DNA of 64,000 nucleotides from a virus. Below are positions 1 through 64,000 of the stretch, piece after piece. Location of the stretch: positions 96,001 through 160,000 of the IMG/VR virus record IMGVR_UViG_3300047160_018755; one strand, written 5' to 3'. The position numbers and the translations under genes were made by a program. A model generated the notes under the pieces. That model did not search any database. It was not told where the DNA came from and saw only the letters and a list, made by a program, of their open reading frames with translations. Positions within the stretch are counted from its first letter, which is position 1. Every line of letters begins with the position of its first letter.

Positions 1-153
1 CTCGTACACGAGATGCAGCGGGGTGAAGAACTTCTGGCTGTACTCGCGGAAGATCCGGCGGAGGTGGAAGTCCTCCGACACGCCCGGCTGACGCAGACGC
101 GTGAGCCAGACGTCGCGGAGAGCGATCAGCTCGATGTCGGAGAAGTCCGCCAA
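1..153 (-). CDS. Partial CDS running off the window start; possible tail assembly chaperone
   Basis: TTG start, open frame (M)ADFSDIELIALRDVWLTRLRQPG...YSQKFFTPLHLVYE; function guessed from position only. Confidence 0.4.
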   Translation of the reverse strand, partial: MADFSDIELIALRDVWLTRLRQPGVSEDFHLRRIFREYSQKFFTPLHLVYE

Positions 154-159
154 GGGATC

Positions 160-456
160 TTACTCCGGCAGCGGTCCGACCTTGATCTCCATCGGAAGCG
201 AGGCCTTGCCGTCCCAAGACCAGCGCACCTTGATGAGCTTGCGCCCCCTCTTGGTCACGATGTCGAAGTCGGTGTGCAGGCGGATCTTGACCAGCTCGCG
301 CTTCTTACGGTCAACGAAGACCCTTCCACCGGAGCGGGGAACGTACAGATCCACCCACCCCTCGGTAGTGTCGACCGCCGAGGCCATGATCACGCCGCCG
401 TCGACATCGAGGCAACGGACCTTGCGCCCGAGCTTGGTCTTGGCCGTGATCAGCAC
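160..456 (-). CDS. Hypothetical protein, 98 aa
   Basis: Codon bias matches the genome; tightly coupled to neighbours. Confidence 0.65.
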   Translation of the reverse strand: MLITAKTKLGRKVRCLDVDGGVIMASAVDTTEGWVDLYVPRSGGRVFVDRKKRELVKIRLHTDFDIVTKRGRKLIKVRWSWDGKASLPMEIKVGPLPE

Positions 457-876
457 TTACTTCTTCTCGACGGCTTCGACGGTCTTGGCGATGTCGCCGC
501 GGGCCTCGGCAGCAGCCTTGGCGACCGCTTCACGCGCATCGTTCTCGACCTTCAGGGCCTTGTCGTAGACGGCGACGATGACGTTCTCGTCCTCCAGGAG
601 ACGACCCTCGTCAGCGTCGACCCACCAGGTGGGGGCCTCGACGAGACGCACGAGCAGCTCGGAGAAGATCTGAGCGACCGAAGCGGCGCGAGCTGAAGGC
701 TCCCCGACCGCGGCGCCGAGCATCTGCCGGCGGAAGTTGTCGCGAGCGAGCTGGTCGTTGAAGCTCAGGCGCTTCTTGGCGATGAACTTGCCGGTCCAGC
801 TGGTACCGGTGGTTTCGCCCACGACACCGTCGAGGACGAAGGTTTCGGAATTCGAGTTCACGGGCTTGGCTGCCAT
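457..876 (-). CDS. Hypothetical protein, possible tail assembly chaperone
   Basis: GGAGG RBS and upstream AATCTT motif; acidic helical 139 aa; function is inference. Confidence 0.5.
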   Translation of the reverse strand: MAAKPVNSNSETFVLDGVVGETTGTSWTGKFIAKKRLSFNDQLARDNFRRQMLGAAVGEPSARAASVAQIFSELLVRLVEAPTWWVDADEGRLLEDENVIVAVYDKALKVENDAREAVAKAAAEARGDIAKTVEAVEKK

Positions 877-912
877 CAGGTATCCCTCCTGACAACCAAG
901 ATTAAGAGCGGA

Positions 913-950
913 ACAAAAAAGAAGGAAGGGTCAGGTCCCGCACCCTCTCC
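913..950 (-). terminator. Intrinsic terminator downstream of tmRNA
   Basis: GGAGAGGGT...ACCCTTCC stem followed by TTCTTTTTT. Confidence 0.7.
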
Positions 951-1012
951 GTTTTCTGCGTTACCGGAGACTCCCGTGCAGTAAGGGATTGTGAGGTGAA
1001 GGACCTGATTTG

Positions 1013-1394
1013 TGGACCCGCGGGGAGTCGAACCCCGATGTCGGAAACTTTGCGATCGAGCTTGTACGTGCGTTTCCTCGTTTTCGGGGGCTAGGGATCG
1101 AGGTGTCCCGGACTACGGCGCCCTCCACCACCTGGTTTTGCTGACCAGGAACAGTTGGTTTCCCTCTGTAGTTGTTTCTCAGGCGGCTACTAAGGGGCCT
1201 CACCGTCTGAGATTCGATTAAGCCGCGAGCGCGCGAGCGCCGTAGCCACCGAAACCGTTCGCCTCGATCAGATCGAAGGGAACGTCGAACTCATCGTTCG
1301 CTTTTCTTTTTTGGTCTTCTTTTTACGAGGCCTGATGACCAACCTCGGCACGCGTCTCAGTCCCTCTGTTCCCGGTCGATGCCGGTTCGGGCCC
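1013..1394 (-). ncRNA. ssrA: tmRNA
   Basis: Acceptor stem GGGCCCG/CGGGTCC with G3.U alanine determinant; T-arm GGGGTTCGACTCCCC; tag frame 1301..1218 ANDEFDVPFDLIEANGFGGYGARALAA*; CCA not fully encoded. Confidence 0.93.
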
Positions 1395-1400
1395 GAAATG

Positions 1401-1574
1401 CTACTCGGAAGCTGCTTTCTTGGCGCCCTCCTTGACGAGCGTGCGCACCTGGCCCGGGTCGAACCCGCGGTCGGTGAGCTTCTTCGTCGCCGTGTCGATG
1501 GCCTGCTTGGCGGCGTCGTAGCCGTCGCGGCGGACCTGTTCACGAACCTTGTCGCTGTTGATCTGCTCGTTCAT
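1401..1574 (-). CDS. Hypothetical protein, 57 aa (MNEQINSDKV...)
   Basis: RBS GAGGGAG and typical codon bias; read by hand, absent from ORF track. Confidence 0.65.
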   Translation of the reverse strand: MNEQINSDKVREQVRRDGYDAAKQAIDTATKKLTDRGFDPGQVRTLVKEGAKKAASE

Positions 1575-1826
1575 CTTTGTTCTCCCTCAGTTGACCCACT
1601 GACAATAGCAGGGCTGGGGATCGGTTGCAAGAGAAGATTGCGGCGGCCACCCATTCTCCGCCAAGGGCTCATGGGACCTCGCTCCCACCACACGTCGTCC
1701 CAATCCAAGGCACGTTGGAGCCTAGCGTCAAAGAACATGCCACCCCGCGGGATGACGCCGTTGACGGGCTCGACCAAAACCATCGCAAACCCCACCAAGA
1801 GGGTCTGCTGGAGAGGCGGCCGTGGG

Positions 1827-2105
1827 CTAGAACTCATCGCCATACTTCTCGGGAATCTCTTCCAGAAGCTGCGCAAAGCCCTCCAACTCAGCCACCAGGC
1901 CCTCGTTCTCCCATTCCTGGCATCGCCCGCTGACGTTGATCGAGAGCTGCCGTTCCTCGCCCGTGTGCTTCTGGTGCAAGTACGTGTGAATGTTGCACGT
2001 GCCCCACTTCGAGCCGCGAGCGATGTTGGCGTGAATGCAGTTCCCGCAAGTCGGCTGTACGGTGTAGCCGATGTCCTTCAGGACCACAAGCTTGTTGGCG
2101 TCCAT
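1827..2105 (-). CDS. Hypothetical Cys/His-rich protein
   Basis: CxxC..H..C..H pattern; ATG coupled to upstream TGA. Confidence 0.65.
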   Translation of the reverse strand: MDANKLVVLKDIGYTVQPTCGNCIHANIARGSKWGTCNIHTYLHQKHTGEERQLSINVSGRCQEWENEGLVAELEGFAQLLEEIPEKYGDEF

Positions 2106-2220
2106 CAGACCGCTCGCTTCATCTCTTTCAACCTCTGCGCCGTGCGCAGGTCGAACTGATGCCCACGGAGCCCTCGCCGTCGAAGAAACCGGCTACGTAG
2201 CGAGGATCAACCCTTGACAC
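2105..2220 (-). pseudogene. Degenerate LAGLIDADG homing endonuclease remnant
   Basis: GTG frame gives DPRYVAGFFDGEGSVGI then stops after 30 aa; a second frame gives a C-terminal-like QFDLRTAQRLKEMKRAV*. Confidence 0.7.
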
Positions 2221-3463
2221 AGAGGACTTGCCTCAGCGTGTGGACGATCTCGACCAGGTCTTTCTGGTTCTCCATGACTTGGTCAATGTTCTTGTAGGCC
2301 GAGGGGATCTCGTCCAGGACTCCGGAGTCCTTACGGCAGCAGACACCCTTCGTCTGCTCGGCGAGATCCTCGACCGTGAAGGTCCTCTTTGCCTGCCCGC
2401 GAGACATCTTGCGCCCGGCCCCATGGGAAGCCGAGTTGAAGGAGTCGGGGTTCCCGAGCCCGCGGACGATGAACGACTTCGCTCCCATGCTGCCCGGGAT
2501 GATCCCCAGGCGGCCAGCCTCAGCGTTGATGGCCCCCTTGCGGGTGACCAGGACGTTCTCGCCGAAGTGAGTCTCCTCGGCGACGTAGTTGTGATGCGCA
2601 AGGATCGGCTTCTCGAACGTCACCTCCAGCGAGCCGCCCCAGAAGTCCGCGAACGTCCGCTTCAGGATGTCGAACATGACCATGCGGTTCAGCATGGCGT
2701 ACTCCTGCGCCCAGAACAGGTCGTGTCGATACGCCGTCATCTCCTTCGTTCCGGAGAGGAAGACCGCCATGTCCGGATCCGGGATGCGCTCGTTGTGGAT
2801 CAGGCCACGCGCGATGTCGATGTGGATCTCGGCCAGCTCCTTGCCGATGTTGCGCGAGCCCGAGTGCAGCATGAGCCACACGCGCGGCTCGTGCTTGTAC
2901 TGGTGCCACTCGCCGCAGTTGTCCTGACCGCAGTCGTAGATGCCGTTGTCCAGGCACACCTCGATGAAGTGGTTGCCGCCACCGAGCGTACCCATCTGCT
3001 TCTTCGCCTTCGCGAAGTCCACGCGCTCGCCCTGGTGCAGGTCCTTGAAGCGATCGAAGAGCTTCATGTGCTCGACGGCAGTCGCGTGGTCCGAGAAGTG
3101 GAAGACCGCCCGATCGTGGGCGTTGAAGCCCACCGGGATCGCAGCCTCGATGGCCGCACGCATCGGCTCCAGGTTGTCCGGGAGGTCCGAGGCGACGAGA
3201 TTCGTACGGATCGCGCCCATGCCACAACCGATGTCGACGCCCACCGCGGCCGGCGCGACTGCATTCTTCATGGCGATGACCGAGCCGACCGTACAACCTT
3301 TCCCAGCGTGGACGTCCGGCATGACGGCCACGTGGTGGTAGACCCACGGGAGCTTCGCGACGTTCGACAACTGGTCGAGCGCCATCGAGTCCACTTCGTG
3401 GATCGGTGCCCAAAGCTTGACCGGGACGAGCTGCCCGGCTTTGTTCATTTCCGAAAGAGACAT
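2207..3463 (-). CDS. rtcB: RtcB RNA 3'-phosphate/5'-OH ligase
   Basis: MPDVH, GVDIGCG, GTLGGGNHFIE, LHSGSR, HHNY, SASHGAGR motifs; GGAG RBS before MSLSE. Confidence 0.96.
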   Translation of the reverse strand: MSLSEMNKAGQLVPVKLWAPIHEVDSMALDQLSNVAKLPWVYHHVAVMPDVHAGKGCTVGSVIAMKNAVAPAAVGVDIGCGMGAIRTNLVASDLPDNLEPMRAAIEAAIPVGFNAHDRAVFHFSDHATAVEHMKLFDRFKDLHQGERVDFAKAKKQMGTLGGGNHFIEVCLDNGIYDCGQDNCGEWHQYKHEPRVWLMLHSGSRNIGKELAEIHIDIARGLIHNERIPDPDMAVFLSGTKEMTAYRHDLFWAQEYAMLNRMVMFDILKRTFADFWGGSLEVTFEKPILAHHNYVAEETHFGENVLVTRKGAINAEAGRLGIIPGSMGAKSFIVRGLGNPDSFNSASHGAGRKMSRGQAKRTFTVEDLAEQTKGVCCRKDSGVLDEIPSAYKNIDQVMENQKDLVEIVHTLRQVLCVKG

Positions 3464-3615
3464 GATACTCCGAGACGGATGAAGTGGAACAGAAGGATCA
3501 CCGGCATCGCCGGCAGGAGACAGGTCTCCAGATGCGCGTCGAAGAACCACGCACCGATGTAGAGCCACGCGATGCAGAACACCACGTAGGCGAGGATGAT
3601 CAGAACCGCGAGCAT
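3445..3615 (-). CDS. Small membrane protein
   Basis: Two hydrophobic stretches; TGATG coupling to upstream gene. Confidence 0.55.
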   Translation of the reverse strand: MLAVLIILAYVVFCIAWLYIGAWFFDAHLETCLLPAMPVILLFHFIRLGVSCLFRK

Positions 3616-3875
3616 CACGGCTCCTCGGGGAGCCACGTCACGCGGTACGTGGAGTTGAGCGTGTCGAACTCGAAGCCGTCGACGGTCTTGACGACCTCCT
3701 TAATGACGCTCGTGCGGGCGAGGTTGCCGTTGTCCTTGTACAGGCAGAAGCACCCCTCGACCCGAGGGTCGTAGTAGGTGTGCCCGAGCATGGACTTGTG
3801 ACGCTCCTCGACCGGGTGATTCGACTCGACGAGATCGAGCCGGCACCGCCGCCATTCACACTTGAGCTTCTCCAT
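3615..3875 (-). CDS. Hypothetical protein
   Basis: AAGG RBS and codon bias. Confidence 0.65.
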   Translation of the reverse strand: MEKLKCEWRRCRLDLVESNHPVEERHKSMLGHTYYDPRVEGCFCLYKDNGNLARTSVIKEVVKTVDGFEFDTLNSTYRVTWLPEEP

Positions 3876-3889
3876 GAACGTACCTTACC

Positions 3890-4543
3890 TCACTTCCCGT
3901 CGATCGTCCAGGACTTTCGTTCGGCCCCCTTCTCGCCGTACTCCTCGGACTCGATCCAGACGTCCTTGGTGTGGTCGCCGTTCGGGTCCATCTTCCAGAA
4001 GCCCCACTTCTTGCCCCGATTCCAGCCCACGACCCAGGACAGCGTCGGGCCAATGAGCTTGACGATGTGGACGTGACCCTCCGGGTTGTGCAAGGTTGTG
4101 CCGACGCGCGCCACGTTGACACGGGGGTTGCCTGGCCTGCCGTAGCCGCCCTCGCGGGCGGGCACGCGCGGGTAGTAGACCTCCTCATCATAGCCGTTCA
4201 TGAGGATCGTGGTCGTGAAGGGCCCGGGGTGGTCATGCGGGTCGCGCCCCTCGTCGGGGAGCAGGATCAGGTGGAGGAACCGCGGCCGGTACCACTTCTG
4301 CTTCGGGGTCATAAACCAGCGCCGCAGGTAGAGCTTCCCCTCAGGCGTGAAGATGTCGAGGTGAGGCCAGAGCGCCGACATGAGGTGGACGAAGGTGGCC
4401 TTGTCGAAGAAGAACGCCACCAAGATGATCGGCGAGATGGCGACCGCGAAAAGCGCCTTGAACACCGACCAGATCGTGAACAAGTACTCCCAGCTGTAGA
4501 GCAGCGCGAGAACGACCAGGCCGCTGAACATCGCGAAGGACAT
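3890..4543 (-). CDS. Membrane-anchored cupin-fold protein
   Basis: N-terminal TM segments, then LYLRRWF...HLILLPD...PHDHP cupin-like metal motif. Confidence 0.6.
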   Translation of the reverse strand: MSFAMFSGLVVLALLYSWEYLFTIWSVFKALFAVAISPIILVAFFFDKATFVHLMSALWPHLDIFTPEGKLYLRRWFMTPKQKWYRPRFLHLILLPDEGRDPHDHPGPFTTTILMNGYDEEVYYPRVPAREGGYGRPGNPRVNVARVGTTLHNPEGHVHIVKLIGPTLSWVVGWNRGKKWGFWKMDPNGDHTKDVWIESEEYGEKGAERKSWTIDGK

Positions 4544-4866
4544 TAGCTGATCAGCTCGTCCTTCGTCTTCCCAGACGACGGGGTGGTGGGAGCAGACGGC
4601 GCCGGGATGTCACCGCGACCCACCAGCGTCTGGTAGGCCGGCCCGATGTAGTTCTGGTAGACGCTGTTGATGGCGAGGACATCTTCGATCGTCGGCGACT
4701 GCTCGGCGCCACTGTTGTTGACGACCTCCTCCGCCATGTCGCAGGCGAACATCAGGTCCTCGAACAGCATCAGTCGGGCTTGCGTCTCGATGAGAGGGCC
4801 GTGCTTCCCGGGCTGGCCCTTGAGGTCGTTCAGGCGTTGCGTGAGCTGATCTTTCAGACTGCTCAT
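4543..4866 (-). CDS. Hypothetical protein
   Basis: ATGA overlap with upstream stop. Confidence 0.6.
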   Translation of the reverse strand: MSSLKDQLTQRLNDLKGQPGKHGPLIETQARLMLFEDLMFACDMAEEVVNNSGAEQSPTIEDVLAINSVYQNYIGPAYQTLVGRGDIPAPSAPTTPSSGKTKDELIS

Positions 4867-5189
4867 AGTTTCCACTCTTTCGGCTTGTGTCCTGGGATCT
4901 TGAATTGCCAATGGTGAATCTTACACTGTTCCCCCGGCGGGATGCCAGGAAAAACGTACTCGCTCGTTCGGTGTCCGCGGATCCCGACCGCCTTCGAGGT
5001 CAGCTTGGACTCGCATTCGATCCAGAACCAAATCGACCTCCGGAACGGGTTGTGGACGGTGATGTGGCGCTCCCACTCGGGAGACGCATGTTGGGGTACG
5101 ACCAAGATCGAGATCTGGTCGGTGATGGCCGGCTGCGGGTGCTTCGCTGGGGCGAAGGCCAGCAACGTGGCAATCAGAAAGGACTTCAC
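4863..5189 (-). CDS. Putative exported protein
   Basis: Signal-peptide-like MKSFLIATLLAFAPA; downstream of GATTCGATAG motif. Confidence 0.55.
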   Translation of the reverse strand: MKSFLIATLLAFAPAKHPQPAITDQISILVVPQHASPEWERHITVHNPFRRSIWFWIECESKLTSKAVGIRGHRTSEYVFPGIPPGEQCKIHHWQFKIPGHKPKEWKL

Positions 5190-5198
5190 GGCCCATTT

Positions 5199-5208
5199 CT
5201 ATCGAATC
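5199..5208 (-). promoter_or_regulatory. Phage promoter-like motif GATTCGATAG (first of 12 copies)
   Basis: Exact copies at 5199, 6695, 8140, 8590, 8619, 8969, 12795, 37999, 56862 (minus) and 23680, 56897, 59330 (plus), oriented with the downstream gene. Confidence 0.8.
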
Positions 5209-5237
5209 TTGACAACCACGCGAAGATCTGGCACTCT
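5209..5237 (+). promoter_or_regulatory. Host sigma70-type promoter
   Basis: TTGACA-17 nt-CACTCT upstream of ATG 5247. Confidence 0.55.
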
Positions 5238-5246
5238 TGGTGCAAG

Positions 5247-5474
5247 ATGAACAACGACGAACGCACGCATCGGTACGCCATGATGGGCGTGGTCGCCTAC
5301 GTCCAGGAGCGGATCATCATGTTCGAGAAGGACCGCCGCCAGCTCCCCGAGATCACCATCCTGGGCCAGCTGGAGTGGGAGGTCTTGGGGGCCAACATGG
5401 ACGAGGACTTCTCCATCGCCGGCATCCCCTGCGTCCCGGACCTAACGACCCCGTTCGGCGTCTTCTTCCGATGA
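5247..5474 (+). CDS. Hypothetical protein
   Basis: Follows sigma70-type promoter; ATGA coupling to next gene. Confidence 0.6.
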   Translation: MNNDERTHRYAMMGVVAYVQERIIMFEKDRRQLPEITILGQLEWEVLGANMDEDFSIAGIPCVPDLTTPFGVFFR

Positions 5475-5890
5475 AGATCGCCGTCGTAGGGGCCCGAGCC
5501 TTCCCCAGCCGGGAGAAGGTGCAGACGTTCGTCCGCTTCCTTCCCGGAGACTGGGAGATCGTGTCCGGAGGGGCTCCGGGCGTCGACACTTTCGCCCAAG
5601 ACGCCGCTGCCGAGCAGCACCGACCCTACACCGTGTTCTACGCCGATTGGGATCGCGTAGGACGCGCTGCCGGCATGATCCGTAACACTCAGATCGCCAA
5701 CGAATGCGACGCGCTCGTAGCGTTCGTCCACGGCCCCTCGAAGGGCACCATGGACACCGTCCGCAAGGCCGGCGTCGCCCACAAGCCCATCTGGGTCATT
5801 ACCGTGGACGACGATCTCCCCACTTGGCAGGAGATCGAAGCCAAGGTCCAAGACTACCAGAGACGGCTCAGGGCTTTCCGTTCTGCCTGA
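5471..5890 (+). CDS. SLOG-family (DUF2493/YspA-like) nucleotide-binding protein
   Basis: MKIAVVGAR...IVSGGAPGVDT...AAGMIRN...VAF...SKGT pattern. Confidence 0.8.
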   Translation: MKIAVVGARAFPSREKVQTFVRFLPGDWEIVSGGAPGVDTFAQDAAAEQHRPYTVFYADWDRVGRAAGMIRNTQIANECDALVAFVHGPSKGTMDTVRKAGVAHKPIWVITVDDDLPTWQEIEAKVQDYQRRLRAFRSA

Positions 5891-6671
5891 GGTAGAGAAG
5901 GTACTTGCCCGGGGGGCCGTCGATCACCACGTCGACGGCACCGCGCTGTTGGGCCTCCTCCCAATCCAGCCACCACTCACGTCCACCTTGGATACGCGTC
6001 ATCACCTCGGGGACCTTCGCGTTCATCCGATGGGTCACCCACTCGACGTAGGCTCGGGTAGCGACGCGGATCGTAGCCGCAGAGTTCTCCACCCTCAAGT
6101 CGGTCAAGCGCATGCCGGGCGAGACCATCAGCGACACCTGGTGGATCATGAGCATCGAACGCTTGGTCATCACGCGGTGGTCGCATGACTGGAGCACATA
6201 CATGCCCATGCTCGCCGACGTACCATCGACGACACAGACCACCTTGAACGGAGCCGCCTCGATGGCGCGCGAGATCTCATGTCCATCATCCATGCTACCG
6301 CCAGGCGTGTTCAGCTCGACCATGACGAGGTCGGCGCTGGCCTCGACCGCGGCCTCCATGAAGGCCTTGAACTTGCCCGCAGCGTCGTCGTCGATACTCT
6401 CGGAGAAGCGGTAGTAGGGGACACAGGGGTGCGTGTCACACTCGATCTTGGGCTTCTTGGGCGGCTCGGGCCCCAGAAGGTCCATCAGATTGATGTCCTC
6501 GGGCTCCACCTCGGTCGGCTCCGTGCTTGGAATCGCCGGAGGCGGCGGGGCCGTTTTGGTAGGAGCCGGTGCCATGATTGGCACAAAAGGCGGTGGCTGG
6601 GTCGGCTGGGGTGGCTTGGCGAAGGCCGGAATCGTGAGGAGCATCGACAGAGCAACCAGGGCAGCTTTCAT
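5868..6671 (-). CDS. ClpP/crotonase-fold serine peptidase with signal peptide and Pro-rich linker
   Basis: LNTPGGS, SASMG (catalytic Ser), MLMIH (His); N-terminus MKAALVALSMLLTIPAFA. Confidence 0.8.
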   Translation of the reverse strand: MKAALVALSMLLTIPAFAKPPQPTQPPPFVPIMAPAPTKTAPPPPAIPSTEPTEVEPEDINLMDLLGPEPPKKPKIECDTHPCVPYYRFSESIDDDAAGKFKAFMEAAVEASADLVMVELNTPGGSMDDGHEISRAIEAAPFKVVCVVDGTSASMGMYVLQSCDHRVMTKRSMLMIHQVSLMVSPGMRLTDLRVENSAATIRVATRAYVEWVTHRMNAKVPEVMTRIQGGREWWLDWEEAQQRGAVDVVIDGPPGKYLLYLRQNGKP

Positions 6672-6744
6672 GCGCAAAACCTCCAACTCTATTTCTATCG
6701 AATCTTTCGAAGAAACGCAAGTAGGATCCGTAAGCTACGAAACG

Positions 6745-6800
6745 GGCGGCGCCCGGGTCGATGTTCGGGAGAGGGAACCATCCAGACCGCGGGCGCCGCC
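6745..6800. other. Long GC-rich hairpin downstream of the tRNA array
   Basis: GGCGGCGCCCG/CGGGCGCCGCC arms with inner GGTC/GACC and GATG/CATC pairings. Confidence 0.55.
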
Positions 6801-6828
6801 ACCTTGGTGAGACTCCAAGAAGATTCGG

Positions 6829-6899
6829 TTCCCTCGCACCGATTCGAACGATGATCTGACGGGTCAAGGCCGTCGGTCCTGCCGTTAGACGACAAGGGA
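6829..6899 (-). tRNA. tRNA-Gln(UUG)
   Basis: Cloverleaf; anticodon loop CC-TTG-AC. Confidence 0.85.
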
Positions 6900-6912
6900 G
6901 TATCGGACAATG

Positions 6913-6985
6913 TGCCGCCGGAGGGACTCGAACCCCCGCCCTTCCCGTTCGAAGCGGGTCGCTCGTCCAGTCGAGCTACAGCGGC
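6913..6985 (-). tRNA. tRNA-Arg(UCG)
   Basis: Cloverleaf; loop CT-TCG-AA. Confidence 0.88.
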
Positions 6986-6986
6986 A

Positions 6987-7058
6987 TGGCCTCTCTGTCA
7001 AGAGTCGAACTTGAATTCCGGCCTTCGCAGGGCTAGATGGGATCCACTCCCCAAAGAG
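6987..7058 (-). tRNA. tRNA-Arg(GCG), atypical short D-arm
   Basis: Loop CT-GCG-AA; CCA encoded; D-stem GGGA/TCCC abuts the acceptor stem. Confidence 0.65.
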
Positions 7059-7059
7059 A

Positions 7060-7133
7060 TGGTACGAGATGCTGGAATCGAACCAACGTCAGCCGCTAAT
7101 CGGGCAGCCGCACTACCATTGTGCTAATCTCGC
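7060..7133 (-). tRNA. tRNA-Ile(GAU)
   Basis: Loop CC-GAT-TA; CCA encoded. Confidence 0.85.
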
Positions 7134-7134
7134 A

Positions 7135-7208
7135 TGGTTGCCTCGGATCGATTCGAACGATCGTCGCCGGTTTCAGAGACCGGAGTCCTGCCGCTAGACG
7201 ACAAGGCA
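7135..7208 (-). tRNA. tRNA-Gln(CUG)
   Basis: Loop CT-CTG-AA; CCA encoded. Confidence 0.9.
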
Positions 7209-7217
7209 ATGTATTTG

Positions 7218-7288
7218 AGCTACTGGAAGGAATTGAACCCTCATTTCTGCCGTACGAAGGGAGTGTCCTGCCGTTGAACGACAGTAGC
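7218..7288 (-). tRNA. tRNA-Thr(CGU)
   Basis: Loop TT-CGT-AC; one mismatch in the anticodon stem. Confidence 0.75.
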
Positions 7289-7293
7289 ATCTG

Positions 7294-7364
7294 AGCCGAT
7301 CGAAGGAATTGAACCCTCGTGAACTGCTTACTGGGCAGTCGTCCTACCGTTGAACGAGATCGGC
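7294..7364 (-). tRNA. tRNA-Thr(AGU)
   Basis: Perfect ACTGC/GCAGT stem; loop CC-AGT-AA. Confidence 0.8.
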
Positions 7365-7366
7365 AT

Positions 7367-7455
7367 TGGTGGGCTACCCAGGAATCGAACCTAGCTGGAA
7401 CGTAAAGGACGCCTGTGTTACAGACAGGCCCGCCTCCATAGCGGTCTAGTAACCC
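7367..7455 (-). tRNA. tRNA-Tyr(GUA)
   Basis: Loop CT-GTA-AC; long variable arm; CCA encoded. Confidence 0.9.
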
Positions 7456-7501
7456 AAACCAGTGACATGAGCGACTATTCAATTTTCAGAGAATCTTTCG
7501 G

Positions 7502-7576
7502 GGTGACCGGTGGGACTCGAACCCACAATTTGACTGATTCACAGTCAGCCGTGTCTACCAATTTCACCACGGCCAC
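7502..7576 (-). tRNA. tRNA-His(GUG)
   Basis: Loop CT-GTG-AA; C73; G-1 not encoded. Confidence 0.88.
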
Positions 7577-7578
7577 AG

Positions 7579-7649
7579 TCTGGGTGACAGGAATCGAACC
7601 TGCATAACCTGGTTCCGGGCCAGGGAGCTAACCAATAGCCTACACCCAG
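7579..7649 (-). tRNA. tRNA-Pro(CGG)
   Basis: Loop CC-CGG-AA. Confidence 0.85.
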
Positions 7650-7682
7650 AGATCGGGGCGCACGGCGAGGTTGCGTGTCTTG

Positions 7683-7755
7683 CGCTGCTGGCGGGATTCG
7701 AACCCGACCTCACGCGATAGACAGTCGCGCAGCCTCACCAGATGCTTACAGCAGC
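7683..7755 (-). tRNA. tRNA-Asp(GUC)
   Basis: Loop CT-GTC-TA; G73. Confidence 0.88.
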
Positions 7756-7763
7756 AGAGCTTG

Positions 7764-7835
7764 TCGCACCCGCAGGAATTGAACCTGCGCGCCCGGGATT
7801 TCAATCCGGTGCTCTACCAACTGAGCTAGGGTGCG
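7764..7835 (-). tRNA. tRNA-Phe(GAA)
   Basis: Loop TT-GAA-AT; canonical D and T arms. Confidence 0.88.
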
Positions 7836-7839
7836 TTCT

Positions 7840-7991
7840 CGATCGTTTGTGCCGGGCTTCCCGGCTTGTCGCTTTACTTGATCCCGGAGGGATCGAAGCG
7901 ATCGAGCGCACCCTGTGCTGGGCGCTGGTGTTGCTGATGGCGCGGATAACGCACGATCCGGCCACCGGTCGTAATGCCGGTTCGAATCGTG
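7840..7991 (-). ncRNA. Candidate structured non-coding RNA ahead of the tRNA array
   Basis: Nested stems with no convincing CDS and no tRNA fold; see findings. Confidence 0.35.
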
Positions 7992-8062
7992 GTGTATGTG
8001 GTCGCGGTCAGCATTGGAACACTCAGTAGATTAAGTCTGCCTCAGACGATCGTTGGAGTCAA

Positions 8063-8092
8063 GAAAAAAGAGGAGCCCGATCCTGTGGGCCC
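8063..8092 (-). terminator. Putative intrinsic terminator
   Basis: GGGCCC...GGGCTC stem followed by CTCTTTTTTC. Confidence 0.5.
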
Positions 8093-8147
8093 AGATTGTA
8101 CTTCTCTTCCCGTAGCCGTACGGGCTCCTCGTGTACCTTCTATCGAA

Positions 8148-8570
8148 TCACTCGCGCTTCGAGGGCGGAGATCCCGCGCACTCCAGGACCGCCCAGCACT
8201 CGTTCAGGAACGTCTGGACGTGATAGAAGCTCCAGTCGCCGGCCCAGTCGTGCTCCTCGAAGAACGTGCGCGCCGCGGCCTTGTTGTCGAACCACCGCAC
8301 GCCGCTCTCGATGCTGCCGGCCAGCTCCATCACCTCTTCCTTGGAGTCGCAGGCTTCCATCGCGTCGCAGCCGCTGCACGAGCCGTAGCCGATCGAGACG
8401 AAGCCGTAGCGGTCGCCGTCCTGGATGAGGTAGAAGAGGTCGCCCTGGTAGTCGCCCGCGCGTTCGTAGACGACGGTCTTACCGAGCGCGTCCACGATCT
8501 GCTCGTAGCTCGGGTAGGCCTTGCCGTAGTCCGTGTCGGGTCCAAACAGCTCTTCGTAGGTCTTGTTCAT
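8148..8570 (-). CDS. Hypothetical acidic protein
   Basis: GAGG RBS; upstream GATTCGATAG; codon bias. Confidence 0.7.
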   Translation of the reverse strand: MNKTYEELFGPDTDYGKAYPSYEQIVDALGKTVVYERAGDYQGDLFYLIQDGDRYGFVSIGYGSCSGCDAMEACDSKEEVMELAGSIESGVRWFDNKAAARTFFEEHDWAGDWSFYHVQTFLNECWAVLECAGSPPSKRE

Positions 8571-8629
8571 GGCGATCCTCGTTTTCTTTCTATCGAATCT
8601 AGGAACCGAAAGCAAGAACTATCGAATCG

Positions 8630-8701
8630 TGCCCCCGCCGGGATTCGAACCCGGAGCTTCCTGGTTTGAGCAGGCTGTCTGTGCCGTTGAACTACGAGGG
8701 C
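8630..8701 (-). tRNA. tRNA with CAA (Leu) anticodon and short variable loop
   Basis: Loop CT-CAA-AC; about 5-nt variable region. Confidence 0.8.
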
Positions 8702-8702
8702 T

Positions 8703-8779
8703 TGGTACCCGGAGCGGGATTCGAACCCGCAACCTCCGCGTTCTGAGCGCGTTGCCTCTGCCGATTGAGCTACCCGGGC
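8703..8779 (-). tRNA. tRNA with CAG (Leu) anticodon and short variable loop
   Basis: Loop CT-CAG-AA; variable region AGGTT; CCA encoded. Confidence 0.8.
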
Positions 8780-8784
8780 GTGAG

Positions 8785-8869
8785 TGCGATCGACAGGACT
8801 CGAACCTGCACGCCCGTTACGGGCACCGGACTCTCAATCCGGCGGGTCTACCAATTCCCCCACGATCGC
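8785..8869 (-). tRNA. tRNA-Leu(GAG), canonical class II
   Basis: Loop TT-GAG-AG; variable arm GCCCG-TAA-CGGGC. Confidence 0.92.
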
Positions 8870-8988
8870 GTATGTCGGCGCCGAAGCGCAAAAATGCTGT
8901 ACTCGCTTACGCGAGCAGCAACGACAGACGGGATAGCAAGCGGGTGAACATTGGTACTCGGAAGATTACTATCGAATCTAGGGAATGT

Positions 8989-9120
8989 CTAGAACAAAAT
9001 TCCGACAACCAAGCCGACGCCGAAGGTGACCGCCGCGATGCACACGTAGTACATCACGACGGGCAGCACCCCGGAGTTCTGCGGCTGGTGGTCGCGGATG
9101 AATTTCAGCGGGTTGATCAT
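8989..9120 (-). CDS. Small single-TM protein, 43 aa
   Basis: MINPLKFIR...VVMYYVCIAAVTFGVGLVVGILF, read by hand. Confidence 0.55.
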   Translation of the reverse strand: MINPLKFIRDHQPQNSGVLPVVMYYVCIAAVTFGVGLVVGILF

Positions 9121-9121
9121 G

Positions 9122-9904
9122 TCAGGGAGCGCCGACGATCGAATCCGCCATCACGTTGATGGCCCAGAAGTCGCTGGCGAGCCTCGGGTTCGTGAGGTAG
9201 GCGTACGGGATCGTGAAGTACCCGCCCATGCCCCAGCTCGCGCCCCAGCTGTTGCGGCAGACGAAGCGCTGAGTGGCGTCGTCGTAGCCCACGCAGAGGA
9301 CGGCGTGGCCGCCCATGACCCGCTCGCCCTTGGCCGGCATCGGGACGACGCCGGTCTGCGCGACAGCGTCACTCTCGAACGACTCGTAGACGGTGAATCC
9401 CAGAACGAAGGGCGTCTTCGAGACGATGCACGCCTTCATCGCGTCGAGCGTCTGCGGCACCGACTGGTAGTTGAGCGAGCGAGCCTTGAGAGCCTCGGTG
9501 TACGCCGCGGCGGAGGGCTTCGTGGAGAACGGGCCCGGATTCGCGTCGCTGTACGGCCAGAGCGTCTCGCTGCACACGCCGAGCGTGTTGATGGTCTTGA
9601 TGCCATCGCGGATCGCAGCGCCGGAGTCGGTCGACGTCGTGCCCTCCATGTCGCGCTCGTTGTAGTAGACGAACAGGCGCGAGACGAAGAAGTACGGGTG
9701 GAGCCCCTGCTTCAGAAGGTCGAACTGGATCGCTGCGGCGATGGCGTTCGCCGTGCAGCTGCCGAGCTGTCCCTGGTCCTGGATCTTGTGCGGACACATC
9801 TTCCGCAGGTCGAACTTCACCGGCAGAACCGTGCCCTCCGCCTTCTTGAAGACGTGGTCGCGGTGGTCTCGATGATCTGGCTTCCAGCCGTGCTTGCGTT
9901 TCAT
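9122..9904 (-). CDS. Papain-like C1A cysteine peptidase
   Basis: DQGQLGSCTANA, GGHAV, RNSWGASWG, GYF motifs. Confidence 0.93.
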   Translation of the reverse strand: MKRKHGWKPDHRDHRDHVFKKAEGTVLPVKFDLRKMCPHKIQDQGQLGSCTANAIAAAIQFDLLKQGLHPYFFVSRLFVYYNERDMEGTTSTDSGAAIRDGIKTINTLGVCSETLWPYSDANPGPFSTKPSAAAYTEALKARSLNYQSVPQTLDAMKACIVSKTPFVLGFTVYESFESDAVAQTGVVPMPAKGERVMGGHAVLCVGYDDATQRFVCRNSWGASWGMGGYFTIPYAYLTNPRLASDFWAINVMADSIVGAP

Positions 9905-9912
9905 CGTGCTCC

Positions 9913-10344
9913 TCACTTCGCCCAGTCGGGCAGTCCGTTTTGTTCCGCGAGGTCTTCGACAGCGTACGCCGCCGCCTCGTACTTGTTCCCGAAGTAGGCT
10001 TCCATCGACGCCTGCGTGACGCCGATCTTGAAGAGGTCACGGAAGGGGAAGTGCACGATGGACTGCCACGCGTACTTCACCCACGACACGCCGAAGAAGA
10101 GGTTCGAGTCGTCCTGCGCGATGTGCACCCACTCGTGCACGCGAACGAACGGGTCGACGTCACCGGTCGGCTGCGCGTCGAGCGTCCAGTACCAGATCGT
10201 GGAGAAGAAGGGCCAAGGGATGGTCATCGCGCCCCAGCCGTGGTTCCACATGAAGCGGCCGACGGGGCCGCCGATCTCCAGCTCGATGACCCGGCTCTTG
10301 TGCGGGGGCTGGTTCTTGCGAACGCGCTTGATCCAGTTGAACAT
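9913..10344 (-). CDS. Putative zinc metallopeptidase (DUF4157-like)
   Basis: VHEWVHIAQ (HExxH) plus downstream YEAAAY. Confidence 0.65.
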   Translation of the reverse strand: MFNWIKRVRKNQPPHKSRVIELEIGGPVGRFMWNHGWGAMTIPWPFFSTIWYWTLDAQPTGDVDPFVRVHEWVHIAQDDSNLFFGVSWVKYAWQSIVHFPFRDLFKIGVTQASMEAYFGNKYEAAAYAVEDLAEQNGLPDWAK

Positions 10345-10679
10345 CAGTCGATCTCCAGTTCCTCGCCCTTGTCCTTGACCTCGATCTTCTCGGGCGCGGG
10401 CAGATCGGTATTGATGGCCTGGCGCTGGCGGCTCATCTCGGCCGTGTCGCCGCCGCCGACGGAACCGCCGTACTTCAGGGTCTGCATGTCGCTGTACGCG
10501 CGACCGCCGACGAACGCCGTGTAGATGCCGGTGACGCCCATGACGAGGTTGCCGAAGGCCGTCAGAGGCAGCCAGAAGCCGCCTGCGATGAGCACAGCCA
10601 CGCAGAACACCATCCCCGCGAACTTCTGGGACGAGAGGTGACCGAGGTCGAACCCCTTCTTGTCCTTGTTCTTGCCCAT
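10344..10679 (-). CDS. Two-TM holin-like protein
   Basis: Two hydrophobic helices and charged termini. Confidence 0.5.
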   Translation of the reverse strand: MGKNKDKKGFDLGHLSSQKFAGMVFCVAVLIAGGFWLPLTAFGNLVMGVTGIYTAFVGGRAYSDMQTLKYGGSVGGGDTAEMSRQRQAINTDLPAPEKIEVKDKGEELEID

Positions 10680-11023
10680 CAGCCGCCGAACACGATCTTC
10701 AGGAAGATGCCCAACGCCGCGAAGAAGAGGGACCCCGCAGTCGCCCCGACCTTGAGGATCAGCATCCGGCGCTCCCGACGCCTGGCTCGATCTGCTTCGA
10801 GATGCGCCTCAGCCTGCGCCTTGACCTTCTCCGTGGTCTCCAGCACAGTCACACGCTCGTGAAGCGACGCCACGGCGTCCAGCTTCTCCGCCAGCATCTT
10901 CACACCGTCGTCGATGCGGGTCTTCACGACCCCCAGATCGACCTTGACGTCTGTCACACCCTCTTCAAGGCGTGCGATGCGGTCCTCGTAAACTTCAACG
11001 AGCGCTGGGTTCTGGGGCGGCAT
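10679..11023 (-). CDS. Coiled-coil protein with C-terminal TM (XhlA/holin-like)
   Basis: Heptad region, then RRRERR and a hydrophobic helix. Confidence 0.5.
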   Translation of the reverse strand: MPPQNPALVEVYEDRIARLEEGVTDVKVDLGVVKTRIDDGVKMLAEKLDAVASLHERVTVLETTEKVKAQAEAHLEADRARRRERRMLILKVGATAGSLFFAALGIFLKIVFGG

Positions 11024-11029
11024 ACACCC

Positions 11030-11035
11030 AAGATT
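11030..11035 (-). promoter_or_regulatory. Late-promoter-like hexamer AATCT[T/A/C], 6 nt before start codons (representative copy)
   Basis: Same 6-nt spacing before starts at 11023, 20336, 20372, 21965, 23264, 23661, 29080, 35407, 35793, 45757. Confidence 0.75.
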
Positions 11036-11059
11036 GGGGTGCCGTTCGGGACAAAACCC

Positions 11060-11356
11060 TTAGGAGTCGCTGGGTACGGGGATCAAAGAGCCGTCCGCCT
11101 GGACCTCGTAGCCGAGGTGGTCGTAGATGCAGCGGACGCAGGCGATCATGCTGTCCTTCGAGGCGCGGAAGAAGCGCCCGATGAACTGCTTCGAGCCGCA
11201 GAGGTAGCACTTGTCGGTCTTCATGAGACCTTCGGTGGTGACCTTGGGGTAGCCGTACTCCTTGACCAGCTGGGACGGTGTCATGGCCGCCCCGGTCCCG
11301 GGCTGCGTGATCAGCTCCTCCTCGTCCCAGTCCATCGTCGACTCTTCGCTGATCAC
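11060..11356 (-). CDS. Hypothetical zinc-finger protein
   Basis: CYLC...CVRC. Confidence 0.6.
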   Translation of the reverse strand: MISEESTMDWDEEELITQPGTGAAMTPSQLVKEYGYPKVTTEGLMKTDKCYLCGSKQFIGRFFRASKDSMIACVRCIYDHLGYEVQADGSLIPVPSDS

Positions 11357-11808
11357 AACCCCGCCGCCTCCAGGGCCGCGTTGGCCTGGTCCTTGACGCC
11401 GCCGAACGCGAAGGCAGGGCCGGTGTGATTCGGGTCAGGATCCTGCCCCGTGCGGTAGAGGTAGTGGTGGCAAAACTCGTGCGCGAGGGCGCACGTCGAG
11501 AGCTTGTACAGCGTCGACCACGCCACCTGCGAGGTCTTCGCCTCCACCTCCGAGAGCCCCGCCACGCAGCGGCCGAAGTCGTCCTTCCAGGCCAAACCAG
11601 GCTTGCAGTTGAGCCCGGCGCCGCCGATCCAGGTCACGACCGGGGGCGCGTCCGTGCGCTTGTACGTGTCGTTCCAGATGATCTTGATGGCCTTGGCCAG
11701 ATCCGCGGCCGGCGGTCCGCTGACGGCGCCGTTCTTCGACTTGAGATACCAGACGACGCCGCCGACTCCGCCAGCGAGCGCGAGACCGATCAGAGCGAAC
11801 ACGAGCAT
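11353..11808 (-). CDS. Membrane-anchored zinc metallopeptidase-like protein
   Basis: N-terminal TM; LAHEFCH (HExxH) and later NHTGPAF. Confidence 0.65.
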   Translation of the reverse strand: MLVFALIGLALAGGVGGVVWYLKSKNGAVSGPPAADLAKAIKIIWNDTYKRTDAPPVVTWIGGAGLNCKPGLAWKDDFGRCVAGLSEVEAKTSQVAWSTLYKLSTCALAHEFCHHYLYRTGQDPDPNHTGPAFAFGGVKDQANAALEAAGL

Positions 11809-11816
11809 GAAAACTC

Positions 11817-12104
11817 CTACTGAGCCTTGACTTTGGCTCCGTGCTTGGCGACGATGGCCTTGATGAGATCGGCGTGCAGCTGATACTCGACTTCGAGCAC
11901 CTGGAGCAGGGCCTTGTACAGCTCGTCCGTGAACATGTCCATCCCGCAGCGGTTGCACTTCGGGATCACGAACGAGGGTGGGACATTGATGAAGACCTGC
12001 GGGTAGTCCACGTTGTTGCTGCGGTGGATGTAGAACCTGCCGTCCTTCTGCGTGGGCACGGCTTTCCCGCCGCAGCCCTCCACGGCACAGTCGATCGTGT
12101 TCAC
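11817..12104 (-). CDS. Hypothetical zinc-ribbon protein
   Basis: CAVEGC...CNRCG; GGAG RBS before GTG. Confidence 0.6.
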   Translation of the reverse strand: MNTIDCAVEGCGGKAVPTQKDGRFYIHRSNNVDYPQVFINVPPSFVIPKCNRCGMDMFTDELYKALLQVLEVEYQLHADLIKAIVAKHGAKVKAQ

Positions 12105-12108
12105 AGGA

Positions 12109-12483
12109 TTATCTCCTTCTGGCCGCCGAAAGCGCCACACTGGCTTCCACACTTTCCTCGGAATCCTCTTCGCCGGGAAGGGGCTTCCGAAAGCACGCGC
12201 TGAAGTCGAAATTGGACGAGCAGACCGTCACCGTGATCGTGTCCGCCCGCGGACCGTTCTCGACCCTGACCTCTTCCTCCTCGACCTCGAAGAACTCGGC
12301 GATGTCCGACAGAACCCTCAGGTCGACGTGGAAGTCGTCGTCTTGGATGACGTCCAAGTAGACCGACCCGTCTCCTTTGCCCACCCTCGCCCCCACGATG
12401 ACCGGGATCTGACAGGCTGCCGCGAGACCTGACACAAGAGCTTGAGGTGCGGCGGGGAACGAATCGTGGTACCGATGGATCAT
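12109..12483 (-). CDS. Hypothetical acidic protein (start uncertain)
   Basis: Codon bias in the 3' part. Confidence 0.5.
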   Translation of the reverse strand: MIHRYHDSFPAAPQALVSGLAAACQIPVIVGARVGKGDGSVYLDVIQDDDFHVDLRVLSDIAEFFEVEEEEVRVENGPRADTITVTVCSSNFDFSACFRKPLPGEEDSEESVEASVALSAARRR

Positions 12484-12508
12484 GTAAGGGGCCCTCCAGG
12501 TTCAGAGT

Positions 12509-12793
12509 CTAGCGGATCCGTTCGCGAAATGCAAGGGCCCATCGGCGCAAATTGCGCGGGAAGGTCTCGAACACCGCGTAACCAATGGGCTTTTTGGCCT
12601 TCATATACGCTTCCCAGCCAGCTTGCGTATAAACGACCATCCCGGAGCCCAGGACCATGGGCAGGGATCGGTCCGAAAACCCCGCCAGCGAGCGCGCAGC
12701 GCGCCACAGCAGCATCAGGGCGATGATCAGCGAACCCGGGAACAGGGCCAGGAAGACGCCGACGTGGAACAGGATGAGAGTCACCAAAGACAT
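12509..12793 (-). CDS. Membrane protein
   Basis: Hydrophobic N-terminal half; follows GATTCGATAG directly. Confidence 0.5.
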   Translation of the reverse strand: MSLVTLILFHVGVFLALFPGSLIIALMLLWRAARSLAGFSDRSLPMVLGSGMVVYTQAGWEAYMKAKKPIGYAVFETFPRNLRRWALAFRERIR

Positions 12794-12829
12794 CCTATCG
12801 AATCTTCCTCTGGGCGTCAAGGTCCAGAT

Positions 12830-12861
12830 AAAGAAAGGGCCCCTCCGGGGAGGAGGGGCCC
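12830..12861 (-). terminator. Intrinsic terminator after tail tube gene
   Basis: GGGCCCCTCC...GGAGGGGGCCC followed by TTTCTTT. Confidence 0.8.
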
Positions 12862-12902
12862 AGTCCAGCAGCCGGGGCGAAAGGAGGGAAAGACCCGGTA
12901 GC

Positions 12903-13415
12903 TTACGTGATCGCGGGGAGGTCGGCCGCGGTGACGTTTTCGGAGTTCTGCGTGGACTCGTCGTCCATGCCGAGCGCGACGAAGGTGACGGTCAGCTCTT
13001 CGAGGTTGCGGGCCGAGATCGTCGTCGAGAAGCCGGTGCAGCGCACGTTCTTGAAGTGCGCGATCGAGTCCGGCAGACCGAGGGCCTGGCGCTGGCGGTC
13101 GTAGATGTCCAGCGTGAGGTACTCGGTCAGGAGGAGGTCCTGGAGCTTCGGCAGACCCGCTTCGACCCAAGGGCCGTGCTCGATGACTCGGAAGCCCGAG
13201 CACGTGATCGAGACGAGGTCCATCGACGTGTAGTCCACTTCCGCGGCGCCGAAACGACCCAGCACGTAGGCTGGCTGCGTCTCGTACGTCATGTTGTAGC
13301 TCACGTTGTTGAACAGACCCACGACGTGGCTGGTACCGTCATTCGGGTTGAAGACGTTCAGCTTCGCGCGGGCGCCCGACATCACTTTCGGGGCAGTTTG
13401 CTTGGTGGCGGCCAT
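12903..13415 (-). CDS. Tail tube protein
   Basis: Follows sheath; VMSGARAKL...VGLFNNVSYN...AYVLGRFGAAE resembles SPO1/K-type tubes. Confidence 0.85.
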   Translation of the reverse strand: MAATKQTAPKVMSGARAKLNVFNPNDGTSHVVGLFNNVSYNMTYETQPAYVLGRFGAAEVDYTSMDLVSITCSGFRVIEHGPWVEAGLPKLQDLLLTEYLTLDIYDRQRQALGLPDSIAHFKNVRCTGFSTTISARNLEELTVTFVALGMDDESTQNSENVTAADLPAIT

Positions 13416-13449
13416 GTGTTCCTTCTAAGTGAAAGATTGAGTCAGGTCG

Positions 13450-15981
13450 TTACGAGGACTGCTGGACCTGCGTGATGCTGAACGTGATCGGGATGAAGTA
13501 CAGCGCGGTCGCCGCCTTCACCTCGGCGCTCACCACCATGGCGGGGCCGGAGATCTTGATGACCGGGTTCTTGTAACCCTTCGGCGCGTCGTCGCTGAAC
13601 GCGATGAGCTTCACGCGGCGGAGGTTGTCCATGATGGCGTCGAGGACCGAGAGGGCCTGCGCCACCGTGACGTCCGCGAGGGACTGACCGACGAACGCCT
13701 GCTCCATGATCTGCGCCGTGGTGAGCGAGATGATGTCCGCGTCGTACACAGCCTGGATGCTGTTGTAGACGAAGTTGTTGTCGCGACCGTACGTCGTCTG
13801 GTCGGAGACGTAGCGGAAGCCACCCGTCGGCGGGCGCGCGATCGTGAGGAGACCCGCCTCCAGCGCCAGCTCGACGGCGTCGTCGTCCTGGTCGTTGAAG
13901 TCCCCGGCCGCCTGGAGAGCGCCCGAGATGTTGATCCCCTTGTTGAAGATCGCCTTGTAGAAGCCCGCGGCCTGCATGCCCGCGGCCTTGACCGCGTTCA
14001 TCCAGGGCTGGAACTGCGCGAGCGTTCCGACCGAGTTGTTGTCGCGCACGTCTTGGAACGAGAGCGAGCAGCGGAACGAGGCCAGCTCGCCGGCCGCTTC
14101 CTTCGCGTTCGCGATCGTGTCGCGGAGCGAGAGGAACGCCTGGCGGTTGCGGCGCTTCTTCAGCGTCGACATCTGGAGGACGTGCGAGCGGGTGTTCGCG
14201 TGCACGGCCGCGATGGTGTACGTCGACGACGGATCGGTCAGACCATCCGCGATGTCGGCGCTCGCGTCACGCGAGAACAGCGGCACGACGAAGTTGCCAC
14301 GAACCATCTTGAGCGCGTCGAGAGCTTGCTGGATCAGCGCGTCCGTGGTCGCACCCTTGGCGCCGCCCGAGAGGAACGAGACGCCCACCGTCGGAGCCGG
14401 GAGGCCCTTGATGTCCGCCTTGTTCAGCTGCGTGAGGAAGCCGTTGGCCGCGAGGGTCGTGAAGAACTTGTACGCGTCCTGCTTGATGCGGCCGGGGGCG
14501 ACGCTGGCGAACGTCGAGCAGATGCCGTACGTGCCCTGGTCGAGGCTCGTCGACGGCTGCGATCCGAGGACTGCCGTGCCCGGGGCGCACGTGAAGCCGG
14601 TGAGCGAGTCGAAGTACGCCGCGAGGTCCGCGATCGTCGGGTAGTCCGCGAGGACCGCCGAGAACGTGCCCGCGTTCGCACCACCGACCGCCGTGACCGT
14701 GAGGGTCACGCCGTCGATCGTCGCCGTGGCCGTCGTGCCCTCGTAGCCGATCTCCAGGGCGATGGCGCCGCCCGCGAAGATGTCGTTGACGATGTTGTCG
14801 ACCTGGCGCGACTCCGTCAGGTCCGCGACGTACTCCGTCGCCGACGTGATGAGGTTGCCGTTCGTCGAGTTGGTGATCCAGTTCACCTTCGTCGGAACGC
14901 CGTTCACAAGCTTCCAGCAGATGAAGTTGAGCAGGCCCGTGTGGCTCGACAGCTCGTCGATCTGGAGGCTCTTGCCGGTACCCGGGACGGGGTTGGTGCT
15001 CGCGAGGCTCACCGTGATGGCGCTGAACGTCTGGACGTCCGCCGTGCCAACGATGGCCGTCGCGCCCTTGGACGTCGGCGTGGTCAGCTGGTTCGGCGTG
15101 CCCGCGACGTCGAGGAGCTTCGTCGCGTAGATGGTCTTGCCCGCGCCGCCCGTGCCCGTCACGATGTACGAGCCGGCCGCAGCCGCGTTCGACGTCGCCA
15201 TCGCCGACGTGGTCGGGATGTAGAGCGTGTCACCCGCGACCGGGAGGTGGTCGAAGACCACCGAACGATCGATCTGCACGTTGTTGCCCGTGAGGACCGT
15301 GATCGCGAGCGTGCCCGTGGTTCCCGTCAGCGGGGACTCCGCCGCACCGCCCGTCGTGGTGATGCCCGCGATGCCCGCGAGCGTCGTGATCCACGTGGTG
15401 GGAGGGTCGAGGGCCGCCATGTTGGCCGCGTGCGAAGCGCCGCCGTTGAGGCGGAGGTCGACGTCGGTCGCCGCGATGGGGAGCATGAGCGCGAACGCGC
15501 CCGTGGTCGGAACAGCCTCGGACGTCTTCGCCGTGACCTGGAACGAGATCAGGTTGCCGAGCTTGCCGTAGGACTTGTCCTGGAGCGCGCCGACGCCCGG
15601 GGCGTAGCCCGTGCCGTACTCGGAGCTGTCCCAGTGGTAGAGGTGCGCCGTCGCCTTGGTCGACGGGTTGGTCTTCACGAGGATGAAGCCCGCGGGCGCG
15701 CCCTGGATCTGGGGATCGTTGGCGGGCACAGCGCCGCCGTTGAACGCGTCGACCAGGCGGCCGGACACGTACTTCGCCTTGACGTCACCGATCTGGCCGG
15801 GACCGAAGAAGTTGGACGCGATGTCCGTCTCCTGCGTGAAGTCCGGCCCCTGCTCCGCCTCGCCGACGAGCATGATCACGCCCGTGGTCGCGAGACCCGA
15901 GTTTTGCTGGACGACGTTGTAGCGAGCGTAGCCGCCCGGGATAGTCAGGACGCCAGCGTCGGTGGGGTAATTCTGAGCCAT
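13450..15981 (-). CDS. Contractile tail sheath protein, 843 aa
   Basis: IPGGY...LVGEAEQGP N-terminus; LSGGAKG and DQTT motifs; PITF C-terminus. Confidence 0.92.
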   Translation of the reverse strand: MAQNYPTDAGVLTIPGGYARYNVVQQNSGLATTGVIMLVGEAEQGPDFTQETDIASNFFGPGQIGDVKAKYVSGRLVDAFNGGAVPANDPQIQGAPAGFILVKTNPSTKATAHLYHWDSSEYGTGYAPGVGALQDKSYGKLGNLISFQVTAKTSEAVPTTGAFALMLPIAATDVDLRLNGGASHAANMAALDPPTTWITTLAGIAGITTTGGAAESPLTGTTGTLAITVLTGNNVQIDRSVVFDHLPVAGDTLYIPTTSAMATSNAAAAGSYIVTGTGGAGKTIYATKLLDVAGTPNQLTTPTSKGATAIVGTADVQTFSAITVSLASTNPVPGTGKSLQIDELSSHTGLLNFICWKLVNGVPTKVNWITNSTNGNLITSATEYVADLTESRQVDNIVNDIFAGGAIALEIGYEGTTATATIDGVTLTVTAVGGANAGTFSAVLADYPTIADLAAYFDSLTGFTCAPGTAVLGSQPSTSLDQGTYGICSTFASVAPGRIKQDAYKFFTTLAANGFLTQLNKADIKGLPAPTVGVSFLSGGAKGATTDALIQQALDALKMVRGNFVVPLFSRDASADIADGLTDPSSTYTIAAVHANTRSHVLQMSTLKKRRNRQAFLSLRDTIANAKEAAGELASFRCSLSFQDVRDNNSVGTLAQFQPWMNAVKAAGMQAAGFYKAIFNKGINISGALQAAGDFNDQDDDAVELALEAGLLTIARPPTGGFRYVSDQTTYGRDNNFVYNSIQAVYDADIISLTTAQIMEQAFVGQSLADVTVAQALSVLDAIMDNLRRVKLIAFSDDAPKGYKNPVIKISGPAMVVSAEVKAATALYFIPITFSITQVQQSS

Positions 15982-16023
15982 TTTGGTCGATCTCCGTAAG
16001 GAAAGATTGTGACGTTGCGGAAC

Positions 16024-18144
16024 TTAACGATTCTTTTTGGCGCGACGCTTTTCTCCGATTCGGAGCATCGTGCGGTTGTGGTTGATGCTGTTGAAGCCCT
16101 TGTCCAGCTCGTCGGCTTCCAGATCTTTCTTGGTGAGCGAGAGAGACGCCTTCTTCAGGTCCTCGCTGCGCTTGAGCGGGAGCGCGCCATGGAAGCGCTT
16201 GCTGGTGACCTTCGCGGCCTCCGGCTTCGGAGCCTCGGGCTTGACGGCTTCCTTCTCGCCGCGACGGAGCGGCATCGCGCCGTGCATGCGAGCGCTGCTG
16301 GTCTGACCCTGCTGCTTCCACTGCGGAGCACCCGCGATCGCCATCTGCGGCTTCGGCGAGTGGAACATCGACATCAAGCCGCGGAGGAACCCGACGCCGC
16401 CGCGCTGCTTGGAGGCAGCCGCGAGGTTGAGGTTGTCGCGCACGCCGCTGAGAGCGTCCGCGCCGCCACCAGCCGGAACCGGGCTGGCCTTGAGGCGCTG
16501 ACCGAGCGTCTGGGGCTTGGCCGGAGCCGCGGCAGGCGCCGCCAGATCCGACACGTCGATGTCGACGGACTCGGGGCTGCCGCCCGGACGCAGAGCCTTG
16601 ACGTCCGCGAGGCTGTTGGCGACAGCCGGGTGAGCCGGAGCCGCGCGCTTCGCCTGGATCGCCGCGAGGTCGCCCTTGAGCTTCTGCACCTTGGCCGCAG
16701 GAGACGGACCAGCCGCCTTCGTCGCCGGAGCGGGAGTCGCACCCTTCGCAGGCGCAGCGCCCTTCGCCGGGGCCGCGACCTTGTGCTTGTCACCACCGCC
16801 CTGGCCGACGGGCTGCTTGCCGCCGACGCCCTTGCCCTTCGGAGCCTTCGCCTTTGAGGCGCCACCCACGCCCGGAAGAGCCATCTGGTCCTTGCGAAGC
16901 TCCGTGCCCTTCTTGATCTCGCCGCCCGAGCCCTGCTTGGCCACGGAAGCGTCCTTGCCAGCCTTCGGGAGCTTCGTGCCCTTCACGGCAGCGGCGGGAG
17001 CCGCGTGCTGCGCGGGGATGGTCTCACCACCCTTCGCCACCGGAGCCATGCTGTCCTTCAGAGCGGAGGGCATGTTCTTCTGGCTCGCGTGACCCGGGCC
17101 GCCGTAGCGCTTGTCGCCAGCGCCCATCTCGGCTTTCGCGTTCGGGATCTCACCAGCCACGGACACCGTCGGACGGCCCATCGCGTGGACCGGCTTGCGC
17201 AGCGGCTTGGGGGCGCCGACGACAGCCGACGTTCCACCCATCGACGGGTGCGCGCCGAAGACCGACTTCGCGCCACCCAGCTCCGCGTTGGCCTGGTGGA
17301 CCGGCGTCACGGGGGCGGGCTTCGGGGGAGCAAGCGCAGCGGCGCTCGACGACGGCATGTGCTTCGCGATCGCCTCCAGCTCGCCCTTCTTGTGGTTGAC
17401 GGTGCCGTTCGCGATGGCGTTCGCCGTGGCGTAGGCCTTGGCCTTGCCTTCCTTGTCGTGACCGTACTCGTCCTTGAGCTTGTGCATCGTCTTCTCGGAG
17501 ATGCCCTCGGGGGTCTTCTTCCCCAGCGGCGCGCCCTGAGTCACGCCGTCCTTGTGCTCCACGTACTCGCTGTGACCGTCCTCGTCGTGGTCACCGTCAC
17601 CATCGGGATCCTTGTGCTTGCCGTACACGTGCTCGTAGCCGCACGCCTTGCACATCTCGGACTTCTCCGCCATCGCCAGCGGGGCGGTGTCGCCGCCACC
17701 GGCCGGACCGACGCCAGGGCCGGGACCGTAGCCGAGCTGCGCGTTCTTCTGGAGGGTCGAGATGCACTTGCAGGCACCGTTCACGTCGGGACCACCGCAG
17801 AGAGGGCACAGCTCGTGCTTCTCCAGCTTGCGTTCCTTCGTCGACGCCTCGCGGGCGCGCATCTCACGGATCTGAGTTTCGGTCTTGACCAACACCGCCT
17901 TCAGGTCGGTTGCGAACTTCTGAAGGGGCGCGGAAAGCTTGGATTCGTTTTTATTCATTTTGGGTGTGTACTCGCCGTAGCATCCCAGACAGGTCCGTGA
18001 CCCGTCCTTATGAGGGGTTGAATCTTTGCTTCCACACTTCGGACACGCCTCGTCGGTCTTCAGTTTCCCGTCTCGACGAGCCGCGGTGATCCCGGCATTC
18101 TCTTTACGACGTGCCGCCAATTCGTCTTCAGGCTGCTTGGGCAT
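16024..18144 (-). CDS. Basic low-complexity protein with zinc fingers; probable internal head protein
   Basis: Lys/Ala/Pro/Gly-rich; CPKC...PHKDGSRTCLGC; several LxK motifs; AATCTT upstream. Confidence 0.7.
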   Translation of the reverse strand: MPKQPEDELAARRKENAGITAARRDGKLKTDEACPKCGSKDSTPHKDGSRTCLGCYGEYTPKMNKNESKLSAPLQKFATDLKAVLVKTETQIREMRAREASTKERKLEKHELCPLCGGPDVNGACKCISTLQKNAQLGYGPGPGVGPAGGGDTAPLAMAEKSEMCKACGYEHVYGKHKDPDGDGDHDEDGHSEYVEHKDGVTQGAPLGKKTPEGISEKTMHKLKDEYGHDKEGKAKAYATANAIANGTVNHKKGELEAIAKHMPSSSAAALAPPKPAPVTPVHQANAELGGAKSVFGAHPSMGGTSAVVGAPKPLRKPVHAMGRPTVSVAGEIPNAKAEMGAGDKRYGGPGHASQKNMPSALKDSMAPVAKGGETIPAQHAAPAAAVKGTKLPKAGKDASVAKQGSGGEIKKGTELRKDQMALPGVGGASKAKAPKGKGVGGKQPVGQGGGDKHKVAAPAKGAAPAKGATPAPATKAAGPSPAAKVQKLKGDLAAIQAKRAAPAHPAVANSLADVKALRPGGSPESVDIDVSDLAAPAAAPAKPQTLGQRLKASPVPAGGGADALSGVRDNLNLAAASKQRGGVGFLRGLMSMFHSPKPQMAIAGAPQWKQQGQTSSARMHGAMPLRRGEKEAVKPEAPKPEAAKVTSKRFHGALPLKRSEDLKKASLSLTKKDLEADELDKGFNSINHNRTMLRIGEKRRAKKNR

Positions 18145-18673
18145 CTGAAATCTCCGAAGAAAAGATTCGGGCTCCCTTGGACAGGTTTTGCTCTGCCCAC
18201 AGTGGCTGAAGATTGGTGAAGTGACAGGCCTGAAGAAATTGTCCCCGATCTGTCAAGTCGAACTTGGCCAGTGGCTTGATGTGGTCAATGTGCCACTCAC
18301 CATAGTTGCCCCAAGACATTCCCGGCTGAAACTTCGATTCCAAGTGAATCTTCAGCTCAGTGACGGTACAGCCGAGATCACGAACGGCCGACCCTGCGCG
18401 ACCCCGTTTCACAATCGAGTTGATTCGAGAGCGGAGGCTGTCAGAAATACGAACCTGAGGATCCGTAGCTCGTTTGCGGATGTGGTATGCCAAGGTCCTA
18501 GCAAAAACGCGGTCGCTGTTGGATCGGTAGTACGACTTCTTGCGCTTGCTCTCGCACGTCTTGCACGCCGAAGAACGCCCGTCCCGCTTCTGCTTGTCCA
18601 CGGAAAAATCCGTCAACAGGAGCGATTCTTCACACCTGGGGCAGATTTTGTTCCGTACAGACAAAGATTCCAT
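18128..18673 (-). CDS. HNH homing endonuclease
   Basis: CPRC...CKTC N-terminus; WHIDHIKP...HFTNLQPLWAEQNLSKG; lower GC. Confidence 0.88.
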   Translation of the reverse strand: MESLSVRNKICPRCEESLLLTDFSVDKQKRDGRSSACKTCESKRKKSYYRSNSDRVFARTLAYHIRKRATDPQVRISDSLRSRINSIVKRGRAGSAVRDLGCTVTELKIHLESKFQPGMSWGNYGEWHIDHIKPLAKFDLTDRGQFLQACHFTNLQPLWAEQNLSKGARIFSSEISDAQAA

Positions 18674-18713
18674 ATCACCTTCCAAGATTGGAATCCCCAA
18701 CGGAACAAAACGC

Positions 18714-19337
18714 TCACTTATCGGCCTTCTTCAGGACGCGCCCGATGACGTCCTTCAGCTCCGTTGCGAACTTCCGCATCAGATCTCGTTCCATCGGCGT
18801 GAGCGGTGGCTTCGCCGTGTGGTGCTCCAGCGGCACGGTCCCCTTCACGGGAGAGTCGTGCAGCTCGTCGCCGAAGTGGAGGCTGACGTAGCCCTTGCCG
18901 GGGAGGTGCGTGTAGAAGTCCTTCGGCTGCGTCGGCGAGTAGTGCATCTCCGGCTTCGACACGTGGTGCTTGCCGGCGTTGGGGCCGTGCGTGTAGAGCA
19001 GCTCGTGCTTGCCGTCCTGCGAGTACATGATCGCCTCTTGACCGTACTTGCGGCCGAGCGCGTACATGTTCTCGCGTGTGGGGTTGTGGATGATGAAGCT
19101 GTTCTCCGGCGCGCCGTACGATCCGTGTGTGGGCTCGTGGTGCAAACCAAGAGCTTTCAGGTCCGCGCTGAGGGCTTCGTTGCCACCTTCGGCCGTTGGG
19201 AAACGCGGCGACTCCGCCGTCATGATTCCAACCGTGTGCCCCTTGTTGAACAACGGATGGTCCGCAACCTGCGGCGGAACGGTGTGGTACAGGTTGTGTT
19301 CGTTGTTTTCGATTTCGTCTTTGCGCAGCGGTCGCAT
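18714..19337 (-). CDS. DUF3293-like protein
   Basis: GIMTAESP...N..L..DL...G...GSYGAPENSF...LGRKYGQEAI pattern. Confidence 0.6.
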   Translation of the reverse strand: MRPLRKDEIENNEHNLYHTVPPQVADHPLFNKGHTVGIMTAESPRFPTAEGGNEALSADLKALGLHHEPTHGSYGAPENSFIIHNPTRENMYALGRKYGQEAIMYSQDGKHELLYTHGPNAGKHHVSKPEMHYSPTQPKDFYTHLPGKGYVSLHFGDELHDSPVKGTVPLEHHTAKPPLTPMERDLMRKFATELKDVIGRVLKKADK

Positions 19338-19340
19338 CGG

Positions 19341-20336
19341 TTACTCCAGCGGGAAGACGCCCCAGGGATCGTCGGGCGTAGGCGGTGACTGTCCTTGGTC
19401 GTTCACGGGCGGCAACTGGTCGTCGTCGCCGACGCCAGAGATCTCGATGGCCGAGAAGTCGGGCTGCGTTTCGACCACCTCGACAAGTGGGTTGACGCTC
19501 TTCGGCCAGTAGTAGCGCGCGTAGCCGGTGACCGTGATGAACCGCGAGAACACCACCTCGTTCTCGAATTCGAGGTTGCGACGGAAGTCGGTCGACGAGA
19601 GCTGCGTGCGCTCGAAGCCGCGCGTCTCGAACAGCTCCTGCTTGTACTTGAGGAGCATGAACTGGAGGATCGAGTGCAGGTAGAGCAGGTACGAGGGGTC
19701 TCCCTGCACGTGAATGCCGATCTGGTAGACCTCCTTGAAGGTCACGCTCTCGATGGTCGTCGCGTAGCGCTCCTTGGGACCGATGATGACGGCATCGGTG
19801 AAATCCGCGACCGTACCGGGCTTCAGCGAGATCTCGTCGTCGCCAAGATTCTGCTGGATGGGGAACTGACGACCGGCGCGCGTCTGCACGATCATGCCGG
19901 CAGCGACGGTGCTGTCGCCCATCAGAGCCTCCGGCAGTACCATGATGCCCGAGGTGGGCGAGTACGCGAGCGGTGTGAACTGCGGCGTCAGCGCGGGCCA
20001 GTCACCTGCGGTCGGCTCCTGCGGAACGTAGTGGACGTCGCCGTGGGTCTGGTCGGACTCCTGCGACTCCTGGAGCGAGATGGTGATGCACGGGATCGCT
20101 TCCTCGGCCACGCGGAAGTTCATGAACACCGGGACGTCGGTCTTCAGGAACCACTCCTTCGCCAGCTCGATCTGCTTCTCGCCGTACACGTCGCGAGTCA
20201 GCTCGTCCTCGGCCAGGTAGTGGAAGATGTAGTTGAGCAGCTTGGGGTCGTTACGGACGTTGTCCATGGAGCGGATGATCGCCGTGCGTACGACGACGTC
20301 TCCCTGGAATACGCCTTTGATTTCCGTATCGGCCAC
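19341..20336 (-). CDS. Virion protein, probable tail completion/neck
   Basis: Position between neck and sheath genes; beta-rich C-terminus; late motif. Confidence 0.55.
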   Translation of the reverse strand: MADTEIKGVFQGDVVVRTAIIRSMDNVRNDPKLLNYIFHYLAEDELTRDVYGEKQIELAKEWFLKTDVPVFMNFRVAEEAIPCITISLQESQESDQTHGDVHYVPQEPTAGDWPALTPQFTPLAYSPTSGIMVLPEALMGDSTVAAGMIVQTRAGRQFPIQQNLGDDEISLKPGTVADFTDAVIIGPKERYATTIESVTFKEVYQIGIHVQGDPSYLLYLHSILQFMLLKYKQELFETRGFERTQLSSTDFRRNLEFENEVVFSRFITVTGYARYYWPKSVNPLVEVVETQPDFSAIEISGVGDDDQLPPVNDQGQSPPTPDDPWGVFPLE

Positions 20337-20371
20337 GATCAGAAGATTGCCGCGCCCCCAATCTCTTAGGT

Positions 20372-20695
20372 ATGGACGAAGATGTCGCTTTCACGGTCGA
20401 AGTCTTCCAGAAGGTCCTGGCGAACGAGAAGCACCGCCTGGCTGTCGGCGCCGTCCTCAGGCGCTACATCCACGCGCAGCTCGCGAAGGGCATCGAGCCC
20501 GACCACTACCGCATGAAGTGGATGCACAAGGGTATCTCGCGGATGATCCACGAGCTGGAGCTGTTCGGCCGGGAGTTCAACGCCGCTCACCCGAGGGACA
20601 AGTTCTCCAAGGGCGACATGATCGACGTCGCCGAGTCAGCCGTGCTGACCCTGCGGAACTACATCGACGCGGAAGAGGACCCCGACAGCAACTAG
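20372..20695 (+). CDS. Hypothetical protein on the opposite strand
   Basis: Strong codon bias; AATCTC 6 nt before ATG. Confidence 0.7.
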   Translation: MDEDVAFTVEVFQKVLANEKHRLAVGAVLRRYIHAQLAKGIEPDHYRMKWMHKGISRMIHELELFGREFNAAHPRDKFSKGDMIDVAESAVLTLRNYIDAEEDPDSN

Positions 20696-21543
20696 CTGTT
20701 GAGGTCGCTGACGGCCTTGTCGAAGAGGGCGGGGGCGACTTCCTTCTGCCACAACTCGACGGCTTCCTCGGCTGCCTTTTCGAGGATGTTCACCGCGGCG
20801 TTGCCCGGGTGCTCCCACTTCGCCATGCCCGACTGCGATTCGCTCGCCACGCGGAAGGTGAGGATCGAGCGCTTGGTCTTCCCGTCCTTGCCCTTCTTCT
20901 GGTAGATGGAGACGCCCTGGAGGAACGGGATGCCCGACTTCTGTCCGGGGCTCTTCGAGCCCTGCATGACCTCGCCCACGGGACCGCGGCGCTGGCCGGC
21001 GCCTGGGTCCTGCTTGAGGGGCGCGTTGGAGATCGTGAACGAGTGGAGCTTGCCGGACTTGTCCGTGCCGTCCGCGTTCTTCTCGATCTTGCCGAAGGGA
21101 ATGCCGCGAGCCTTCAGCTCTTTCTTGACAGCGTTGACAAGATCTTGCTGAGCAGCAGTACGCCCAGTACGACTATCATCGCCTTGAGGCCCCATAGGAC
21201 CGTGGTTGAATGGAACAGTGATGTACTTGCCGTTCTTACCCGACTTCGCTTTCGGCGAGGCGAGGAGGTACTTGAGCATGTCGAACGCAGATTGACCATC
21301 GTCGATCCATCGCACTTTGGCGTCGAGGGTGACCAGCCAGGTGTCGTCGCCGACCTTCTCCGTGCGAAGACCGTCCTGGTACATCTTGCGGCGCGTGTGG
21401 AGCTTGTCCGCGGCCATCTCCTTCGCTTTCGCGACGACCATCTTGGACAGCTCTTCGCCTGCGTCGTTGGCGATCTTCTTGAGCGCCGGACCGACCTCCA
21501 TCAGCTCGTTCAGCTGACTGAGATCAACGTTTATAGAGAACAC
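20692..21543 (-). CDS. Neck/head-completion protein
   Basis: KLHTRRKMY...FDM...YITVPF...FRVASE...WEHPG pattern typical of myovirus neck proteins. Confidence 0.6.
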   Translation of the reverse strand: MFSINVDLSQLNELMEVGPALKKIANDAGEELSKMVVAKAKEMAADKLHTRRKMYQDGLRTEKVGDDTWLVTLDAKVRWIDDGQSAFDMLKYLLASPKAKSGKNGKYITVPFNHGPMGPQGDDSRTGRTAAQQDLVNAVKKELKARGIPFGKIEKNADGTDKSGKLHSFTISNAPLKQDPGAGQRRGPVGEVMQGSKSPGQKSGIPFLQGVSIYQKKGKDGKTKRSILTFRVASESQSGMAKWEHPGNAAVNILEKAAEEAVELWQKEVAPALFDKAVSDLNS

Positions 21544-21965
21544 GCGACACCATCGGCTCGCTGAGCCGTTCGAATGCGGTGACAACAGGCGCACACCAAC
21601 TCACACTTTGCCAGCTCTTCTTTAAGAGCTTCCATCGAATGTGTCCATGAAACCATCTGAGCAATTCCAAACCTCTTCACGCCACGCACGTGATCGAAGT
21701 CCATTGCAACACCAGGGAAACGCCTACCACAGTCGGTGCAAGGCTTTGACTTAAGCTCTGCCACCAGACCGCGCTTCTCCAAGATCTTTACCTCAGCCGC
21801 TTCTGTCATGCGATGGGTTCGCTTGTACTCGCGATGACACGGGAAGCACCACTGGTAAACGACCTTTCCATTACGGATGTAGCTTTGAAACTCTTCCACA
21901 GGTTTAGGAACCGAGCATTGAGCGCAGATCCTCTTGCCATCTACAGTCTGAACACGCCTGGGCAT
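21531..21965 (-). CDS. HNH endonuclease
   Basis: CTDCG...MDFDHV...KCELVCACCHRIRT; lower GC. Confidence 0.88.
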   Translation of the reverse strand: MPRRVQTVDGKRICAQCSVPKPVEEFQSYIRNGKVVYQWCFPCHREYKRTHRMTEAAEVKILEKRGLVAELKSKPCTDCGRRFPGVAMDFDHVRGVKRFGIAQMVSWTHSMEALKEELAKCELVCACCHRIRTAQRADGVACSL

Positions 21966-21989
21966 GTTAAGAAGATTAAGACGGGATGG

Positions 21990-23264
21990 TTAACTGCTCG
22001 AAGGCTCGCGGGAGGAGACGGGATGACTGTTCGGGCCGATGATGGGCGCGTCCTTGTCCTGCGCCTGCACCATGCCGGAGTCGACCTGTTTCCAGCCCGT
22101 GCTGCCGTCACCGTGCTGGACCTTCACCTTGTCGCCGACCTGTGAGCCGAGCGGGAAGTTCATCTTGTGGTGCGGGGGCGTACCTTCGATCGGGTTGCTC
22201 GACTTCTCCAGTCCGTAGTCCTTGAAGCAGCCCTTGCAGGTCTTGGAGCCGTCCTTGTGCGGGATGAACTCCTTCTCCTCGCAGTGCGGGCAGGCATCTT
22301 CCGACTTCGCCATCGCTTGCTTGATGACGTCGGGCTCGTCGTCCATCGGAGGACCATCGCCCATCACTTCCTTGCCGAGGAGCACGACGCCCTGGACGAG
22401 GCCGATGATGGCCGCGTACGCATCGGGAGCGTACTGCTGGAGACGCTGGATGTCGGGCAGCTGCTTGCGGATGTTCGTGAGCGCGTCCGTGACCTTCTTC
22501 TTGACGGACTCGGTCTGCTTCTGACCGTCGCCCGCAGCCTGCTCGTCCTGCTTGCTGGAGTCCTCGGCCGCGTCATGGAGCTGCGACTCCATGTCCTGGT
22601 TCATGTTCTCCATGTCGCCCGCGGCGTGAGTCATCTCGGGCGAGGCCGGCTTGGGATCGTCACCCAGAACATCGCCCACATGCTTCATGTCGGTGAAGCC
22701 CGGGTCGTGCTGGACAGCGAAGCCCGCGTTGGGACCGGAGAGCTTCGCCGTGTTGTGCTCCAGGACTTTCTGCGTGTCCTTGCCGCCGGCCGCCTTGTGC
22801 TCTGGCGGCTTGGGCGTGTCGGCCTTGGCGAGGTACTCGTCCGTCAGCTTCTCCTGCTCGGACTTGGGGGCGTCGACCGCGCGCTGGTACTCGGCCGCCA
22901 TCGCGTCTTGGTCCCACACCAAAATCTGGTTGCCGCCGCGGAGCTTTGCGACCACGAGGGCCTTGGCGGAGTCGGACATCTGCATGCCCACGCCCACGGA
23001 GACGGTGGCGCCCACCAGGTTCGAGTACTGCTTCGCGATCGAGGGCATGTCGGCCAGCTTGCTGGCGTCGACCACGATGCGACCCTCGTCGCCACCCATC
23101 TCGATCACCGAGCCGCCGTTGTTCACGGCGAAGCTCTTCCACAGCTCGTTGCCGGCGTTGATGGCCTGGTCGACTCGACGAACCTCACCCACGTCGTTCG
23201 CGAGCACTGCTCGCCCGACGCGGCGGCCGATCTTGTCGCCGTCCCAGCAAACGAAAACGTCCAT
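21990..23264 (-). CDS. Probable virion protein with N-terminal mCpol (minimal Cas10-like nucleotide cyclase) domain
   Basis: WDGDKIGRRV...LANDV...GGSVIEMGGDEG...TVSVGVG...AKALVVAKLRGGNQI; then acidic linker, zinc finger and LxK[S/A] motifs. Confidence 0.75.
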   Translation of the reverse strand: MDVFVCWDGDKIGRRVGRAVLANDVGEVRRVDQAINAGNELWKSFAVNNGGSVIEMGGDEGRIVVDASKLADMPSIAKQYSNLVGATVSVGVGMQMSDSAKALVVAKLRGGNQILVWDQDAMAAEYQRAVDAPKSEQEKLTDEYLAKADTPKPPEHKAAGGKDTQKVLEHNTAKLSGPNAGFAVQHDPGFTDMKHVGDVLGDDPKPASPEMTHAAGDMENMNQDMESQLHDAAEDSSKQDEQAAGDGQKQTESVKKKVTDALTNIRKQLPDIQRLQQYAPDAYAAIIGLVQGVVLLGKEVMGDGPPMDDEPDVIKQAMAKSEDACPHCEEKEFIPHKDGSKTCKGCFKDYGLEKSSNPIEGTPPHHKMNFPLGSQVGDKVKVQHGDGSTGWKQVDSGMVQAQDKDAPIIGPNSHPVSSREPSSS

Positions 23265-23274
23265 GTCCCTAAGA

Positions 23275-23661
23275 TTACGCCCGGTAGTGCTTGCAGGCCG
23301 TATTGCTGCACTCGATGGTTCGGAAGAGAATGAAGGCGTTTCCCCCACAAACGAGGCACGTGTGCGGGTACCTGGACGACTTCTGCTTCTGCTCTTCGTC
23401 CACCAAGATCGCAGCCACGCAGGTGTAGTGCCACGTCCCTTGACGGAAGCCCGCGGTCATGGTAAGGTGATGGGCTTGAGGATCGACAGTGTAGGTCGGC
23501 TTCCAGGCGCACTCGATGACGATCTGGGCCATGTCGTAGTAGTAGCCGACCACCCGTCCAAGCTTCTTCTCCCCGCCAGGCTCCTCCCGGAACCACACGA
23601 CGTACCCCGCCATCTTGTCGGCACGGTTGCGCGCGAAGTTCTTGAAGTCGATCGACGGCAC
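23275..23661 (-). CDS. Hypothetical protein with C-terminal zinc ribbon
   Basis: HTCLVCG...IECSNTAC; AATCTA 6 nt before GTG. Confidence 0.6.
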   Translation of the reverse strand: MPSIDFKNFARNRADKMAGYVVWFREEPGGEKKLGRVVGYYYDMAQIVIECAWKPTYTVDPQAHHLTMTAGFRQGTWHYTCVAAILVDEEQKQKSSRYPHTCLVCGGNAFILFRTIECSNTACKHYRA

Positions 23662-23710
23662 TCTTAATAGATTCCTGCTGATTCGATAGAAATGGCCCGG
23701 AGGGATTACC

Positions 23711-24484
23711 ATGGGTTCAACACCGATTTTGATCGTCAGTGGCAAGGCCGGTTCGGGCAAAGACACGGTCGCCGCGTTCATCGCGGAGAAGTACAACGGC
23801 GTCTGCATCGCGCAGGCAGATCCGATGAAACGCCTGGCTGGAGCGCTCTTCGGGTTCACCGAGACCCAGCTCTGGGGACCGAGCGAATGCCGGAACGCGG
23901 CCACCAAGTGCACCCCCGTCAACCCCGACGCCATGGACACCGTCCAGCTCGCTCGGGACTTCTGCGAGGAGATGGGGCTCGGCAACGGATGGGAGGCGCG
24001 CAAGCTGCTCGACTGGTACGAGGGCCAGTTCGCCGAGTACCTGAAGAACGATGTTATCGCGCCGCGGACCGTGCTCCAGACCATGGGCACCGAATGGGGC
24101 CGCGAGATCAAGCCGTCGATGTGGATCGAGAAGGCCGTCGGAAACGCCCGCAAGCTGGTCGAGGGTGGTTTCGGCTACGCCCGCGGCGTCGGGCTGCGGC
24201 ACGACAAGGACAAGTCCTTCGACTACGCCATCATCACGGACGGCCGGTTCCGGAACGAGATGCTGGCCGTGCGCTTCCTGGGCGGCGCGGCGCTGCGCGT
24301 CATCCGCCCCTCCAAGGCGGCTCAGACCGTGGGCATCGCAGGCCACCGGAGCGAGAAGGAGCTTGACACGATCCCCGAACACTTCTACAGTGGGACCATC
24401 ATGAACGACTCCACCTTCGACGAGCTGTACGAGCGCGTCATGGACGAGATGGAGTTCCACTACTTCGACACCCGCGCACGGTAA
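23711..24484 (+). CDS. Deoxynucleoside monophosphate kinase
   Basis: SGKAGSGKDT P-loop, ADPMK, PRTVLQTMGTEWGR, IITDGRFRNE. Confidence 0.88.
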   Translation: MGSTPILIVSGKAGSGKDTVAAFIAEKYNGVCIAQADPMKRLAGALFGFTETQLWGPSECRNAATKCTPVNPDAMDTVQLARDFCEEMGLGNGWEARKLLDWYEGQFAEYLKNDVIAPRTVLQTMGTEWGREIKPSMWIEKAVGNARKLVEGGFGYARGVGLRHDKDKSFDYAIITDGRFRNEMLAVRFLGGAALRVIRPSKAAQTVGIAGHRSEKELDTIPEHFYSGTIMNDSTFDELYERVMDEMEFHYFDTRAR

Positions 24485-24488
24485 ACCC

Positions 24489-25664
24489 ATGAAAAACTTC
24501 CCCACACTGTACCAGAAGACCAACGCCGGGGCGATCCAGCAATGGACCATCTCGGTCGAGGGCACGACCATCAAGACCGTGCACGGCCAGGTGGGAGGCA
24601 AGCTCCAGGAGGCCCTCGACACCATCAAGGAGGGCAAGAACATCGGGCAGTCGAACGAGACGACGCCCGAGATGCAGGCCGAGCGCGAGGCGAAGGCGAA
24701 GTGGACGAAACAGCTCAAGAAGGGCTACGTCGACACGATCGCCGCCGCTGAGGCCGGCGAGGTCGACGCCATCATCGAGGGCGGCCTCCCGCCCATGCTG
24801 TCGCCGAACAAGTCGCACCCCAAGGACGACCTGCTCGCCAAGACCGCGAAGTTCCCGGCCTACGGCCAGCCGAAGCTGGACGGCATGCGCTGCATCGCCA
24901 TCATCGAGGGCGGCAACGCCACCGTCTGGAGCCGCACGCGCAAGCGCATCCCCACGATCCCGCACATCGTCGATGCTCTCGCCAAGATGTTCCCGACCGA
25001 GCAGCGTGTTGTGCTCGACGGCGAGCTGTACAACCACCAGTACAAGGACCACTTCGAGGATCTGATGTCGATCCTACGCGGCGACGGGCCGGACCCCGAG
25101 GGCGAGTACCTCAACGCCCAGTTCCACGTCTACGACTGTCCCGAGCGCTTCGTGCGGGCGTCGCAGCACACGCAGGACGCGCCGTTCGAGCACCGCAACC
25201 GTGCCGTCAGCGCGATGCTCGGCGGCCTCGACCCCCAGTCGCCCATCAAGCGCGTCGAGACGGTCGCCGTCGAGACCATGCAGCAGCTGCTCCTGTTCTA
25301 CGAGGAGTGTCTGACCCGCGGCTACGAGGGCTCGATGTACCGCTCTCCCGAGGGCAAATACGAGGCCGACAAGCGCTCGAAGTTCCTGCTCAAGATGAAG
25401 GAGTTCATCGACCAGGAGTTCCCGATCGTCGGCGCCAACACCGGCCGCGGGAAGGACGCGGACGTGGTGACCACCTTCGACGTGCAGCTCCCGAACGGCA
25501 AGGTCATGCCGGTGCGCTCGCCAGGGACCTACGCCAAGAAGCGCGAGTTTCTGAAGAAGCCCCAGCTGTGGCAGGGGAAGCAGCTCACCGTGAACTTCAA
25601 GCGGTGGACCGCCGACGGGATGCTCTACATCCCGACCGGGAAGGGGATCCGAGACTACGAGTAA
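24489..25664 (+). CDS. ATP-dependent DNA ligase with N-terminal WGR-like domain
   Basis: QPKLDGMRC, LDGELY, FHVYD, EGSMYR, LLKMK. Confidence 0.93.
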   Translation: MKNFPTLYQKTNAGAIQQWTISVEGTTIKTVHGQVGGKLQEALDTIKEGKNIGQSNETTPEMQAEREAKAKWTKQLKKGYVDTIAAAEAGEVDAIIEGGLPPMLSPNKSHPKDDLLAKTAKFPAYGQPKLDGMRCIAIIEGGNATVWSRTRKRIPTIPHIVDALAKMFPTEQRVVLDGELYNHQYKDHFEDLMSILRGDGPDPEGEYLNAQFHVYDCPERFVRASQHTQDAPFEHRNRAVSAMLGGLDPQSPIKRVETVAVETMQQLLLFYEECLTRGYEGSMYRSPEGKYEADKRSKFLLKMKEFIDQEFPIVGANTGRGKDADVVTTFDVQLPNGKVMPVRSPGTYAKKREFLKKPQLWQGKQLTVNFKRWTADGMLYIPTGKGIRDYE

Positions 25665-25678
25665 CCAAGGAGGCCTGC

Positions 25679-26392
25679 TTGAGTCCAGAGCTAATCGTTT
25701 TCGCATGCGTTCTGCGTACACTCGAAGTGGGCCCGCCAGCTGACGCACGCTGCCAGACACCGTTCATCCAGGAAGTCGTCACCGCCATCCAGAAGTACTC
25801 GCCCGAGACCAAGGTCCCCGCTCACATCGAGGCGGCCTTGATCTGGCACGAGTCGCGCTTCAAGAAGACCGCCCGCGGGACCCGCGGCGAGGTGGGGCTC
25901 ACGCAGCTACTTCGCCACGGCGCCGTGCAGGGTGCCGATCTGAAGCTCACGCGCAAGCAGCTGGAGGACGTCGACACCAACGTCCGCATCGGCATGCAGT
26001 ACTTGGGGACCTTCGTTCCCCAGTGCTCGACCGCGAGCCGCTGGCTAACCAAGTACAATCGGCCGGCGACGGGCTGCAAGTCGTCGCGCTACAGCCGGGG
26101 GATCCTCACGGATCTAGGTATGGCGCGAAGGGCAGGCCGACGATTGTTTGGGTCGTCGTTGGCAGAGGCATCGCCGGGTTCGTCACCACTTCCGTATACG
26201 TCCACGTGGCGATTAGATTGGGCGGCGCCTGACCACACTTCTCGCACGGAGGAGGATTCAGACCGTTCCACACCGCCGGATAGCGATGAGCTGCGCCATC
26301 CAGCGGGCACACGTCAGGGAACGTCCACACCGTCGGGACCGATACCGGCCCCCACTGAAACACAGCTGGCGGCTCCTTTCCAAGAGCCCTAA
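25679..26392 (+). CDS. Lytic transglycosylase (SLT domain)
   Basis: ALIWHESRF (catalytic Glu), GEVGLTQL, NVRIGMQYL. Confidence 0.8.
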   Translation: MSPELIVFACVLRTLEVGPPADARCQTPFIQEVVTAIQKYSPETKVPAHIEAALIWHESRFKKTARGTRGEVGLTQLLRHGAVQGADLKLTRKQLEDVDTNVRIGMQYLGTFVPQCSTASRWLTKYNRPATGCKSSRYSRGILTDLGMARRAGRRLFGSSLAEASPGSSPLPYTSTWRLDWAAPDHTSRTEEDSDRSTPPDSDELRHPAGTRQGTSTPSGPIPAPTETQLAAPFQEP

Positions 26393-26468
26393 GCAGCTCC
26401 GCGATCTCGGCCGGCGTTCCTTCGATCTCGTACTCGGCGTACGAGCCCGGGTTCATCTTGAGCTTCAC
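26106..26468 (-). CDS. Hypothetical Pro-rich zinc-binding protein
   Basis: CPL...HRY...CEKCG; coupled to upstream stop. Confidence 0.55.
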   Translation of the reverse strand: MKLKMNPGSYAEYEIEGTPAEIAELLRALGKEPPAVFQWGPVSVPTVWTFPDVCPLDGAAHRYPAVWNGLNPPPCEKCGQAPPNLIATWTYTEVVTNPAMPLPTTTQTIVGLPFAPYLDP

Positions 26469-26941
26469 GCGTCGCTCGTCTTCTTGGCCGGCGCGCCCTT
26501 GACGTGCGGCTCCAGCCGATCCCGCTGCGGAGGCTCCGCCGGGTTCTCGGGCATCGAGTAGGCGTCCCCGGGATGCGCCTTGAAACGAGCGATCTCGGAC
26601 TTCGGGTCCTTGGCGTGCTCCAGCACCTCCGGCGGCGGCGACAGCAGGTCCTTGTGGCCGAGCTGGTGAAGCGCGAGCGCGTACATCACGCCGTGCTTCT
26701 TGGCGGCCTCGTCGTTGCCGGCGGCGTGGGAGGCCTTCATGCCGTTCCAGTGGTGGGCCGCCGCCTTGGCGATCTGATCCTTGCGGTAGTCCTCGTGAGC
26801 ACGCGCCTGGGCCTCGTGACGAGGCATGCGGTGCATGTGCTCGTAGATGTCCGAGCGCATCTGGAGATCCGCCTCGTGCGTCGTGTCGGACATCGGGTAC
26901 TTGCCTTGCCACATGGGCAGGCGGGAGAGTTGGAATGCCAT
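26465..26941 (-). CDS. Hypothetical His-rich protein, probably virion-associated
   Basis: In the structural operon; codon bias. Confidence 0.6.
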   Translation of the reverse strand: MAFQLSRLPMWQGKYPMSDTTHEADLQMRSDIYEHMHRMPRHEAQARAHEDYRKDQIAKAAAHHWNGMKASHAAGNDEAAKKHGVMYALALHQLGHKDLLSPPPEVLEHAKDPKSEIARFKAHPGDAYSMPENPAEPPQRDRLEPHVKGAPAKKTSDA

Positions 26942-27925
26942 TTACTTGCGCCCCACAGCTTCTAGGAAGGTTACGACCGTCTCCCGATCCCAATCCTCAC
27001 CGAGGTGAAGCTCACTGTACTCCGGATGGTCGGTGACGTCAACTGACTTGGCGAGCGCTCGGAAGCAGAGGCACCCGACGAACTTGTGGTCCGCGTTGAA
27101 CTGGCGCATCGAGCACACCGGGCACGCCCGCTCCTGCTCCGAGCGCGTGAGCTTCACGGTCGACGACGTGACGGGCTTCGCTGGCTTCGCGCCAGGCGAG
27201 GCAGCCATCTTCGGGAGCTTCTGCTGCGTGGTGGGCGCAGCTGACGTCGCCGTCGGAGCTACAGGCGCTGCGGGAGCGACGGGACCGGCGGTCTTGCCGC
27301 TGCCCTCGCCCATCGCCTTCTTCTCCAGCTCCTGCTTCACGACCCGAAGGAGCGCCTTCGGATGCTTCAGGTGACTCTTGTGCTCAGGACAGGCGACGTA
27401 GCCGGTCTCCTTCACGTTCTTCGGATCGTAGTGGGTCGCCGGCTTGTCGCAGAAGTCACACTCGTGAGGAAGGTCCGACGGGGGCGTCTCTCCTGATCCA
27501 TCGCTGAGCTGCGCCTTGACCAGACTCTCGCCAACGAGGTGCGCCTTCGCCATCAGATCGATGGACTTGCCGAGACGCTGTAGCTCGGTATTGCGGCCGT
27601 TGCTGAACAACAGCGAGTCGAGACCCATCGCCGTCGACAACGCGCCAGCGACGTGGAAGATCGACTGCTCCTCGAACTTGTACATGTCCTCGCCGAGGGT
27701 GACATTGCCCGTGAAGCCCTTCTCCGACTTCGCGTAGCTCAGACTGCACTCGCCAAAGCCTGGGACGGTTCCGGCGTACGCTGGAACGGCCTCCAGCATC
27801 GCGAGGATGGTGCGCGGCACGATCATCTGCGCGAGGTACTCGGAGCGACCTGCGGCTTTCGCAAGGGCGAGAGCTGCGTCAGCGCCAAGAACGCCGATCA
27901 GAAACTGTGCACGGTTGAAAGACAT
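26942..27925 (-). CDS. Probable internal head protein with zinc fingers
   Basis: LAKA, YAKS, LGKS, MAKA, LVKA, LAKS motifs; CDFC and CPVC fingers. Confidence 0.6.
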   Translation of the reverse strand: MSFNRAQFLIGVLGADAALALAKAAGRSEYLAQMIVPRTILAMLEAVPAYAGTVPGFGECSLSYAKSEKGFTGNVTLGEDMYKFEEQSIFHVAGALSTAMGLDSLLFSNGRNTELQRLGKSIDLMAKAHLVGESLVKAQLSDGSGETPPSDLPHECDFCDKPATHYDPKNVKETGYVACPEHKSHLKHPKALLRVVKQELEKKAMGEGSGKTAGPVAPAAPVAPTATSAAPTTQQKLPKMAASPGAKPAKPVTSSTVKLTRSEQERACPVCSMRQFNADHKFVGCLCFRALAKSVDVTDHPEYSELHLGEDWDRETVVTFLEAVGRK

Positions 27926-27940
27926 CTGCTTCACCAAAGA

Positions 27941-28768
27941 TTAGCGCGGTCCGAAGTCGGACTGGCGCGGACCTTTCACCTGGCGCTCGCTGTTGGGGTT
28001 CACCGCGAGATCGTCGTTGTCTTCCTTCTCGAAGACGTACTCGCGGGTCATCTGCCACTGCTGCGGGAAACGCCTCACCTCGCGACCATCGGGCGTCTCG
28101 ACCTGAGCGATGCGCACCTGGTGCTGGAGATTCTTCACGTACCAGTACGGGCGGTACATGAAGCGGATGGAGTAGATCGTGCCCTTGTGAGCGACGAGAT
28201 CGTAGCCGATGGACTGCTTCCACACGAGCTGACCGCCCTCGATCGTGTACTCCTCCGGACCGTGCTTCATCCCCTTCGAGTCGATGATGTCGACGACGGA
28301 CACGCACGGAAAGTCGAGGCGGTCGTGCAACGTCACGTGGTGCTCCACGCGCTGCGTGTGCGGAACGAGAATCGACTCCTCCTGGAGGTAGAAGCGATCG
28401 AACGGCATCACATCAACGATGGTGTCGTTGTTGTCGTCGTACGCGTACGGCGCGGTGACGTTGACCGTGCCTCCGGCCATGAGCCCCGTGTCGTGCTGGT
28501 CCATCTTGTTGCCAGCACTGAGCATCAGGCAGGTGACTTCACCGGCCTTGGTGTAGATGTGACCGTTGGAGCAGCCCGAGTGGTCGTGGAACGTGCGGCG
28601 CACGTCGTACCGATCTGACATGCCGACCGGACAGGGCATGCCACGCCAATGCACGAGCTTCGCTCCTTGCGAGCGAATGAGAACGTCGAAGGCATCTGCG
28701 TCCCAGTTGACTGTGGTCAACGTGGTCGTCAGATCGACGTTGCCCTCTGGTCCGCGGGGGATCGCCAT
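27941..28768 (-). CDS. Head-closure/neck protein
   Basis: FDVLIRSQG..LVHWRGMPCP...CSNGHIY pattern; synteny. Confidence 0.65.
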   Translation of the reverse strand: MAIPRGPEGNVDLTTTLTTVNWDADAFDVLIRSQGAKLVHWRGMPCPVGMSDRYDVRRTFHDHSGCSNGHIYTKAGEVTCLMLSAGNKMDQHDTGLMAGGTVNVTAPYAYDDNNDTIVDVMPFDRFYLQEESILVPHTQRVEHHVTLHDRLDFPCVSVVDIIDSKGMKHGPEEYTIEGGQLVWKQSIGYDLVAHKGTIYSIRFMYRPYWYVKNLQHQVRIAQVETPDGREVRRFPQQWQMTREYVFEKEDNDDLAVNPNSERQVKGPRQSDFGPR

Positions 28769-28774
28769 GGTCCG

Positions 28775-29080
28775 TTACTTGCGACCCTTGTTGAAGGCGT
28801 CGGTGATGGCGTCGTACTTCGGGACGATGTTCTGGAAGGTCGAGGGATCGACCCAGTCCGACTTCGCGAGCGTGGTCAGCTTGATGCTGGGCTCGCGCTT
28901 CTTGGCGAGGTAGCGGGCGACTGCGCGGTGAGGGCCGACTCCGAGGTAGTCGATCTTCGGTCCGCGGACGGAGCAGACGATGTGGAGGCCTCCCTTGAGG
29001 CCAAGCTCCATGACGGGGTTCCCATCGCTGGTCGAGCCGATTCGCTCTTTGTAATCGATCTCTTGGGGCTGAATCTGCAT
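28775..29080 (-). CDS. Hypothetical virion-region protein
   Basis: Late motif 6 nt upstream; LAKS motif. Confidence 0.65.
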   Translation of the reverse strand: MQIQPQEIDYKERIGSTSDGNPVMELGLKGGLHIVCSVRGPKIDYLGVGPHRAVARYLAKKREPSIKLTTLAKSDWVDPSTFQNIVPKYDAITDAFNKGRK

Positions 29081-29098
29081 ACCCTAAAGATTAGGGGC

Positions 29099-29127
29099 TT
29101 GACAAGGAATTTTGATCGTGGTACCTT
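29099..29127 (+). promoter_or_regulatory. Host sigma70-type promoter, 7 nt before ATG
   Basis: TTGACA-17 nt-TACCTT with TG extension. Confidence 0.65.
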
Positions 29128-29134
29128 CTTGACC

Positions 29135-29581
29135 ATGGGAACAAACTGGACGTTCGACGACGGCGGTCGCAAGGCCGCGGGGTTCAAAGGATCAACGGGC
29201 GACTGCGTCTACCGCGCCATCGCCATCGCCACGGGCACGCCGTACGATCAGGTGTGCGCCATGGTCGCCAACGCGGCGTTCTACGAACGCCCGGGAGCCA
29301 AGCGGCGCAAGGGCCGGCGCTCCAACCAGAAGAACGGGGTCTTCAAGGCCACCATCGATCGCATCATGCGCGACAACTTCCCCCAGTGGAAGTGGACGCC
29401 CACCATGAGCATCGGGAGCGGCTGCAAGGTCCACGTCCGGGCGGACGAGCTTCCGAAGGGCAAGATCATCCTCTCGCTGTCCAAGCACCTGGCGGCGATG
29501 ATCGACGGCGTGGTGCACGACACTCACGACCCGAGCCGTGGCGGCACCCGCTGTGTCTACGGGTACTGGAGCCTGGCATGA
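29135..29581 (+). CDS. Conserved-looking phage hypothetical protein
   Basis: DDGGR..AGF.G..GDCVYRAIAIATG...H...MIDGVVHDTHD. Confidence 0.7.
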   Translation: MGTNWTFDDGGRKAAGFKGSTGDCVYRAIAIATGTPYDQVCAMVANAAFYERPGAKRRKGRRSNQKNGVFKATIDRIMRDNFPQWKWTPTMSIGSGCKVHVRADELPKGKIILSLSKHLAAMIDGVVHDTHDPSRGGTRCVYGYWSLA

Positions 29582-29754
29582 GCGACCTCTGGGAAGAGCT
29601 GGTCTTCAAGCTCAACAAGCGCATCTTCCAGCTGGAGGCGGAGAACAAGCGCCTTCGCGAGGAGCACGGCAAGGCCATCGGCCTGGCTGCCTCGCTGGCC
29701 GAGACCAGCGATCGCATGAAGCTCCAGCTCATCCTCGCGGGGCGCCTCAAGTGA
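29578..29754 (+). CDS. Small coiled-coil protein
   Basis: ATGA coupling; heptad pattern. Confidence 0.6.
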   Translation: MSDLWEELVFKLNKRIFQLEAENKRLREEHGKAIGLAASLAETSDRMKLQLILAGRLK

Positions 29755-30044
29755 CCTTCGCCGAGGAGGCCGAGCGAGCCGGCCGCGACCTACTCAAAGA
29801 GCCGCTGCCACCCGCCGACCCGGTCCGGAAAACCATCCGCTTCCGGGCTCGGGTTCCCGCTCGCCTGGGCAAGGGCGGCCGGCCGCGTGACGCCATCGTC
29901 ACGATCGACAAGGCCCTCACGCTGCACATCCGCCCGTTCCGGGGCCGAAAAGACTACTCGATGTCGCTGGAACAAGCCGTTGGCTGGCTCATCCAGAAAC
30001 TCGTCGTCGGCGACAAAGGTCGCCCACGCAAGCGCCGCCTTTAG
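29751..30044 (+). CDS. Basic hypothetical protein
   Basis: GTGA coupling. Confidence 0.55.
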   Translation: MTFAEEAERAGRDLLKEPLPPADPVRKTIRFRARVPARLGKGGRPRDAIVTIDKALTLHIRPFRGRKDYSMSLEQAVGWLIQKLVVGDKGRPRKRRL

Positions 30045-30370
30045 CGCGTCCGGGTGATCTTGCACGCGCCATCGCTCGGGACGATCAGGAGGTCCTGGGC
30101 GGTGCGCGCCGGCACGTCGACGCTGTAGTAGTTGTTCTCGCAGTCGACCGCGAAGGTCACCGAGGTGAGCTTCGGGTTCTTGAACGTGAGGACGTGATTG
30201 GTCACCCAGTACGGGCGGCGAGGATCGGCCACCGTGTTCCAGTGCGTGTAGCGCACGTCGGTCACGACGGGGTTGACCTCATCGCCCGTGTAGGGGCGCG
30301 AGGTGGCGCAGCCCGCCCACAGAGTGAGCAGGGCAACGAATGCAACAGTGAGAAACGCTTTGAGCTTCAT
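30041..30370 (-). CDS. Putative lipoprotein
   Basis: MKLKAFLTVAFVALLTLWAGC lipobox. Confidence 0.7.
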   Translation of the reverse strand: MKLKAFLTVAFVALLTLWAGCATSRPYTGDEVNPVVTDVRYTHWNTVADPRRPYWVTNHVLTFKNPKLTSVTFAVDCENNYYSVDVPARTAQDLLIVPSDGACKITRTR

Positions 30371-30393
30371 GTGGTATCCCTCCGACCCTAAGA

Positions 30394-33300
30394 TTAGGTC
30401 GTTACCCACAACGAGTTGATGATCAAATCGAGGGGCTCGTTGCCGAGGCGGACAGACACCTTCTGCAAGCGATCCATCGTGGGAATCGTGTTGATTCCGT
30501 AGCGCTGGCAGATGAGGCGCACGTCACCCGGAACGATTTTCCCAAACCAAGTCTTCAGCTCCTCAGCAACAGACGCCGGCACCCGCGGCAACGACTTGAG
30601 CTTCGTTGCGGTGTCGAGCTGGTGGAAGTTCTCGTCGAGGCACCACGCGCGCAGGTAGTACGGCACGAACGAGTTGCCGTCGTGGCCAGGATCGAAGCTC
30701 GGGCCGGCGAAGGCCGAGCCGTGATCGATGAGCTGCACGTCACCCTTCGGGTCGACCATCACGTTCTGGCCGTGCGAGTCCGGGTTGCCGAGGATGTAGT
30801 CGATCACGGCCCACTTGTGGACCAGACCCTCGTGCAGGTACTTGTGCAGGACGCTGCGAGCAGTGCCCGGCTCCTTGCGCTCCATCTCGTCGAGCGTCTT
30901 GAAGTCGAGAGCGAGCAGGTGGAGCGCGGAGTACATCTTATCGTCGATGATGACAAGCTCCGCGCGCGGGTACCACTTGCCGATCTCCCACTGCTTCGCG
31001 ATGTGGTAGAACGCGGCCTCGCGAGCGTTGGGGTTCGACGGGTCCTCCTTCGAGCCTGCGGCTCCGCCAGCTCCACCGCTGCCGGACTTGAGCAACAGCG
31101 TCGTCTTCGTCTGCTCATCGTAGGCGATGAACGATCCCTTCGAGTGCTTGCCGCCGAGCGCGACCGGGAACACGAAGTGCGTCTTGAACGCACGCTCGAT
31201 CATTCGCGCCACATCCTCACCCTCAAGATGCGCGGTCACGACCTTCGAAGCGGTCGGCGTCGGCTCCATGATCGGATCCGACTTCGTCAGCCCGCAGATG
31301 GCGTGCAGGGCCTTCAGGTTCTCTTCGCTGCACGGCAGGCCGTACGCCTGGAGCGCAGCACGATCCACGTCACCATCCTCGAAGTAGAGGGCCTGGCGCA
31401 TCGACTCGTCCGAGATGAGCGCTCCGTTGGCGAGGAACTTGGCTGCCTTGAATGCGCGGTGGTTCGCCGGCTCGAAGCCGAGCTGCATGGTCACGATCGG
31501 ATGCTTCGCCACGCCCTCCATCGGAGCCGAGGCGGCCGGGGTGAGCAGATCGAGTGCCTTCGAGAGCATCTTCTGGAGGTGCTGCGGGCCGAAGGCGGGG
31601 TTCGACATCACGCCGGCACGAAGGAGCGTGTCCGGGTGCAGGGCGTGGGTCGCCTCGTCAGCCAGCGTCGGAGACACGCTCTTGTTGCGCAGGAGCGCCC
31701 CGATGAGGCCCGGCGCGGCCGAGGTCGGCAGCAGCTGGGCCTTGGGGAGCAGGTCCTTGAAGATCTCGGCCAGAGCCGGCGTCGACAGACCTTGGTTTGA
31801 CTCCAAGGCGCGCTCCGCGAGCGCCACCACGTGGGGCTCGCCGCGGTCGGCAGCGCGCTGGACGAGGGCCCGGAGGGAGCCGTAGGGCAGCTCCAGGTGC
31901 TCCACAGCGCGCGAGCCGAGGTCTCCTGACCCGCCGCCAGGGACCGTCAGGGCCGTCTTCAGGGCGTGATCCAAGACATCCGCGGCGGCCCTCTTGTGGC
32001 TCAGAATCGCGATTCGCGAATCGTGGACGACATCCGGGTCCATGTACATGGAGCGAAGGAGCCCTTCGGGCGCCTCTGGATGAGCCGCGATCTGGGCGAC
32101 GGTCGCCGCGTAGCAGGCGGGGCCGCACATGCGCGCGGCGCGCGCGAGCGCGGTGAAGTGGTAGGGCTGGAGCTTCCCGGGCTGGCCCAGGAAGAAGTCC
32201 TTCTGGGCCTGCGGGTAGGCGCCGTTCTTGCCGACCACCGCCTCCATCAAGCTCAGCGACTGGGAGGGCCCGAAGAGCGGGTGGTTGATGGCGGCCTGGT
32301 AGATGGACGGGTCAGGATCGAGGGCGGCCTGGAAGAGGTGCTCGGGACGGACCGTGTCGAGCTTGAGGGCCATGCCGCGCTCGATCGGGTCCGGGTTGTC
32401 AAGCATGCGGAAGACCTCGTCCTCCGCCTTCGCAAGATGCGGCAGATGGGTACCGACCATGGCGGCCTGGTCGACATGCTCGCTGGGCAGCTCGTATGCG
32501 TCGAGCTTGCCGCCACCCTCGGCCTTCGCCGCGTGGTACTTGTGGTTGCCGTCGACGACCTCGTAGAGCCCCGTCGAGTTCCGCTTCACTACGAGGGGTG
32601 GGAGTTTCCCCTCCTTGCGGTACATCTTGCGGTAGAGGTCGTAGCGGGACTTGTTCTTGACGTCGTTCTTCGGGACGAGCTTGTCGGTCGTCACCGTGAT
32701 CGGCTTGATGGTCGGGCCGTAGTGGTCCTTCAACGCGGACACGTAGCCGGCGTCGTAGTTGGGGCGGTCCGGGTGCTGGATCGAGGGGATGGAAATGCGG
32801 CTCGTGCCCCAGTCGTCCGAGTGCCAGACCTTGGGCTCCTTCTTTTCGAGCGTGTCCCAGTCCTCGGACTTCTGGACCTTGAAGATCTGGCGCAGGAGGT
32901 TCGTCGAATCCTTCGGGCCATGGAGGTGGTTGTAGACCTTCGGCGGAAGGCCTTCCTCGACGTCGATCCACTCCCACTCAGAGACCTCGTCATCGGGATC
33001 GTTCTTCGGATGCGGAGAGCCGGACACGTACGCGCTGAAGCAGTACGCCTCGGTGCCGTCGGGGAGCGTGTAGTTCTTGAGGTGCGACAGGCTCACCGCA
33101 TGTAGCCCCGTCTCCTCGTACAGCTCGCGGGTCGCGCACTGCTCGGGAGACTCGCCCTCCTCGAAGTGGCCGGCGGGGAGCGTGTAGAAGTCGTTGTCGT
33201 TGCGCTTGCCGACGAGCAGCTGCCCCTCGCCGTTGTAGCAGGTGATGATCGCGACGCGATTGGCGTGGTTGCGGAACTTGTTCTCCAGCTCCTTCGCCTC

Positions 33301-33561
33301 GTCGTGTGCCTGCTCGTACTGCTCGTGCTTGTCGTGCATGAGGTGCGCTTCGCGGCACTCGTGCAGAGCAACGAGCGGGATCTCATCTCGCGGCGTGTTG
33401 TTGTCGATCCAGATCTGGCCCTGCGGAATCCACTTGTAGCGCTCCGGGTTGCCGCCTTGGACGAAGTCCGAGTCGTGCTCGTTGCGGATGACCTCTCCGT
33501 CGACGAGAAAGATCTTCAGCCCGTGAGGACAGGCTCCGATGGGTTGCTTGCGGACATCCAT
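30394..33561 (-). CDS. Multidomain (polyvalent) protein: HE-motif domain, Nudix, ParB-like, helical repeats, PI3K/HipA-like kinase
   Basis: GHFEEGESPEQCATRELYEETGL Nudix box; PPLVV...VVDGNHK; DYILGNPDSHGQN...LIDHG. Confidence 0.8.
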   Translation of the reverse strand: MDVRKQPIGACPHGLKIFLVDGEVIRNEHDSDFVQGGNPERYKWIPQGQIWIDNNTPRDEIPLVALHECREAHLMHDKHEQYEQAHDEAKELENKFRNHANRVAIITCYNGEGQLLVGKRNDNDFYTLPAGHFEEGESPEQCATRELYEETGLHAVSLSHLKNYTLPDGTEAYCFSAYVSGSPHPKNDPDDEVSEWEWIDVEEGLPPKVYNHLHGPKDSTNLLRQIFKVQKSEDWDTLEKKEPKVWHSDDWGTSRISIPSIQHPDRPNYDAGYVSALKDHYGPTIKPITVTTDKLVPKNDVKNKSRYDLYRKMYRKEGKLPPLVVKRNSTGLYEVVDGNHKYHAAKAEGGGKLDAYELPSEHVDQAAMVGTHLPHLAKAEDEVFRMLDNPDPIERGMALKLDTVRPEHLFQAALDPDPSIYQAAINHPLFGPSQSLSLMEAVVGKNGAYPQAQKDFFLGQPGKLQPYHFTALARAARMCGPACYAATVAQIAAHPEAPEGLLRSMYMDPDVVHDSRIAILSHKRAAADVLDHALKTALTVPGGGSGDLGSRAVEHLELPYGSLRALVQRAADRGEPHVVALAERALESNQGLSTPALAEIFKDLLPKAQLLPTSAAPGLIGALLRNKSVSPTLADEATHALHPDTLLRAGVMSNPAFGPQHLQKMLSKALDLLTPAASAPMEGVAKHPIVTMQLGFEPANHRAFKAAKFLANGALISDESMRQALYFEDGDVDRAALQAYGLPCSEENLKALHAICGLTKSDPIMEPTPTASKVVTAHLEGEDVARMIERAFKTHFVFPVALGGKHSKGSFIAYDEQTKTTLLLKSGSGGAGGAAGSKEDPSNPNAREAAFYHIAKQWEIGKWYPRAELVIIDDKMYSALHLLALDFKTLDEMERKEPGTARSVLHKYLHEGLVHKWAVIDYILGNPDSHGQNVMVDPKGDVQLIDHGSAFAGPSFDPGHDGNSFVPYYLRAWCLDENFHQLDTATKLKSLPRVPASVAEELKTWFGKIVPGDVRLICQRYGINTIPTMDRLQKVSVRLGNEPLDLIINSLWVTT

Positions 33562-33568
33562 GGAACCC

Positions 33569-34417
33569 TTACACGTTGTCGGAGAAGAACTTGAGCCCGT
33601 AGTAGTTCTTCATCTTGTTGACGAGCATCTCACGCTTCTCCGCGAGGTCCGCCATGCGCTTGGTGAAGATCTCGGGGCCCGGCGTACTCACCGACTGCGA
33701 CGCGCCGTCGATGCTCAAGCTAGAGCCCGAGGACTTGCCGTACGTGCTCGCGAGCTGCGACAGAACGTCCATCGCCGCGATGGTGCCGATGAGTTCGTTG
33801 ATGGGGATCGGAACCTGCCCGTCGGGGAAGCCGCAGGTGTAGACGATCTGCCAGAACGCCGCGACCCACTGCGACTTACCCTGGAAGACCGAGAGGAGCA
33901 ACGCGCCGCCGGCCGTCGTCGGGATCGCCGTCGGATTGCCGTTCGTGAGGGCGATGGTGAGCGGGATGATGTTGAGCTGGCCCTTGTGGAGGTTCGCGGT
34001 CTCGACCCACTCCAGCGGCACCATGTAGATGTCGTCGTTGTTCGAAAGGTTGACCGTGATGGACTCGACGCTGTTGCACGGACGACGGTTCAGGCGGAAG
34101 TAGCCGAACGAGTCGTACTCCTGGCGGTCCCAGGCGTGCTTCTCCTTGATCTGCGTCGGGAAGATGAGCAGCCCCGTCTCCGTCTCGGCAGTGCTGACGG
34201 CCGAGTGGATGTAGACCTTCAGGTCGTCGTCGGTAAGGCGATCGGCTCGGTTCGTGATCGGGTCCTTCATGCCCGAAACGAGCGGGATGCCGAAGAGGTG
34301 CTTGCGCTTCAGCTGGGCCGGAGTGATGAGCGGCTCGACTCGCTGCCAGGTGCTGTCGACCTGCCCGGACGGGTAGATGTCGCCGATGCCTGGCTTTGAA
34401 TTGGTGTAGTCGCTCAT
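33569..34417 (-). CDS. Head-tail adaptor protein
   Basis: Position; YIHSAVSTAE..TG, YTCGF and SLSIDGASQS segments. Confidence 0.65.
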   Translation of the reverse strand: MSDYTNSKPGIGDIYPSGQVDSTWQRVEPLITPAQLKRKHLFGIPLVSGMKDPITNRADRLTDDDLKVYIHSAVSTAETETGLLIFPTQIKEKHAWDRQEYDSFGYFRLNRRPCNSVESITVNLSNNDDIYMVPLEWVETANLHKGQLNIIPLTIALTNGNPTAIPTTAGGALLLSVFQGKSQWVAAFWQIVYTCGFPDGQVPIPINELIGTIAAMDVLSQLASTYGKSSGSSLSIDGASQSVSTPGPEIFTKRMADLAEKREMLVNKMKNYYGLKFFSDNV

Positions 34418-34608
34418 CAGTCGTCTCGCGATTCGGGGTGAAGAAGCATGTTGATCGTTTGCGCGGTCGAGGCCAGCTCCGCGATGATCTCCCAGTCGAC
34501 CTGGTCGTAGTCGACCTTCAAGAAGTCCTTGATGTCGGCCTGGATGTTCATGAGGGTGCCGCGGCGAGTGCGGTCATTGTGGTCTACTGCGACGTCAGTC
34601 TCCATCAT
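34417..34608 (-). CDS. Hypothetical protein
   Basis: Coupled start and stop codons. Confidence 0.55.
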   Translation of the reverse strand: MMETDVAVDHNDRTRRGTLMNIQADIKDFLKVDYDQVDWEIIAELASTAQTINMLLHPESRDD

Positions 34609-35009
34609 CGCACCCGGAGGAGGACGCCCTTCGGATTGACGAACGTGCGGACGATGGGGCCGGGCTCCGTGAGCGCCGCCGACATCGTCACCGTTCCGGC
34701 GAGAGGGTCCGTCGAGAGGATCGGGATGTACCAGATGCTCGCATCGAGCGTCGGGTACGCCTGCACCGCAGTGCGCGTGACCACCTTCGCGTCGTCGATG
34801 TTGTTGAACGTCACGATCAGCGTGGAGGTCGCGGGCGGGCAGTAACGACGGCCGGCGGGCGAGAAGCCCTGGTCGGTGCGATCGACCGCCTCGTTCGTCA
34901 GCTGAATGTAGAGGTTCTGGGTGTCACCCTTGTACATCTCCGCGGCGGAAATGACCTGGAAGGTGTTGACGCCAGTGACGTCGGTGAGAAAGCGGCAGCC
35001 TAGAATCAT
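34605..35009 (-). CDS. Beta-rich virion-region protein
   Basis: ATGA overlap; structural operon. Confidence 0.6.
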   Translation of the reverse strand: MILGCRFLTDVTGVNTFQVISAAEMYKGDTQNLYIQLTNEAVDRTDQGFSPAGRRYCPPATSTLIVTFNNIDDAKVVTRTAVQAYPTLDASIWYIPILSTDPLAGTVTMSAALTEPGPIVRTFVNPKGVLLRVR

Positions 35010-35407
35010 CGGTACTTGTCCTTGTAGTTCGCCAGAGCAATGCAACGAGCAGTGGAATCGCCCAAAAGTCCTAGAGCAGCATTGCAGGGCGAGCAGAGCA
35101 ACCCTCGAACCTTACCTGTCGCGTGATCGTGATCCACACACAGGGTTCCCATCGGAACCTCATCACACGCAGCGCACTTACCCTCCTGAACGCGCACCAT
35201 TTCCTTGAAAGCGCCCTCAGTAATGCCGTACCTGGTGGATAGCCAATATCGACGCCAATTTTGTCGATAGTGGGTACGCGAAGAAGGCTGCGCGCCGATG
35301 GTCTTCTTGCAAGACTTACAAGTACCCTGACGCCCCGAAGGCGAAGCCTTCCGGCGATGAAAATCAGTCTCCACCTTCTCCAGATGGCAGGAGTTGCAGG
35401 TCAGCAC
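35006..35407 (-). CDS. Endonuclease VII-like (His-Me finger) endonuclease
   Basis: YGIT...QEGKCAAC...VDHDHATGKVRGLLCSPCNAALG. Confidence 0.9.
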   Translation of the reverse strand: MLTCNSCHLEKVETDFHRRKASPSGRQGTCKSCKKTIGAQPSSRTHYRQNWRRYWLSTRYGITEGAFKEMVRVQEGKCAACDEVPMGTLCVDHDHATGKVRGLLCSPCNAALGLLGDSTARCIALANYKDKYR

Positions 35408-35427
35408 CTCCTAAAGATTGCGGCTAC

Positions 35428-35793
35428 CTAGGCCTTGGCTGTGGGCTTTTCCACCATCAAAGAGGCCAGTTGGACGTCGTCATCATCCAGGTCCATGGGC
35501 ATCTCCGAAAGGCGCTCGGAGACCATGTTGGCCACCTCCCTGAAGTTGTCGTCCGTCTGCATCTGGACGGGGAGGTCCTGGGTGATGTACTCGTCGGTCA
35601 ACTCGCAGATCATGGCGTTGGCATCCTCCATACGGCGCAGGATGATCCAACGGGCGGCGAGGGCCACGATGTTCTTGGCGTAGACCTCTTCCGGGATCTC
35701 CTTGTCGATGAGCATCCTCCGCAGCGCGACGTGCGTCTGGTCGAGGATCTCGGGAGTGTCCGGCTTGTCTTCGGGGCGACGTTGGCGGTGCAC
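35428..35793 (-). CDS. Hypothetical protein
   Basis: AATCTA 6 nt before GTG. Confidence 0.6.
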   Translation of the reverse strand: MHRQRRPEDKPDTPEILDQTHVALRRMLIDKEIPEEVYAKNIVALAARWIILRRMEDANAMICELTDEYITQDLPVQMQTDDNFREVANMVSERLSEMPMDLDDDDVQLASLMVEKPTAKA

Positions 35794-35804
35794 CTAAGAT
35801 AGAT

Positions 35805-35984
35805 TCAGTCTGTGGCGCGACCGTTGCGGTACTCGCTCTCCCACTTCTCCTCGGCATCCTCGTCACGCTCGGGCATCTCGGTCCCCAGGAGCTTGTCCAG
35901 CTCCTTCTCGAACTTCTTGCGGGGCTCGCCGCGCTCCATCGCAGCCGCGATCTCTGCGAGGCGCTTCTTGATGTCGGTGCTCAT
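35805..35984 (-). CDS. Small charged protein
   Basis: ATGA overlap with thyX stop. Confidence 0.55.
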   Translation of the reverse strand: MSTDIKKRLAEIAAAMERGEPRKKFEKELDKLLGTEMPERDEDAEEKWESEYRNGRATD

Positions 35985-36850
35985 CGTCCCACCCTCGTGA
36001 ACGTGGGGTCGACCGTCTCGCGGAACTGGATCCAGCCGCGGAGATTGCCCGACCACGAATTCTCCGTCGACAAACCACTCCGCTCACACACCTTGCACTC
36101 GGCGTGGCCGCACGGAGCGCCGAGAGCCTGCGCGACGTGCTCGAAAGGGCTCCAATGGCCCGAGGCCATCAGACGGTCTGCAAGCGTCACATCCTCCCGC
36201 ATGTCGCGCTTGCCATCGTGAGTGAGGTATGAGACACGCGCGCAACGACCTGCGGAAACCTTGCAGAAATACGGGTCACCGGGAAGAACTTCTTCATCCT
36301 CCTGGATGAGCGGCAGATGCCACTGGCCCGGTTGCAGAAAGCGCGGAGTGTTTGCGTTGTACTGACGCTGCATCTCTTTTGCAACCCAGCCGATCTCGGG
36401 CTGCGCGTCGGGATGGCACCTGAGCTTGAACCAGTTGGTCCACTCCGTCGCCGTGCAGATGACCGTGATGAACATCCACGGCTCCAAGACCCTGTTCGCG
36501 ATCTGCTTGTGGAAGCCGAGGACACCGAGGAGCCACGCCACAAGAAGCGCGCCCCAGCGAGCGGAAAGCCAGAGGCGCTTGACCAGAGCCAGGCGCCAGC
36601 CAGTCAGCTCCTCGCGAGCCTGCATGCCGCTCTGGTTCTTGCCCCACCACACGGGCATCGCCGGGTCGCGACGGATCTGCTGCATGAGCTTCTTCGTCGG
36701 GATGGCGCGGCTGGAGGCCGAGTTGCGCGAGAAGAGGCGGTGGGTCATCAGCTCCGCGTGGACGAACCGCGGGTACGTCAGCTCCCAGGTGGTGAGCCGG
36801 ACGCCGTTGGTGCTGACAGAGTCAGCGAGGATGCGAACGCGATAGGCCAC
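35981..36850 (-). CDS. thyX: FAD-dependent thymidylate synthase
   Basis: ELMTHRLFSRNSASSRAIP, CARVSY, HWSPFEH. Confidence 0.9.
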   Translation of the reverse strand: MAYRVRILADSVSTNGVRLTTWELTYPRFVHAELMTHRLFSRNSASSRAIPTKKLMQQIRRDPAMPVWWGKNQSGMQAREELTGWRLALVKRLWLSARWGALLVAWLLGVLGFHKQIANRVLEPWMFITVICTATEWTNWFKLRCHPDAQPEIGWVAKEMQRQYNANTPRFLQPGQWHLPLIQEDEEVLPGDPYFCKVSAGRCARVSYLTHDGKRDMREDVTLADRLMASGHWSPFEHVAQALGAPCGHAECKVCERSGLSTENSWSGNLRGWIQFRETVDPTFTRVGR

Positions 36851-37129
36851 TTACCACTTCCTCTGCTTGAAGGAGATGGACGCGCCGCAACCGCCGCACA
36901 TCATCTCGGCGGTGATGTCGGTCGGCGTGCGCTCGTACCCGATCGGATGCGGGCTGTGGATCGAGTAGACCGGACGCGACTCGCGCTCCGAGTGCCAACC
37001 CATGAGCGTCCAGTTGTGCGCGCCGCCGCGAGTGCACATCTTGAGGTCGTCCACGACCCCCTTCGTCAGCTTCGCGCGGTACGCGTCGTCGTCCTGCTTC
37101 TTCAGCTCTTGTTCAATCGTGGATTTCAC
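36851..37129 (-). CDS. Hypothetical zinc-ribbon protein
   Basis: C..H...CGGCG. Confidence 0.55.
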   Translation of the reverse strand: MKSTIEQELKKQDDDAYRAKLTKGVVDDLKMCTRGGAHNWTLMGWHSERESRPVYSIHSPHPIGYERTPTDITAEMMCGGCGASISFKQRKW

Positions 37130-37259
37130 GGTTCAGCATCACTTTCCCGATCAGGTCGATGGCCTGGCAGACGTCGCAGTCAGGCCAGAAGTGGTATCCG
37201 GTGTACTCGTGGCAGCGAGGGCACTCGCGGCCGTTCCAGAACCAGCGCAGGAACTTCAC
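37113..37259 (-). CDS. Small zinc-binding protein, 48 aa
   Basis: CPRC...CDVC; GTGA coupling. Confidence 0.55.
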   Translation of the reverse strand: MKFLRWFWNGRECPRCHEYTGYHFWPDCDVCQAIDLIGKVMLNREIHD

Positions 37260-37552
37260 GACGGCTCCTTTTCGATCTTGGTGGCCGCGATCTTCAGTCC
37301 CAGCTGCTTTTCCAGCTCCTGCACGGCCACGCCCACCGCGGCGGCCTGGTAGTGCACCGTCACCAGCTCCATGAGCTGCGCGTAGGTGGTGTCCGAGATC
37401 ACCGCGACCTGCGTCGCGGCTGTCGTGAGCGCAGCGAGCGCCAGAAGAGGGCACAGAGGATGTTCCTGGAAGACCGCCAAGGCCTCCACGCCAAGCTTCG
37501 TGGCCAGCTCCTTGACCTTCTCCGCGTCCTCGGGCGTGAAGAGGCTCGACAT
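37256..37552 (-). CDS. Hypothetical protein
   Basis: Coupled to neighbours. Confidence 0.55.
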   Translation of the reverse strand: MSSLFTPEDAEKVKELATKLGVEALAVFQEHPLCPLLALAALTTAATQVAVISDTTYAQLMELVTVHYQAAAVGVAVQELEKQLGLKIAATKIEKEPS

Positions 37553-37989
37553 CAGCCGAGGCCTCGAAAAAGACGATAGGCGCCCGGATCTCCACCTTGG
37601 AGTGGCGCCAAGAAGACCTGCTTCAGGACCGAGCTGGTGATGTGGCTGCCGACCCGCTCCAGGACGTACCCCGAAGCGCTCCAGCTGACGTACTGGAGGC
37701 CGATCTCCTCGATCAGGGGTAGGAGAGGCGATGTCGTCAAACGCGCGCTGGCGCGCACGAAGGGCCGCCCCTCGGCGACGTCCAGGAGGGCCCAGTCACT
37801 GTCCTGGAAGCAGTCCTTGGGCCCCATGACCTTGCGGACGTCGACGATGTAGCCCAGCAGGTGGTCGATGTTGTTGTCGAGCCACCCCACGGTCCCGTGC
37901 GCGAGCTTGGAGATGTCCGCACCCGCGATGGAGATCGTCTCCTCGGGGTTGTAGTCTCCCTCGACTAGGATGATGCCGTGGACCTGCAC
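37552..37989 (-). CDS. Hypothetical protein
   Basis: Downstream of GATTCGATAG at 37999. Confidence 0.6.
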   Translation of the reverse strand: MQVHGIILVEGDYNPEETISIAGADISKLAHGTVGWLDNNIDHLLGYIVDVRKVMGPKDCFQDSDWALLDVAEGRPFVRASARLTTSPLLPLIEEIGLQYVSWSASGYVLERVGSHITSSVLKQVFLAPLQGGDPGAYRLFRGLG

Positions 37990-38021
37990 ACCCCATTTCT
38001 ATCGAATCATCGCCCAGATAC

Positions 38022-38058
38022 ACGAAAGGCCCGGATCCTTTCGGAGCCGGGCCTTCGT
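38022..38058 (-). terminator. Terminator hairpin after major capsid gene
   Basis: AGGCCCGG...CCGGGCCT stem with TTCG tail. Confidence 0.7.
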
Positions 38059-38081
38059 GACGCCCTATCGGGCCTCCAGGA

Positions 38082-39479
38082 TTACTGGAGGTTGTCGACG
38101 AGGACGTTCTTGCGGGGCTGCATCACGGCCAGCGTGCAGAAGCGGAAGTGCGCCTCGGGCTGGCTGAGGTCCGTGACGGCGAGCTTGAGGCGGCTGTAGG
38201 GAGCCAGCTCCTTCATCGCCATCGTGTCGCCCTCGATCAGGAAGCCCGTGACGAATCCCGGGATCTTGTTGCCGAGGTCCGTGAAGGTCACGGCCGCGCC
38301 CGCGTTCGCCGCGATGCGACCGATGAACTTCTCCGTGCCCGCCGCGCCGCCCGCGAGAGTGCGGTAGACGTTGAAGTAGCGGGTCGTGGAGACCGGCGTG
38401 AGGGAGATGGTGACCTTGTCACCCGCGTTGGTGATCGTCACCGACTGAGTCGCGCAGGCCACGCCCTCGCCCAGCTCGCTGCACGCCGTCGCCTTGTAGA
38501 TGTAGACGTCGTTCGCGAGGAAGTTCGAGACCGCGTTCGCGTCGGTCGCGCCCGTCGGAGCACCCATCGTCGGGGCCGAGGGAGCGGTCGAGCGCGCCGG
38601 AGCGGGCTTGGCCTTGCCACGGAGGAACATGCTGCCCTCGATCTCGACCGTGCCGCCCGAGACCCACTGCTTGCGGAGGTCGCCGCCCGTCGCGCCCTGC
38701 GGGCTGCCCGCGAGGATGATCTTCTCCTTGCCGAAGACGATCTTGTTGTACGCGCTCAGGACCTTCGGGTCGACGACGAGCTTGTCGGCGTCACCGAAGT
38801 TGAGGGCCGAGCGAACGCTCGCGTCCTCGACGATGTCCTGCGTGAGGGGACCGCCGCCCGCGATCACGACCGTGTCGTCCGAGCCGAACTCGGCGAACAT
38901 GAGGTCGCGCGCCTGGCGCTGGTTGTCCGACTGACGGACCTGGAGATCCAGGCCGTGCATGTTCGGGAGCGGAGCCACCGAGAGCGGGTTGCCGTCGAAG
39001 ACGCCCGCGTTCGAGAAGTCCGCGAGGCCGCGGAACAGGTCGAACTCGATGTCGCCCGCGATCTTCTTCGCCGCGTTGGCCGCCTCGCGCTCCTCCGCCT
39101 TCACGCCGTCGACCGTGGTCACCATGTTGGCGACGATGGTCACGCGACGCGTGTGCGAGTAGAACGCCATCGGGACGGTCACACGGACGTAGTCCGCGTT
39201 CTCTTCCTGGCCGATCGCGCCTTCGAGCTGGGCCGAGCCGCCGAAGATGCCGTAGCTCAGCTGACGATCGAACTGGGCGAGCGTCGACTTGCACGACTCG
39301 ACCTTGACCATCTTCTGGAGCTTGATGTGGGACTCGTCGAAGGTCACGACCTGCATGACGTTGGACAGGTCCTCCGTCTGGAGGGCCGCGCCTTGAACGA
39401 GCGTGCTCGGAGCGGCGTTGTAGTTGCCGGCCTCCAAGGCCTTGGTGAGGGACTGGAGTTCAGCGATCAGATCGGACAT
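38082..39479 (-). CDS. Major capsid protein (SPO1/Twort-like)
   Basis: GAALQTEDL...TF...LQKMV...STLAQFDR pattern matches K/A511-type MCP; downstream of scaffold. Confidence 0.92.
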   Translation of the reverse strand: MSDLIAELQSLTKALEAGNYNAAPSTLVQGAALQTEDLSNVMQVVTFDESHIKLQKMVKVESCKSTLAQFDRQLSYGIFGGSAQLEGAIGQEENADYVRVTVPMAFYSHTRRVTIVANMVTTVDGVKAEEREAANAAKKIAGDIEFDLFRGLADFSNAGVFDGNPLSVAPLPNMHGLDLQVRQSDNQRQARDLMFAEFGSDDTVVIAGGGPLTQDIVEDASVRSALNFGDADKLVVDPKVLSAYNKIVFGKEKIILAGSPQGATGGDLRKQWVSGGTVEIEGSMFLRGKAKPAPARSTAPSAPTMGAPTGATDANAVSNFLANDVYIYKATACSELGEGVACATQSVTITNAGDKVTISLTPVSTTRYFNVYRTLAGGAAGTEKFIGRIAANAGAAVTFTDLGNKIPGFVTGFLIEGDTMAMKELAPYSRLKLAVTDLSQPEAHFRFCTLAVMQPRKNVLVDNLQ

Positions 39480-39521
39480 TTGAGTTTCTCCTGGTTCTTT
39501 CGGAAATCTGGGGTGGAAGGG

Positions 39522-40496
39522 TTACTTGAGCAGGTGGGCGATCTGGTCGACCTTCACCTTGCCGAGGTCGAAATCGACGACGAGCGTCTTCTCCGACTTG
39601 GACAGGGTTCCGGCAACGACCTTCTCACGGAGCTTCGCGCGAACCTGCTCGCGCGACATCTGGGTCACATCGGCGGCGGGGGCCGCGGCGGGGATGTCGG
39701 CGGCGAACTTCACCGACTTGCGGAGGGGAGCCTCCAGGACGTGCTTGACGGCCTTGACGAGCGGGAGGACCGCCTCCTGCACCTTCGCGTTGATCTCGGC
39801 CGTGATCTCGGCCTCGCTCTTGTGGAGCGACTCGCCACCCTTGACCTTCGAGAGGTCGCCGTTGGCCTTGGGATCGTTGCTCATGCCCGACTCCGCCTTC
39901 AGCGCGGGCGCCGGAGCGCTCGCATCCGCGGGGGGAGCCGACGCCGCCGGGGGCGGCGCGCCAGCAGAGGCATCCGGGCCCGCCGGAGGCGGGGCGCCAG
40001 CGCCAGCGTCCGCACCAGCACCCGCGAGGGTCTGCATGAGGACCTGCTTGAGGCACATGTAGTGCAGCTTCTGGTCTTCCGGCGAGAGCTTCGAGTACTC
40101 CGCCATCAGAGCCTGCGGGTCGATCGGACCCTGGTCGGCCGCGGGGTCACCGCTGCCGTCCGGAGACGCCGAAGCGTCCGGAGACGCCGAGCCAGCGTCC
40201 GCCGGGGGCGGAGCCGAACCGTCGTCACCCGCGGGCGACGCCGAAGCGTCGGCCGGAGGGCCGTCCGAACCCGTGGCGTCGGGCGAAGCCGAGGCCGCAT
40301 CCGGAGACGCCGAGGCCGCGGAGGTGTTGTCCCCCGTGGGATCGGTGTCCGACGCGTCCGACTTGTCGTCCGCCGGGGTGTCCTCGCCGGGGCGAGCCTT
40401 GGCGAGTTCCGACTTCGCGAGATTGCCCAGCTCCTTCTCGACCTCCGCGAGGATGGCCGAGAGCTGGCTCTCGTCGATCTGTGCAGTGTTGGACAT
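39522..40496 (-). CDS. Capsid scaffold protein
   Basis: Acidic ASPDA-repeat low-complexity protein just upstream of MCP; six LxK[S/A] motifs. Confidence 0.7.
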   Translation of the reverse strand: MSNTAQIDESQLSAILAEVEKELGNLAKSELAKARPGEDTPADDKSDASDTDPTGDNTSAASASPDAASASPDATGSDGPPADASASPAGDDGSAPPPADAGSASPDASASPDGSGDPAADQGPIDPQALMAEYSKLSPEDQKLHYMCLKQVLMQTLAGAGADAGAGAPPPAGPDASAGAPPPAASAPPADASAPAPALKAESGMSNDPKANGDLSKVKGGESLHKSEAEITAEINAKVQEAVLPLVKAVKHVLEAPLRKSVKFAADIPAAAPAADVTQMSREQVRAKLREKVVAGTLSKSEKTLVVDFDLGKVKVDQIAHLLK

Positions 40497-40532
40497 GATG
40501 TGTTCCTTCCCGTGCTTGGGTGTCGAGGCGAC

Positions 40533-41012
40533 TTACTGCGACGACAGGAGCGGGAAGTAGAGGTCGGGCTCGAAGGACGCGATCAGCTTGGTGCCGGTGT
40601 TGAACGTGGTGATGGTGGGGACGGTGCCGTTCGTCTCCTCCCAGTACTCGACGCGCGTGCCGCGCTTCGAGCAGGTCGAGGAGAGGGCGAGCCAGTGAGC
40701 CTTGCTCACGTAGGCCGCGATGCAGGACGCGTTGCCGCCCGTGCCGGCCTCGACCGCGATCTGGATCACGCTCGGGGTGTAGACGGGCTGCGTGTTGTTC
40801 ACGATGTCCTTCTGGAGGTTCCAGTCGCGGGGACGGACGCAGATGAAGACGTTGTCCTCGGTCGTGGCGGCGCTGCCGTCGTTGAGCGAGATCGTCGCGA
40901 AGCCGTTCGCGTCGAAGCCGTCGACGATCGAGGCGTAGCTCGAAACGCGCTGGCGAAGCTCGTCCGAGAGTTCGAGAGCGAGCTTCTGAGACTTGGTGCT
41001 GGTCGATGCCAT
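40533..41012 (-). CDS. Probable virion protein
   Basis: Strong RBS; between protease and scaffold genes. Confidence 0.6.
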   Translation of the reverse strand: MASTSTKSQKLALELSDELRQRVSSYASIVDGFDANGFATISLNDGSAATTEDNVFICVRPRDWNLQKDIVNNTQPVYTPSVIQIAVEAGTGGNASCIAAYVSKAHWLALSSTCSKRGTRVEYWEETNGTVPTITTFNTGTKLIASFEPDLYFPLLSSQ

Positions 41013-41127
41013 TGAAATTTTCTCCTGTGGGATCTTGGTGCGGGACCGATCCCGCCGTCTTCCATGAGATTGCCGCGCACCCGTAACAAAAATCGTGAAA
41101 GAGCCCTAATCTTCCAGGGGTTAGCCC

Positions 41128-41514
41128 ATGCCTAACCTGTACGTCTGCTCGGGTTGCAAAAACCCTAAGCCTCGCGGGGAGTTCCACGAGGCTCATTACA
41201 CGGACCGCAAGCGCGTCGTGACCTCCCGTTGCCGCGAGTGCCGATCCGAGGACTACTTCACCGACCGTTACGAAACGGTGTGCGGGCAGTGCCGGCGCCA
41301 TCGACCGCTGAACCAGAACCGCGTGTGCAAGAAGTGCAACGAGGACTCCGGCCTGCGCGAGTGCCGCGGGGCGTGCGGATCGCTCCTACCGGCGCTGCTG
41401 TCGTTCGACGGCAAGCGCACGACGTGCAAGTCGTGCCGGAAGCTTAGGCAGCTGCCTTCGGCGTCTTCGGCGGCTTCGGCAGCGCAGTCGCGACGGTCGG
41501 CGATGCCGGCGTAA
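41128..41514 (+). CDS. Multi-zinc-finger protein convergent on the protease gene
   Basis: Six Cys pairs (CxxC/CxxxC); AATCTT upstream. Confidence 0.6.
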   Translation: MPNLYVCSGCKNPKPRGEFHEAHYTDRKRVVTSRCRECRSEDYFTDRYETVCGQCRRHRPLNQNRVCKKCNEDSGLRECRGACGSLLPALLSFDGKRTTCKSCRKLRQLPSASSAASAAQSRRSAMPA

Positions 41515-44500
41515 CGGTCTGGTGGACCGCGTGCTGGCCAGCATCGTGGATCGGCAGCGGACCTTCATGACCCGGCATCAGTGAGTGGGCGAGGTTCGGC
41601 ACCTGGCCGACCTTGTACTGGCGCTTGTCGCCCATGATGCCGAGCTTCTTGCCCATCTGGCGCATCGCTGAGGGCTGCGCGACCTTCTGCTCCTTCGCCT
41701 TGTAGAGCGCGAGGTCGGCGGACGCGGGGTCCGGGCCGAAGCCGAAGGACATGCTCATCTTGTGCTGGCCGCCGAGAGGGGCGAGCGAGTTGAGCTTGTC
41801 GCTCAGCGCACGGTGGAACTGCGCCGCGTGCTCGTGGCTCGGGACGTGCGCGATGAATTCGTCGCCGCCGTTGCGCCAGAGCTTGCCGTTCTCCTTGCCC
41901 ACGGTCTCGTCCATCGCCTCACGAGCGGCGTTGCCGAAGGCCTTGATGGCGGAGTCGCCGCCCGCGTGGCCGAACTTCTCGTTGATCGCGCGGAAGTCGT
42001 TGCCGTCCATCTGAATGTACGCGCCGGTCTTGCCGCCCGGGTTCTGCTTCAGGTGGTCGGTGAACGCGAGCTTGTTGCCGAGCCCCGGAACCATGGGGTC
42101 CGAGAAGAAGTGCTTCGTGGCGATGTCGCCCGAGCCCTTCGGCATGGCGCCACGAGCTTCCGCATCGCGGATGTGGCGCACCAGCTCGTGCGGCTCCATC
42201 TCCGCCGGATCCGCCTTCATGAGCGACTCGAACGCGGCCTCCGCCTTCATGACGGAGTCGAACTGGCTCTTCTGCTTCGCCTTGTACGAGATCTTGGCGG
42301 CACCGGACTTGTGGTTTTCGAGGATCTTCTGCACCTCGGGCTGCGACAGCTTCTCGCCATCGAGCAGGTAGTGCCCGTCCTTCACTTCGAGGGTGTGCGG
42401 CTTGTCGTGGCCGGCACGCTTGTACTCGAAGACCGACGGCGGACGCGGGAGACGTGCGTTGTTCTGCATCTTCTCCGGGTGCGCGTGCTCGCGGAACTTG
42501 TCGTTCTGACCGTCCATCGTCTCGACCTCGACACGGACGTGTGGAGACATCTTGAGTCCGTGCAGCTTCGTCAGGCCCTGGATGGTGAGCGGTCCCTCAG
42601 GCAGAGTCGCCCCGATGAGGCCGTGGTAGTCTTCGAGGTGGTGAACCTGGCCCTGGTGCAGGACGAAGCGGCCCGCGAGGTGCTCGGTGTTGCCGTGGTC
42701 CTTGTCCTTGAAGAACACGGAGTGCACAGTCGGCACGTTCGGGTCCGAAATCTTGGCGACCTGCATGTCGTGGACGTTCTTGCGCAGCTGGATGCCGAGG
42801 TTCTCGATCTGCATCGACTTCGCGAAGTCCGACAGGTCGTCGTGCTTCTCGCGGTACTCGGCCATCTCGTAGAGGTGTGGGACGATGTGCTGGTAGTACA
42901 TCATCATCGCCGGGATCTCGCCGAACTCCTGCTGGTACGCGAGGAAGAGCGCGACGAGCTTGCCCATCATGTGCTCGTCCGGCTCCTTGTCGGAGAACGC
43001 GTTCTTCTTGAGCTGGGGCGCCTCGCTGCCGAACACGCGCTCCATCTGCTTCCACATGGCCGAGTGCGTGCTCAGCTCGTTCTGCGAGGCGGTCGTGTCG
43101 ATGCCGCGGGCCTTCTCGTCACGGGGGATGGTCGCCCAGTGCAACCAGAAGCCCGGACCAACAGCGTCCTCGTTGTCCTTGAAGTGCTTGCCCGCCACCG
43201 GGTCCTGCGCGATCGAGCGCGGCGCCGGGTGGTTCTTGGCGTACCAGCGATCCATCGCCTCCAGGATGTGGTGGTTGCCGGCGCGCCACAGGCCTGTCTT
43301 CAGGTACTGGAGCGTGCGACCGTCGGTCGCGTTGTCCATCCCGAACATGTGGCGGATGTAGTGCGTGTCGTGCACGGCGGCGTTCGAGCCACCGGTCAAC
43401 AGAAAGGCGTATCGTCCCGTCTTCGGGGCCAGCCCGGGGACAGGAGTGCCCTCGTACTTCGGGAACTTCTCGTGCAGAGCACGGTTCACGAAGGGAGAGA
43501 GCTTGTCTTGGAGGCCGGCGTCCGTCGCCTCCTGCTTGAACTTCGCGCGGTACCAGCGCTTGCCCGTCAGGCGCGAGGCGGAGTACTTCGCGATGCTGGG
43601 GTGCTCTTTGTACTCGTCCGGGTTGAAGTCGGTGTCGTCGTTGCCCGTGAGCATGCGCGGATCGAAGGGAAGCGGCGCATCGTCATCGTCGTCAGCGCCC
43701 GGCTCACGCTCGGCCGGAGCCTGACCCTTCTTCGTGAACTTGCCAGCAGCGTTCGCCTCGTTCATCTTCTGGTCGACGTAGTTCTTGTGGTCGTCGGTCA
43801 GACCCGCGGCAGCCGCCTGCGCCTTCAGCTTCTTGCGGAAGGCGTTGCGCTGGTTCTTCCACTGGATCTCCTTCACCTTGTGCTGCATCAGCTCCGCAGT
43901 GGCGGCGCGTGCATCGGTGCCGTGCTTCTGGATCAGCTCCATCATCGTCGGGTGGAGCTTGTGGTACTGGGCGATGTTGTCGAACTTGTTGTTCGCCAGC
44001 ATGAAGGACTTCACGTCACCGACCTTGCGGCGACCGCCTTTCTCGCTGTCGCTGCTCAGGAAGTTGCCCTTGTCGTTGGCATACTCCTCGGTGTCGTTCT
44101 TCGGGAGGTTGTTCGCCTTGTCGCGAGCCTTCCAGTCCTTGCGGAGCTTGCGAAACTCAGGGTCCGCCGGGTCGAGGCCATGCTCCTGCCAGCTGTCGTA
44201 GAGGTGGCCCTCCATCAGCTGCTGGACGGAGACCGGCGTGTTCGGCGACATGGCCGACATGAGGTACGCGATCTTGACGATGTCCGGCGGAAGCGTCTTC
44301 GCTTCGAGATTTTGCTTGTTGCGGACGAATCCAGGCAGAACCTTGCTGCGGATGAACTCCTTGATCTCGGGAGTCTCCAACATCTTCGCGAATTCGGGGT
44401 TCGGACCGTTGTGCGGGATCTGATTCATGTCCGCACCTGGCGCCACGTGCAAAACGCCGTTGTGGTAGAAGGGCGAGAGCTTCGCGAGCGGGTGAGTCTT

Positions 44501-45757
44501 CTGCTCGAAGCCCGTGTCGGGGTTGTACATCGGGAAAGAGCCCTTGCGCGTGTGCAAGATGCCCTTTTGCTCGTCGAACACCCACTTGTTGGTCTTCACC
44601 TTCGGCGCAGCGACCGGAACGCCTCGAATCGAGGCCACGGCGAGCTTCACCGGGTTGTCATCGGGCTCCTCGGGCTTCGCAACCTTCGGCGCAGCGACCT
44701 TGCCGGTCTTTTTCGGAGTTTTTGCCGGTTTCGGAGCCGCGGAAACGGGCTTGGGCGCTGCCTTTTTCGGCGTCGCGGCCGGTTTCTTGCCGATCTTGGC
44801 TGCCGGTGTGGCCGAAGGCTCCTTTTTCGCGAGGTGCTGCTTCTTGACGTGGTAGTCCTCGACCACATCCGTGAAGTGATCGATGAAATCGTCGCTCGCC
44901 TCGGGCATCAGCGTCTTCGCGAAGCCGCGGAACTCGCTGCGGTTGAAGACCTCCATGTAGCCGCCCTCGGAGAGCTTCTGGATCAGGTCTCCGGTCGTCC
45001 ACTTCTTCGCCTTGCCGGGCTTCTTCGGGCCGAGATCTTCCTTCTGGAGAGCCGCGCCGCCTTCGAGAGCACTCGGGGCGGCCGAAGCGGTGCCCGCGGC
45101 GAGCGCCTTGCTCAGGTCGTCGACCATCGGGTCTCCGACCGTGCCCCACGAGCTGCCGAGGCGCTGGAACATCGGATCGGTCTCACTCTTCTCGGCGTCG
45201 GAGAAGTCGAGGAGGTCACGCACCTTCGTCTTGACGTGCTTCTTCTCGAATCCCTCGGGCGCGTTCGGATCTTCGATGAGTCCCGACACCGCCGTGCGGT
45301 TGCAGGGCTTCACGGTGACGGCCACGCGACGCACGACGGACTCCGCGAGGCGGTTGTCCTCCTTCTTGAGCGTCGCACCTTCGACCGAGTAGCGGCAGAC
45401 GATGGGCTCGTTGTTCGCGGCGTGATCGCGGATGATGGCGGCGATGCGCTTCGCCTCTTCGTGGCCGGCGCCGTCATACAGACGGCAGACGCCGTAGATG
45501 TACGGAAGTTTGATCTCGTCCCAGTAGCGCCGCTGGCGGTCGTTTTCGCAGTCGTCGCGCTTGTAGATCTTCTTCGCCTTGAGGACGATGCCGACCAGGG
45601 TGGTCGCGCTCTTGTCACCGGGGGTGTGCTCCCAGTTCAGAAGACAGGTGCCCTTCTCGACATCGGAAATGTCAGCGCCCGCGACGTCGAGGACTTCGCC
45701 CGAGGAATCGATGGCCTCGGAACCGAGGACACCGTCAATCATCATGCCGGTTGACAC
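41444..45757 (-). CDS. Prohead protease polyprotein with C-terminal GGDEF diguanylate cyclase domain
   Basis: N-terminal EAIDSSGE...LNWEH...YSVEG...VAVTVKPCN protease; central HhH-like motif; C-terminal DGNDFRAINEKFGHAGGD...RNGGDEF. Confidence 0.85.
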   Translation of the reverse strand: MSTGMMIDGVLGSEAIDSSGEVLDVAGADISDVEKGTCLLNWEHTPGDKSATTLVGIVLKAKKIYKRDDCENDRQRRYWDEIKLPYIYGVCRLYDGAGHEEAKRIAAIIRDHAANNEPIVCRYSVEGATLKKEDNRLAESVVRRVAVTVKPCNRTAVSGLIEDPNAPEGFEKKHVKTKVRDLLDFSDAEKSETDPMFQRLGSSWGTVGDPMVDDLSKALAAGTASAAPSALEGGAALQKEDLGPKKPGKAKKWTTGDLIQKLSEGGYMEVFNRSEFRGFAKTLMPEASDDFIDHFTDVVEDYHVKKQHLAKKEPSATPAAKIGKKPAATPKKAAPKPVSAAPKPAKTPKKTGKVAAPKVAKPEEPDDNPVKLAVASIRGVPVAAPKVKTNKWVFDEQKGILHTRKGSFPMYNPDTGFEQKTHPLAKLSPFYHNGVLHVAPGADMNQIPHNGPNPEFAKMLETPEIKEFIRSKVLPGFVRNKQNLEAKTLPPDIVKIAYLMSAMSPNTPVSVQQLMEGHLYDSWQEHGLDPADPEFRKLRKDWKARDKANNLPKNDTEEYANDKGNFLSSDSEKGGRRKVGDVKSFMLANNKFDNIAQYHKLHPTMMELIQKHGTDARAATAELMQHKVKEIQWKNQRNAFRKKLKAQAAAAGLTDDHKNYVDQKMNEANAAGKFTKKGQAPAEREPGADDDDDAPLPFDPRMLTGNDDTDFNPDEYKEHPSIAKYSASRLTGKRWYRAKFKQEATDAGLQDKLSPFVNRALHEKFPKYEGTPVPGLAPKTGRYAFLLTGGSNAAVHDTHYIRHMFGMDNATDGRTLQYLKTGLWRAGNHHILEAMDRWYAKNHPAPRSIAQDPVAGKHFKDNEDAVGPGFWLHWATIPRDEKARGIDTTASQNELSTHSAMWKQMERVFGSEAPQLKKNAFSDKEPDEHMMGKLVALFLAYQQEFGEIPAMMMYYQHIVPHLYEMAEYREKHDDLSDFAKSMQIENLGIQLRKNVHDMQVAKISDPNVPTVHSVFFKDKDHGNTEHLAGRFVLHQGQVHHLEDYHGLIGATLPEGPLTIQGLTKLHGLKMSPHVRVEVETMDGQNDKFREHAHPEKMQNNARLPRPPSVFEYKRAGHDKPHTLEVKDGHYLLDGEKLSQPEVQKILENHKSGAAKISYKAKQKSQFDSVMKAEAAFESLMKADPAEMEPHELVRHIRDAEARGAMPKGSGDIATKHFFSDPMVPGLGNKLAFTDHLKQNPGGKTGAYIQMDGNDFRAINEKFGHAGGDSAIKAFGNAAREAMDETVGKENGKLWRNGGDEFIAHVPSHEHAAQFHRALSDKLNSLAPLGGQHKMSMSFGFGPDPASADLALYKAKEQKVAQPSAMRQMGKKLGIMGDKRQYKVGQVPNLAHSLMPGHEGPLPIHDAGQHAVHQTVTPASPTVATALPKPPKTPKAAA

Positions 45758-45937
45758 CCCCAGAAGATTGTGGTAGCCTGATCCTAAATGCCCACTCTCA
45801 CCGAGGAAGATCCCGAATACCCATCGAAGGTTGCGGAGTTTTGCGCCAAGAACGGCCTGAAGGAGCTACCCTTCGGCTTCATCGTCGCCCACGGCCACTT
45901 GGTGGCCACCACGTCGGTCGCCGAGCGCCGAGAGCAC

Positions 45938-46690
45938 TCAGCCGCGCTGAGCCCGGTACTCGTCGTGGTCGAGGGAGACGAACTTGATCATCCCAGCCCC
46001 GTCGAACCCGTACCCGCGGGCCATGCCGGTGAGGCTGCACCGACAGTGGGGGTGCAGGCCGCTGACGCTGGGAGTGTCGGTGCCGCGGTCATGGTATCCG
46101 GTTGACACCTCGGACATCTTGAACACCCGGGGCGTCTTCCCGTCCGGGAGGAGATGGACCCTCTTGCACTCTTTGCAGAGGTCATTGTCCCGTACGGGAA
46201 TGAAGAACACGTACGGGTCCTCGTTGCCGATGACGTCACCTGCACGAGCAACACCTTCGAGGGTCGCCATGTTCCGCGCGGTCGTGCCCTCGGTGTCCAC
46301 GATCGAAACGACCGCAGCTGTGGTCTGATCCCACACCGGCTCCAGCTCGCTCATGAGGACGTCTTCGAGCGGCGCCTCCGGGTCCTTGTTCAGGGCCGTA
46401 TGCACAGCGTGGACGACGCGAGCCTTCGTCCTCTCCGCTTCCGCGTCGAGGTAGCCCTCCGCAATGACCGTCAGGTTGTGGAGCATCTTCTCGTTCGGCT
46501 CCATCGCCTCTTCAGCGGCGGCCGAGCGGTAGAGACCGGGCAGTGAGTAGCGCTTGATGTGCTTCTTGACGTCCGCCTCGTCCTTGAAGTAGCCCGGACC
46601 GAGGACGCGACCTTTGATGCGAGTGAAGACCCTGTCGACCGTGGTGTGGATCAGCCGCAGTGCTCGCTTCGTGAGAGTGAGCAGAGGCAT
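45938..46690 (-). CDS. MuF/SPP1 gp7-like head morphogenesis protein
   Basis: DTEG..ARN...DNDLCKEC...GLHPHCRC; follows portal. Confidence 0.8.
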   Translation of the reverse strand: MPLLTLTKRALRLIHTTVDRVFTRIKGRVLGPGYFKDEADVKKHIKRYSLPGLYRSAAAEEAMEPNEKMLHNLTVIAEGYLDAEAERTKARVVHAVHTALNKDPEAPLEDVLMSELEPVWDQTTAAVVSIVDTEGTTARNMATLEGVARAGDVIGNEDPYVFFIPVRDNDLCKECKRVHLLPDGKTPRVFKMSEVSTGYHDRGTDTPSVSGLHPHCRCSLTGMARGYGFDGAGMIKFVSLDHDEYRAQRG

Positions 46691-48837
46691 TAGCTCTTCC
46701 TAATGCGGGCGGCCTCTTCCAGGATTTCCTTGCTGGCGTCCTTGAGGTCTTCCTTGAGGCCGTCACGCAGGCGGTCGATCATCACGCGGTGCTGGGCGAC
46801 GAGCTTGCGGCGCGAAGGCGGCAGGTCCGCCTCAGCCTTCGAGAGAACGTGGAGGGCCTGGTCGATCGAACGGCTCAGGTCCTGGCCGGGCGGGTTCTGC
46901 TCCTGCTGGAGCTTCGTCGCGCCACCGGCCTCGGGCGCGGACTGGCCACCGGCCGCGTCCTGCGCCGCGGCTTGCGGGTCACCGCCCTGCCCCGGAGGGC
47001 CGCTGTCACCGCCATCGTCGCCACCGCCCTTGTCGGCACCGTCACCGCCACCTTCGTCGGCCGCGGCTCCGCCCGGCTGCTGCGCCTGCTGAGCCTGCGC
47101 GTCCGCCTGCTGCTGCGCCTGCGCGACCTGGATGTTCTGGAAGTAGAACGGATCGCGGATGTAGTGGAGCTGCGGGTCACGCGGGAGACCGAAGAAGTGC
47201 TCTCGGATCTCGTCGACGTAGAGGAACTTGTCCTGGATGGCCTGGAGCTGCGGGTTGAGCGGGAAGTCGCCGCCCCATGCCTTGCCGATGATGGGCTTCT
47301 CCACCTTCTGCATGACCTGGTCGTAGGTCATGTGGACCGGCATGTCCTGCTGGAGACGCGTCGACTCCTTCTCTTCGGTGTCAGCGTCGAGGCCCTTGAA
47401 GCGGAACGAGCAGAGCTTGGCGAGGCTCGGGTCGATGAGCGGGAAGATGACCGCGTTGATGAAGTCCTCGAACTGCGTCATGATCGGGCGGATGCCCTGG
47501 TCACGCGCCGCCTCCAGGCGGTACTCGTTGTTCGACTCGGAGAGAGACTGGTTGTTCGTGCCGCGCGAGAGGTACGCCCAGCCCGGCAGCTCGTCCGGCG
47601 ACATCTGGAACGCGGAGAGGATGACACGCGCGTTCATGTCGGTGAGGTACTGGAATTCGGCGTCGCGCGACGAGTTGTCGATCGACTGCCACTCGATGTC
47701 GTCCTTCGTGCCGACCGAGAACACGGGCATGCGCCACGCGTTGTTCACGCTGTTGATGCTCGCGTTGAACTGCTGCTTCACCTGGTGCAGCGTCGTCTGG
47801 TCGACGTCGTCCGACTTGAAGACGAGCATGCCGTGCGAGGCGCGACCCGTCTGGAAGTAGAGCTTGTTGTGCGTGGTGATGTTGATGTGCGTCGTCACCG
47901 CGCTGATCATCGTGTCGATCGGCGTGACGGGGTACCCATCCAGCTCGACGTCGACGACCGGGTAGAAGTTGTGGACGCGCATCTCGTCGTCCGTGAAGGC
48001 CTGCACGGGGCGACCGTCGATCACTTGGATCCAGGCGTACTCGCCCTTCTCGAACTTCGACTCGTCGATGTTGCTCTTGACCCTCTCCGAGTCGTTGCCG
48101 TGCTGGAGGTCCTTGAGCATCTTGACGGCCTGCTCGCGGAGAGCCTGCGCGTGCGTGCGCTGCGGGGCAGCCTTGAAGATCGTGCCGACGTCGGTCGGAC
48201 GGAAGTGGTGGAACTTCTTCTCCGCGCCCAGCTGGTCCTGGTACACGATTTCGACCGCGATGCGTCCCAGGCCGACCGCGTTGCGCGTGGCCATCTGGAT
48301 GAACTGCGCGAAGGAGAGGTGGTCCTTCTTGTCGACGCCATCGGTGCTGCCGCACGTCCAGAACTTCTGGACCGCCTCCTGCTTGCGAGTGTCCAGCTCC
48401 TTCAGCTCGGCCGGAGTGAGGCGTTCTTTGACGCCGACGTTCGGCTCGATCACGTAGCCGGTGGCGAAGCGGTCCGGACGGGGGCGACCAAACGACCCCA
48501 TCTGCGTCTCGCGAGCGCGGATGATGGCGGCGACGAGGTCGTCCTGGATGATGATGCGCTTGAGGAGCGAGTCGGGGAGGAGCTTGACCTTCGCGCGGTA
48601 GACCGACTGGTACTGGTTGACCAGGTTGGGGTCAGTCTCGAACGCGAGGCGCTCGACCGATTCCTTCGGCCCGTTCAGGAGGTCGAGGATCGACTTCGCG
48701 AGCGTGTCGGGAGCTTCCTTCTTCTCGCCGGGCTCCTCGATCGCAAAACGAATGGTCGCCGGACGCTTGGGCAGCGCCGCCATCGATTCGTCAAACGACT
48801 TGACGAGCGAAGCTCCTGCGATGGGCAAGTTCGCCAT
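46690..48837 (-). CDS. Portal protein
   Basis: NKLYFQTGRASHG, IEW...DAEFQY, FQMSPDEL, GIRPIM, HMTYDQV; between terminase and MuF. Confidence 0.88.
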   Translation of the reverse strand: MANLPIAGASLVKSFDESMAALPKRPATIRFAIEEPGEKKEAPDTLAKSILDLLNGPKESVERLAFETDPNLVNQYQSVYRAKVKLLPDSLLKRIIIQDDLVAAIIRARETQMGSFGRPRPDRFATGYVIEPNVGVKERLTPAELKELDTRKQEAVQKFWTCGSTDGVDKKDHLSFAQFIQMATRNAVGLGRIAVEIVYQDQLGAEKKFHHFRPTDVGTIFKAAPQRTHAQALREQAVKMLKDLQHGNDSERVKSNIDESKFEKGEYAWIQVIDGRPVQAFTDDEMRVHNFYPVVDVELDGYPVTPIDTMISAVTTHINITTHNKLYFQTGRASHGMLVFKSDDVDQTTLHQVKQQFNASINSVNNAWRMPVFSVGTKDDIEWQSIDNSSRDAEFQYLTDMNARVILSAFQMSPDELPGWAYLSRGTNNQSLSESNNEYRLEAARDQGIRPIMTQFEDFINAVIFPLIDPSLAKLCSFRFKGLDADTEEKESTRLQQDMPVHMTYDQVMQKVEKPIIGKAWGGDFPLNPQLQAIQDKFLYVDEIREHFFGLPRDPQLHYIRDPFYFQNIQVAQAQQQADAQAQQAQQPGGAAADEGGGDGADKGGGDDGGDSGPPGQGGDPQAAAQDAAGGQSAPEAGGATKLQQEQNPPGQDLSRSIDQALHVLSKAEADLPPSRRKLVAQHRVMIDRLRDGLKEDLKDASKEILEEAARIRKS

Positions 48838-48840
48838 CGG

Positions 48841-49833
48841 TTACTCCGCAGACGCAACCTTGACGGTCGCGCGCGCAGTCGAACGGTTGAGGATCGTCAG
48901 GCTCCAGACGCTGCCCCACTTGGTCGACGAGCCTTCCATGCCCGGAGTGCCGGCGAGGAGCGGTTCGACGCGGTTGTAGGTCCCCGTGTCGCCGTTGAAC
49001 TGCAACACGATCGACTGATCCGTGCGGATGCCGATGAAGCGCTTGCGCGCGGTGTAGATCGCGATGCCAGCGGTGGTCGGGAGGATGTCCGACTGAGGAC
49101 CGAGCGGAGACGTCGAGAAAAACTCGATCCACCGCGGCGTCACCATCGTGATGTCGTACGAGTTGAGCGCGGAGGCGGCGAAGCCAGCCGAGAGGTCGAC
49201 CGTGTCGCCGATCTGAACGCCCGTGGCCGAGAAGGCCTGGAAGTCGGTCGACGCGACAGGCGTCACAACCTCGCTGATGCCTTCCCAGACCGCGTCGGGG
49301 TCACGACCGAGGACGATGACGCTGGAGCTGACGACCGTGAGGACGGTCCAGAGGCCCGCGTTCAGGTCGTTGAACGGACCCGCGGGATCGCCCGTCTTGA
49401 CGCCGGGGATGAAGACCTGATCGCCAGCAACCACGCTGGCGAAGGGAGTGCCCGAGCCCGCCGTCACCTGGAGGGCCAAGTTCGGCAGCACCGCGAGAGT
49501 GAGGACGATGCTGGAGCAGTCCGCGCCGCGGTCGGTCCTGAATCCGGGAGGGTTGCCGGCGAAGTGCGTGAGCCGGTAGGTGTTCAGCGTCGTCGGGTTG
49601 ATCGAGAGGTTGAACGCGGTGTTGTTGTTGATGGTCGTGTTGCGCGTTCCGTTGAAAACCGTGACGCTCGCACCGGGGTCGACCTGGATCGAGCGCGTTT
49701 CCGGGTTGTCGACCGGAATGTTCGCCTGCGTGATCGAATAGTCGATCGGACTCGACGTCGGATTACTGGTCGGGGGAACGTCGTCGTACCCGAGGACTTT
49801 GAGGAGGAGAGTGAATGCCGACATGGTCTTCAA
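48841..49833 (-). CDS. Beta-rich virion protein of unknown function
   Basis: Thr/Val/Gly-rich; late motif upstream. Confidence 0.6.
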   Translation of the reverse strand: MKTMSAFTLLLKVLGYDDVPPTSNPTSSPIDYSITQANIPVDNPETRSIQVDPGASVTVFNGTRNTTINNNTAFNLSINPTTLNTYRLTHFAGNPPGFRTDRGADCSSIVLTLAVLPNLALQVTAGSGTPFASVVAGDQVFIPGVKTGDPAGPFNDLNAGLWTVLTVVSSSVIVLGRDPDAVWEGISEVVTPVASTDFQAFSATGVQIGDTVDLSAGFAASALNSYDITMVTPRWIEFFSTSPLGPQSDILPTTAGIAIYTARKRFIGIRTDQSIVLQFNGDTGTYNRVEPLLAGTPGMEGSSTKWGSVWSLTILNRSTARATVKVASAE

Positions 49834-49848
49834 CCCTCAAGATTGCGG

Positions 49849-51780
49849 CTAGATAACCCAGCCAAAACGGCCCCGGCGGCCCGAAGAACCGGCACTACCC
49901 TCGGAAAGGCCTCCGCGCTCCTCGATGACCTTCGACATCCAGTTCTCGACGGTGTAGACGTGCGGCGGATGGGTCGGGGCCGGGGCTGGGGAATCGCCAG
50001 CGACCGCCGGGCGACCCTTTTCGGCCCCGAAAACGTTCATGATCGCGTAACGAAGGGCATCGCACTCGTCGTCCTCGACCTCGGTGGGCCTGTCCGTCAC
50101 CCTTTCGGCCGCGTCCGTGATCCAGTGGTACTTCATGAGGCGCTTGACGAGCAGCTCGACGCCTGGGTCTCCCGCCAAGAAGTAGAGCAGGGGCTCGGTC
50201 ATGGGCGGCTGGAGCTTCAGCTGGACGGCGCTGATGCCGCCGACCACCGTGCCGGCGACCTTCTGCCACTCTCGCATGCGGAACCCGGCGCGGCGGAGCA
50301 CCGCGATCATTTGCTTGTTCTCCATGTCGGGGAAGATGACCGGGTTCCAGTCCCTGATGCGCTTGTTGCAGACGTCGACCATCTGGTCAGGAAGCAGCTC
50401 GGGCTCGGCGATGACGTCGACCACAAACGCACGGTAGCCGTCGCAGAAGATGGTGACCACGGCGAAGTTGTGCGCGTAGCCGAAGTCCATGCCCGCGTAG
50501 CAGAGCATGTCGCGCTGGCGCATGATGTCGATCAGGCCCTTCTTGTCCATCCGCGGGTCGACCGGGAAGCCCAAGATCATCTCCGCCATCTGCGCCGCGG
50601 TGATGACGTGCTTGTCGCGCGAGAAGTTCGGATAGACCAAGCCCTCGGTCGACGGCTGCTTGCAGAGCAGCTGCGCGAGGACGTAGTCGATCGGCGCGTT
50701 CATCATGTTCGCGACGTGGTTGATGGGCTTGAGCAGCTCCGACTTCGACTTCTGGTGCGTCGCGAGACGGCCGTGGCACGCAGCGAAGATCTTGCAGTTC
50801 TTCAGGCAGCCGACGAAGCCTTCCTCCTTGGTGAACTTCGCCTGCTCGGGCTCGGTGAGACCCTTCCACTTCGCCTCGCCGATGGCCTGGAGGCGCTTGG
50901 GGTCAACGTAGATCGGGATCTTGCCCTGCTCGGGCAGGTGGCGCTCCGGCGGGCAGGCGCGAGTGACGTCGAGGATGTTCCAGTGGCGGACGTGGAGCCT
51001 GATCTCACCCGTCTCCTGGTCGACGGCCTCATCAATCTCGCGCTGCACGAGGCCGGTGGAGATTTTGCGCGTCGACGTGAGCACCGTGGTGGGCATCCAG
51101 CCGTTGATAGGCGCCGGGATGAACTTCGCCTCCTGGTACGCGCGCTCGTTCGTAACGACGTCGACCTCGTCCACGACGAAGAACGGCACGTGCTCAGAGT
51201 TGGCGCCAGCCGGGGTGCAGATGACGATCTTGATGTAGTTGCGAACCTCCTCCCACTGCGCGTCACGCAGCTCTGGCGACAGAGCCCTGAACCTCGACTC
51301 GGAGAAGCTCTCTCCCGTCTCCGGGTGGATGTAGCGGGCAAATTCGACGCGGCGGACGTTGTCGCCGGAGACGAAGTCACGGAGGATGGGCTTGCTGAAA
51401 AACTTCTTGACGTACTCTTGGCTCTTCTCCGATTGCGGCTCGATGGCGGCCATGTGCGCGACGTTGCGGCGCAGGTGGACGACGGCCAGAACCTCCAGCA
51501 TTGCGGCGCAGAGGGTCTTGAAGGAGTCGCGAGACGCGTAGTACATGACGCGCGCGAAGGTGGGGTCGTTGTTGTACAGCGCCTTCGAGTAGCACTCCCA
51601 GAGCATGTCCATGGGCGTACTCGTCGAGTCGGGGTCGACGATGCAGTCGGGCACGTCGAACTCGAAGAAGAGCCGGATCCACTTGTGGAGGGCGTCGCGT
51701 GTCGTGCACGGCACGAAGGCGATCTTGCGCTTGAGGGCAAGGATCTCTTCCGGCGACTTGGGCTTCTTAGCTTCAGCCAC
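49849..51780 (-). CDS. Terminase large subunit
   Basis: ASRDSFKT Walker A-like, FVVDEVD Walker B, GMDFG and DDECDALRY nuclease motifs. Confidence 0.88.
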   Translation of the reverse strand: MAEAKKPKSPEEILALKRKIAFVPCTTRDALHKWIRLFFEFDVPDCIVDPDSTSTPMDMLWECYSKALYNNDPTFARVMYYASRDSFKTLCAAMLEVLAVVHLRRNVAHMAAIEPQSEKSQEYVKKFFSKPILRDFVSGDNVRRVEFARYIHPETGESFSESRFRALSPELRDAQWEEVRNYIKIVICTPAGANSEHVPFFVVDEVDVVTNERAYQEAKFIPAPINGWMPTTVLTSTRKISTGLVQREIDEAVDQETGEIRLHVRHWNILDVTRACPPERHLPEQGKIPIYVDPKRLQAIGEAKWKGLTEPEQAKFTKEEGFVGCLKNCKIFAACHGRLATHQKSKSELLKPINHVANMMNAPIDYVLAQLLCKQPSTEGLVYPNFSRDKHVITAAQMAEMILGFPVDPRMDKKGLIDIMRQRDMLCYAGMDFGYAHNFAVVTIFCDGYRAFVVDVIAEPELLPDQMVDVCNKRIRDWNPVIFPDMENKQMIAVLRRAGFRMREWQKVAGTVVGGISAVQLKLQPPMTEPLLYFLAGDPGVELLVKRLMKYHWITDAAERVTDRPTEVEDDECDALRYAIMNVFGAEKGRPAVAGDSPAPAPTHPPHVYTVENWMSKVIEERGGLSEGSAGSSGRRGRFGWVI

Positions 51781-52522
51781 GGACCAGCTCCTCCGCCTTG
51801 GTGCGGTCCATGCCACCCTTCACGAGGAATTCGATCTTCTCCTCGGGCGTCTCGGGAGGCGCTGCGATCTGTTTCGGCGGCTCCGTGACCTCGGCGTCGA
51901 TGATGTCCTCGGCCAGGAGGTCATCCATGATGTTCGTCGCCTCTTCCGCGGACACCTTCTGAGCGACGTGCTGGATCTGACCGGTGTGCTTGACCTCGAC
52001 CTTCTTCGCGTCCGTTCCGGACGCCTTCATGTACAGCTCGGTCAGGTCGCGCAGCTCCTTCATGTTCTTCGGGAGCGGGACGCCGTTGAGGTGTGACTCG
52101 TCGCCCGTCGCGATGTAGCGCTTGAGGGCATCGTTGTGCTTCATCTGCGAAGCACGGAGAAGGTTGGCGAGGAAGTCCTGCGTCTCCAGCTGGACCGTCT
52201 CGACCTTGGTGGGGACCTCGCTCTTGAGCGTCGCGACGGCGTCACCCTTGCGCTCGTCCCACTGCCACATCACGCGGGCGGCAACGATCTGGCCCAGGCT
52301 GAAATGCGGGAAGAGGCGCCGCAGCTCTTCGCAGCCGTTGCCGGCCTTGTAGAGCTTGAACAGCTCCTCCTGGTTCTGCTCCGGGATGCCGCGGACCTCG
52401 TTGTTGACGAAGTACTTGTACGCGGCTCGTTCGCGGTCGGAAAGCGCCTTGATGGCCGTCGCGAGACGGACCTCCTTGTCGCTACTTGTCTGAAGCTCCT
52501 TGCTTGGCTGCGGCGTCGGCAT
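51773..52522 (-). CDS. Probable terminase small subunit
   Basis: N-terminal HTH-like region, KKVEVKHTG-type tail; directly upstream of terL. Confidence 0.6.
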   Translation of the reverse strand: MPTPQPSKELQTSSDKEVRLATAIKALSDRERAAYKYFVNNEVRGIPEQNQEELFKLYKAGNGCEELRRLFPHFSLGQIVAARVMWQWDERKGDAVATLKSEVPTKVETVQLETQDFLANLLRASQMKHNDALKRYIATGDESHLNGVPLPKNMKELRDLTELYMKASGTDAKKVEVKHTGQIQHVAQKVSAEEATNIMDDLLAEDIIDAEVTEPPKQIAAPPETPEEKIEFLVKGGMDRTKAEELVRG

Positions 52523-52928
52523 CTTTGAGTCTCTGGATCGTCCTGGCAAGGTCCTTCTTTGCGCGGGGCCTTCCCTGTCCCTCAAAGATTACTTCGCCAT
52601 CGACCAAAACCCTCGTTTTCCAATGCCTTCCGAGCAAACTCTTCACGGAACGGTCGAGGCCGTCCAAGATCTCGTTGAACTGCTCATGGGGCTCGGCGTT
52701 GACCTCGGTCCCGCGGACCTCGACACACGGAGGCTGTCCAAGGAGGAGAGCGTCCTCGTCCGAGAAGACCTCGGGAATGAGGGCGACCTCGACATGCTTC
52801 ACGTGCTGGAGGGTGAGATTCCCCCAGAACTTGAGCTGGTAGACCTGGGCCTCGTGGACGACCCCGGTGTTCTCCGTGACGGTGCGGAGCGCCTTGAGCT
52901 GCTCCCAGATCGTGTTGTTCTCGTTCAT
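52482..52928 (-). CDS. Hypothetical protein
   Basis: ATGA coupling. Confidence 0.55.
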   Translation of the reverse strand: MNENNTIWEQLKALRTVTENTGVVHEAQVYQLKFWGNLTLQHVKHVEVALIPEVFSDEDALLLGQPPCVEVRGTEVNAEPHEQFNEILDGLDRSVKSLLGRHWKTRVLVDGEVIFEGQGRPRAKKDLARTIQRLKDADAAAKQGASDK

Positions 52929-53899
52929 ACCGACAGCCTTTCCCTCGCCATCTGTTCGAGCACCTCGACGGGTGTCCCGTTCTTCGGCTTGTAGTCCTTC
53001 AAGAAGCGCTTAAACGCGTTCCCAATGCCCTCAGATTCGCGCACACGGGCCGTTTGACGGTCGGTGAGGAACGTGCGCACCTTGACGCCCGGACGCGCCC
53101 ATAGCTTCTTCTGCGCGGTCACGAAATCGGCCGGCCCGGTGATGTCGATGCGCCAGTCCACGTTCGGGTCCAGCTCGCCGTCTTCCGTGTCGGGGAAGAA
53201 CAGGTCGTCCGGCTTGATGGAGACGTACCGGATCTGCCGGCAGACCTTGCCCGTGTCGATGGAGCGCTTCTCCCGCACGTTGCCGGAGATGTCGAAGTCG
53301 TAGAGCCAGATCGCGCGGTCGATGTTGGCGTCACTCAGGTTCCGCCAGCGGGGCGCGCCGATGTAGGTCACGCGATCGAAGTTCTGGGGCGTGTGGATGT
53401 GCCCCGAGATGATGTTCTGCTGCGGAATGCGGCTGAGGTCGATGCCATCCTCCGCCAGGAAGCCGTTCTCGTACCGGCTGCCGACGAAAGTTTGGTGGCA
53501 CACCAAGGTGTTCGCGCCCGAGTACTTGTTGCAGATCTCCACGAATTTCTCGCGGTCCGCCATGTACGGCATGAAGAGCACACACGCGAAGGCTGACGGG
53601 TGGTCAACGACCTTGACCAGGTCCTCGTACATCTGCATCGCGTGAATCAGGTTCCCCTCGCCCGCGTAGTCGTGGTTGCCGACGAGAGTCATGCGGCGCC
53701 CCGGCTTCTTGAACCGCGCTCGGTAGAAGTCCATCACCTCGGCGCGGATGATGTTGTGGGTGTGGTGCTGGTCGCCCATGAACACGGTCGCGTCCACGTT
53801 CTCCGCCTTCGCGGTTTCGTCCACGAGATCCATGAGCCGGGCGCAGTCGTCCAGCTCCTCGGGAACCGCGTGGATGTCTCCGACGAATAGGTACTTCAT
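52925..53899 (-). CDS. SbcD/Mre11-like metallophosphoesterase
   Basis: GDIH, GDQHH, VGNHD, CHQ, SGHIH; partner SbcC-like gene at 63297. Confidence 0.88.
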   Translation of the reverse strand: MKYLFVGDIHAVPEELDDCARLMDLVDETAKAENVDATVFMGDQHHTHNIIRAEVMDFYRARFKKPGRRMTLVGNHDYAGEGNLIHAMQMYEDLVKVVDHPSAFACVLFMPYMADREKFVEICNKYSGANTLVCHQTFVGSRYENGFLAEDGIDLSRIPQQNIISGHIHTPQNFDRVTYIGAPRWRNLSDANIDRAIWLYDFDISGNVREKRSIDTGKVCRQIRYVSIKPDDLFFPDTEDGELDPNVDWRIDITGPADFVTAQKKLWARPGVKVRTFLTDRQTARVRESEGIGNAFKRFLKDYKPKNGTPVEVLEQMARERLSV

Positions 53900-54252
53900 A
53901 CGGCGTTGAGGTCGGGATAGGAGCTGGAGCGCTTGCGGTCGACGAGCTGGACCTGGTCGAGCGGGACCATGACGATCGACTTCGTCGTGCCGTCGTCCAG
54001 CTCGATGTCGATGGACTTCGTCCACTGCGACGTCATGCCGACCTGGTTCTGACCGGCCTGCGTGACATACACGAGGTCGCCAGGCTCGATGTCGTTCTCC
54101 TCGCTGCCGTAGACGACCTTGAGAGCGATGAGCTGCGTGCGTTGGGAGACCATGCGCAGCTGCATCTTGCCGACCTGGTGGACGCCCTTGTCCTGGTCCT
54201 CTTTCACCGCGAAGGGCTCACACGCGATGTTCTTGCTGAATCCTTGGATCAT
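53896..54252 (-). CDS. GroES-like co-chaperonin (putative)
   Basis: 118 aa, beta-rich; mobile-loop-like segment, then KVVYG...IEPGDLVYV...IEL.DG...MVPLDQV. Confidence 0.55.
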   Translation of the reverse strand: MIQGFSKNIACEPFAVKEDQDKGVHQVGKMQLRMVSQRTQLIALKVVYGSEENDIEPGDLVYVTQAGQNQVGMTSQWTKSIDIELDDGTTKSIVMVPLDQVQLVDRKRSSSYPDLNAV

Positions 54253-54253
54253 G

Positions 54254-55348
54254 TCACGCTCCGATTTCGTCCAGTCGAACGCCTTTGAGGCGCAGCAGTT
54301 TCGTCTCCCACAGCGTCAGGCCCATCCCGGCCTTCTTCATGAGCGCCATCGCGTCCCGGTTCTCGACCTGGACGTCCGGGCGCACCGACTCCGGCGCTGC
54401 GAAGCGGGTGATGGGCACGGGCGCGTCCGGGTCCGTCGGCAGCGAGCTGTCCGCGCTGACGGTCGAGGCGGCAGCGGCGAGGTCCGCGATCTCGGCAGCT
54501 GTGGTCCGATGCGACCCCTCGTCGCCCTCGGCCTTGCGCTTGGCCTTCTCTTTCTTGATGCCCGCGTTCACCAGCTGCGCGATCTTCTCGTAGTCGATGT
54601 TGTCGGCGGAGAAGTTGCGGATGAGCTTGTTGTAGCGGTAGATCTTGCGCTTGTCGACCGGGTAGAAGTGGATGAGGGTCTCGCTGTACTCCTCGATGAA
54701 ATTCCCGACCATGCGGCCGATCATCGTCGAGCGGAAGACCTTCGGCGACACGCGACCGCGCGGGCCGGGCGAGTACTTGTCCACGCCCGACATCATGCCC
54801 TCGGCCGCGATCTGGATCTCGTCCATGTAGCTGAGGTGCGACTTCGGCGTGCGCGAGTAGAACACGCGCGCACGAGCGATGCCCAACGGCAGGTTGATGG
54901 CGACGATGTCTTTGCGGAGCTTCCCAATCTGGTTCGCGAGCTTCGTGACCTGGGAGTTCGGACCCCAGTTCCGCTGCTTCATGACGAACAGGATGAACTG
55001 GTAGTTGATCGCGAAGCGGTACAGGTCCTCGACACCGTGGCGGCCCTTCTTGAGCGCCTTCGAGATCTGCTTCGCGAACACCTCCTGGCGCTCGCGGAAG
55101 TAGGGGCGGGCGGCGAGAATGTTCTTCTTCTCCTCGGAGATGAACGTGACGAAGCGCTTGTACACCCACTGGCCGTAGCTGTGGCGCACGACGGTGTCGC
55201 GCCACTTCTTCTCCAGGGCGATGAGCTGTTCGACCTGGTTCTTCTGGTGCTCGTTCCAGTTCTCGATGGACCCGTAGCGCGCGATCAGCTTCTCCAGCTC
55301 CGCAGCGAACACCTTGAAGTGCTCCTGCTCGGGAATGAAACCGCTCAT
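54254..55348 (-). CDS. Phage RNA polymerase sigma factor (sigma70-like)
   Basis: NLPLGI..A...DEIQIAAEGM..GVDKY...FRST region 2; C-terminal region 4-like helices. Confidence 0.82.
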   Translation of the reverse strand: MSGFIPEQEHFKVFAAELEKLIARYGSIENWNEHQKNQVEQLIALEKKWRDTVVRHSYGQWVYKRFVTFISEEKKNILAARPYFRERQEVFAKQISKALKKGRHGVEDLYRFAINYQFILFVMKQRNWGPNSQVTKLANQIGKLRKDIVAINLPLGIARARVFYSRTPKSHLSYMDEIQIAAEGMMSGVDKYSPGPRGRVSPKVFRSTMIGRMVGNFIEEYSETLIHFYPVDKRKIYRYNKLIRNFSADNIDYEKIAQLVNAGIKKEKAKRKAEGDEGSHRTTAAEIADLAAAASTVSADSSLPTDPDAPVPITRFAAPESVRPDVQVENRDAMALMKKAGMGLTLWETKLLRLKGVRLDEIGA

Positions 55349-56850
55349 TGCTGGATCTCCTGGTAATTCGGGTAGATGTCCTTGTAGATCTTGACGCGCT
55401 CTTTCGCGTGCTTCTCCAGCATCGGGACGTTGCGGATGCCGAAGTCCACGTACACGCAGTCCTCCTTGCCCGGAATCTTGCGCGTGCCGCGGCCCGTGAT
55501 CTGGCGCAGCTCGACTTCCGACTTGCCGCCGCGGAGGTTGATGAGGAGCTTCACCTTCTGGATATCGGTTCCGGTGGTGATGCAGGACGTGCCGATGAGA
55601 ATCGGAAACTCGCCGCGGTTGAACTGGTCGACGAGGTCGGTGGGGTCGTCATCCCAGTACTTCTCGGGCACGAACTTCTTCGACTCCTTCGTGAGACTGC
55701 CGTGAGCGAAGCGGAAGTCGTAGCGCAGGTGCGGGATGAGCTTCTGGAGCTGCTCATACTCCTCGATCATGATCACGGTCGGACGACCCATGAGGCTCAC
55801 CGCCTTGTTGGCCACCTCGGCGGCCTTGGAGATGATCTCGGGGTTGTAGAACACGTGGGCGCGGGTCATGTCGTTCGCGTCGTCAGACTCGTAGAGCTGC
55901 CCGCGGTCGCGCACGTTGGAGTCACACCAAATCATGCGGAACTGCGGCTTCGCCAGGAAGCCCTGGTCGACGCCCTCCTGGACCGTCATCGTGTACACGA
56001 TCGGACCCGTGATGGCGTTGAGGAGCAGGTCCTTCCCGTCGGCGCGCATCTGCGTGCCCGAGAAGAAGAAGCGGTACGGCACGTGCGCCATCAAGCCGAA
56101 GCACACGTCGGAAAGCGTAGCGGCTGGGCACATGTGCGACTCGTCCGCGATGAAGATCTTGGCCTCGCGGAACTGATCCCACGCAGGAGTCCCAATCTCA
56201 ACGTTCTTCAACGACGCGGCCACGCCGACCGTGAAGAGCTTGCCGAGCTGCTTCTTGCCATCACCGAAGAATCCCACCCGCGCCTTGCCGAAGTGCTTCA
56301 GGAGGTCGCGATGAATCTGCTTCGCGATGTTCACCGAGGGCGACATGATCACCGCCGGCAGACCGATGTCTTTGAGCAGCAGCTCGATGATGAAGCTCTT
56401 CCCGAGGCCGGTGCCCATCTCGACGCCACACGGACCCGCGGCAGCGTGATTGAGCAACTCGGTCTTGGCCGCGAGCTGGTAGTAGCGCGGCTCGTGGTCA
56501 GGGATCTTCTCCCAAGGCACGAGCTTCGGATAGGGGAGGGTGTAGCGCACGTGCGACGTGTCGTCGAAGGCAGATTCGAGACGCTGGCGGAGACCGGTGT
56601 AGGTGTACGGCCCGTGATCGTCATCGTCGTCGAAAAGGAGACACTTCTCCTTGGCAGCCTGGAGTTCGGCCAACTTCTCGCGGTACGCGGCCTCGCCGTT
56701 GTACTTCACGAACCAGCGCTGGCCCTTGATGTGACCGCGGAGGGCCCACTCGACCTGCTTGTCGGTGTAGGTCAGGTTGGCTCGAACCTGTGCCAGCCGA
56801 TCCTGGTAGCCGCGCAGGTACATGCAGGTGGGGGTGACGAGTTCGAGCAT
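55345..56850 (-). CDS. Superfamily 2 DNA helicase (UvsW-like)
   Basis: MGTGLGKS, IADESH, FSGT, QITGRGTR. Confidence 0.9.
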   Translation of the reverse strand: MLELVTPTCMYLRGYQDRLAQVRANLTYTDKQVEWALRGHIKGQRWFVKYNGEAAYREKLAELQAAKEKCLLFDDDDDHGPYTYTGLRQRLESAFDDTSHVRYTLPYPKLVPWEKIPDHEPRYYQLAAKTELLNHAAAGPCGVEMGTGLGKSFIIELLLKDIGLPAVIMSPSVNIAKQIHRDLLKHFGKARVGFFGDGKKQLGKLFTVGVAASLKNVEIGTPAWDQFREAKIFIADESHMCPAATLSDVCFGLMAHVPYRFFFSGTQMRADGKDLLLNAITGPIVYTMTVQEGVDQGFLAKPQFRMIWCDSNVRDRGQLYESDDANDMTRAHVFYNPEIISKAAEVANKAVSLMGRPTVIMIEEYEQLQKLIPHLRYDFRFAHGSLTKESKKFVPEKYWDDDPTDLVDQFNRGEFPILIGTSCITTGTDIQKVKLLINLRGGKSEVELRQITGRGTRKIPGKEDCVYVDFGIRNVPMLEKHAKERVKIYKDIYPNYQEIQQ

Positions 56851-56952
56851 CTCCTGTGTTTCTATCGAATCAGAGCGGTGCGTCACGGCCGGTGGAGATT
56901 CGATAGAGAATTGCGTGAACTTGCGAAATTCGCAAAAAGGAGCACCGCGTCG

Positions 56953-57774
56953 ATGATTTCCTTCGTAAAGCTGTTCGGTTCGATCCTGGACTCCAGCGTC
57001 TGGCAACAGCCTGCCACCACAAAAGTTGTTTGGATTACACTACTTGCGATGTCAGACAAGGGTGGTGACGTTACAGCATCCATCCCCGGATTGGCCGCAA
57101 GAGCCGGTGTTACCTTGGAGGAGTGCCAAAAAGCCTTGGAGTATCTCCAAACACCCGACCCGTTCTCCAGAACGAAGGAGGATGAAGGTCGCCGGATCAA
57201 GGAGATCACTGGTGGGTGGCTTATCATCAACCATCCCAAGTACAGAGAATTGGTCAGCAAAGAGATCAAGAGGGAGAATGACAACGCGCGTTATCACGAG
57301 AAAAAAGGGTATGGTGCACAGCTAATTTCGGCTCCTCACAAAAGTGCGAATTTCGCAAATTCAGCCGAACTCGCACATAACGTTAACGTAGACGACAACG
57401 AAAGTTCTTCTGGGGTAGAGGAGGTGCAGGAGGAGGAGGGGGTCGATCTCGACCTCCAGTCCCTCTTCGACGAGTGGTACGATCGTGGGGGTCCTACCAA
57501 GAAAGACGGTACCCCGTTCCGTGAGAACTTCGGGAACTTCCAAAAGGCCTTTCGTAGGAAGGGTTGCAAGTTGGTCGACTTTGCAGAAAAGGTCCACCTC
57601 CGTCTGAAACGATTCGACGTCGATGACCGTGAAGATCGCAGCTTCAAGCTCGGCATGCTCCTGACCTTCCTGAACGGACCTTGGCGTGACGAGAAGGGTC
57701 CTCCGAAGAAAGTCGCACCCCTCGCTAAGAAAGTGGCTGACCCCGCCCAAGAACGAAACCTCCCTGCCGACTGA
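56953..57774 (+). CDS. Replication initiator/replisome organizer-like protein
   Basis: FVKLFGSILDSSVW...WITLLAM...wHTH-like N-terminus; low GC; directly upstream of DnaB. Confidence 0.7.
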   Translation: MISFVKLFGSILDSSVWQQPATTKVVWITLLAMSDKGGDVTASIPGLAARAGVTLEECQKALEYLQTPDPFSRTKEDEGRRIKEITGGWLIINHPKYRELVSKEIKRENDNARYHEKKGYGAQLISAPHKSANFANSAELAHNVNVDDNESSSGVEEVQEEEGVDLDLQSLFDEWYDRGGPTKKDGTPFRENFGNFQKAFRRKGCKLVDFAEKVHLRLKRFDVDDREDRSFKLGMLLTFLNGPWRDEKGPPKKVAPLAKKVADPAQERNLPAD

Positions 57775-57785
57775 AAGGATTTTCC

Positions 57786-59330
57786 ATGTCCACCGAAACT
57801 GATTTCACCCAGACCCAGCAACGTGCCGTCCTTGGCCATGCGGTCATCGACTCTGTCGTCCTCTCGGCTGTTCAGCAGCTGAAGGTCATCTTCGACGAGA
57901 ACCTCACCGCCTCGCTCTTCAAGCGACTCTGCGAGTTCGTCGAGCAGAACCACACCCAGCCCTCGGTCGCCGAGCTGCGGAACCACTGCATGCAGTTCAT
58001 GGAGGTGAATGACGGCAACGCCATCTCCAAGCGTCTCGACGAGTGTCTCAAGGCGGCGAACGACATCCGCATCGAGACGCTCCTGCCGTTCCTCCTGCTC
58101 TGGGGCGAGCGTCAGGTGTTCAAGAACCAGCTCGAAAAGGCTGCCGACGTGTTCAACACGTCGATGGACCTGTACAACAAGAACGGCGGCGTGGCTGGCA
58201 AGAAAGAGCACGAGGAGTCCAAGGCTCTCGTCCTCGATCTCGCTTCGGAGCTTCAGCGCGTCGGTCTCGCTGTGACCGGCGCTCGCTTCGATGCGATGTC
58301 TCAGCGTTCGAGGGGCGAAGACAAGGAACGCCTCGGTCGGTACAGCCGATTGATTCCGACCGGCTTGAAGTACCTCGACGACGCCACGGGCGGTGGTATC
58401 GGCCCGAAAGATCTCTGGGTCATCTCCGCGCAGACCGGCTACGGCAAGACGCAGACCGCGACGGCCATCGCACAGTCAGCGGGCATGTCTGGCAAGAAGG
58501 TCACCTTCTTCGCACTCGAAGCCGAAAACCTGGAGCTGGAGCGTCGGATCAAGTTCACGATCCTGCTCCAGCTTTTCAACAAAGCCTACCCGGGCAACAG
58601 CGAATTTCTCGACGGTGTCGCATGGGCGAAAGGTGAGCCCAAGGTCAACGCGAAGTTGAAGCCGTTCGAAAAGATGGCTGCCGAAATCATGGAGCAGAGG
58701 CTCAAGAACGTGTTCACGTTCTACCGCGGCTACGGCAAGTACACCGACAAGGACTTGGAGCGCGATATCTTCACGCAAGCTCGTGACTCCGACTTGGTCA
58801 TCATCGACCACCTCGGGTATATCGACCTCGACGGCAACGACCAGAACAAGGCGGTCACCGAGTTGATGCACAAGCTGGCGGACCTCGCTATGACTGGTGA
58901 CGGCTGCCCCATCGTCGCCGCGGCACAGACGCGCAAGGGCGACGGCAAGCAGAACCGAAAGTTCGCGCCGCTCATCCCGCTGATGGAGGACATCTCGGGC
59001 AGCAAGGCGATCGTGACCGTCGCGACCAACGTGGTCATGATTGCTCGCGTGAACGAGAAGGTGGGGTTCTACAACGGCAAGTCCACAGAAGGCTCCCTGG
59101 TTGAGCCGAAGTCGTGGGTCAAGAATCCCACTCTCATCCAGCTCCAGAAGTGCCGCGCTGGAGATCGCATCCGCTACGCCGCTCTCTGCTCGTACAGCCC
59201 CTCCCTGGGAACGTACGAAGACCCGTACAGCATCGGGCGCATGCGAAGCGGGGACACGGAGTGGGAGCCGTCCCAAGCTCCTGAGTGGGCCACTCACGCC
59301 ACGCTTCAGGTCAACCCCATCGAGAAATAG
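57786..59330 (+). CDS. DnaB-like replicative helicase
   Basis: SAQTGYGKT, FALE, IIDHL, AAQ, QKCR. Confidence 0.9.
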   Translation: MSTETDFTQTQQRAVLGHAVIDSVVLSAVQQLKVIFDENLTASLFKRLCEFVEQNHTQPSVAELRNHCMQFMEVNDGNAISKRLDECLKAANDIRIETLLPFLLLWGERQVFKNQLEKAADVFNTSMDLYNKNGGVAGKKEHEESKALVLDLASELQRVGLAVTGARFDAMSQRSRGEDKERLGRYSRLIPTGLKYLDDATGGGIGPKDLWVISAQTGYGKTQTATAIAQSAGMSGKKVTFFALEAENLELERRIKFTILLQLFNKAYPGNSEFLDGVAWAKGEPKVNAKLKPFEKMAAEIMEQRLKNVFTFYRGYGKYTDKDLERDIFTQARDSDLVIIDHLGYIDLDGNDQNKAVTELMHKLADLAMTGDGCPIVAAAQTRKGDGKQNRKFAPLIPLMEDISGSKAIVTVATNVVMIARVNEKVGFYNGKSTEGSLVEPKSWVKNPTLIQLQKCRAGDRIRYAALCSYSPSLGTYEDPYSIGRMRSGDTEWEPSQAPEWATHATLQVNPIEK

Positions 59331-59349
59331 ATTCGATAGAAGCTAGGAG

Positions 59350-61125
59350 ATGGATTACGCCAAGGTCAAGTCCGTAGGCAAGCAGGTCGAGGTTTCGGGA
59401 GCCAAGCTCGACAAGATCGTCCTCGAAACCATGAAAACCATCGCCGATATCGTCGGCGGGACGCTAGGGCCGGGTGGAAAGCCTGCGCTTCTGGAGCGTT
59501 ACGAGCACGGTCTGCCGCCGATCTTGACCAAAGACGGCGTCACCGTGTACCAGGCGCTCGGATTCGACAACTCGATCGCCCACTGCGTGATGGAGGTGGC
59601 CCGAGACGCCTCCGTTCGCACGGCCAACGAAGCCGGCGACGGCACGACGACGGCCTCGATCTTGTCCGAGGCCATCGTCCGGCTGACCAAGGAGTACTGC
59701 AAAGACAACCCGCGCGTTTCTCCGCAGCGGGTGGTCCGCACGCTCCAGAAGACCTTCCGGGACTTCATCGAGCCGACCGTTCAGGGGCTGTCCAGGTCGC
59801 TGAACTTGGAGTCAGACCAAGATCTTCTCCACGCCATTGCCAAGGTGTCGGCCAACGGCGACACCGACCTGGCCGACGCGGTCATGGAGTGCTTCGAGGT
59901 GACGGGCGACCAGGGCAACGTCACGATCGTCGAAGAGGGCGGTCCCGACGGCTACGAGGTCCAGCACATCCAGGGCTACCCCATCGCGATGGGATACGAG
60001 GAGTCGTGCAAGAAGTTCTACCCGAAGTTCATCAACGACCCCGGCACCCAGCGCACCCTCCTGGACAAGCCCGCGTTCCTGCTCTACCACGGCCGCGTGA
60101 ACGAGATTCGCGACCTGGTCCCGATCATCGAGCAGGTGCTGTCGGCGTACCAGCAGCCGGCCCAGTTCGGGCTCGACAAGCCTTTCACGCCCCACCTCGT
60201 GGTGGTCGCCACCGGTTTCTCGGAGGGTGTGCTCGCGACGTGCGCGACCAACTTCGACGACCCGCGCTCGCCGAACATCTTCCCGCTCCTGGTGCCGAAC
60301 AACTCGCCGCAGTCGAATGCGCAGTTCGAGTTCCTCCGCGACCTCGCCGGCATCACGGGCGCGACGCTCTGTGACCCGATCTCGAAGCCACTGCCCACCG
60401 TACGCCTCGAAGATCTCGGCGTCGGCTGCGACATGTTCGAGGTCACGCGCTCGCGCAGCAACGTCGTGGGCTTCGCCGATGAGGGCCTGCTCCAGATGCG
60501 TCTCGAAGAGGTCCAGCAACAGCTCCAGAACCCGGACTCCGAGCTGGACGCGAAGCTGCTCCAGGAGCGCATCGCCAAGCTCTCCGGCGGCATCGCGCGG
60601 CTCAAGGTCGTCGGCTCGTCGAACGCCGACCTGAAGGAGCGCCGCGACCGTGCCGAGGACGCCGTGTGCGCTGTCCGCGGCGCCGTGAAGTACGGCTGCC
60701 TCCCTGGTGGCGCGTGGACCCTGCTCAAGCTCTGCTCGTTGCTCCCCACCGATCCCATCAACGGGATTCTGCGGGAGGCGTTCCAGACCCCGTTCCGTCG
60801 CCTGGTCGAAAACTCGGGCTTCCTGACGGACGAGGAGGGGTTCGCCATCGAGATGCCCATCCAGCAGGGTATCGCGCAGGGCAAGTCGATCGTGTACGAC
60901 TTCCTGGAGTCGAAGCACGTCGACGCCTTCGAGGGCGGCATCCTCGACAGCACCCCCGCGGTGCTCGAAGCAATTCGCAACGCCATTTCCAGCGCGTCCC
61001 AGATCGGAACGCTTGGAGGGTGCGTTGTATTTCATAGAGACCCAATCTTCGAAAGGAATGAGGCTCGCGCTGCATCTCAGTGGCAGCGGGAGTCGAGTTA
61101 CAATCCAGCCGACGAACGACCCTGA
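59350..61125 (+). CDS. groEL: GroEL-like chaperonin
   Basis: GTLGPGG, TKDGVTV, AGDGTTTAS, LQERIAKLSGG, LPGG, ILDS. Confidence 0.93.
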   Translation: MDYAKVKSVGKQVEVSGAKLDKIVLETMKTIADIVGGTLGPGGKPALLERYEHGLPPILTKDGVTVYQALGFDNSIAHCVMEVARDASVRTANEAGDGTTTASILSEAIVRLTKEYCKDNPRVSPQRVVRTLQKTFRDFIEPTVQGLSRSLNLESDQDLLHAIAKVSANGDTDLADAVMECFEVTGDQGNVTIVEEGGPDGYEVQHIQGYPIAMGYEESCKKFYPKFINDPGTQRTLLDKPAFLLYHGRVNEIRDLVPIIEQVLSAYQQPAQFGLDKPFTPHLVVVATGFSEGVLATCATNFDDPRSPNIFPLLVPNNSPQSNAQFEFLRDLAGITGATLCDPISKPLPTVRLEDLGVGCDMFEVTRSRSNVVGFADEGLLQMRLEEVQQQLQNPDSELDAKLLQERIAKLSGGIARLKVVGSSNADLKERRDRAEDAVCAVRGAVKYGCLPGGAWTLLKLCSLLPTDPINGILREAFQTPFRRLVENSGFLTDEEGFAIEMPIQQGIAQGKSIVYDFLESKHVDAFEGGILDSTPAVLEAIRNAISSASQIGTLGGCVVFHRDPIFERNEARAASQWQRESSYNPADERP

Positions 61126-61541
61126 TGCCATTCGATCCAGAAAAGAAGAAAGCGTATGACGCTAAGTACCGCGCCTCTCACAAAGAGGAAATGAAACGGT
61201 ACCTGAAGGATTACTACAAAAAGAATCCAGAGGTTCTAAAGAAAAAGGAACGAAATCGAATTCAGAAACTTCGTCATGAAGTGATCGAAGCTTACGGGGC
61301 TGCCTGTGTCTGTTGTGGTGAGACCAAGTTCGTGTTTTTGACAATCGATCACATCATGAACGATGGAGCTGAACATCGTAGGGAGTTGTTTGGAAACAGG
61401 GTTGGACGTGGTGGCGGTTTCTACCGATGGTTGAAGAAGGAAGGGTTTCCCAGAGATCGATTTCAACTGATGTGTTACAACTGCAACTGTGGGCGAGCCA
61501 GGAATGGCGGTATCTGCCCTCACCAGGAAGGGTGTTCGTGA
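61125..61541 (+). CDS. HNH-type endonuclease
   Basis: YGAACVCCG...LTIDHI.NDG...LMCYNCN; low GC. Confidence 0.85.
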   Translation: MPFDPEKKKAYDAKYRASHKEEMKRYLKDYYKKNPEVLKKKERNRIQKLRHEVIEAYGAACVCCGETKFVFLTIDHIMNDGAEHRRELFGNRVGRGGGFYRWLKKEGFPRDRFQLMCYNCNCGRARNGGICPHQEGCS

Positions 61542-62473
61542 TGAATCTGAAAGAACTGGAGAAGATGGCGGACGACGTGAAAGCGGAGCTGAGCGACGAC
61601 GCTCCGCCGAAGCCGGCACTGGTCAACGGCGAGCCGCTCTTGTACCGACGGCTCCCTGACGGGCGCCCCATCTACGTCGCCGCAGGCCGTGAAGGCGAGC
61701 CCCTGAGGGATTCCAATGGCGACTACGTCGTCATCGATCCGCAAACGGGGTTCCTGCGCCACAAGCTTCCGCGCACGGCTGCGCAGGGGCTTCCCCCGAT
61801 GAAAGACATCGACCAGACCAACCTGGCCATCCAGCAACTCCAGCAGCGTGAGCCAGGGTTCCTCGCCTTCGCGCGGGCCCAGACGCCGGTCAAGGAGTTC
61901 AAGAAGACGCTCCAGCAAAAGGTGTGGCTGGCGTTCAACTGGCCTCTCGCCCTCGTGGCCTGGTTCAGCGCCAAGGCCTCGGCGGCCATCATCGCCGTGC
62001 GTCGCGTGGCCATGAAGCTCGCCAACCGCCTTCGTCCCGTGCCGGCCATGTTGCAGATCAAGCCTCTGCAAGGGGTCGAAAAGTACCTCAACGCTCGCGC
62101 GCTCCAGCTCATCCAGAACCCCATCAAGAGCACGATATACCAGACTCCCGACAGCAAACTCGCCTACGCGCAGTACGCTAACATGCGCGTGCCGCTGGAG
62201 CCGGACGGCAGCGTCAACGAGGAGTACATCCACCGCTGGGCGATGTTCCTCAACTCGATGGCCGACCGCGGGATCTGGAAACACGGCGTCCTCTCGGGCC
62301 CGTCGACTATCACGCTGGCCATGACGGACCTCCGGTGGGAGGTGGGTCTGTTCACGTTCCTCTTCTCGAACGAGAGCGACTACAAGCGCCTCAACGAGCA
62401 GGTGGGCTTCCCGGTGTTCGGCCAGGAGGGCGACTTCGCGTTCAGCTCCGACTGGTCGCTCTTCCCCTGGTAG
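61541..62473 (+). CDS. Hypothetical protein
   Basis: Codon bias; coupled start. Confidence 0.65.
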   Translation: MNLKELEKMADDVKAELSDDAPPKPALVNGEPLLYRRLPDGRPIYVAAGREGEPLRDSNGDYVVIDPQTGFLRHKLPRTAAQGLPPMKDIDQTNLAIQQLQQREPGFLAFARAQTPVKEFKKTLQQKVWLAFNWPLALVAWFSAKASAAIIAVRRVAMKLANRLRPVPAMLQIKPLQGVEKYLNARALQLIQNPIKSTIYQTPDSKLAYAQYANMRVPLEPDGSVNEEYIHRWAMFLNSMADRGIWKHGVLSGPSTITLAMTDLRWEVGLFTFLFSNESDYKRLNEQVGFPVFGQEGDFAFSSDWSLFPW

Positions 62474-62474
62474 C

Positions 62475-63020
62475 ATGAAAATCCGCATCGCCAAGAAGGT
62501 CTTCAAGGATCCGGACCGGTACTCGGCGCAGCAGCGCTTCCACGCTGCCCATCGCATGTACCGGGCCGCCAGAGCCTTCGTGGACGCGCATCTCGCCTTG
62601 ATGGCGCTGATGTTGAAACCCCAGCGTTCGTTCCGCAACGACGATTCGCTAGATCTTAGGTACGAGCAGCTGACGCTGCTGTTCGAGTCGGGCAAGCTCA
62701 AGGTGCTGCCGGCTGGCGAGGTTCAAGTTCCGCAGGAAAACATCAACAAGCCCGTGTACCGCCGCGACGGTCAGGCTCACAACTTCAACGCCACGCCCTT
62801 CCCGAACACGTTCTACACGGGCGGCGTCGACTCCGGCATCGACAAGGGCTGGTGGGAGATGGGCGAGCAGCGCTACGAGCGCACGTACAGCCGCAAGAAG
62901 TACCAGATCCGTACCGGCGGCAAGGATGCCGGCAAGAAGCCGAAGCGACTGAAGCGGAAGGACTTCGACATGAAGCCTCTCAAGCAGATCGTTCACACCT
63001 ACCGGGGCGGCAATGCCTAG
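62475..63020 (+). CDS. Hypothetical basic protein
   Basis: Codon bias. Confidence 0.6.
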   Translation: MKIRIAKKVFKDPDRYSAQQRFHAAHRMYRAARAFVDAHLALMALMLKPQRSFRNDDSLDLRYEQLTLLFESGKLKVLPAGEVQVPQENINKPVYRRDGQAHNFNATPFPNTFYTGGVDSGIDKGWWEMGEQRYERTYSRKKYQIRTGGKDAGKKPKRLKRKDFDMKPLKQIVHTYRGGNA

Positions 63021-63300
63021 CTACAACTTCGTCTGCAAGCTCCACAAGGCCCTCGTCAAGGTCACCAGGATCTCGAAGAAGCCGTGGGCTCAGCTCACCA
63101 CCGACGAGAAAGAGCTGCTGGCCACGTGCCCCAACGAGGACAAGGGACTGGCGCGTGTCTCCCACACGATGGAGCGTGACCCGAGCGGTCCCTCCGCGCT
63201 CGTGAAGGAGACGCTCGACAACGGCGCCATGACCACCAAGATCGAACGCCTCAAGGACGCCGAGCAGCTCTACAAAGATCGAGCCAAGAAGAACGGATGA
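63013..63300 (+). CDS. FmdB-like zinc-ribbon-type small protein
   Basis: MPSYNFVC..H...TCP. Confidence 0.55.
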   Translation: MPSYNFVCKLHKALVKVTRISKKPWAQLTTDEKELLATCPNEDKGLARVSHTMERDPSGPSALVKETLDNGAMTTKIERLKDAEQLYKDRAKKNG

Positions 63301-64000
63301 AACCGCCACGGATCATCTCCCTCGCTGGAACCGCCTTCGGTTCCTTCGCGTCACCGTTCCAGGTGAAGTTCCCGGAGTCGGGGCTTCTGCTGCTGCGTGG
63401 CGAGAACCTCGACACCAAGGGTTCGTCGGCGTCGGGCAAGAGCACCTTCCTGCACGCGTTCAACTTCCCCCTCGGGACCTGCCCCGTGCCGCTCACCGAG
63501 CTTCAGAGCTGGTACACGAAGGACACGCCGAAGGTCGTCGCCACGTACGACGTGGATGGGAAGATCGTGGAGATCTCGCGCGGCAAGCGCTTCGAGCTGA
63601 GCATCGACGGCGTGGCCCAGCACGGCTCCGCGGCCCAGAAGGAAGAGAAGATCAACGAGCTGTTTGGCACGGACGCGGAGATGCGTCTCGCGCTCACCTA
63701 CCGTGCCCAGCGCAAGCCCGGCCTCTTCCTAAACAAGACCGACAAGAAGCAGAAGGAGTTCCTGACCAAGCTCCTGCGCCTCGACCGATGGGACGAGGAA
63801 CAGAAGAAGGCGCTCCTGAAGGTTCACGAGCTGGAAGACAAACTGGACATCGAGACTGCTCGGTTCGGTGACCTCATCGCGCGTCTCGAAACTCTCACTG
63901 CCCAGGGCGACGGCCTCGAAGCCGAAGCGAGTCTCGACGCGGTCACCAAGCAGATCCAGGACCACGAGGCGGCCCAGCGCAAGTACGAGAAGGTCATCAA
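63297..64000 (+). CDS. SbcC/Rad50-like ATPase, partial (runs off window end)
   Basis: AFGSF...LLLLRGEN...SASGKST Walker A, then coiled coil; read by hand. Confidence 0.88.
   Translation, partial: MKPPRIISLAGTAFGSFASPFQVKFPESGLLLLRGENLDTKGSSASGKSTFLHAFNFPLGTCPVPLTELQSWYTKDTPKVVATYDVDGKIVEISRGKRFELSIDGVAQHGSAAQKEEKINELFGTDAEMRLALTYRAQRKPGLFLNKTDKKQKEFLTKLLRLDRWDEEQKKALLKVHELEDKLDIETARFGDLIARLETLTAQGDGLEAEASLDAVTKQIQDHEAAQRKYEKVI

What the first reader, a model, noticed from the sequence alone, without database searches (positions are those of the whole stretch)
21990..45757. System-level hypothesis: a virion-delivered second-messenger toolkit
Seen: three late, head-region genes carry two different palm-fold cyclases (GGDEF and mCpol), a Nudix hydrolase and a kinase, each bounded by putative maturation sites. 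Known: polyvalent phage proteins deliver enzymes with the DNA, and cyclic nucleotides control CBASS, type III CRISPR, mCpol-based defence and c-di-GMP lifestyle switching. Inference: on injection, before any phage transcription, the phage could both write and erase nucleotide signals to silence immunity and remodel host surface state. I do not recall this combination being described, but could not check.
Basis: inference. Interest (0 to 1): 0.85.

Follow-up and report, generated by a model that had tools for sequence, protein, structure and literature searches.

The report
Phage head-cargo polyproteins carrying cyclases
An uncultured 182-kb relative of Myxococcus phage Mx1 builds three large structural-module proteins from swappable enzyme modules (two nucleotide cyclases, a Nudix hydrolase, a kinase, a DNA-glycosylase-like domain), one fused to the capsid-maturation protease, so they are probably loaded into the head, cut apart and injected; this is a new variant of the already proposed 'polyvalent protein' idea, and none of it has been measured.

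Summary
The window lies in a complete 182,279-bp phage record related to Myxococcus phage Mx1. Gene 41444-45757(-) is the head-maturation protease extended by an Ogg-like DNA-glycosylase domain and an intact GGDEF cyclase. Gene 30394-33561(-) joins Nudix, a ParB-like domain and a PI4KII/HipA-like kinase. Gene 21990-23264(-) starts with an mCpol cyclase. Catalytic motifs are kept in about 100, 27 and 75 metagenomic relatives.

The domains are separated by a Lys motif (hydrophobic-x-K-A/S-E/D). The same motif sits at the capsid protein's N-terminus, recurs in the scaffolds, and keeps its position at domain borders in distant relatives.

The modules swap: GGDEF and kinase are fused to the protease, separate, or both, and relatives add PBECR5 and GNAT. 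So these are 'polyvalent' virion cargo proteins, probably cut by the head protease.

The 'write and erase second messengers' reading is only partly supported:
- Nudix chemistry cannot open cyclic phosphodiesters.
- The genome has no EAL, HD or 2H phosphodiesterase.
- The conserved core cargo is the glycosylase, not a cyclase.
- Mx1's mCpol homologue is catalytically dead.
- GGDEF, kinase, ParB and Nudix in head-packaged proteins were predicted in 2017 and 2022. An mCpol there seems undescribed.

This scan has found the same kind of system in other Mx1-like genomes. Packaging, cleavage, ejection and activity are all unmeasured.

The parts
41444..45757 (-). Protease-cargo polyprotein gene, 1437 aa, GTG start
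   Evidence: ORF and codon-position GC. About 100 homologues, many full-length, begin at the same point. An AATCTT element lies 12 nt before the start codon.
45233..45757 (-). Prohead maturation protease domain (about residues 1-175), SPO1/Herelleviridae type
   Evidence: hhalign of 40 homologues against the Bacillus phage Nachito protease: 94.8% probability, E 5e-8. His44 and Ser124 are invariant. The Mx1 orthologue is annotated as putative prohead protease.
45029..45196 (-). First Lys site (residues 188-192) and a segment (213-243) that mirrors the capsid protein's N-terminus
   Evidence: Direct reading. Lys217 is invariant in 40 homologues.
43064..44407 (-). HhH-GPD (Ogg-like) DNA-glycosylase-like domain with a long helical insertion. 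Lys779 is encoded at 43421-43423 and Asp797 at 43367-43369.
   Evidence: AF2 model with pLDDT 83. VIA-align top hit 3n0u_A: Z 15.8, rmsd 3.1, 206 of 209 residues. The next 20 rows are all HhH-GPD enzymes. Lys779, Asp797 and His799 are invariant.
42209..42253 (-). Two Lys sites just before the GGDEF domain (residues 1169-1183)
   Evidence: both positions are conserved in the GGDEF-bearing homologues.
41687..42085 (-). GGDEF domain. The GGDEF motif is at 41855-41869. No RxxD inhibitory site.
   Evidence: Pfam E 2.5e-9. The profile matches solved diguanylate cyclases. The motif is kept as GGDEF or GGDEM in most homologues.
30394..33561 (-). Nudix / ParB-like / kinase polyprotein gene, 1055 aa
32938..33261 (-). 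Nudix domain with a complete Nudix box
   Evidence: Pfam E 1.1e-20. The box is found in 24 of the 27 sequences examined, the window's own protein included. No NCBIfam equivalog cut-off is reached, so the substrate is unknown.
32863..32877 (-). Lys site at the end of the Nudix domain (residues 229-233)
   Evidence: A site about 100 residues after the start of the Nudix box is present in most homologues and in Mx1.
32515..32700 (-). ParB/Srx-like domain (tentative)
   Evidence: Pfam ParB_N E 0.0012, 19.3 bits, below the cut-off of 26.3. The region is conserved in the Mx1 NUDIX protein.
32422..32436 (-). Lys site after the ParB-like domain (residues 376-380)
   Evidence: Equivalent sites occur in homologues.
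31276..31290 (-). Lys site before the kinase (residues 758-762)
   Evidence: It lies about 165 residues before the catalytic loop in most homologues. It falls in a low-pLDDT linker of the model.
30397..31242 (-). Atypical kinase domain, PI4KII/CtkA/HipA-like
   Evidence: AF2 model with pLDDT 87. PI4KIIalpha Z 18.4, CtkA 13.7, HipT 13.0. The catalytic Asp, Asn and Asp are invariant.
21990..23264 (-). mCpol polyprotein gene. The likely start is ATG 23264 (424 aa); the GTG at 23348 is less likely.
   Evidence: Homologues start at the Met. AATCTT lies 12 nt before this ATG.
22920..23252 (-). mCpol domain with DGD and GGDE motifs
   Evidence: Pfam E 1.2e-12. The full domain matches solved Panoptes OptS (9mnr) and 9nwn at E about 5e-4. 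GGDE is kept in 72 of 74 homologues, and DGD in 64 of the 73 sequences scored for it.
22818..22871 (-). Two Lys sites after the mCpol domain
   Evidence: The position is conserved in homologues.
22299..22313 (-). Lys site before the C-terminal zinc ribbon and small beta domain (21993-22298)
   Evidence: The C-terminal domain is conserved in Mx1.
39522..40496 (-). Scaffold-like protein carrying five Lys sites
   Evidence: Position between protease and capsid genes. Motif enrichment p = 4e-5 genome-wide. The scaffolds of Mx1 and L008 show the same.
38082..39479 (-). Major capsid protein. The Lys site is near residue 13.
   Evidence: 58.5% identity to the Mx1 capsid protein. PHROG major head protein. 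The N-terminal motif is conserved in four Mx1-like phages and in Herelleviridae.
46690..48837 (-). Portal protein
   Evidence: PHROG portal families.
45938..46690 (-). MuF/SPP1 gp7-like minor head protein (weak)
   Evidence: PHROG portal-associated family. NCBIfam phageSPP1_gp7 E 0.0048, below cut-off. An HPxCRC motif is present.

Best explanation
The three genes encode polyvalent virion cargo proteins of an Mx1-like contractile-tailed phage.

The first is the phage's own prohead protease, extended by a copy of the capsid protein's N-terminal segment, a Lys/Ala/Pro-rich linker, an Ogg-like DNA-glycosylase domain and a C-terminal GGDEF cyclase. Because it is the protease, it is built into the procapsid. 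The other two (Nudix / ParB-like / kinase, and mCpol / zinc ribbon) are made from the same structural gene block.

Inside the procapsid the protease probably cuts all of them, together with the capsid protein and the scaffold, at hydrophobic-x-K-[A/S]-[E/D] sites in the linkers. This would free single folded enzymes that are too large to leave the shell. They would stay with the DNA and would most likely be ejected into the next host, as T4 Alt and the internal proteins are.

In the host the GGDEF fragment would make c-di-GMP without product inhibition. The mCpol would make a cyclic di- or oligoadenylate-type nucleotide. The Nudix domain would split a nucleoside-diphosphate-X compound. The kinase would phosphorylate an unknown host target.

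Shown here: domain identities, intact and conserved catalytic residues, fusion to the protease, motif positions, synteny and module swapping. Inferred: cleavage, packaging, ejection, enzyme products and host effects.

The two cyclases are two of many interchangeable modules, not a fixed signalling unit.
For: - The window is part of a complete phage record with terminal repeats related to Mx1.
- The protease domain is identified by profile comparison, with invariant His and Ser.
- Residues 213-243 of the polyprotein mirror the capsid protein's N-terminus, and Lys217 is invariant.
- Gene order portal / protease polyprotein / scaffold / capsid is kept in Mx1, L007 and L008.
- The Lys motif occurs 5, 5, 2 and 6 times in the scaffolds of four Mx1-like phages, and 14 of 35 genome-wide hits lie in the scaffold plus the three proteins.
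- Motif positions at domain borders are conserved down to about 35% identity in all three families. One site lies in a low-confidence linker of the model.
- Catalytic motifs are conserved: GGDEF or GGDEM in most of about 100 homologues, GGDE in 72 of 74 mCpol homologues, the Nudix box in 24 of the 27 sequences examined, and the kinase Asp/Asn/Asp invariant.
- Modules swap between the proteins. The kinase replaces or joins GGDEF on the protease protein (P0064, P0025). GGDEF is a separate gene in Mx1 and L007. PBECR5, the polyvalent-protein hallmark domain, occurs in relatives of two of the families.
- Precedents: T4 and SPN3US ejection proteins cut by the head protease (PMC7411985), and polyvalent proteins (PMC5512222, PMC9503650).
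Against: - No virion proteome exists for Mx1 or any relative (PMC10720576 is a genome announcement only).
- The cut site is inferred and was defined after looking at these proteins. By simple rate, the protease polyprotein is not enriched in it (3 sites in 1437 aa).
- The Nudix/kinase and mCpol proteins have no demonstrated capsid-targeting signal. They lie in the neck/tail-proximal part of the module, so they could sit elsewhere in the virion or not be packaged at all.
- The Mx1 mCpol homologue has lost both catalytic motifs, so that activity is dispensable in a viable relative.
- A free GGDEF domain must dimerise to be active.
- The AATCTT start-proximal element that precedes two of the genes also precedes an endonuclease VII gene, so it does not define a late class.
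Confidence: 0.55

Rival explanations
1. The modules form one coordinated second-messenger toolkit. On injection, before any phage transcription, it both writes (GGDEF, mCpol) and erases (Nudix) nucleotide signals to silence CBASS, type III CRISPR or mCpol-based defence and to remodel the host surface.
For: Two intact palm-fold cyclases and a Nudix enzyme are kept together on several related contigs. The GGDEF lacks the inhibitory site. The mCpol domain aligns over its full length with Panoptes OptS. Injected nucleotide-targeting enzymes have been proposed before (PMC5512222, PMC9503650).
Against: Nudix enzymes cleave pyrophosphate bonds, not the phosphodiesters of cyclic di- or oligonucleotides (established chemistry). 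No EAL, HD or 2H phosphodiesterase was found in the 182-kb genome. The modules are freely swapped or absent in relatives, and the conserved cargo is a glycosylase-like domain. The kinase resembles protein or lipid kinases. mCpol is dead in Mx1. No host, defence system or signal is identified.
Confidence: 0.15
2. The enzymes work in the producing cell late in infection, as precursors or free proteins. For example, they might raise c-di-GMP to change pili, exopolysaccharide or superinfection. Incorporation into heads would then be incidental, or a way to remove them.
For: GGDEF and the kinase exist as separate genes in Mx1 and L007, so fusion to the protease is not required. Phages are known to raise host c-di-GMP from within the cell (the YfiN-interacting peptide cited in PMC11461919).
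Against: The separate GGDEF protein of L007 keeps the upstream domain and the Lys sites of the fused form. The genes always stay inside the head gene block. Repeated fusion to the protease or to each other points to a shared fate in the capsid.
Confidence: 0.12
3. The domains are exapted structural or DNA-handling parts of the head interior or neck, such as inner-body or ejection-machinery proteins. Their catalysis would be irrelevant.
For: The Mx1 mCpol homologue has lost both motifs yet keeps the rest of the protein. Some protease polyproteins carry no C-terminal enzyme. An HhH-GPD domain binds DNA.
Against: Catalytic residues of GGDEF, mCpol, Nudix, kinase and the glycosylase-like domain are conserved across wide divergence. 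That is not expected for purely structural use.
Confidence: 0.08

Closest known systems
Polyvalent proteins of phages and conjugative elements (Iyer, Burroughs, Anand, de Souza, Aravind 2017, PMC5512222)
   Same: Large late-gene proteins that join unrelated enzyme domains and are predicted to be packaged and injected. GGDEF, kinase, ParB-like and PBECR domains and an assemblin-like peptidase are all on that paper's list. PBECR5 occurs in relatives of two of the three families here.
   Different: [quoted passage not shown] Here the protease is N-terminal, is the phage's own prohead protease, and GGDEF is the commonest C-terminal module of a whole phage clade. mCpol is not mentioned in the paper. 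The usual zincin-like peptidase and MuF fusion are absent.
T4 internal proteins IPI-III and Alt with prohead protease gp21; SPN3US/phiKZ-type ejection proteins with gp245 (PMC7411985)
   Same: Head-internal proteins are cut by the maturation protease at a short motif shared with the capsid protein. They are kept in the head and ejected with the DNA. Alt is an enzyme that acts on host targets.
   Different: Those cargo proteins are separate gene products with short or long N-terminal targeting propeptides, and their cut motifs end in Glu (LxE, AxE). Here the cargo is strung into polyproteins, one continuous with the protease, and the motif centres on Lys. Nothing has been shown experimentally.
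Head-associated phage Nudix proteins (Iyer et al. 2022, PMC9503650)
   Same: Nudix genes lie in late clusters or are fused to MuF, portal or the capsid-processing serine peptidase. They are predicted to be packaged and to counter NAD-derived signals, mainly in contractile-tailed phages.
   Different: Here Nudix is fused to a ParB-like domain and a PI4KII/HipA-like kinase, not to the peptidase. No substrate class is assignable.
Panoptes OptS / mCpol cyclases (PMC12657218, PMC12657230, PMC13577387)
   Same: A minimal Cas10-palm domain of about 115 residues with both acidic motifs. There is a full-length sequence match to the solved OptS.
   Different: It is phage-encoded, sits at the N-terminus of a structural-module polyprotein and has no 2TM, CARF or SAVED partner nearby. 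The product is unknown. No close relative was found in species-representative bacterial genomes.
Herelleviridae (SPO1-like) head module: portal, prohead protease, scaffold, capsid protein
   Same: Same gene order, a related capsid protein (about 26% identity) and protease, and the same capsid N-terminal Leu-x-Lys-Ala-Leu motif.
   Different: The Herelleviridae protease is about 250 aa and has no cargo. The Nachito scaffold has only one copy of the motif.
Ogg2-type 8-oxoguanine DNA glycosylases (Tm1821, 3n0u)
   Same: The fold matches over the whole Tm1821 chain (Z 15.8). The HhH Lys and the Asp 18 residues later are present and invariant.
   Different: The domain is embedded in a capsid polyprotein and interrupted by a long helical insertion. 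There is no detectable sequence match to Pfam or the PDB, and the substrate is unknown.

Membership tests
GGDEF diguanylate cyclases (PF00990) | Profile match above the curated threshold | tested here: met
   37.5 bits against a cut-off of 23.8. 42.6 bits in the six-frame genome search. The profile matches solved diguanylate cyclases.
GGDEF diguanylate cyclases (PF00990) | GG[D/E]EF active-site motif, the upstream metal-binding Asp, and the guanine-contacting Asn and Asp | tested here: met
   Read in the translation and in the alignment to 3ign. The motif is kept in most homologues. The Asp that distinguishes c-di-GMP from cGAMP synthases is retained.
GGDEF diguanylate cyclases (PF00990) | Synthesis of c-di-GMP by a dimer | not testable with these tools
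   Needs an enzyme assay.
mCpol (PF18182) | Profile match above the curated threshold | tested here: met
   Pfam 48.7 bits against 26.4. The NCBIfam mCpol model gives 35.4 bits, below its cut-off of 40.
mCpol (PF18182) | Both acidic palm motifs, and similarity to a characterised mCpol | tested here: met
   DGD and GGDE are present and kept in 64 and 72 of about 74 homologues. OptS 9mnr matches at E 4.7e-4 over the whole domain.
Panoptes defence system | mCpol gene in an operon with a 2TM-beta-barrel, CARF-TM or SAVED effector | tested here: not met
   The neighbours are phage structural genes, a dNMP kinase and a DNA ligase. This is not a Panoptes system.
Nudix hydrolases (PF00293) | Profile match and a complete Nudix box | tested here: met
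   74.4 bits against 21.1. The box is read and found in 24 of the 27 sequences examined.
Nudix hydrolases (PF00293) | Assignment to a substrate subfamily | tested here: inconclusive
   The best NCBIfam hits (YtkD, RppH, MutT, NudC, NudE) are all far below their equivalog cut-offs.
Prohead maturation serine protease (HK97/SPO1 assemblin-like) | Homology to a known prohead protease, with conserved His and Ser | tested here: met
   hhalign 94.8%, E 5e-8 against the Nachito protease. His44 and Ser124 are invariant. Pfam and PHROGs give no direct hit.
Prohead maturation serine protease (HK97/SPO1 assemblin-like) | Position between the portal and scaffold/capsid genes | tested here: met
HhH-GPD DNA glycosylases | Fold, plus an HhH Lys and a catalytic Asp about 18-20 residues later | tested here: met
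   Z 15.8 to 3n0u, followed by 20 further superfamily members. Lys779 and Asp797 are invariant. Foldseek alone gave no significant match. Activity is untested.
PI3/PI4-kinase-like atypical kinases | Fold and catalytic-loop residues | tested here: met
   PI4KIIalpha Z 18.4, rmsd 3.5, 246 residues, Foldseek E 4e-6. Asp, Asn and Asp are invariant. The Pfam score of 26.6 is just under the 27.1 cut-off here but well above it in relative P0129. Lipid or protein substrate is not resolved.
ParB/Srx N-terminal domain | Profile match above threshold | tested here: inconclusive
   19.3 bits against 26.3. Relatives of the mCpol protein carry PF02195.
Polyvalent proteins (PMC5512222) | Two or more unrelated enzyme domains in one late-gene polypeptide, next to virion genes, with variable architecture | tested here: met
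Polyvalent proteins (PMC5512222) | Packaging into virions and delivery to the host | not testable with these tools
   Needs virion proteomics and ejection assays.

The most novel reading that the evidence does not exclude
The phage injects ready-made cyclases as counter-counter-defence. In this reading the virion-borne mCpol supplies the very decoy nucleotide (2',3'-c-di-AMP or cA3 type) that Panoptes-like guard systems use to keep their membrane effector off, so the guard stays silent while the phage disturbs host nucleotide pools. The feedback-insensitive GGDEF would flood the cell with c-di-GMP within seconds of injection to switch surface and motility state. That would be the first case of a virus delivering second-messenger synthases as proteins inside its capsid.
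Probability: 0.12. Interest if true: 0.85.

Novelty: new variant of a known kind. Interest (0 to 1): 0.58.

Why it matters
If the cargo is really packaged and ejected, this phage clade delivers active enzymes with its DNA, and among them are makers of bacterial second messengers. The clade has about 100 members in soil and other metagenomes and one cultured member, Mx1. Almost all known phage counter-measures destroy or sequester such signals, so a phage that writes them at the moment of entry would be a different strategy. It bears directly on the newly described guard systems that monitor the nucleotide pool.

The system would also give a simple, readable cut-site code and a natural protease-linked capsid-loading scheme. 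The claims are testable in Myxococcus xanthus with Mx1.

Tried and rejected
- Megablast of the 23.8-kb stretch against phage records found nothing. Only protein-level search found Mx1.
- Pfam, PHROGs and a PDB profile search did not recognise the protease or the central domain of the large protein. They needed hhalign against a known protease and a fold search. Foldseek against the PDB gave no significant match for the central domain.
- The atlas look-up pointed only to a viral DUF7178 cluster.
- The simple rate of K[A/S][E/D] is not raised in the protease polyprotein. One unrelated Ala/Lys-rich protein outside the window also scores high. I therefore rest the cut-site case on positional conservation, not on rate.
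- I looked for a shared late promoter. The AATCTT element 12 nt before the start codons of two of the three genes also precedes an endonuclease VII gene and many other genes, so I dropped it as evidence for 'late'.
- A pattern scan of species-representative bacterial genomes for relatives of the mCpol protein found none.
- Six-frame searches of the whole phage genome for EAL, HD and 2H phosphoesterase domains found none.
- Literature phrase searches for a phage-encoded diguanylate cyclase or mCpol returned only a paper on a phage peptide that activates a host cyclase.
- A local MAFFT run timed out and was replaced by motif scans.
- I considered a zincin-type peptidase in the N-terminus of the Nudix protein and rejected it, because there is no HExxH.

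Full report
**Where the window lies**

The window is bases 96001-160000 of a complete 182,279-bp virus record with direct terminal repeats. Its GC content is about 63%. Real genes stand out by codon-position GC and lie mostly on the minus strand. There is no nucleotide-level relative among phage records. However, the capsid protein (38082-39479) is 58.5% identical to that of Myxococcus phage Mx1 and about 26% identical to Herelleviridae capsid proteins. Mx1 has the same gene order and carries GenBank annotations 'putative prohead protease', 'nucleotide cyclase', 'NUDIX hydrolase' and 'kinase' at the matching places. The Mx1 genome announcement gives no functional analysis and no proteomics (PMC10720576).

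**The observation**

It also gives a weak ParB_N match. The translations show all the active-site motifs:
- GGDEF with its upstream metal and guanine contacts, and no RxxD inhibitory site.
- The DGD and GGDE of mCpol.
- A complete Nudix box.
- The kinase catalytic and DHG loops.

The neighbours are portal, a MuF-like protein, scaffold, capsid, an adaptor-like protein, a virion structural protein, a tail-terminator-like protein and a weak sheath match. A thymidylate synthase, a dNMP kinase, a DNA ligase and an endonuclease VII gene are interspersed among them.

**What the large protein is**

A profile of 40 homologues matches the prohead protease of Bacillus phage Nachito (hhalign 94.8%, E 5e-8) through the His and Ser motifs, and both residues are invariant. 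The gene sits where Herelleviridae keep their 250-aa protease, between portal and scaffold.

Directly after the protease domain comes a segment that copies the capsid protein's N-terminus, with an invariant Lys. I read this as the shared docking and cutting element.

A model of residues 395-1010 (pLDDT 83) has no significant Foldseek match. An exhaustive structural alignment gives the Thermotoga Ogg glycosylase at Z 15.8 (rmsd 3.1, 206 of 209 residues), followed by twenty other HhH-GPD enzymes. The helix-hairpin-helix Lys and the Asp 18 residues later are invariant. This glycosylase-like domain, not the cyclase, is the constant cargo of the family.

**The other two proteins**

The kinase model (pLDDT 87) is closest to type II PI 4-kinase (Z 18.4). 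Next come the protein kinases CtkA and HipT/HipA, then Fam20C and CotH. Its target is therefore open, and nothing links it to nucleotides.

The Nudix domain cannot be placed in a substrate subfamily.

The mCpol domain aligns over its whole length with the solved Panoptes OptS (E about 5e-4). It has no effector partner, so this is not a Panoptes system.

**The family picture**

About 100 relatives of the protease polyprotein were found, on contigs of up to 201 kb. There are 27 relatives of the Nudix/kinase protein and 75 of the mCpol protein.
- Catalytic motifs are kept: GGDEF or GGDEM in most, GGDE in 72 of 74 and DGD in 64 of the 73 sequences scored for it, the Nudix box in 24 of the 27 sequences examined, and the kinase Asp/Asn/Asp invariant.
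- Architectures vary. The kinase replaces GGDEF on the protease protein in several phages, and both are present in P0025. GGDEF is a separate gene right after the polyprotein in Mx1 and L007. PBECR5, GNAT, ParB_N and DUF5661 modules appear in relatives.

This is the behaviour described for polyvalent proteins (PMC5512222).

**The cut sites**

A motif, hydrophobic-x-K-[A/S/M]-[E/D], lies at every domain border in the three proteins. The evidence that it is a cut site is as follows:
- The capsid proteins of four Mx1-like phages, and of Herelleviridae, carry Leu-x-Lys-Ala-Leu near the N-terminus. The scaffolds of the four Mx1-like phages carry 5, 5, 2 and 6 copies of the motif, against one in Nachito.
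- Genome-wide, 14 of 35 hits fall in the scaffold plus the three proteins, which are 6.6% of the proteome. The motif was chosen after seeing them, and by rate alone the protease protein is not enriched.
- The stronger evidence is position. The sites after the protease, before GGDEF, after mCpol, about 100 residues after the Nudix box and about 165 residues before the kinase loop recur in relatives down to about 35% identity.
- One site lies in a low-confidence linker of the model.

Cutting itself is unproven.

**How it most likely works**

The protease polyprotein enters the procapsid as the protease must. It cuts capsid, scaffold and cargo at the Lys sites. Small pieces leave, while folded enzymes stay with the DNA and are ejected into the next cell. 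This is what happens to T4 Alt and the internal proteins, and to the SPN3US ejection proteins (PMC7411985). I put this at about 0.55.

**Why the 'write and erase' reading is weaker (about 0.15)**
- Nudix chemistry does not open cyclic phosphodiesters.
- The genome has no EAL, HD or 2H phosphodiesterase and only one GGDEF.
- The modules are interchangeable.
- Mx1's mCpol homologue has lost both motifs.

Other rivals are enzymes acting late in the producing cell (0.12) and purely structural use (0.08).

**Novelty**

GGDEF, kinase, ParB-like and PBECR domains in injected polyvalent proteins were proposed in 2017, with the assemblin-like peptidase said to be always C-terminal (PMC5512222). Head-associated Nudix proteins, including fusions to the capsid-processing peptidase, were proposed in 2022 (PMC9503650).

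New here are:
- The N-terminal prohead protease as carrier.
- The Lys cut-site code shared with capsid and scaffold.
- The Ogg-like core cargo.
- A phage structural-module mCpol.

I found the last described neither in the polyvalent-protein paper (no occurrence) nor in the passages I searched or read of three Panoptes papers, nor in a phrase search.

Earlier notes of this scan report the same kind of system in other Mx1-like genomes. I count them as agreement, not as evidence.

Noticed in passing
window 45764-45769(-), 23271-23276(-), 20343-20348(-) and 18 more places in the genome: The hexamer AATCT[T/C/A] lies exactly 12 nt before the start codon of 21 ORFs of 40 or more codons in the 182-kb genome. 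These include the protease polyprotein, the mCpol gene (at its ATG 23264), the tail-terminator-like gene and an endonuclease VII gene. The fixed spacing suggests a promoter element placed so close that the transcripts would be leaderless or nearly so.
   Followed up: partly
window 5199-59339, 12 copies, e.g. 8140-8147(-), 23682-23689(+), 37999-38006(-): TTCGATAG occurs 12 times against 0.7 expected. It lies upstream of tRNA clusters, the dNMP kinase/ligase pair and the thymidylate synthase block, but not upstream of the three polyprotein genes. It is probably a different promoter class.
   Followed up: partly
window 37552-37989(-): A 145-aa ORF just downstream of the capsid gene is a diverged paralogue of the prohead protease domain (hhalign 92%, E 5e-7). 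It appears to lack the catalytic His motif.
   Followed up: partly
L001 33963-35369 (Mx1): The Mx1 orthologue of the mCpol protein has lost both catalytic motifs while keeping the linker and the C-terminal domain. The cultured phage is therefore a natural catalytic-null for this module.
   Followed up: yes
window 16024-18144(-): A 706-aa low-complexity Lys/Ala/Pro/Gly-rich protein before the sheath-like gene starts with the same zinc-ribbon motif (CPxC ... PHKDGSxTCxGC) as the C-terminal part of the mCpol protein. No family match was found.
   Followed up: no
window 35006-35407(-): An endonuclease VII (HNH) gene with low third-position GC (0.59 against about 0.88) lies inside the head/neck gene block. 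It is probably a homing endonuclease.
   Followed up: partly
window 18714-19337(-): A 207-aa protein in the tail-proximal block matches DUF3293 (28.6 bits, above the cut-off) and, weakly, the S-adenosylmethionine lyase family. This could be an anti-restriction function.
   Followed up: no
window 30041-30409(-): A 122-aa ORF overlapping the end of the Nudix/kinase gene has a lipoprotein-like signal (hydrophobic stretch followed by Cys). No family match was found.
   Followed up: no
L007 7929-9989: In a 98.8-kb relative, a 686-aa DUF3626 protein sits between the portal and the protease polyprotein. This is one more variable cargo slot.
   Followed up: no

Follow-up and report, generated by a model that had tools for sequence, protein, structure and literature searches.

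Why does a phage carry, among its late structural genes, a protein that begins with an mCpol domain, when, to our knowledge, mCpol has so far been known from bacteria alone, as one half of Panoptes? The gene lies in a window of 64,000 nucleotides, i.e., the whole stretch of DNA that was analysed (positions 96,001 to 160,000 of the virus record IMGVR_UViG_3300047160_018755), and belongs to a soil phage of 182 kb, a relative of Myxococcus phage Mx1; the record of the soil phage is complete, with direct terminal repeats. Translation starts at the ATG at 23264, which lies 8 nt past the stop of the preceding ORF and has AGGGA 6 nt upstream, in agreement with the N-termini of homologues, which likewise read MDVF or MxVF. 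The gene and its late block are laid out as follows (coordinates in the window):

21990..23264, minus strand: whole gene (P0001) for a 424-aa modular late protein, stop codon (21990-21992) included; homologues have the same architecture
22905..23264, minus strand: mCpol palm domain, residues 1-120 (Pfam PF18182, sequence match to 9NWN/9MNR, fold match to KpOptS)
23235..23243, minus strand: D8-G9-D10, first metal-binding acidic site
23082..23096, minus strand: G57-G58-D59-E60-G61, hairpin motif of the GGDEF/Cas10 type
22824..22904, minus strand: two-helix extension of the mCpol domain, residues 121-147 (AF2 helices 119-131 and 136-145; K139 invariant in the family alignments)
22821..22835, minus strand: first joint motif, Y144-L-A-K147-A148, a putative head-protease site with the cut expected after K147
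22602..22820, minus strand: linker, residues 149-221, variable and predicted to be disordered (pLDDT 31-43), poorly conserved except for an AGF patch
22362..22601, minus strand: acidic and helical conserved region, residues 222-301 (predicted helices 222-267, 269-278 and 280-301, pLDDT ~65-85)
22302..22313, minus strand: second joint motif, M318-A-K-S321
22227..22292, minus strand: zinc ribbon with four Cys (C325, C328, C343, C346), which here takes the place of the variable insert
22200..22211, minus strand: third joint motif, L352-E-K-S355
21993..22199, minus strand: C-terminal tail, residues 356-424, conserved (LPxGS ... GKxKV.H.DG..W..V.SG ... HPVSSR.P) and possibly used for docking
20692..21594, minus strand: downstream partner gene of the "f300" family (phrog_16819), which follows the mCpol gene in all of the related loci inspected
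19341..20336, minus strand: second conserved downstream gene, 331 aa (f331, phrog_1000); the late block to which it also belongs continues to the sheath and the tube
13450-15981: tail sheath, reached by the same late block
12903-13415: tail tube, reached by the same late block

The sequence-only reading of this locus had recognised an mCpol pattern with both catalytic Asp sites in the N-terminal ~115 aa, and the peptide strings that it quoted are all present, GGDEG being encoded exactly at 23082-23096. A Pfam profile search returned PF18182 (mCpol) at E 1e-12, with 48.9 bits for a cut-off of 26.4, residues 5-115 aligning on profile positions 2-112 of 114, while the solved mCpol structures 9NWN and 9MNR were matched by sequence over residues 4-118 (E about 4.5e-4). 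In the alignment to solved mCpol, Asp6 and Asp57 of KpOptS, i.e., the catalytic residues named in PMC12657218, fall on D8 and D59, respectively. The AF2 model (pLDDT 94-98 over residues 1-130) has KpOptS as its best PDB matches in Foldseek (9PD0, 9MNR and 9NWN; TM 0.83-0.89 on the target, rmsd 1.6-1.9 A). Next in rank come GGDEF domains, class III cyclases and Cas10, the last being the fold with which a comparison had been proposed. Profiles for GGDEF scored below their thresholds on the gene product. A second mCpol in the genome was rejected, as the sole other PF18182 match, below threshold too, is the GGDEF domain at the end of a 1437-aa head protein. By sequence and predicted structure, the first domain of the 424-aa protein is a true mCpol with a complete catalytic set, through which the phage probably makes an immune-type nucleotide.

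This domain heads the members of a phage family, large and uncharacterised, that counts 587 clusters at E<=1e-10 (135-1297 aa in relatives) and in which the mCpol is always N-terminal, followed by a variable middle and a C-terminal tail. The middle carries only a zinc ribbon here, with other inserts at its position in relatives (GNAT, DUF5661, ART-PolyVal, ParB_N and NUDIX). The helical region is conserved among the relatives, Mx1 included. A paralogue of the zinc ribbon forms the N-terminus of a 706-aa protein of the window (about 17917-18066). The modular, polyvalent architecture and the joints that look like cut sites did not figure in the sequence-only reading. No cellular relative of the phage family was found by a pattern scan of 185,579 species genomes, and a search for shorter family proteins returned fragments only. 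The Mx1 homologue WNM70340.1 is listed in the literature in one line of a single paper only, namely in Supplementary Table 3 of PMC12657218, as "mCpol+?".

Conservation was counted over 218 family members, which are 23-84% identical over their full length. Of 208 aligned members, 205 have D8 and 207 have D10; G58, D59 and E60 are each present in 215/216 and K107 in all 216, and about 98% of the 218 retain every catalytic residue; to judge from these alignments, the catalytic site is under strong purifying selection. The two positions that contact the base in KpOptS vary in the family (S/D/N and D/N/E), as expected of active enzymes with diversifying products. Catalytic positions do deviate in Mx1 and in roughly one in five of the viral loci inspected, so that some lineages can dispense with catalysis; eroded active sites are seen in Mx1 and in the divergent relatives L065/L066, L088 and L095, and one related contig (L097) has no mCpol gene altogether. 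Overall, the gene is near-core in a large and almost uncultured clade, comprising hundreds of lineages of roughly 170-180-kb soil phages.

Within the genome, the mCpol gene is co-directional and tightly packed with the late structural genes, its neighbours being a small ORF (121 aa), an HNH endonuclease and genes of the structural module; as read earlier, no CARF or 2TM effector is adjacent. Its position upstream of the tail sheath is fixed: Mx1 and at least 29 viral contigs retain the order mCpol protein, f300, f331, sheath, tube, and where f300 has readable upstream DNA in related loci, the mCpol gene immediately precedes it in all cases but one (the scan of these loci was anchored on the sheath; the f300 family has no conserved stretch). 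No sigma-70-like promoter was found near the mCpol gene, nor does the recurrent GATTCGATAGAA motif stand ahead of its operon. The mCpol does head a protein of the virion-gene block, and the former label of "probable virion protein" is plausible. The phage also encodes an Acb2-family sponge, a 68-aa protein encoded at 39993-40199 of the phage genome (PF24729, 40.6 bits; PDB 9PTQ, E 8.8e-6). An obligatory sponge-cyclase pair was nevertheless rejected, because four complete relatives with an intact mCpol, as well as Mx1, have no match to the Acb2/Tad1 family. Pairing of the cyclase as writer with a 2H esterase as eraser was rejected too, neither 2_5_RNA_ligase2 nor LigT_PEase having a match in this genome; Tad2-like, gp49_66 and 2H esterase proteins were not found there.

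The joints between the modules bear on packaging. At least 90% of sequences have Y144 and K147, the mCpol domain is followed by Y-L-x-K-[A/G/S] in 143/218 members, and in 146/190 a joint motif lies no more than 30 aa ahead of the tail. Counted over the genome, [LM]-x-K-[SAG] occurs 46 times in the head-region genes, for 21.2 expected, and 38 times in the rest, for 43.4 expected. One copy stands at the N-terminus of the MCP (LTK/A, the slash marking the putative cut; conserved as LMK/A in a homologue of 53% identity), others are at the portal ends, and a scaffold-like protein has six, with an enrichment of 2.6-fold in mCpol-family homologues and 7.0-fold in the 331-aa family, and ratios of 1.15 for the sheath and 0 for the tube. 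The motif of the joints is also enriched in the capsid, portal and scaffold-like proteins, and not in sheath and tube. On these statistics, we read L-x-K-[S/A/G] as a putative head-protease site, which would make the mCpol protein a processed and probably packaged polyvalent cargo protein. In favour of this reading, the phage has a homologue of the annotated prohead protease of Mx1, and giant phages offer a precedent in protease-cut ejection proteins (PMC10052503); against it, no protease family was recognised in the 1437-aa protein with Pfam and PHROGs.

As for the tail, its HMM matches at the extreme C-terminus of 190/218 members, and the segment modelled alone from a dedicated 27-sequence alignment yields a beta hairpin only (pLDDT 66). 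A shared head-targeting tag was rejected, as the tail HMM matches nothing else encoded by this phage and a search for longer proteins with the tail found none. Since none of the other candidate cargo proteins has the tail, a role of it in docking is conjecture. Its "LPxGS" start is reminiscent of the peptides that load cargo into encapsulins, but this start recurs in none of the other candidate cargo proteins of the phage and the idea was set aside as a chance resemblance.

To account for the fold, the full catalytic set, the fixed place in the virion-gene block, the swapping of modules and the joint motifs, we tentatively favour, at a little short of an even chance, a late-block polyvalent protein whose residues 1-147 would be a working mCpol cyclase, loaded into the prohead, freed by a protease and perturbing the nucleotide signalling of the host. 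Loading would rely on docking of the C-terminal tail and/or of the helical middle, after which the head protease would cut behind L-x-K at the joints and free an mCpol of ~147 aa, a size close to that of bacterial mCpols. The free domain would dimerise, as OptS does, and make a cyclic di- or trinucleotide from NTPs, with no activating signal needed. It would do so once ejected into the next host or, alternatively, at a late stage in the producing cell, and its product would disturb nucleotide-based signalling or immunity; perhaps the phage injects the mCpol protein into its host. The protein must also have a role independent of catalysis, given that Mx1 and some relatives keep a copy with an eroded site. 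That a particle-borne, constitutive mCpol floods the cell on entry with a cyclic nucleotide that imitates, or competes with, immune messengers of the host, so that Panoptes-type guards are held shut or CBASS/type III effectors are blocked, is a scenario that we regard as unlikely.

Other explanations have to be weighed against this one. The protein might mainly serve structure or assembly in the neck or head, with the mCpol fold as an inherited scaffold and its chemistry incidental, which would suit a near-core gene at a fixed position in the structural block, a conserved tail that looks like a segment folding on a partner, and a dead site that is kept in Mx1 and eroded in the divergent relatives cited above. 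Yet a mere scaffold would not require about 98% of members to keep all catalytic residues at such divergence, one related contig does without the gene, and the inserts are enzymes, not structural repeats; we consider this role, taken as the main one, unlikely as well. Somewhat less credible again is an enzyme that stays unpackaged and acts late in the producing cell, be it as a lysis-timing signal, a superinfection block or a silencer of a late abortive system. The tight, co-directional packing with late structural genes is compatible with such an enzyme, as is the GGDEF cyclase of the same head module, but such a role would leave aside the joint motifs, which capsid, portal and scaffold-like proteins also have and tail proteins lack, and the polyvalent-type repertoire of inserts, ART-PolyVal included; moreover, no phage-encoded receptor (Cap15_CD_rec or SAVED) was found in the whole 182-kb genome, by searches that had no positive control.

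The sequence-only reading had itself proposed that an effector-less phage copy tops up or mimics the inhibitory signal of Panoptes, or jams CBASS/type III receptors; the evidence on this proposal is mixed, and the top-up idea is weakened. According to the latter, the phage mCpol would resupply the decoy nucleotide removed by a phage sponge or nuclease, and OptE or CARF-TM would stay closed. Panoptes of types I and II does occur in Myxococcota (Archangium, Corallococcus, Nannocystis and Sorangium; Supplementary Table 3 of PMC12657218), Acb2 sponges trigger it (PMC12657218, PMC12657230), mCpol enzymes are constitutively active, and this phage has its own Acb2-family protein. However, the four complete relatives with an intact mCpol and Mx1 have no such sponge, no Tad2-like, gp49_66 or 2H esterase protein was found in this genome, and Panoptes is described as relatively rare, whereas the phage gene is near-core in hundreds of lineages. 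Furthermore, any sponge with affinity for the decoy would equally capture the copy made by the phage, the closest solved sponge (Acb2_43) binds 3'cADPR and not cyclic dinucleotides, and the protein persists despite erosion of its active site in Mx1 and in several divergent relatives, all of which leaves the antidote improbable in our eyes. Very little credence can be given to a palm domain acting as a non-signalling nucleotidyltransferase that modifies or protects packaged DNA ends or primes: the palm fold is indeed common to polymerases and Thg1 (PMC12657218), and the protein, if packaged, would sit in the DNA-containing part of a particle whose genome has direct terminal repeats, but the closest structures are, by a wide margin, mCpols that form cyclic dinucleotides, then GGDEF domains and class III cyclases, and the family has no conserved DNA-binding module.

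Reviews up to October 2026 ask which counter-measures phages will evolve (PMC13712596). If the mCpol of our preferred reading is active and delivered, viral signal synthesis would join anti-defence nucleases, sponges and blockers, and one enzyme fold would be used by both sides of the conflict; were the flooding on entry to be true, this would be the first virus to counter nucleotide-based immunity by synthesising a signal, not by destroying or sequestering it. A practical caution concerns Mx1, the only cultured carrier, whose mCpol copy is dead, i.e., probably inactive through loss of its catalytic residues, while the copy in the window is intact.

With respect to its putative processing, the protein can be compared to T4 Alt and the T4 internal proteins, which are head cargo cut by the prohead protease, an enzyme that cuts after Glu in L/I-x-E. 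The ejection proteins of SPN3US and phiKZ-like phages (PMC10052503, PMC7411985) are likewise packed in the head, cut by the prohead protease at a short motif (after Glu, in A/S/G-x-E) and ejected with the DNA. In these systems, capsid and scaffold proteins bear the cleavage motif too. The putative motif of the mCpol protein differs from both in ending in Lys.

With the OptS/mCpol enzymes of Panoptes (KpOptS, VnOptS; PMC12657218, PMC12657230, PMC13577387), the phage domain shares the same minimal Cas10-like palm fold (TM 0.89, rmsd 1.6 A), the two acidic catalytic positions and the variability of the base-contacting ones, and it is presumably constitutively active, since it has no sensor domain, as in OptS. 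Identity is only ~24%, however, and the phage domain has a two-helix extension ending in Y-L-x-K-A and a full GGDE motif, where KpOptS reads AADG. Whereas OptS is bacterial and stands alone (about 115-135 aa), the gene studied here is encoded by a virus (complete record), not by a bacterium or archaeon, and its mCpol is fused to ~300 more residues in a 424-aa protein, a free 147-aa form existing only if the putative cut takes place; furthermore, no OptE, CARF-TM, SAVED, SAVED-TM or HEPN partner lies beside it, nor was an OptE, CARF-TM, SAVED or HEPN partner found in the genome. GGDEF diguanylate cyclases and the Palm2 of Cas10 have the palm superfamily and the GGD[E/D] hairpin in common with the phage mCpol, which lacks the extra helices and the I-site of the former and the other domains of the latter. 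In Mx1, the orthologue (WNM70340.1, 468 aa, "hypothetical protein"), encoded at the same position, five genes upstream of the tail sheath, matches the protein of the window in its N-terminal fold, its helical middle and its C-terminal tail, but WSID and LGAVG replace WDGD and GGDEG, and the Y-L-x-K-A joint is lost.

Finally, polyvalent proteins (Iyer, Burroughs, Anand, de Souza and Aravind 2017, PMC5512222) assemble several unrelated effector-type domains per polypeptide and are linked to head genes. The mCpol family is likewise phage-encoded and linked to head/virion genes; GNAT, DUF5661, ART-PolyVal, ParB_N and NUDIX domains are added to the mCpol in relatives, and a zinc ribbon alone in the member studied here. 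The domains described in that study do not include mCpol, and no paper pairing the two was found in the literature searched, but GGDEF or RelA-SpoT domains in polyvalent proteins may, according to the same authors, generate nucleotide signals against host responses. What sets the mCpol family apart from them is a layout with fixed ends around a variable middle.

The mCpol domain that the sequence-only reading had placed at 22821-23264 is confirmed, and it heads a protein of 424 residues (P0001; 21990-23264, minus strand) encoded by a complete virus record of 182,279 bp with direct terminal repeats, of which the window covers bases 96001-160000. The longest frame opens at a GTG (23348), but the true start is the ATG at 23264, which has an AGGGA 6 nt upstream, follows the stop of the preceding ORF by 8 nt and corresponds to the initial methionine of all homologues. 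All the peptide strings quoted in that reading occur in P0001, with GGDEG encoded at 23082-23096 as claimed, and the two computational checks it proposed came out in its favour. First, the match to PF18182 (mCpol) spans residues 5-115 and almost all of the profile (E 1e-12; 48.9 bits vs. a gathering score of 26.4); the PADLOC CARF_HEPN_mCpol model weakly matches the same stretch, and the solved mCpols 9NWN and 9MNR/9PD0 are matched in sequence at E about 4.5e-4. Moreover, in an AlphaFold2 model computed from 33 full-length relatives (pLDDT 94-98 for residues 1-130), the palm domain is closest to these same OptS structures (target-normalised TM 0.83-0.89, rmsd 1.6-1.9 A, about 117 columns), followed by GGDEF domains, class III cyclases and Cas10.

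In KpOptS, the cyclase of a bacterial Panoptes system, the active site consists of Asp6 and Asp57, while S30 and N34 contact the adenine (PMC12657218); in the HMMER alignment, these positions correspond to D8, D59, D32 and N36 of P0001, in which the hairpin is a full GGD59E60 whereas KpOptS has AADG. Across 218 family members, whose full-length identities are 23-84%, D8 and D10 are kept in 205 and 207 of the 208 aligned sequences, G58, D59 and E60 each in 215/216, and K107 in all 216. The base-contact positions vary, with S (119), D (73) or N (10) at position 32, and D (89), N (55) or E (43) at position 36. Active cyclases whose products diversify would be expected to show such constant chemistry combined with variable specificity. 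The full catalytic set is present in 36 of the 46 viral loci checked; the GGDE hairpin is lost in L065/L066, L088 and L095, and six further loci deviate, or could not be read, at one residue (position 8 in most). The orthologue of Myxococcus phage Mx1 (L001:8001-9407, WNM70340.1) must be considered catalytically dead, since WSID and LGAVG stand where WDGD and GGDEG should; it has also lost the Y-L-x-K-A joint, but its helical middle and C-terminal tail are preserved. The only cultured carrier of an orthologue is thus one with an eroded active site.

Residues 1-147, used as the query for HMMER against the full library, retrieved 823 representatives of 50% identity clusters at E<=0.001 (587 at E<=1e-10). 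The mCpol domain is N-terminal in all of the best 150 matches, for protein lengths of 135 to 1297 residues, and the middle is swapped between fixed ends: among 57 long members, GNAT occurs in 10, DUF5661 in 8, and ART-PolyVal, NUDIX and ParB_N in one each. Because Mx1 (27.6% identity over residues 1-298) is the sole relative among 50,697 deposited phage genomes, and none turned up when 185,579 species genomes were scanned by pattern, the family is viral and almost wholly uncultured. Beyond the palm domain, P0001 is organised as follows.

Segments of P0001 (residues)
119-145, two helices, ending in the nearly invariant Y144-L-x-K147-A
149-221, disordered variable linker
222-301, conserved acidic, helical region
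318-321, M-A-K-S joint motif
C325, C328, C343, C346, four-Cys zinc ribbon
352-355, L-E-K-S joint motif
last 69 residues, conserved C-terminal tail

The tail is the extreme C-terminus in 190/218 relatives, regardless of protein length; modelled by itself, it yields only a beta hairpin (pLDDT 66), which might suit a segment folding on a partner. The zinc-ribbon module of about 50 residues (318-367) recurs at the N-terminus of a neighbouring 706-aa protein encoded upstream of the sheath gene (40% identity, E 1.3e-9), which suggests that late genes of one genome exchange modules, and its place holds other sequence even in 64%-identical relatives.

The gene lies in a block of virion genes, the landmarks of which are listed below.

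Features of the window
46690-48837, minus strand, portal (Pfam Phage_portal), with the joint motif
39522-40496, minus strand, scaffold-like protein (324 aa, Ala/Pro/Asp-rich), with the joint motif
38082-39479, minus strand, major capsid protein (MCP; phrog_752, E 3e-51), with the joint motif
30394-33561, minus strand, 1055-aa protein (NUDIX / ParB-like / kinase-like), with the joint motif
26942-27937, minus strand, 331-aa protein, with the joint motif
22164-22313, minus strand, zinc-ribbon module of P0001
21531-21965, minus strand, HNH / endonuclease VII-type gene (phrog_2255, E 4.5e-27)
17917-18066, minus strand, zinc-ribbon module of the 706-aa protein

The head region also encodes adaptor-like proteins, a virion structural protein (phrog_1004) and a 1437-aa protein, of which the first 306 residues match the annotated prohead protease of Mx1 (34.5% identity) and the end is a GGDEF domain. 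The head genes are followed by a dNMP kinase and DNA ligase pair in opposite orientation, then by a small ORF, the mCpol gene, the HNH endonuclease, the 300-aa (f300) and 331-aa (f331) proteins, two variable proteins, the sheath and the tube. The order mCpol-f300-f331-sheath-tube is also found in Mx1, one NCBI metagenome-assembled contig and 29 IMG/VR contigs, with neighbours at identities as low as 25-30%. As f300 directly adjoins the mCpol gene in the close relatives L010 and L012, the HNH gene looks like a homing-endonuclease insertion; in other relatives (L007), an Endonuclease_7 gene instead lies just upstream.

A sheath-anchored search returned 384 related contigs, and in the best 80, wherever DNA upstream of f300 could be read, the adjoining gene was of the mCpol family, or the C-terminal tail of such a protein was encoded there. 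Only L097 (IMGVR_UViG_3300049489_000327) clearly departs from this: between its dNMP kinase gene and f300 lies a 530-bp gap (L097:4540-5070), AT-richer and with one small ORF but no mCpol gene; this is a natural loss or never-gained state, and makes L097 a useful comparison phage. The mCpol gene is therefore near-core yet dispensable. Anti-defence genes being usually patchy, this pattern argues for a role mattering in most infections. Altogether, it is well supported by the sequences that P0001 is a phage-borne mCpol with intact catalytic residues, heading a near-core, module-swapping protein of the virion block. Elsewhere in the window, the 12-mer GATTCGATAGAA (<=1 mismatch) occurs 11 times vs. 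0.19 expected (5197, 6693, 8138, 8588, 8967, 12793, 23680, 37997, 56860, 56897, 59330). Most copies are intergenic and lie close upstream of a gene; one precedes the dNMP kinase gene by 20 nt, and the tRNA blocks are likewise preceded by it. The 12-mer probably serves as a promoter or regulatory box of the phage, and is absent ahead of the mCpol operon. A sweep of the small proteins of the whole genome also returned a nucleoside diphosphate kinase, a peptide deformylase, a ribosomal L7/L12 C-terminal domain protein, two R2K ATP-grasp proteins, a dCMP deaminase, and SprT-like, Peptidase_C39 and HD_4 domains.

The joints of P0001 follow a pattern, [LM]-x-K-[SAG], that is enriched in the head-region genes (46 observed vs. 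21.2 expected from 200 shuffles per protein) and not elsewhere in the genome (38 vs. 43.4). The MCP has one site near its N-terminus (residues 11-14, LTK|A), which a 53%-identical homologue keeps as LMK|A despite a different length of the preceding peptide; the portal has sites at both ends (residues 11, 46 and 665), the scaffold-like protein six (0.85 expected), the 331-aa protein five and the 1055-aa protein several. Among homologues less than 60% identical to this phage, the mCpol and 331-aa families have observed/expected ratios of 2.64 and 6.99, respectively, compared with 1.15 (sheath) and 0 (tube). Finally, 143/218 mCpol-family members have the motif after the palm domain, and in 146/190 it lies <=30 residues before the tail. 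Statistically, the distribution of sites resembles that expected if a prohead protease processed the contents of the head, as happens in giant phages (PMC10052503), and L-x-K-[S/A/G] is a candidate specificity, with cleavage after the lysine. Candidates for the protease are the N-terminus of the 1437-aa protein, in which Pfam and PHROGs recognise no protease family, and a ClpP-family protein. The latter is encoded well away from the portal and capsid genes (5868-6686, minus strand; Pfam CLP_protease, E 7e-16), and the same whole-genome sweep gave an NfeD1b_N match.

We propose that P0001 would be loaded into the prohead, where the head protease would cut the joints and free an mCpol of about 147 residues; without need of activation, this would make a cyclic di- or trinucleotide, either after ejection into the next host or late in the producing cell, and the product would perturb host nucleotide signalling. 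Taken as a whole, this chain falls a little short of probable. A structural role for P0001 would account for the dead Mx1 copy with its preserved middle and tail, as well as for the loci without GGDE, which indeed indicate that the family also has a non-catalytic role; as the explanation of P0001 itself, we consider it unlikely.

The sequence-only reading had envisaged that the phage enzyme might top up the Panoptes signal. The target exists in the presumed host phylum, given that type I and type II Panoptes operons are listed for Archangium, Corallococcus, Nannocystis and Sorangium (Supplementary Table 3, PMC12657218), the host of this phage being assigned solely from its kinship with Mx1. 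Moreover, a Pfam sweep of 131 small proteins from the whole genome revealed an Acb2/Tad1-hairpin protein of 68 residues (G000:C1:39993-40199 = L125:1486-1692, plus strand, outside the window; Acb2_Tad1_hairpin, 40.6 bits vs. a cut-off of 27), closest in the PDB to 9PTQ, "Acb2 homolog 43" (E 8.8e-6), and Acb2 sponges are known triggers of Panoptes (PMC12657218, PMC12657230). Yet this family is absent from Mx1 and from four complete relatives with an intact mCpol, the ligand of Acb2_43 is 3'cADPR rather than cyclic dinucleotides, and a decoy-binding sponge would bind the phage-made copy too. Neither Tad2-like, gp49_66 nor 2H esterase proteins were found in this genome, and Panoptes is reported to be relatively rare while the phage gene is near-core. 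A specific antidote to Panoptes is therefore highly improbable, and the wider reading, in which the phage mCpol mimics or jams host nucleotide signals, is itself doubtful.

Viral mCpols do not appear in the main text of the three experimental Panoptes papers or of a 2026 review (PMC13712596), and the Mx1 protein is a single line, "mCpol+?", in Supplementary Table 3 of PMC12657218. Our literature search found no paper joining mCpol with polyvalent proteins or Panoptes with a phage-encoded cyclase, and the myxophage papers it returned do not mention the protein. With its fixed ends and swapped middle, the family matches in architecture the "polyvalent proteins" described by Iyer et al. (PMC5512222), who do not mention mCpol, but for whom GGDEF and RelA-SpoT are rare nucleotide-generating modules speculated to interfere with host responses. 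P0001 would thus combine two kinds already known, i.e., mCpol cyclases and polyvalent, protease-processed phage cargo, its own packaging and cleavage being putative.

Follow-up and report, generated by a model that had tools for sequence, protein, structure and literature searches.

Background

T4 gp21 is located in the core of the prohead, where it trims enzymes targeted to the capsid (the internal proteins and Alt); these are later injected. In the herpesvirus UL26/assemblin and in gpO of phage P2, an N-terminal protease of the assemblin fold carries a long C-terminal extension and releases it by self-cleavage. Temperate phages reportedly encode MuF-toxin fusions with a C-terminal effector such as RelA/SpoT (Jamet et al. 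2017). MuF fusions are also described in the survey of polyvalent proteins by Iyer, Burroughs, Anand, de Souza and Aravind in 2017 (PMC5512222). Polyvalent proteins are large, multi-enzyme proteins found in a portal-terminase gene context and predicted to be packaged and injected, and GGDEF, kinase and PBECR are listed among their domains. In that survey the GGDEF domain was of limited spread, and the assemblin-like peptidase was C-terminal without exception (PMC5512222).

A head gene from a virus recorded in IMG/VR was compared with these systems. The window analyzed is the whole stretch of 64,000 nucleotides from positions 96,001 to 160,000 of the record IMGVR_UViG_3300047160_018755, and its source is a 182-kb phage related to Myxococcus phage Mx1. 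The gene product joins an N-terminal protease to a C-terminal GGDEF domain, with a core predicted to have the HhH-GPD fold between them. As in polyvalent proteins, unrelated enzyme domains are found in one head-module chain, and relatives carry PBECR5 and PI3/PI4- or HipA-like kinase modules. Unlike in the surveyed proteins, the conserved anchor here is an N-terminal protease, the HhH-GPD core is included in the conserved chain, and GGDEF is the commonest C-terminal module. In T4, the cargo is separate and bears a short N-terminal targeting peptide, whereas here the cargo is, or was, joined to the protease. As in UL26 and P2 gpO, an assemblin-fold protease at the N-terminus precedes a long C-terminal extension; those extensions are enzyme-free scaffolds, whereas here the extension holds enzymes and a scaffold-like gene is separate. 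As in the MuF-toxin fusions, a head-morphogenesis protein carries a messenger-making or toxic C-terminal domain, but the carrier is the protease, the MuF-like protein having its own gene just upstream.

Mx1 (OR576727.2) has an orthologous head module with identical gene order, and it is the sole link of this phage group to Myxococcus, at 34% overall identity. In place of the one chain seen here, Mx1 has three abutting genes, WNM70322.1 ("putative prohead protease"), WNM70323.1 (hypothetical) and WNM70324.1 ("nucleotide cyclase"). The 150-aa Mx1 protein aligns to aa 1027-1157 of the chain, and the 243-aa cyclase, in which GGDEF is kept, to aa ~1175-1402. The cyclase is not discussed in the Mx1 genome announcement (PMC10720576).

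The Polyprotein Gene in the Head Module

The gene is a single open frame that encodes 1437 aa if it starts at GTG and 1433 aa if it starts at the first ATG, with the stop codon included in the coordinates (Table 1). The order of head genes is terminase, portal, MuF-like, polyprotein, scaffold-like and capsid, so that the polyprotein gene is flanked by portal and MuF genes on one side and by scaffold and major capsid genes on the other. The polyprotein is a late head-module gene product of an Mx1-like phage. The scaffold-like protein showed no family match in Pfam, PHROGs or NCBIfam. Two other open reading frames, one of 1330 aa on the opposite strand (41762..45754, +) and one of 358 aa (40225..41301, -), were taken as shadow frames in this sequence of 63% G+C.

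Table 1. Features of the polyprotein gene and its neighbors (nucleotide positions in the window)
Feature	Position in protein	Coordinates	Strand	Evidence or remark
Head polyprotein (P0001), whole gene		41444..45757	-	Open frame; homologues share its N-terminal starting residues
Capsid-maturation (prohead) serine protease domain, gp21/assemblin fold, His44 and Ser124	aa 1-165	45263..45757	-	Fold comparison
Disordered copy of the capsid N-terminal motif; putative protease recognition/cleavage site (after Lys217 or Glu240)	aa 213-243	45029..45121	-	Motif match
Small three-helix domain, end of the ancestral ~300-aa protease module	aa 255-309	44831..44995	-	AF2 model; short stand-alone relatives
Lys/Pro/Ala-rich variable linker	aa 310-394	44576..44830	-	Low occupancy and conservation in alignment
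Core with predicted HhH-GPD DNA-glycosylase fold and large insertions; invariant Lys779 and Asp797	aa 451-898	43064..44407	-	AF2 model and alignment columns
Conserved domain, no feature-atlas match	aa 1010-1165	42263..42730	-	Separate 150-aa gene in Mx1; N-terminal part of ~410-aa cyclase genes in two-gene relatives
LMKA, L-x-K-small motif ahead of variable acidic linker; candidate site	aa 1179-1182	42212..42223	-	Conserved position
GGDEF diguanylate cyclase domain	aa 1220-1358	41684..42100	-	PF00990; active-site residues
Conserved C-terminal peptide, then Pro/Ala-rich tail	aa 1384-1404	41546..41608	-	After cyclase in fused and split forms
Portal protein		46690..48837	-	PF04860 E 6.9e-12; phrog_12
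MuF/SPP1 gp7-like minor head protein, 250 aa		45938..46690	-	phrog_2662 E 1.5e-5; TIGR01641 E 0.0048, under its cut-off
Acidic low-complexity protein, 324 aa, probable scaffold		39522..40496	-	Inferred from position and composition; just upstream of capsid gene
Major capsid protein, 465 aa		38082..39479	-	phrog_752 E 2.7e-51; aa 11-39 (39363..39449) with motif also in polyprotein

The N-Terminal Protease

The AlphaFold2 (AF2) model of the N-terminal domain has a pLDDT above 90. The closest fold to this model is T4 gp21 (5jbl_A) with Z 10.7 and an rmsd of 2.4 Å over 123 aa, and the herpesvirus proteases of VZV (Z 9.7) and HCMV (Z 7.2) were also matched. The rows listed by Foldseek are herpesvirus proteases and T4 gp21, with probabilities up to 1.0 and all E-values above 0.001. 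For aa 1-310, no protease model was matched in Pfam, PHROG or NCBIfam, nor by profile against PDB sequences. The identity as a prohead protease thus comes from fold comparison, the sequence models being silent. The name prohead protease, already used in the earlier note, is backed by the gp21/assemblin fold match despite this lack of a sequence-family match, and the gene position, in the interval from portal to major capsid, fits it. The protease is a family outside the current Pfam, PHROG and NCBIfam models.

The putative catalytic residues, His44 and Ser124, show no variation in the alignment columns of 51 sequences and likewise of 42 full-length proteins. Short stand-alone relatives align to aa 1-306 only.

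The HhH-GPD Core and the Middle Domain

The AF2 model of the core has a pLDDT of 82. An exhaustive structural aligner placed 207 of 209 residues on 3n0u_A with Z 14.9, and 20 of the 23 rows that follow 3n0u_A are proteins of the HhH-GPD fold. The Lys of the helix-hairpin-helix (Lys779) and the downstream Asp797 are invariant in the family alignments. The core yielded no match in Pfam, NCBIfam, PHROGs or a profile search against PDB, and Foldseek was blank. Judged by the modeled fold and the Lys/Asp pair, the core is a member of the HhH-GPD superfamily. The earlier note had described a protease joined to a cyclase, which stands; this core and the multi-enzyme, polyvalent character of the chain had been overlooked. 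For the region that includes the middle domain (aa 1010-1200), no usable match was found in the protein feature atlas.

The GGDEF Domain

The Pfam GGDEF model PF00990 matches aa 1225-1357 with the E-value 2.5e-9 (37.5 bits, cut-off 23.8), and TIGR00254 scored 31.8 bits, under its cut-off of 37.4. The profile of the cyclase family matches 43 solved diguanylate cyclases, with the best E-value 2.4e-12. The domain is short, as 133 residues span 150 profile positions. The sequence motifs reported in the earlier note were all recovered. The exact GGDEF is located at aa 1297-1301 (41855..41869), and the stretch quoted in that note is aa 1251-1268. D1251 (metal), N1259 (guanine) and D1268 align with the solved cyclase 5m3c, and are presumably equivalent to D327, N335 and D344 of PleD. 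KENG (aa 1288-1291) occupies the position of RxxD. Arg1295, which opens RNGGDEF (aa 1295-1301), and Lys1355 are the other active-site residues present.

Conservation was counted over 91 non-identical family domains. The metal Asp is found in 90 and the guanine Asn in 89, while the base-contacting position is Asp in 77 and Asn in 14. The Arg preceding the motif is universal (91/91), G-G-D-E are present in 87, 91, 91 and 84, and Lys1355 in 88. The description of the cyclase as intact therefore holds here and across the family, as the catalytic residues are kept. The cyclase is clearly under purifying selection, and it is probably enzymatically competent, judging from these residues.

This domain has the fold signature of GGDEF and the full set of A-site residues in common with the canonical cyclases PleD, WspR, YfiN/DgcN and 5m3c. 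Unlike them, the domain has neither the RxxD I-site nor a recognizable sensory or dimerizing N-terminal domain. The I-site, five residues ahead of GGDEF, is found in many cyclases, not all; the position of its Asp is Gly in 75 of the 91 family domains. The loss of the I-site predicts an enzyme free from product inhibition, that is, a feedback-insensitive cyclase. GGDEF enzymes must dimerize, so that two GTP-loaded domains meet. No dimerizing element was recognized by sequence in Pfam, NCBIfam and feature-atlas searches. A homodimer prediction with two copies of aa 1010-1437 (alignment A4) scored 0.00, which gives no answer and is evidence for neither side.

The 14 domains with Asn at the base-contacting position would suit a different product, either another cyclic di- or oligonucleotide or a decoy, acting against CBASS or type III CRISPR immunity. 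Mx1 escapes the M. xanthus island of CBASS and type III-B that blocks phage Mx4 (PMC11506125), and interference with host nucleotide signals was proposed by Iyer et al. for the GGDEF domains of polyvalent proteins (PMC5512222). Such a product is nevertheless improbable, as the canonical guanine-specifying Asn and Asp are present here and in 77 of the 91 domains, every sequence or profile match is an ordinary diguanylate cyclase, and PADLOC gave no match for any part of the polyprotein.

The Capsid-Like Motif and Candidate Cleavage Sites

A motif of ~29 aa is common to the polyprotein (aa 213-243) and the N-terminus of the major capsid protein (aa 11-39), and the pairing is kept in at least 16 related loci. 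In the AF2 model, the polyprotein copy has a pLDDT below 50. The shared motif suggests that this copy is likely a site of the protease, and it is the only candidate cleavage site with independent support.

LMKA lies just upstream of the cyclase, as had been noted earlier. Its position is conserved in 25 of 28 sequences, and it marks a natural module boundary, since the cyclase gene of the three-gene relatives starts ~15 residues upstream. As a general cleavage motif of the protease, L-x-K-small gained no specific support: in the family it occurs at 1.84 times the shuffled expectation, yet L-x-E-small reaches 1.86 times. In this polyprotein, L-x-K-small is observed 8 times against 4.9 expected, which is not significant (11% of shuffles). 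The conserved peptide behind the cyclase is unique within the window and present in 52 family proteins, and it is a candidate docking or processing element.

Fused, Split and Exchanged Modules

The family is large, with a minimum of 100 database proteins and 66 viral contigs. In IMG/VR, a scan with the single protein gave one relative only, and an alignment-based scan gave the rest. The same architecture from protease to GGDEF is found in ~65 of 101 long database proteins and in 10 independent IMG/VR contigs; the search of metagenomic phages for such fusions that the earlier note proposed was thus successful. Recurrence in many independent contigs rules out an assembly artefact, and it is virtually certain that the gene and its protease-cyclase fusion are real.

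In ~23 other IMG/VR relatives and in Mx1, a gene of its own encodes the cyclase, directly downstream or a short distance further on. The adjacent split forms were not accepted as readthrough or frameshift products of a fusion, since each cyclase gene starts with an ATG of its own, adjacent to the stop codon (usually TAA) of the gene before it. The covalent tie to the protease is thus dispensable for cyclase function, and the argument that the cyclase is packaged because it is fused becomes weaker.

The split state could indicate that the cyclase is a non-virion enzyme acting in the cytoplasm during late expression. Its place in the head operon would then set timing and dose, and the fusion would be just one among several arrangements of the genes, all of them neutral. 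Surface polysaccharide or pili could be altered by the late c-di-GMP, for example so as to limit superinfection or the loss of progeny on debris. The abundance of split genes with their own ATG beside TAA (~23 of 33 informative IMG/VR loci, and Mx1) agrees with this explanation, as do the absence of the capsid-like motif from split cyclase proteins and the restriction of the fused state mostly to one subclade in a quick tree. It is considered rather unlikely, however, because the location of the cyclase gene in the head module, with protease and capsid genes on either side, is maintained in highly diverged phages (identity down to ~30%), the conserved non-catalytic C-terminal peptide accompanies it in every arrangement, and the effector-type modules of sister chains are those typical of polyvalent proteins that are injected.

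Besides PBECR5 and the PI3/PI4- or HipA-like kinases, the chains of relatives carry DUF5661 modules. At least two unrelated enzyme domains per chain, the head-gene context and modules varying among relatives were all observed. The exchange of kinase or nuclease modules among relatives indicates a new layout of polyvalent head protein.

Some clades of the protease family are without any cyclase, and some members have kinase modules in its place. These observations speak against a role in assembly, in which GGDEF would be a GTP or c-di-GMP switch timing protease activation or scaffold release, or a structural part of the core, with a product not meant for the host: the cyclase is unnecessary for building such heads. 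The full conservation of catalytic, not merely binding, residues also points to turnover. The tight and ancient linkage to protease and capsid genes and the lack of phage-encoded c-di-GMP receptors agree with an assembly role, but fit a host target equally. There is little reason to expect that this role is the correct one.

Proposed Mechanism

The best explanation, held tentatively and as a whole, is a head polyprotein that would deliver the cyclase to a new host. The protease end would bring the chain into the procapsid, as in T4 gp21 and the protease-scaffold fusions of herpesviruses and P2. The protease would cut at the capsid-like motif, and probably also at inter-domain linkers. The folded cargo domains would remain in the filled head and exit with the DNA. 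Cyclases encoded by separate genes would dock in the head via the conserved C-terminal peptide. In the newly infected cell, the cyclase would condense two GTP into c-di-GMP without feedback control, and the rise of c-di-GMP would alter the host signal behind pili, exopolysaccharide and motility, which c-di-GMP governs in many bacteria. No PilZ, EAL or HD-GYP match was found in the phage genome, and thus any target of c-di-GMP would be the host's.

Packaging, processing and ejection of the cyclase module are proposed by analogy with the systems above. It is fairly likely, by this analogy, that the polyprotein or cyclase enters the procapsid. Retention in the head and delivery may occur, with some doubt; degradation and loss from the head are a common fate of prohead proteases and scaffolds, which counts against delivery. 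A broader and more speculative possibility is that an entire clade of Mx1-like phages of ~170 kb packs a feedback-free cyclase and a DNA-glycosylase-like enzyme into the capsid, either fused to the protease or docked by the peptide. Ejected with the genome, these would cause a burst of host c-di-GMP as the first act of infection, rewiring pili, exopolysaccharide and motility or blunting nucleotide-based immunity.

Significance

Three items are newly defined here: a prohead-protease family outside current models, a motif of the capsid protein that recurs in the protease chain, and a polyvalent layout with an N-terminal protease anchor and a predicted HhH-GPD core. In Myxococcus xanthus, the host of Mx1, c-di-GMP controls exopolysaccharide, type IV pilus motility and development, and the cultured pair of Mx1 and M. 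xanthus makes the question directly testable. In the literature searched, the influence of phages on c-di-GMP is indirect, for example when a peptide binds host cyclases (PMC8085984), or else the display of their receptor depends on this signal (PMC8669472). A cyclase built into the head module of a phage would let the virus intervene directly in the main lifestyle signal of bacteria, and this group of phages may carry or make a second-messenger enzyme as a part of the head module.

Distribution of the Protease–Cyclase Fusion

The fusion of a protease and a GGDEF cyclase in the 1437-aa polyprotein is genuine, and the polyprotein is a member of a large family. The database search recognized 101 related proteins of 790–2515 aa, many of them from contigs of 150–200 kb, and ~65 of them include PF00990. 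An IMG/VR scan seeded with the alignment yielded 66 loci, in which the cyclase was then placed with the family HMM. It is encoded in the protease's own ORF in 10 loci, in the immediately following ORF in ~13, and one gene farther along in ~10 as well as in the Myxococcus phage Mx1; it is mostly missing in the lineages with a short protease gene (300–750 aa). The recurrence of the fusion in metagenomic phages, which an earlier note made before any database search had proposed to look for, is thus observed in both collections.

The adjacent split cyclases have their own ATG beside the preceding stop codon, and thus they are true separate genes. In a rapidly built protease-domain tree, whose deep support is weak, the fused forms are mostly found in one subclade, which requires four state changes versus 8.5 in shuffles, and the proteases without a cyclase are basal. 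The majority of arrangements are split, and this favors the main rival explanation, in which the cyclase is a late cytoplasmic enzyme and its position in the head operon sets the timing alone. This explanation is given somewhat less weight than the favored reading.

Gene Neighborhood

The source IMG/VR virus record is complete (182,279 bp, with direct terminal repeats), and the window corresponds to its bases 96001–160000, with a G+C content of 63%. The gene order on the minus strand places the polyprotein gene in the usual maturation-protease slot of tailed phages. The protein encoded between the portal and the polyprotein shows weak similarity to SPP1 gp7 and to the C-terminal part of portal-MuF fusion proteins; it is probably a MuF-type minor head protein. 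A strong terminator-like hairpin is located within the head operon, ~250 nt 3' of the polyprotein stop. A ThyX-type thymidylate synthase gene is just downstream of the capsid gene, and Mx1 likewise has a thymidylate synthase after its capsid gene. Two open frames, opposite to or overlapping real genes, look like high-G+C shadow ORFs and were rejected as genes.

Features of the head-gene region and of the polyprotein (window coordinates)
Feature	Position	Strand	Remark
Large terminase	49849-51816	-	family searches
330-aa protein	48841-49833	-	
Portal	46690-48837	-	family searches
250-aa MuF/SPP1 gp7-like protein	45938-46690	-	weak matches
1437-aa polyprotein gene	41444-45757	-	
Capsid-like motif, aa 213-243	45029-45121	-	disordered in model
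HhH-GPD-like core, aa 451-898	43064-44407	-	mean pLDDT 82
Conserved domain, aa 1010-1165			fold not recognised
Post-cyclase peptide, aa 1384-1404	41546-41608	-	21 residues
Terminator-like hairpin	41166-41195	-	12-bp stem, T-run
159-aa ORF	40533-41012	-	
324-aa protein, probable scaffold	39522-40496	-	acidic, low complexity
Major capsid protein	38082-39479	-	family searches
Capsid copy of motif, aa 11-39	39363-39449	-	
ThyX-type thymidylate synthase	35981-36850	-	PF02511, E 8.5e-17
Second polyvalent protein, 1055 aa	30394-33561	-	NUDIX, E 1e-20
Probable shadow ORF, 1330 aa	41762-45754	+	rejected
Probable shadow ORF, 358 aa	40225-41301	-	rejected; Arg-rich

GGDEF Cyclase Domain

The Pfam GGDEF model matches aa 1225–1357 above the gathering score (E 2.5e-9). 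With phmmer, 15 solved cyclases were matched, and a profile of the family C-terminal module matched 43 (best E 2.4e-12). All NCBIfam matches to this region are diguanylate cyclases or their degenerate relatives. A non-c-di-GMP product acting against nucleotide immunity is regarded as improbable.

The sequence details described in the earlier note are all correct. The stretch it quoted is aa 1251–1268, and the exact GGDEF is located at aa 1297–1301 (41855..41869). The metal Asp and the guanine-binding Asn and Asp, claimed to be kept, are Asp1251, Asn1259 and Asp1268, and they are conserved in the family. Over 91 non-identical family cyclase domains, the first conserved Asp (1220) and Arg1295 are found in 91/91, Asp1251 in 90, Asn1259 in 89 and Lys1355 in 88; position 1268 is Asp in 77 and Asn in 14, and the signature residues G, G, D and E are conserved in 87, 91, 91 and 84, respectively. 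This pattern indicates selection for catalysis, as judged from residue conservation. KENG occupies the position of RxxD, and the absence of RxxD is family-wide, with Gly at the Asp position in 75/91 domains. Thus, the cyclase is not expected to be inhibited by its product in the PleD/WspR manner. No dimerisation element for the cyclase was identified in the polyprotein.

N-Terminal Protease and Module Boundary

The N-terminal region is not recognized as a protease by any sequence library (Pfam, PHROG, NCBIfam, and a profile against PDB sequences). In the AlphaFold2 model, based on 51 homologues, aa 1–165 are confident (pLDDT > 90), and exhaustive structure comparison revealed T4 gp21 as the best match (5jbl_A, Z 10.7, rmsd 2.4 A, 123 residues), followed by the proteases of varicella-zoster virus (Z 9.7) and cytomegalovirus (Z 7.2). 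The matches listed by Foldseek are herpesvirus proteases and gp21, none at E 0.001 or better. His44 and Ser124 are invariant in the family alignments. The prohead-protease identity claimed for the gene is accepted from the gp21-like predicted fold and the gene context. Stand-alone relatives in the IMG/VR scan match only aa 1–306, which delimits the ancestral protease module; a three-helix domain is predicted at its end.

LMKA, proposed to release a fragment of about 255 aa, is found at aa 1179–1182. Of the 28 cyclase-bearing sequences, 25 have an L-x-K-small motif at the aligned position; a variable acidic linker follows, and the position is ~15 residues into the N-terminus of stand-alone cyclases (Mx1 and the IMG/VR loci L043 and L048). 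Thus, the module boundary is real, and the ~255–270-aa fragment is a natural unit. L-x-K-small is 1.84-fold over-represented in the family, and L-x-E-small equally so (1.86-fold).

Other Modules of the Polyprotein

In the linker after the protease domain, a ~29-residue motif is near-identical, residue by residue, to a segment of the major capsid protein. The pairing was found in at least 16 related loci with both genes captured. The most parsimonious interpretation is a protease recognition or cleavage site common to both proteins, which would be cut after Glu or after the motif-opening Lys; alternatively, the motif may be a shell-docking mimic.

The central core was modelled as an HhH-GPD glycosylase fold with large insertions, which is not detected by any sequence library. 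Its best structural match is Thermotoga OGG (3n0u_A, Z 14.9, 207/209 residues aligned), and OGG1, Mag1, EndoIII, MagIII, NTHL1, MutY, AlkA, AGOG, ROS1 and a queuine-salvage enzyme also match. Lys779 of the helix-hairpin-helix and Asp797 show no variation in the family. The conserved peptide after the cyclase is followed by a Pro/Ala-rich tail in fused and split forms alike, and the C-terminal residue is Ala in ~30/38 cyclase-bearing proteins (Ala-Ala in 12 of these). These elements may serve for docking or as a degron-like end.

The modules inserted or swapped in by relatives are a PBECR5 nuclease, PI3/PI4- or HipA-like kinases, and DUF5661. Among four of them (P0085, P0092, P0097 and P0023), a PBECR5 nuclease, DUF5661, a HipA-like kinase, or GGDEF together with a PI3/PI4-like kinase is present. 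The composition of these sister polyproteins shows module shuffling on one protease scaffold. The second polyvalent protein in the window also has a weak ParB_N match and a PI3/PI4-kinase-like C-terminus, and in relatives such as P0023 and P0062 the protease chain carries this type of kinase instead of GGDEF or alongside it.

Comparison with Mx1 and Polyvalent Proteins

Mx1 is the sole matching isolate in the phage collection (34% identity). What is a single chain in the polyprotein corresponds to three abutting Mx1 genes, labelled 'putative prohead protease', 'hypothetical protein' (similar to aa 1027–1157) and 'nucleotide cyclase' (aa about 1175–1402). These GenBank labels are already known, as is the JGI label 'GGDEF domain-containing protein' for homologues. 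The cyclase is not discussed in the Mx1 genome announcement, and no paper on a head-module or protease-linked phage cyclase was found in the literature searched. As background only, Mx1 is known to escape a CBASS/type III-B island of M. xanthus (PMC11506125).

Polyvalent proteins were named by Iyer et al., who predicted their packaging and injection (PMC5512222). The multi-enzyme, module-swapping pattern is alike in the polyprotein family. GGDEF domains are rare in their survey, and assemblin-like peptidases were seen at C-termini only (PMC5512222), whereas the protease is the N-terminal anchor in the polyprotein. By analogy, the polyprotein is rated as belonging with polyvalent or packaged phage effectors. 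An assembly-internal role of the cyclase is given only a small chance.

No PilZ, EAL or HD-GYP genes were found in the phage genome, and thus a c-di-GMP target, if there is one, would belong to the host. In the favored but tentative reading, the protease end would carry the chain into the procapsid, processing would free the folded cargo, which would be retained and ejected, and the cyclase may then raise host c-di-GMP without feedback.
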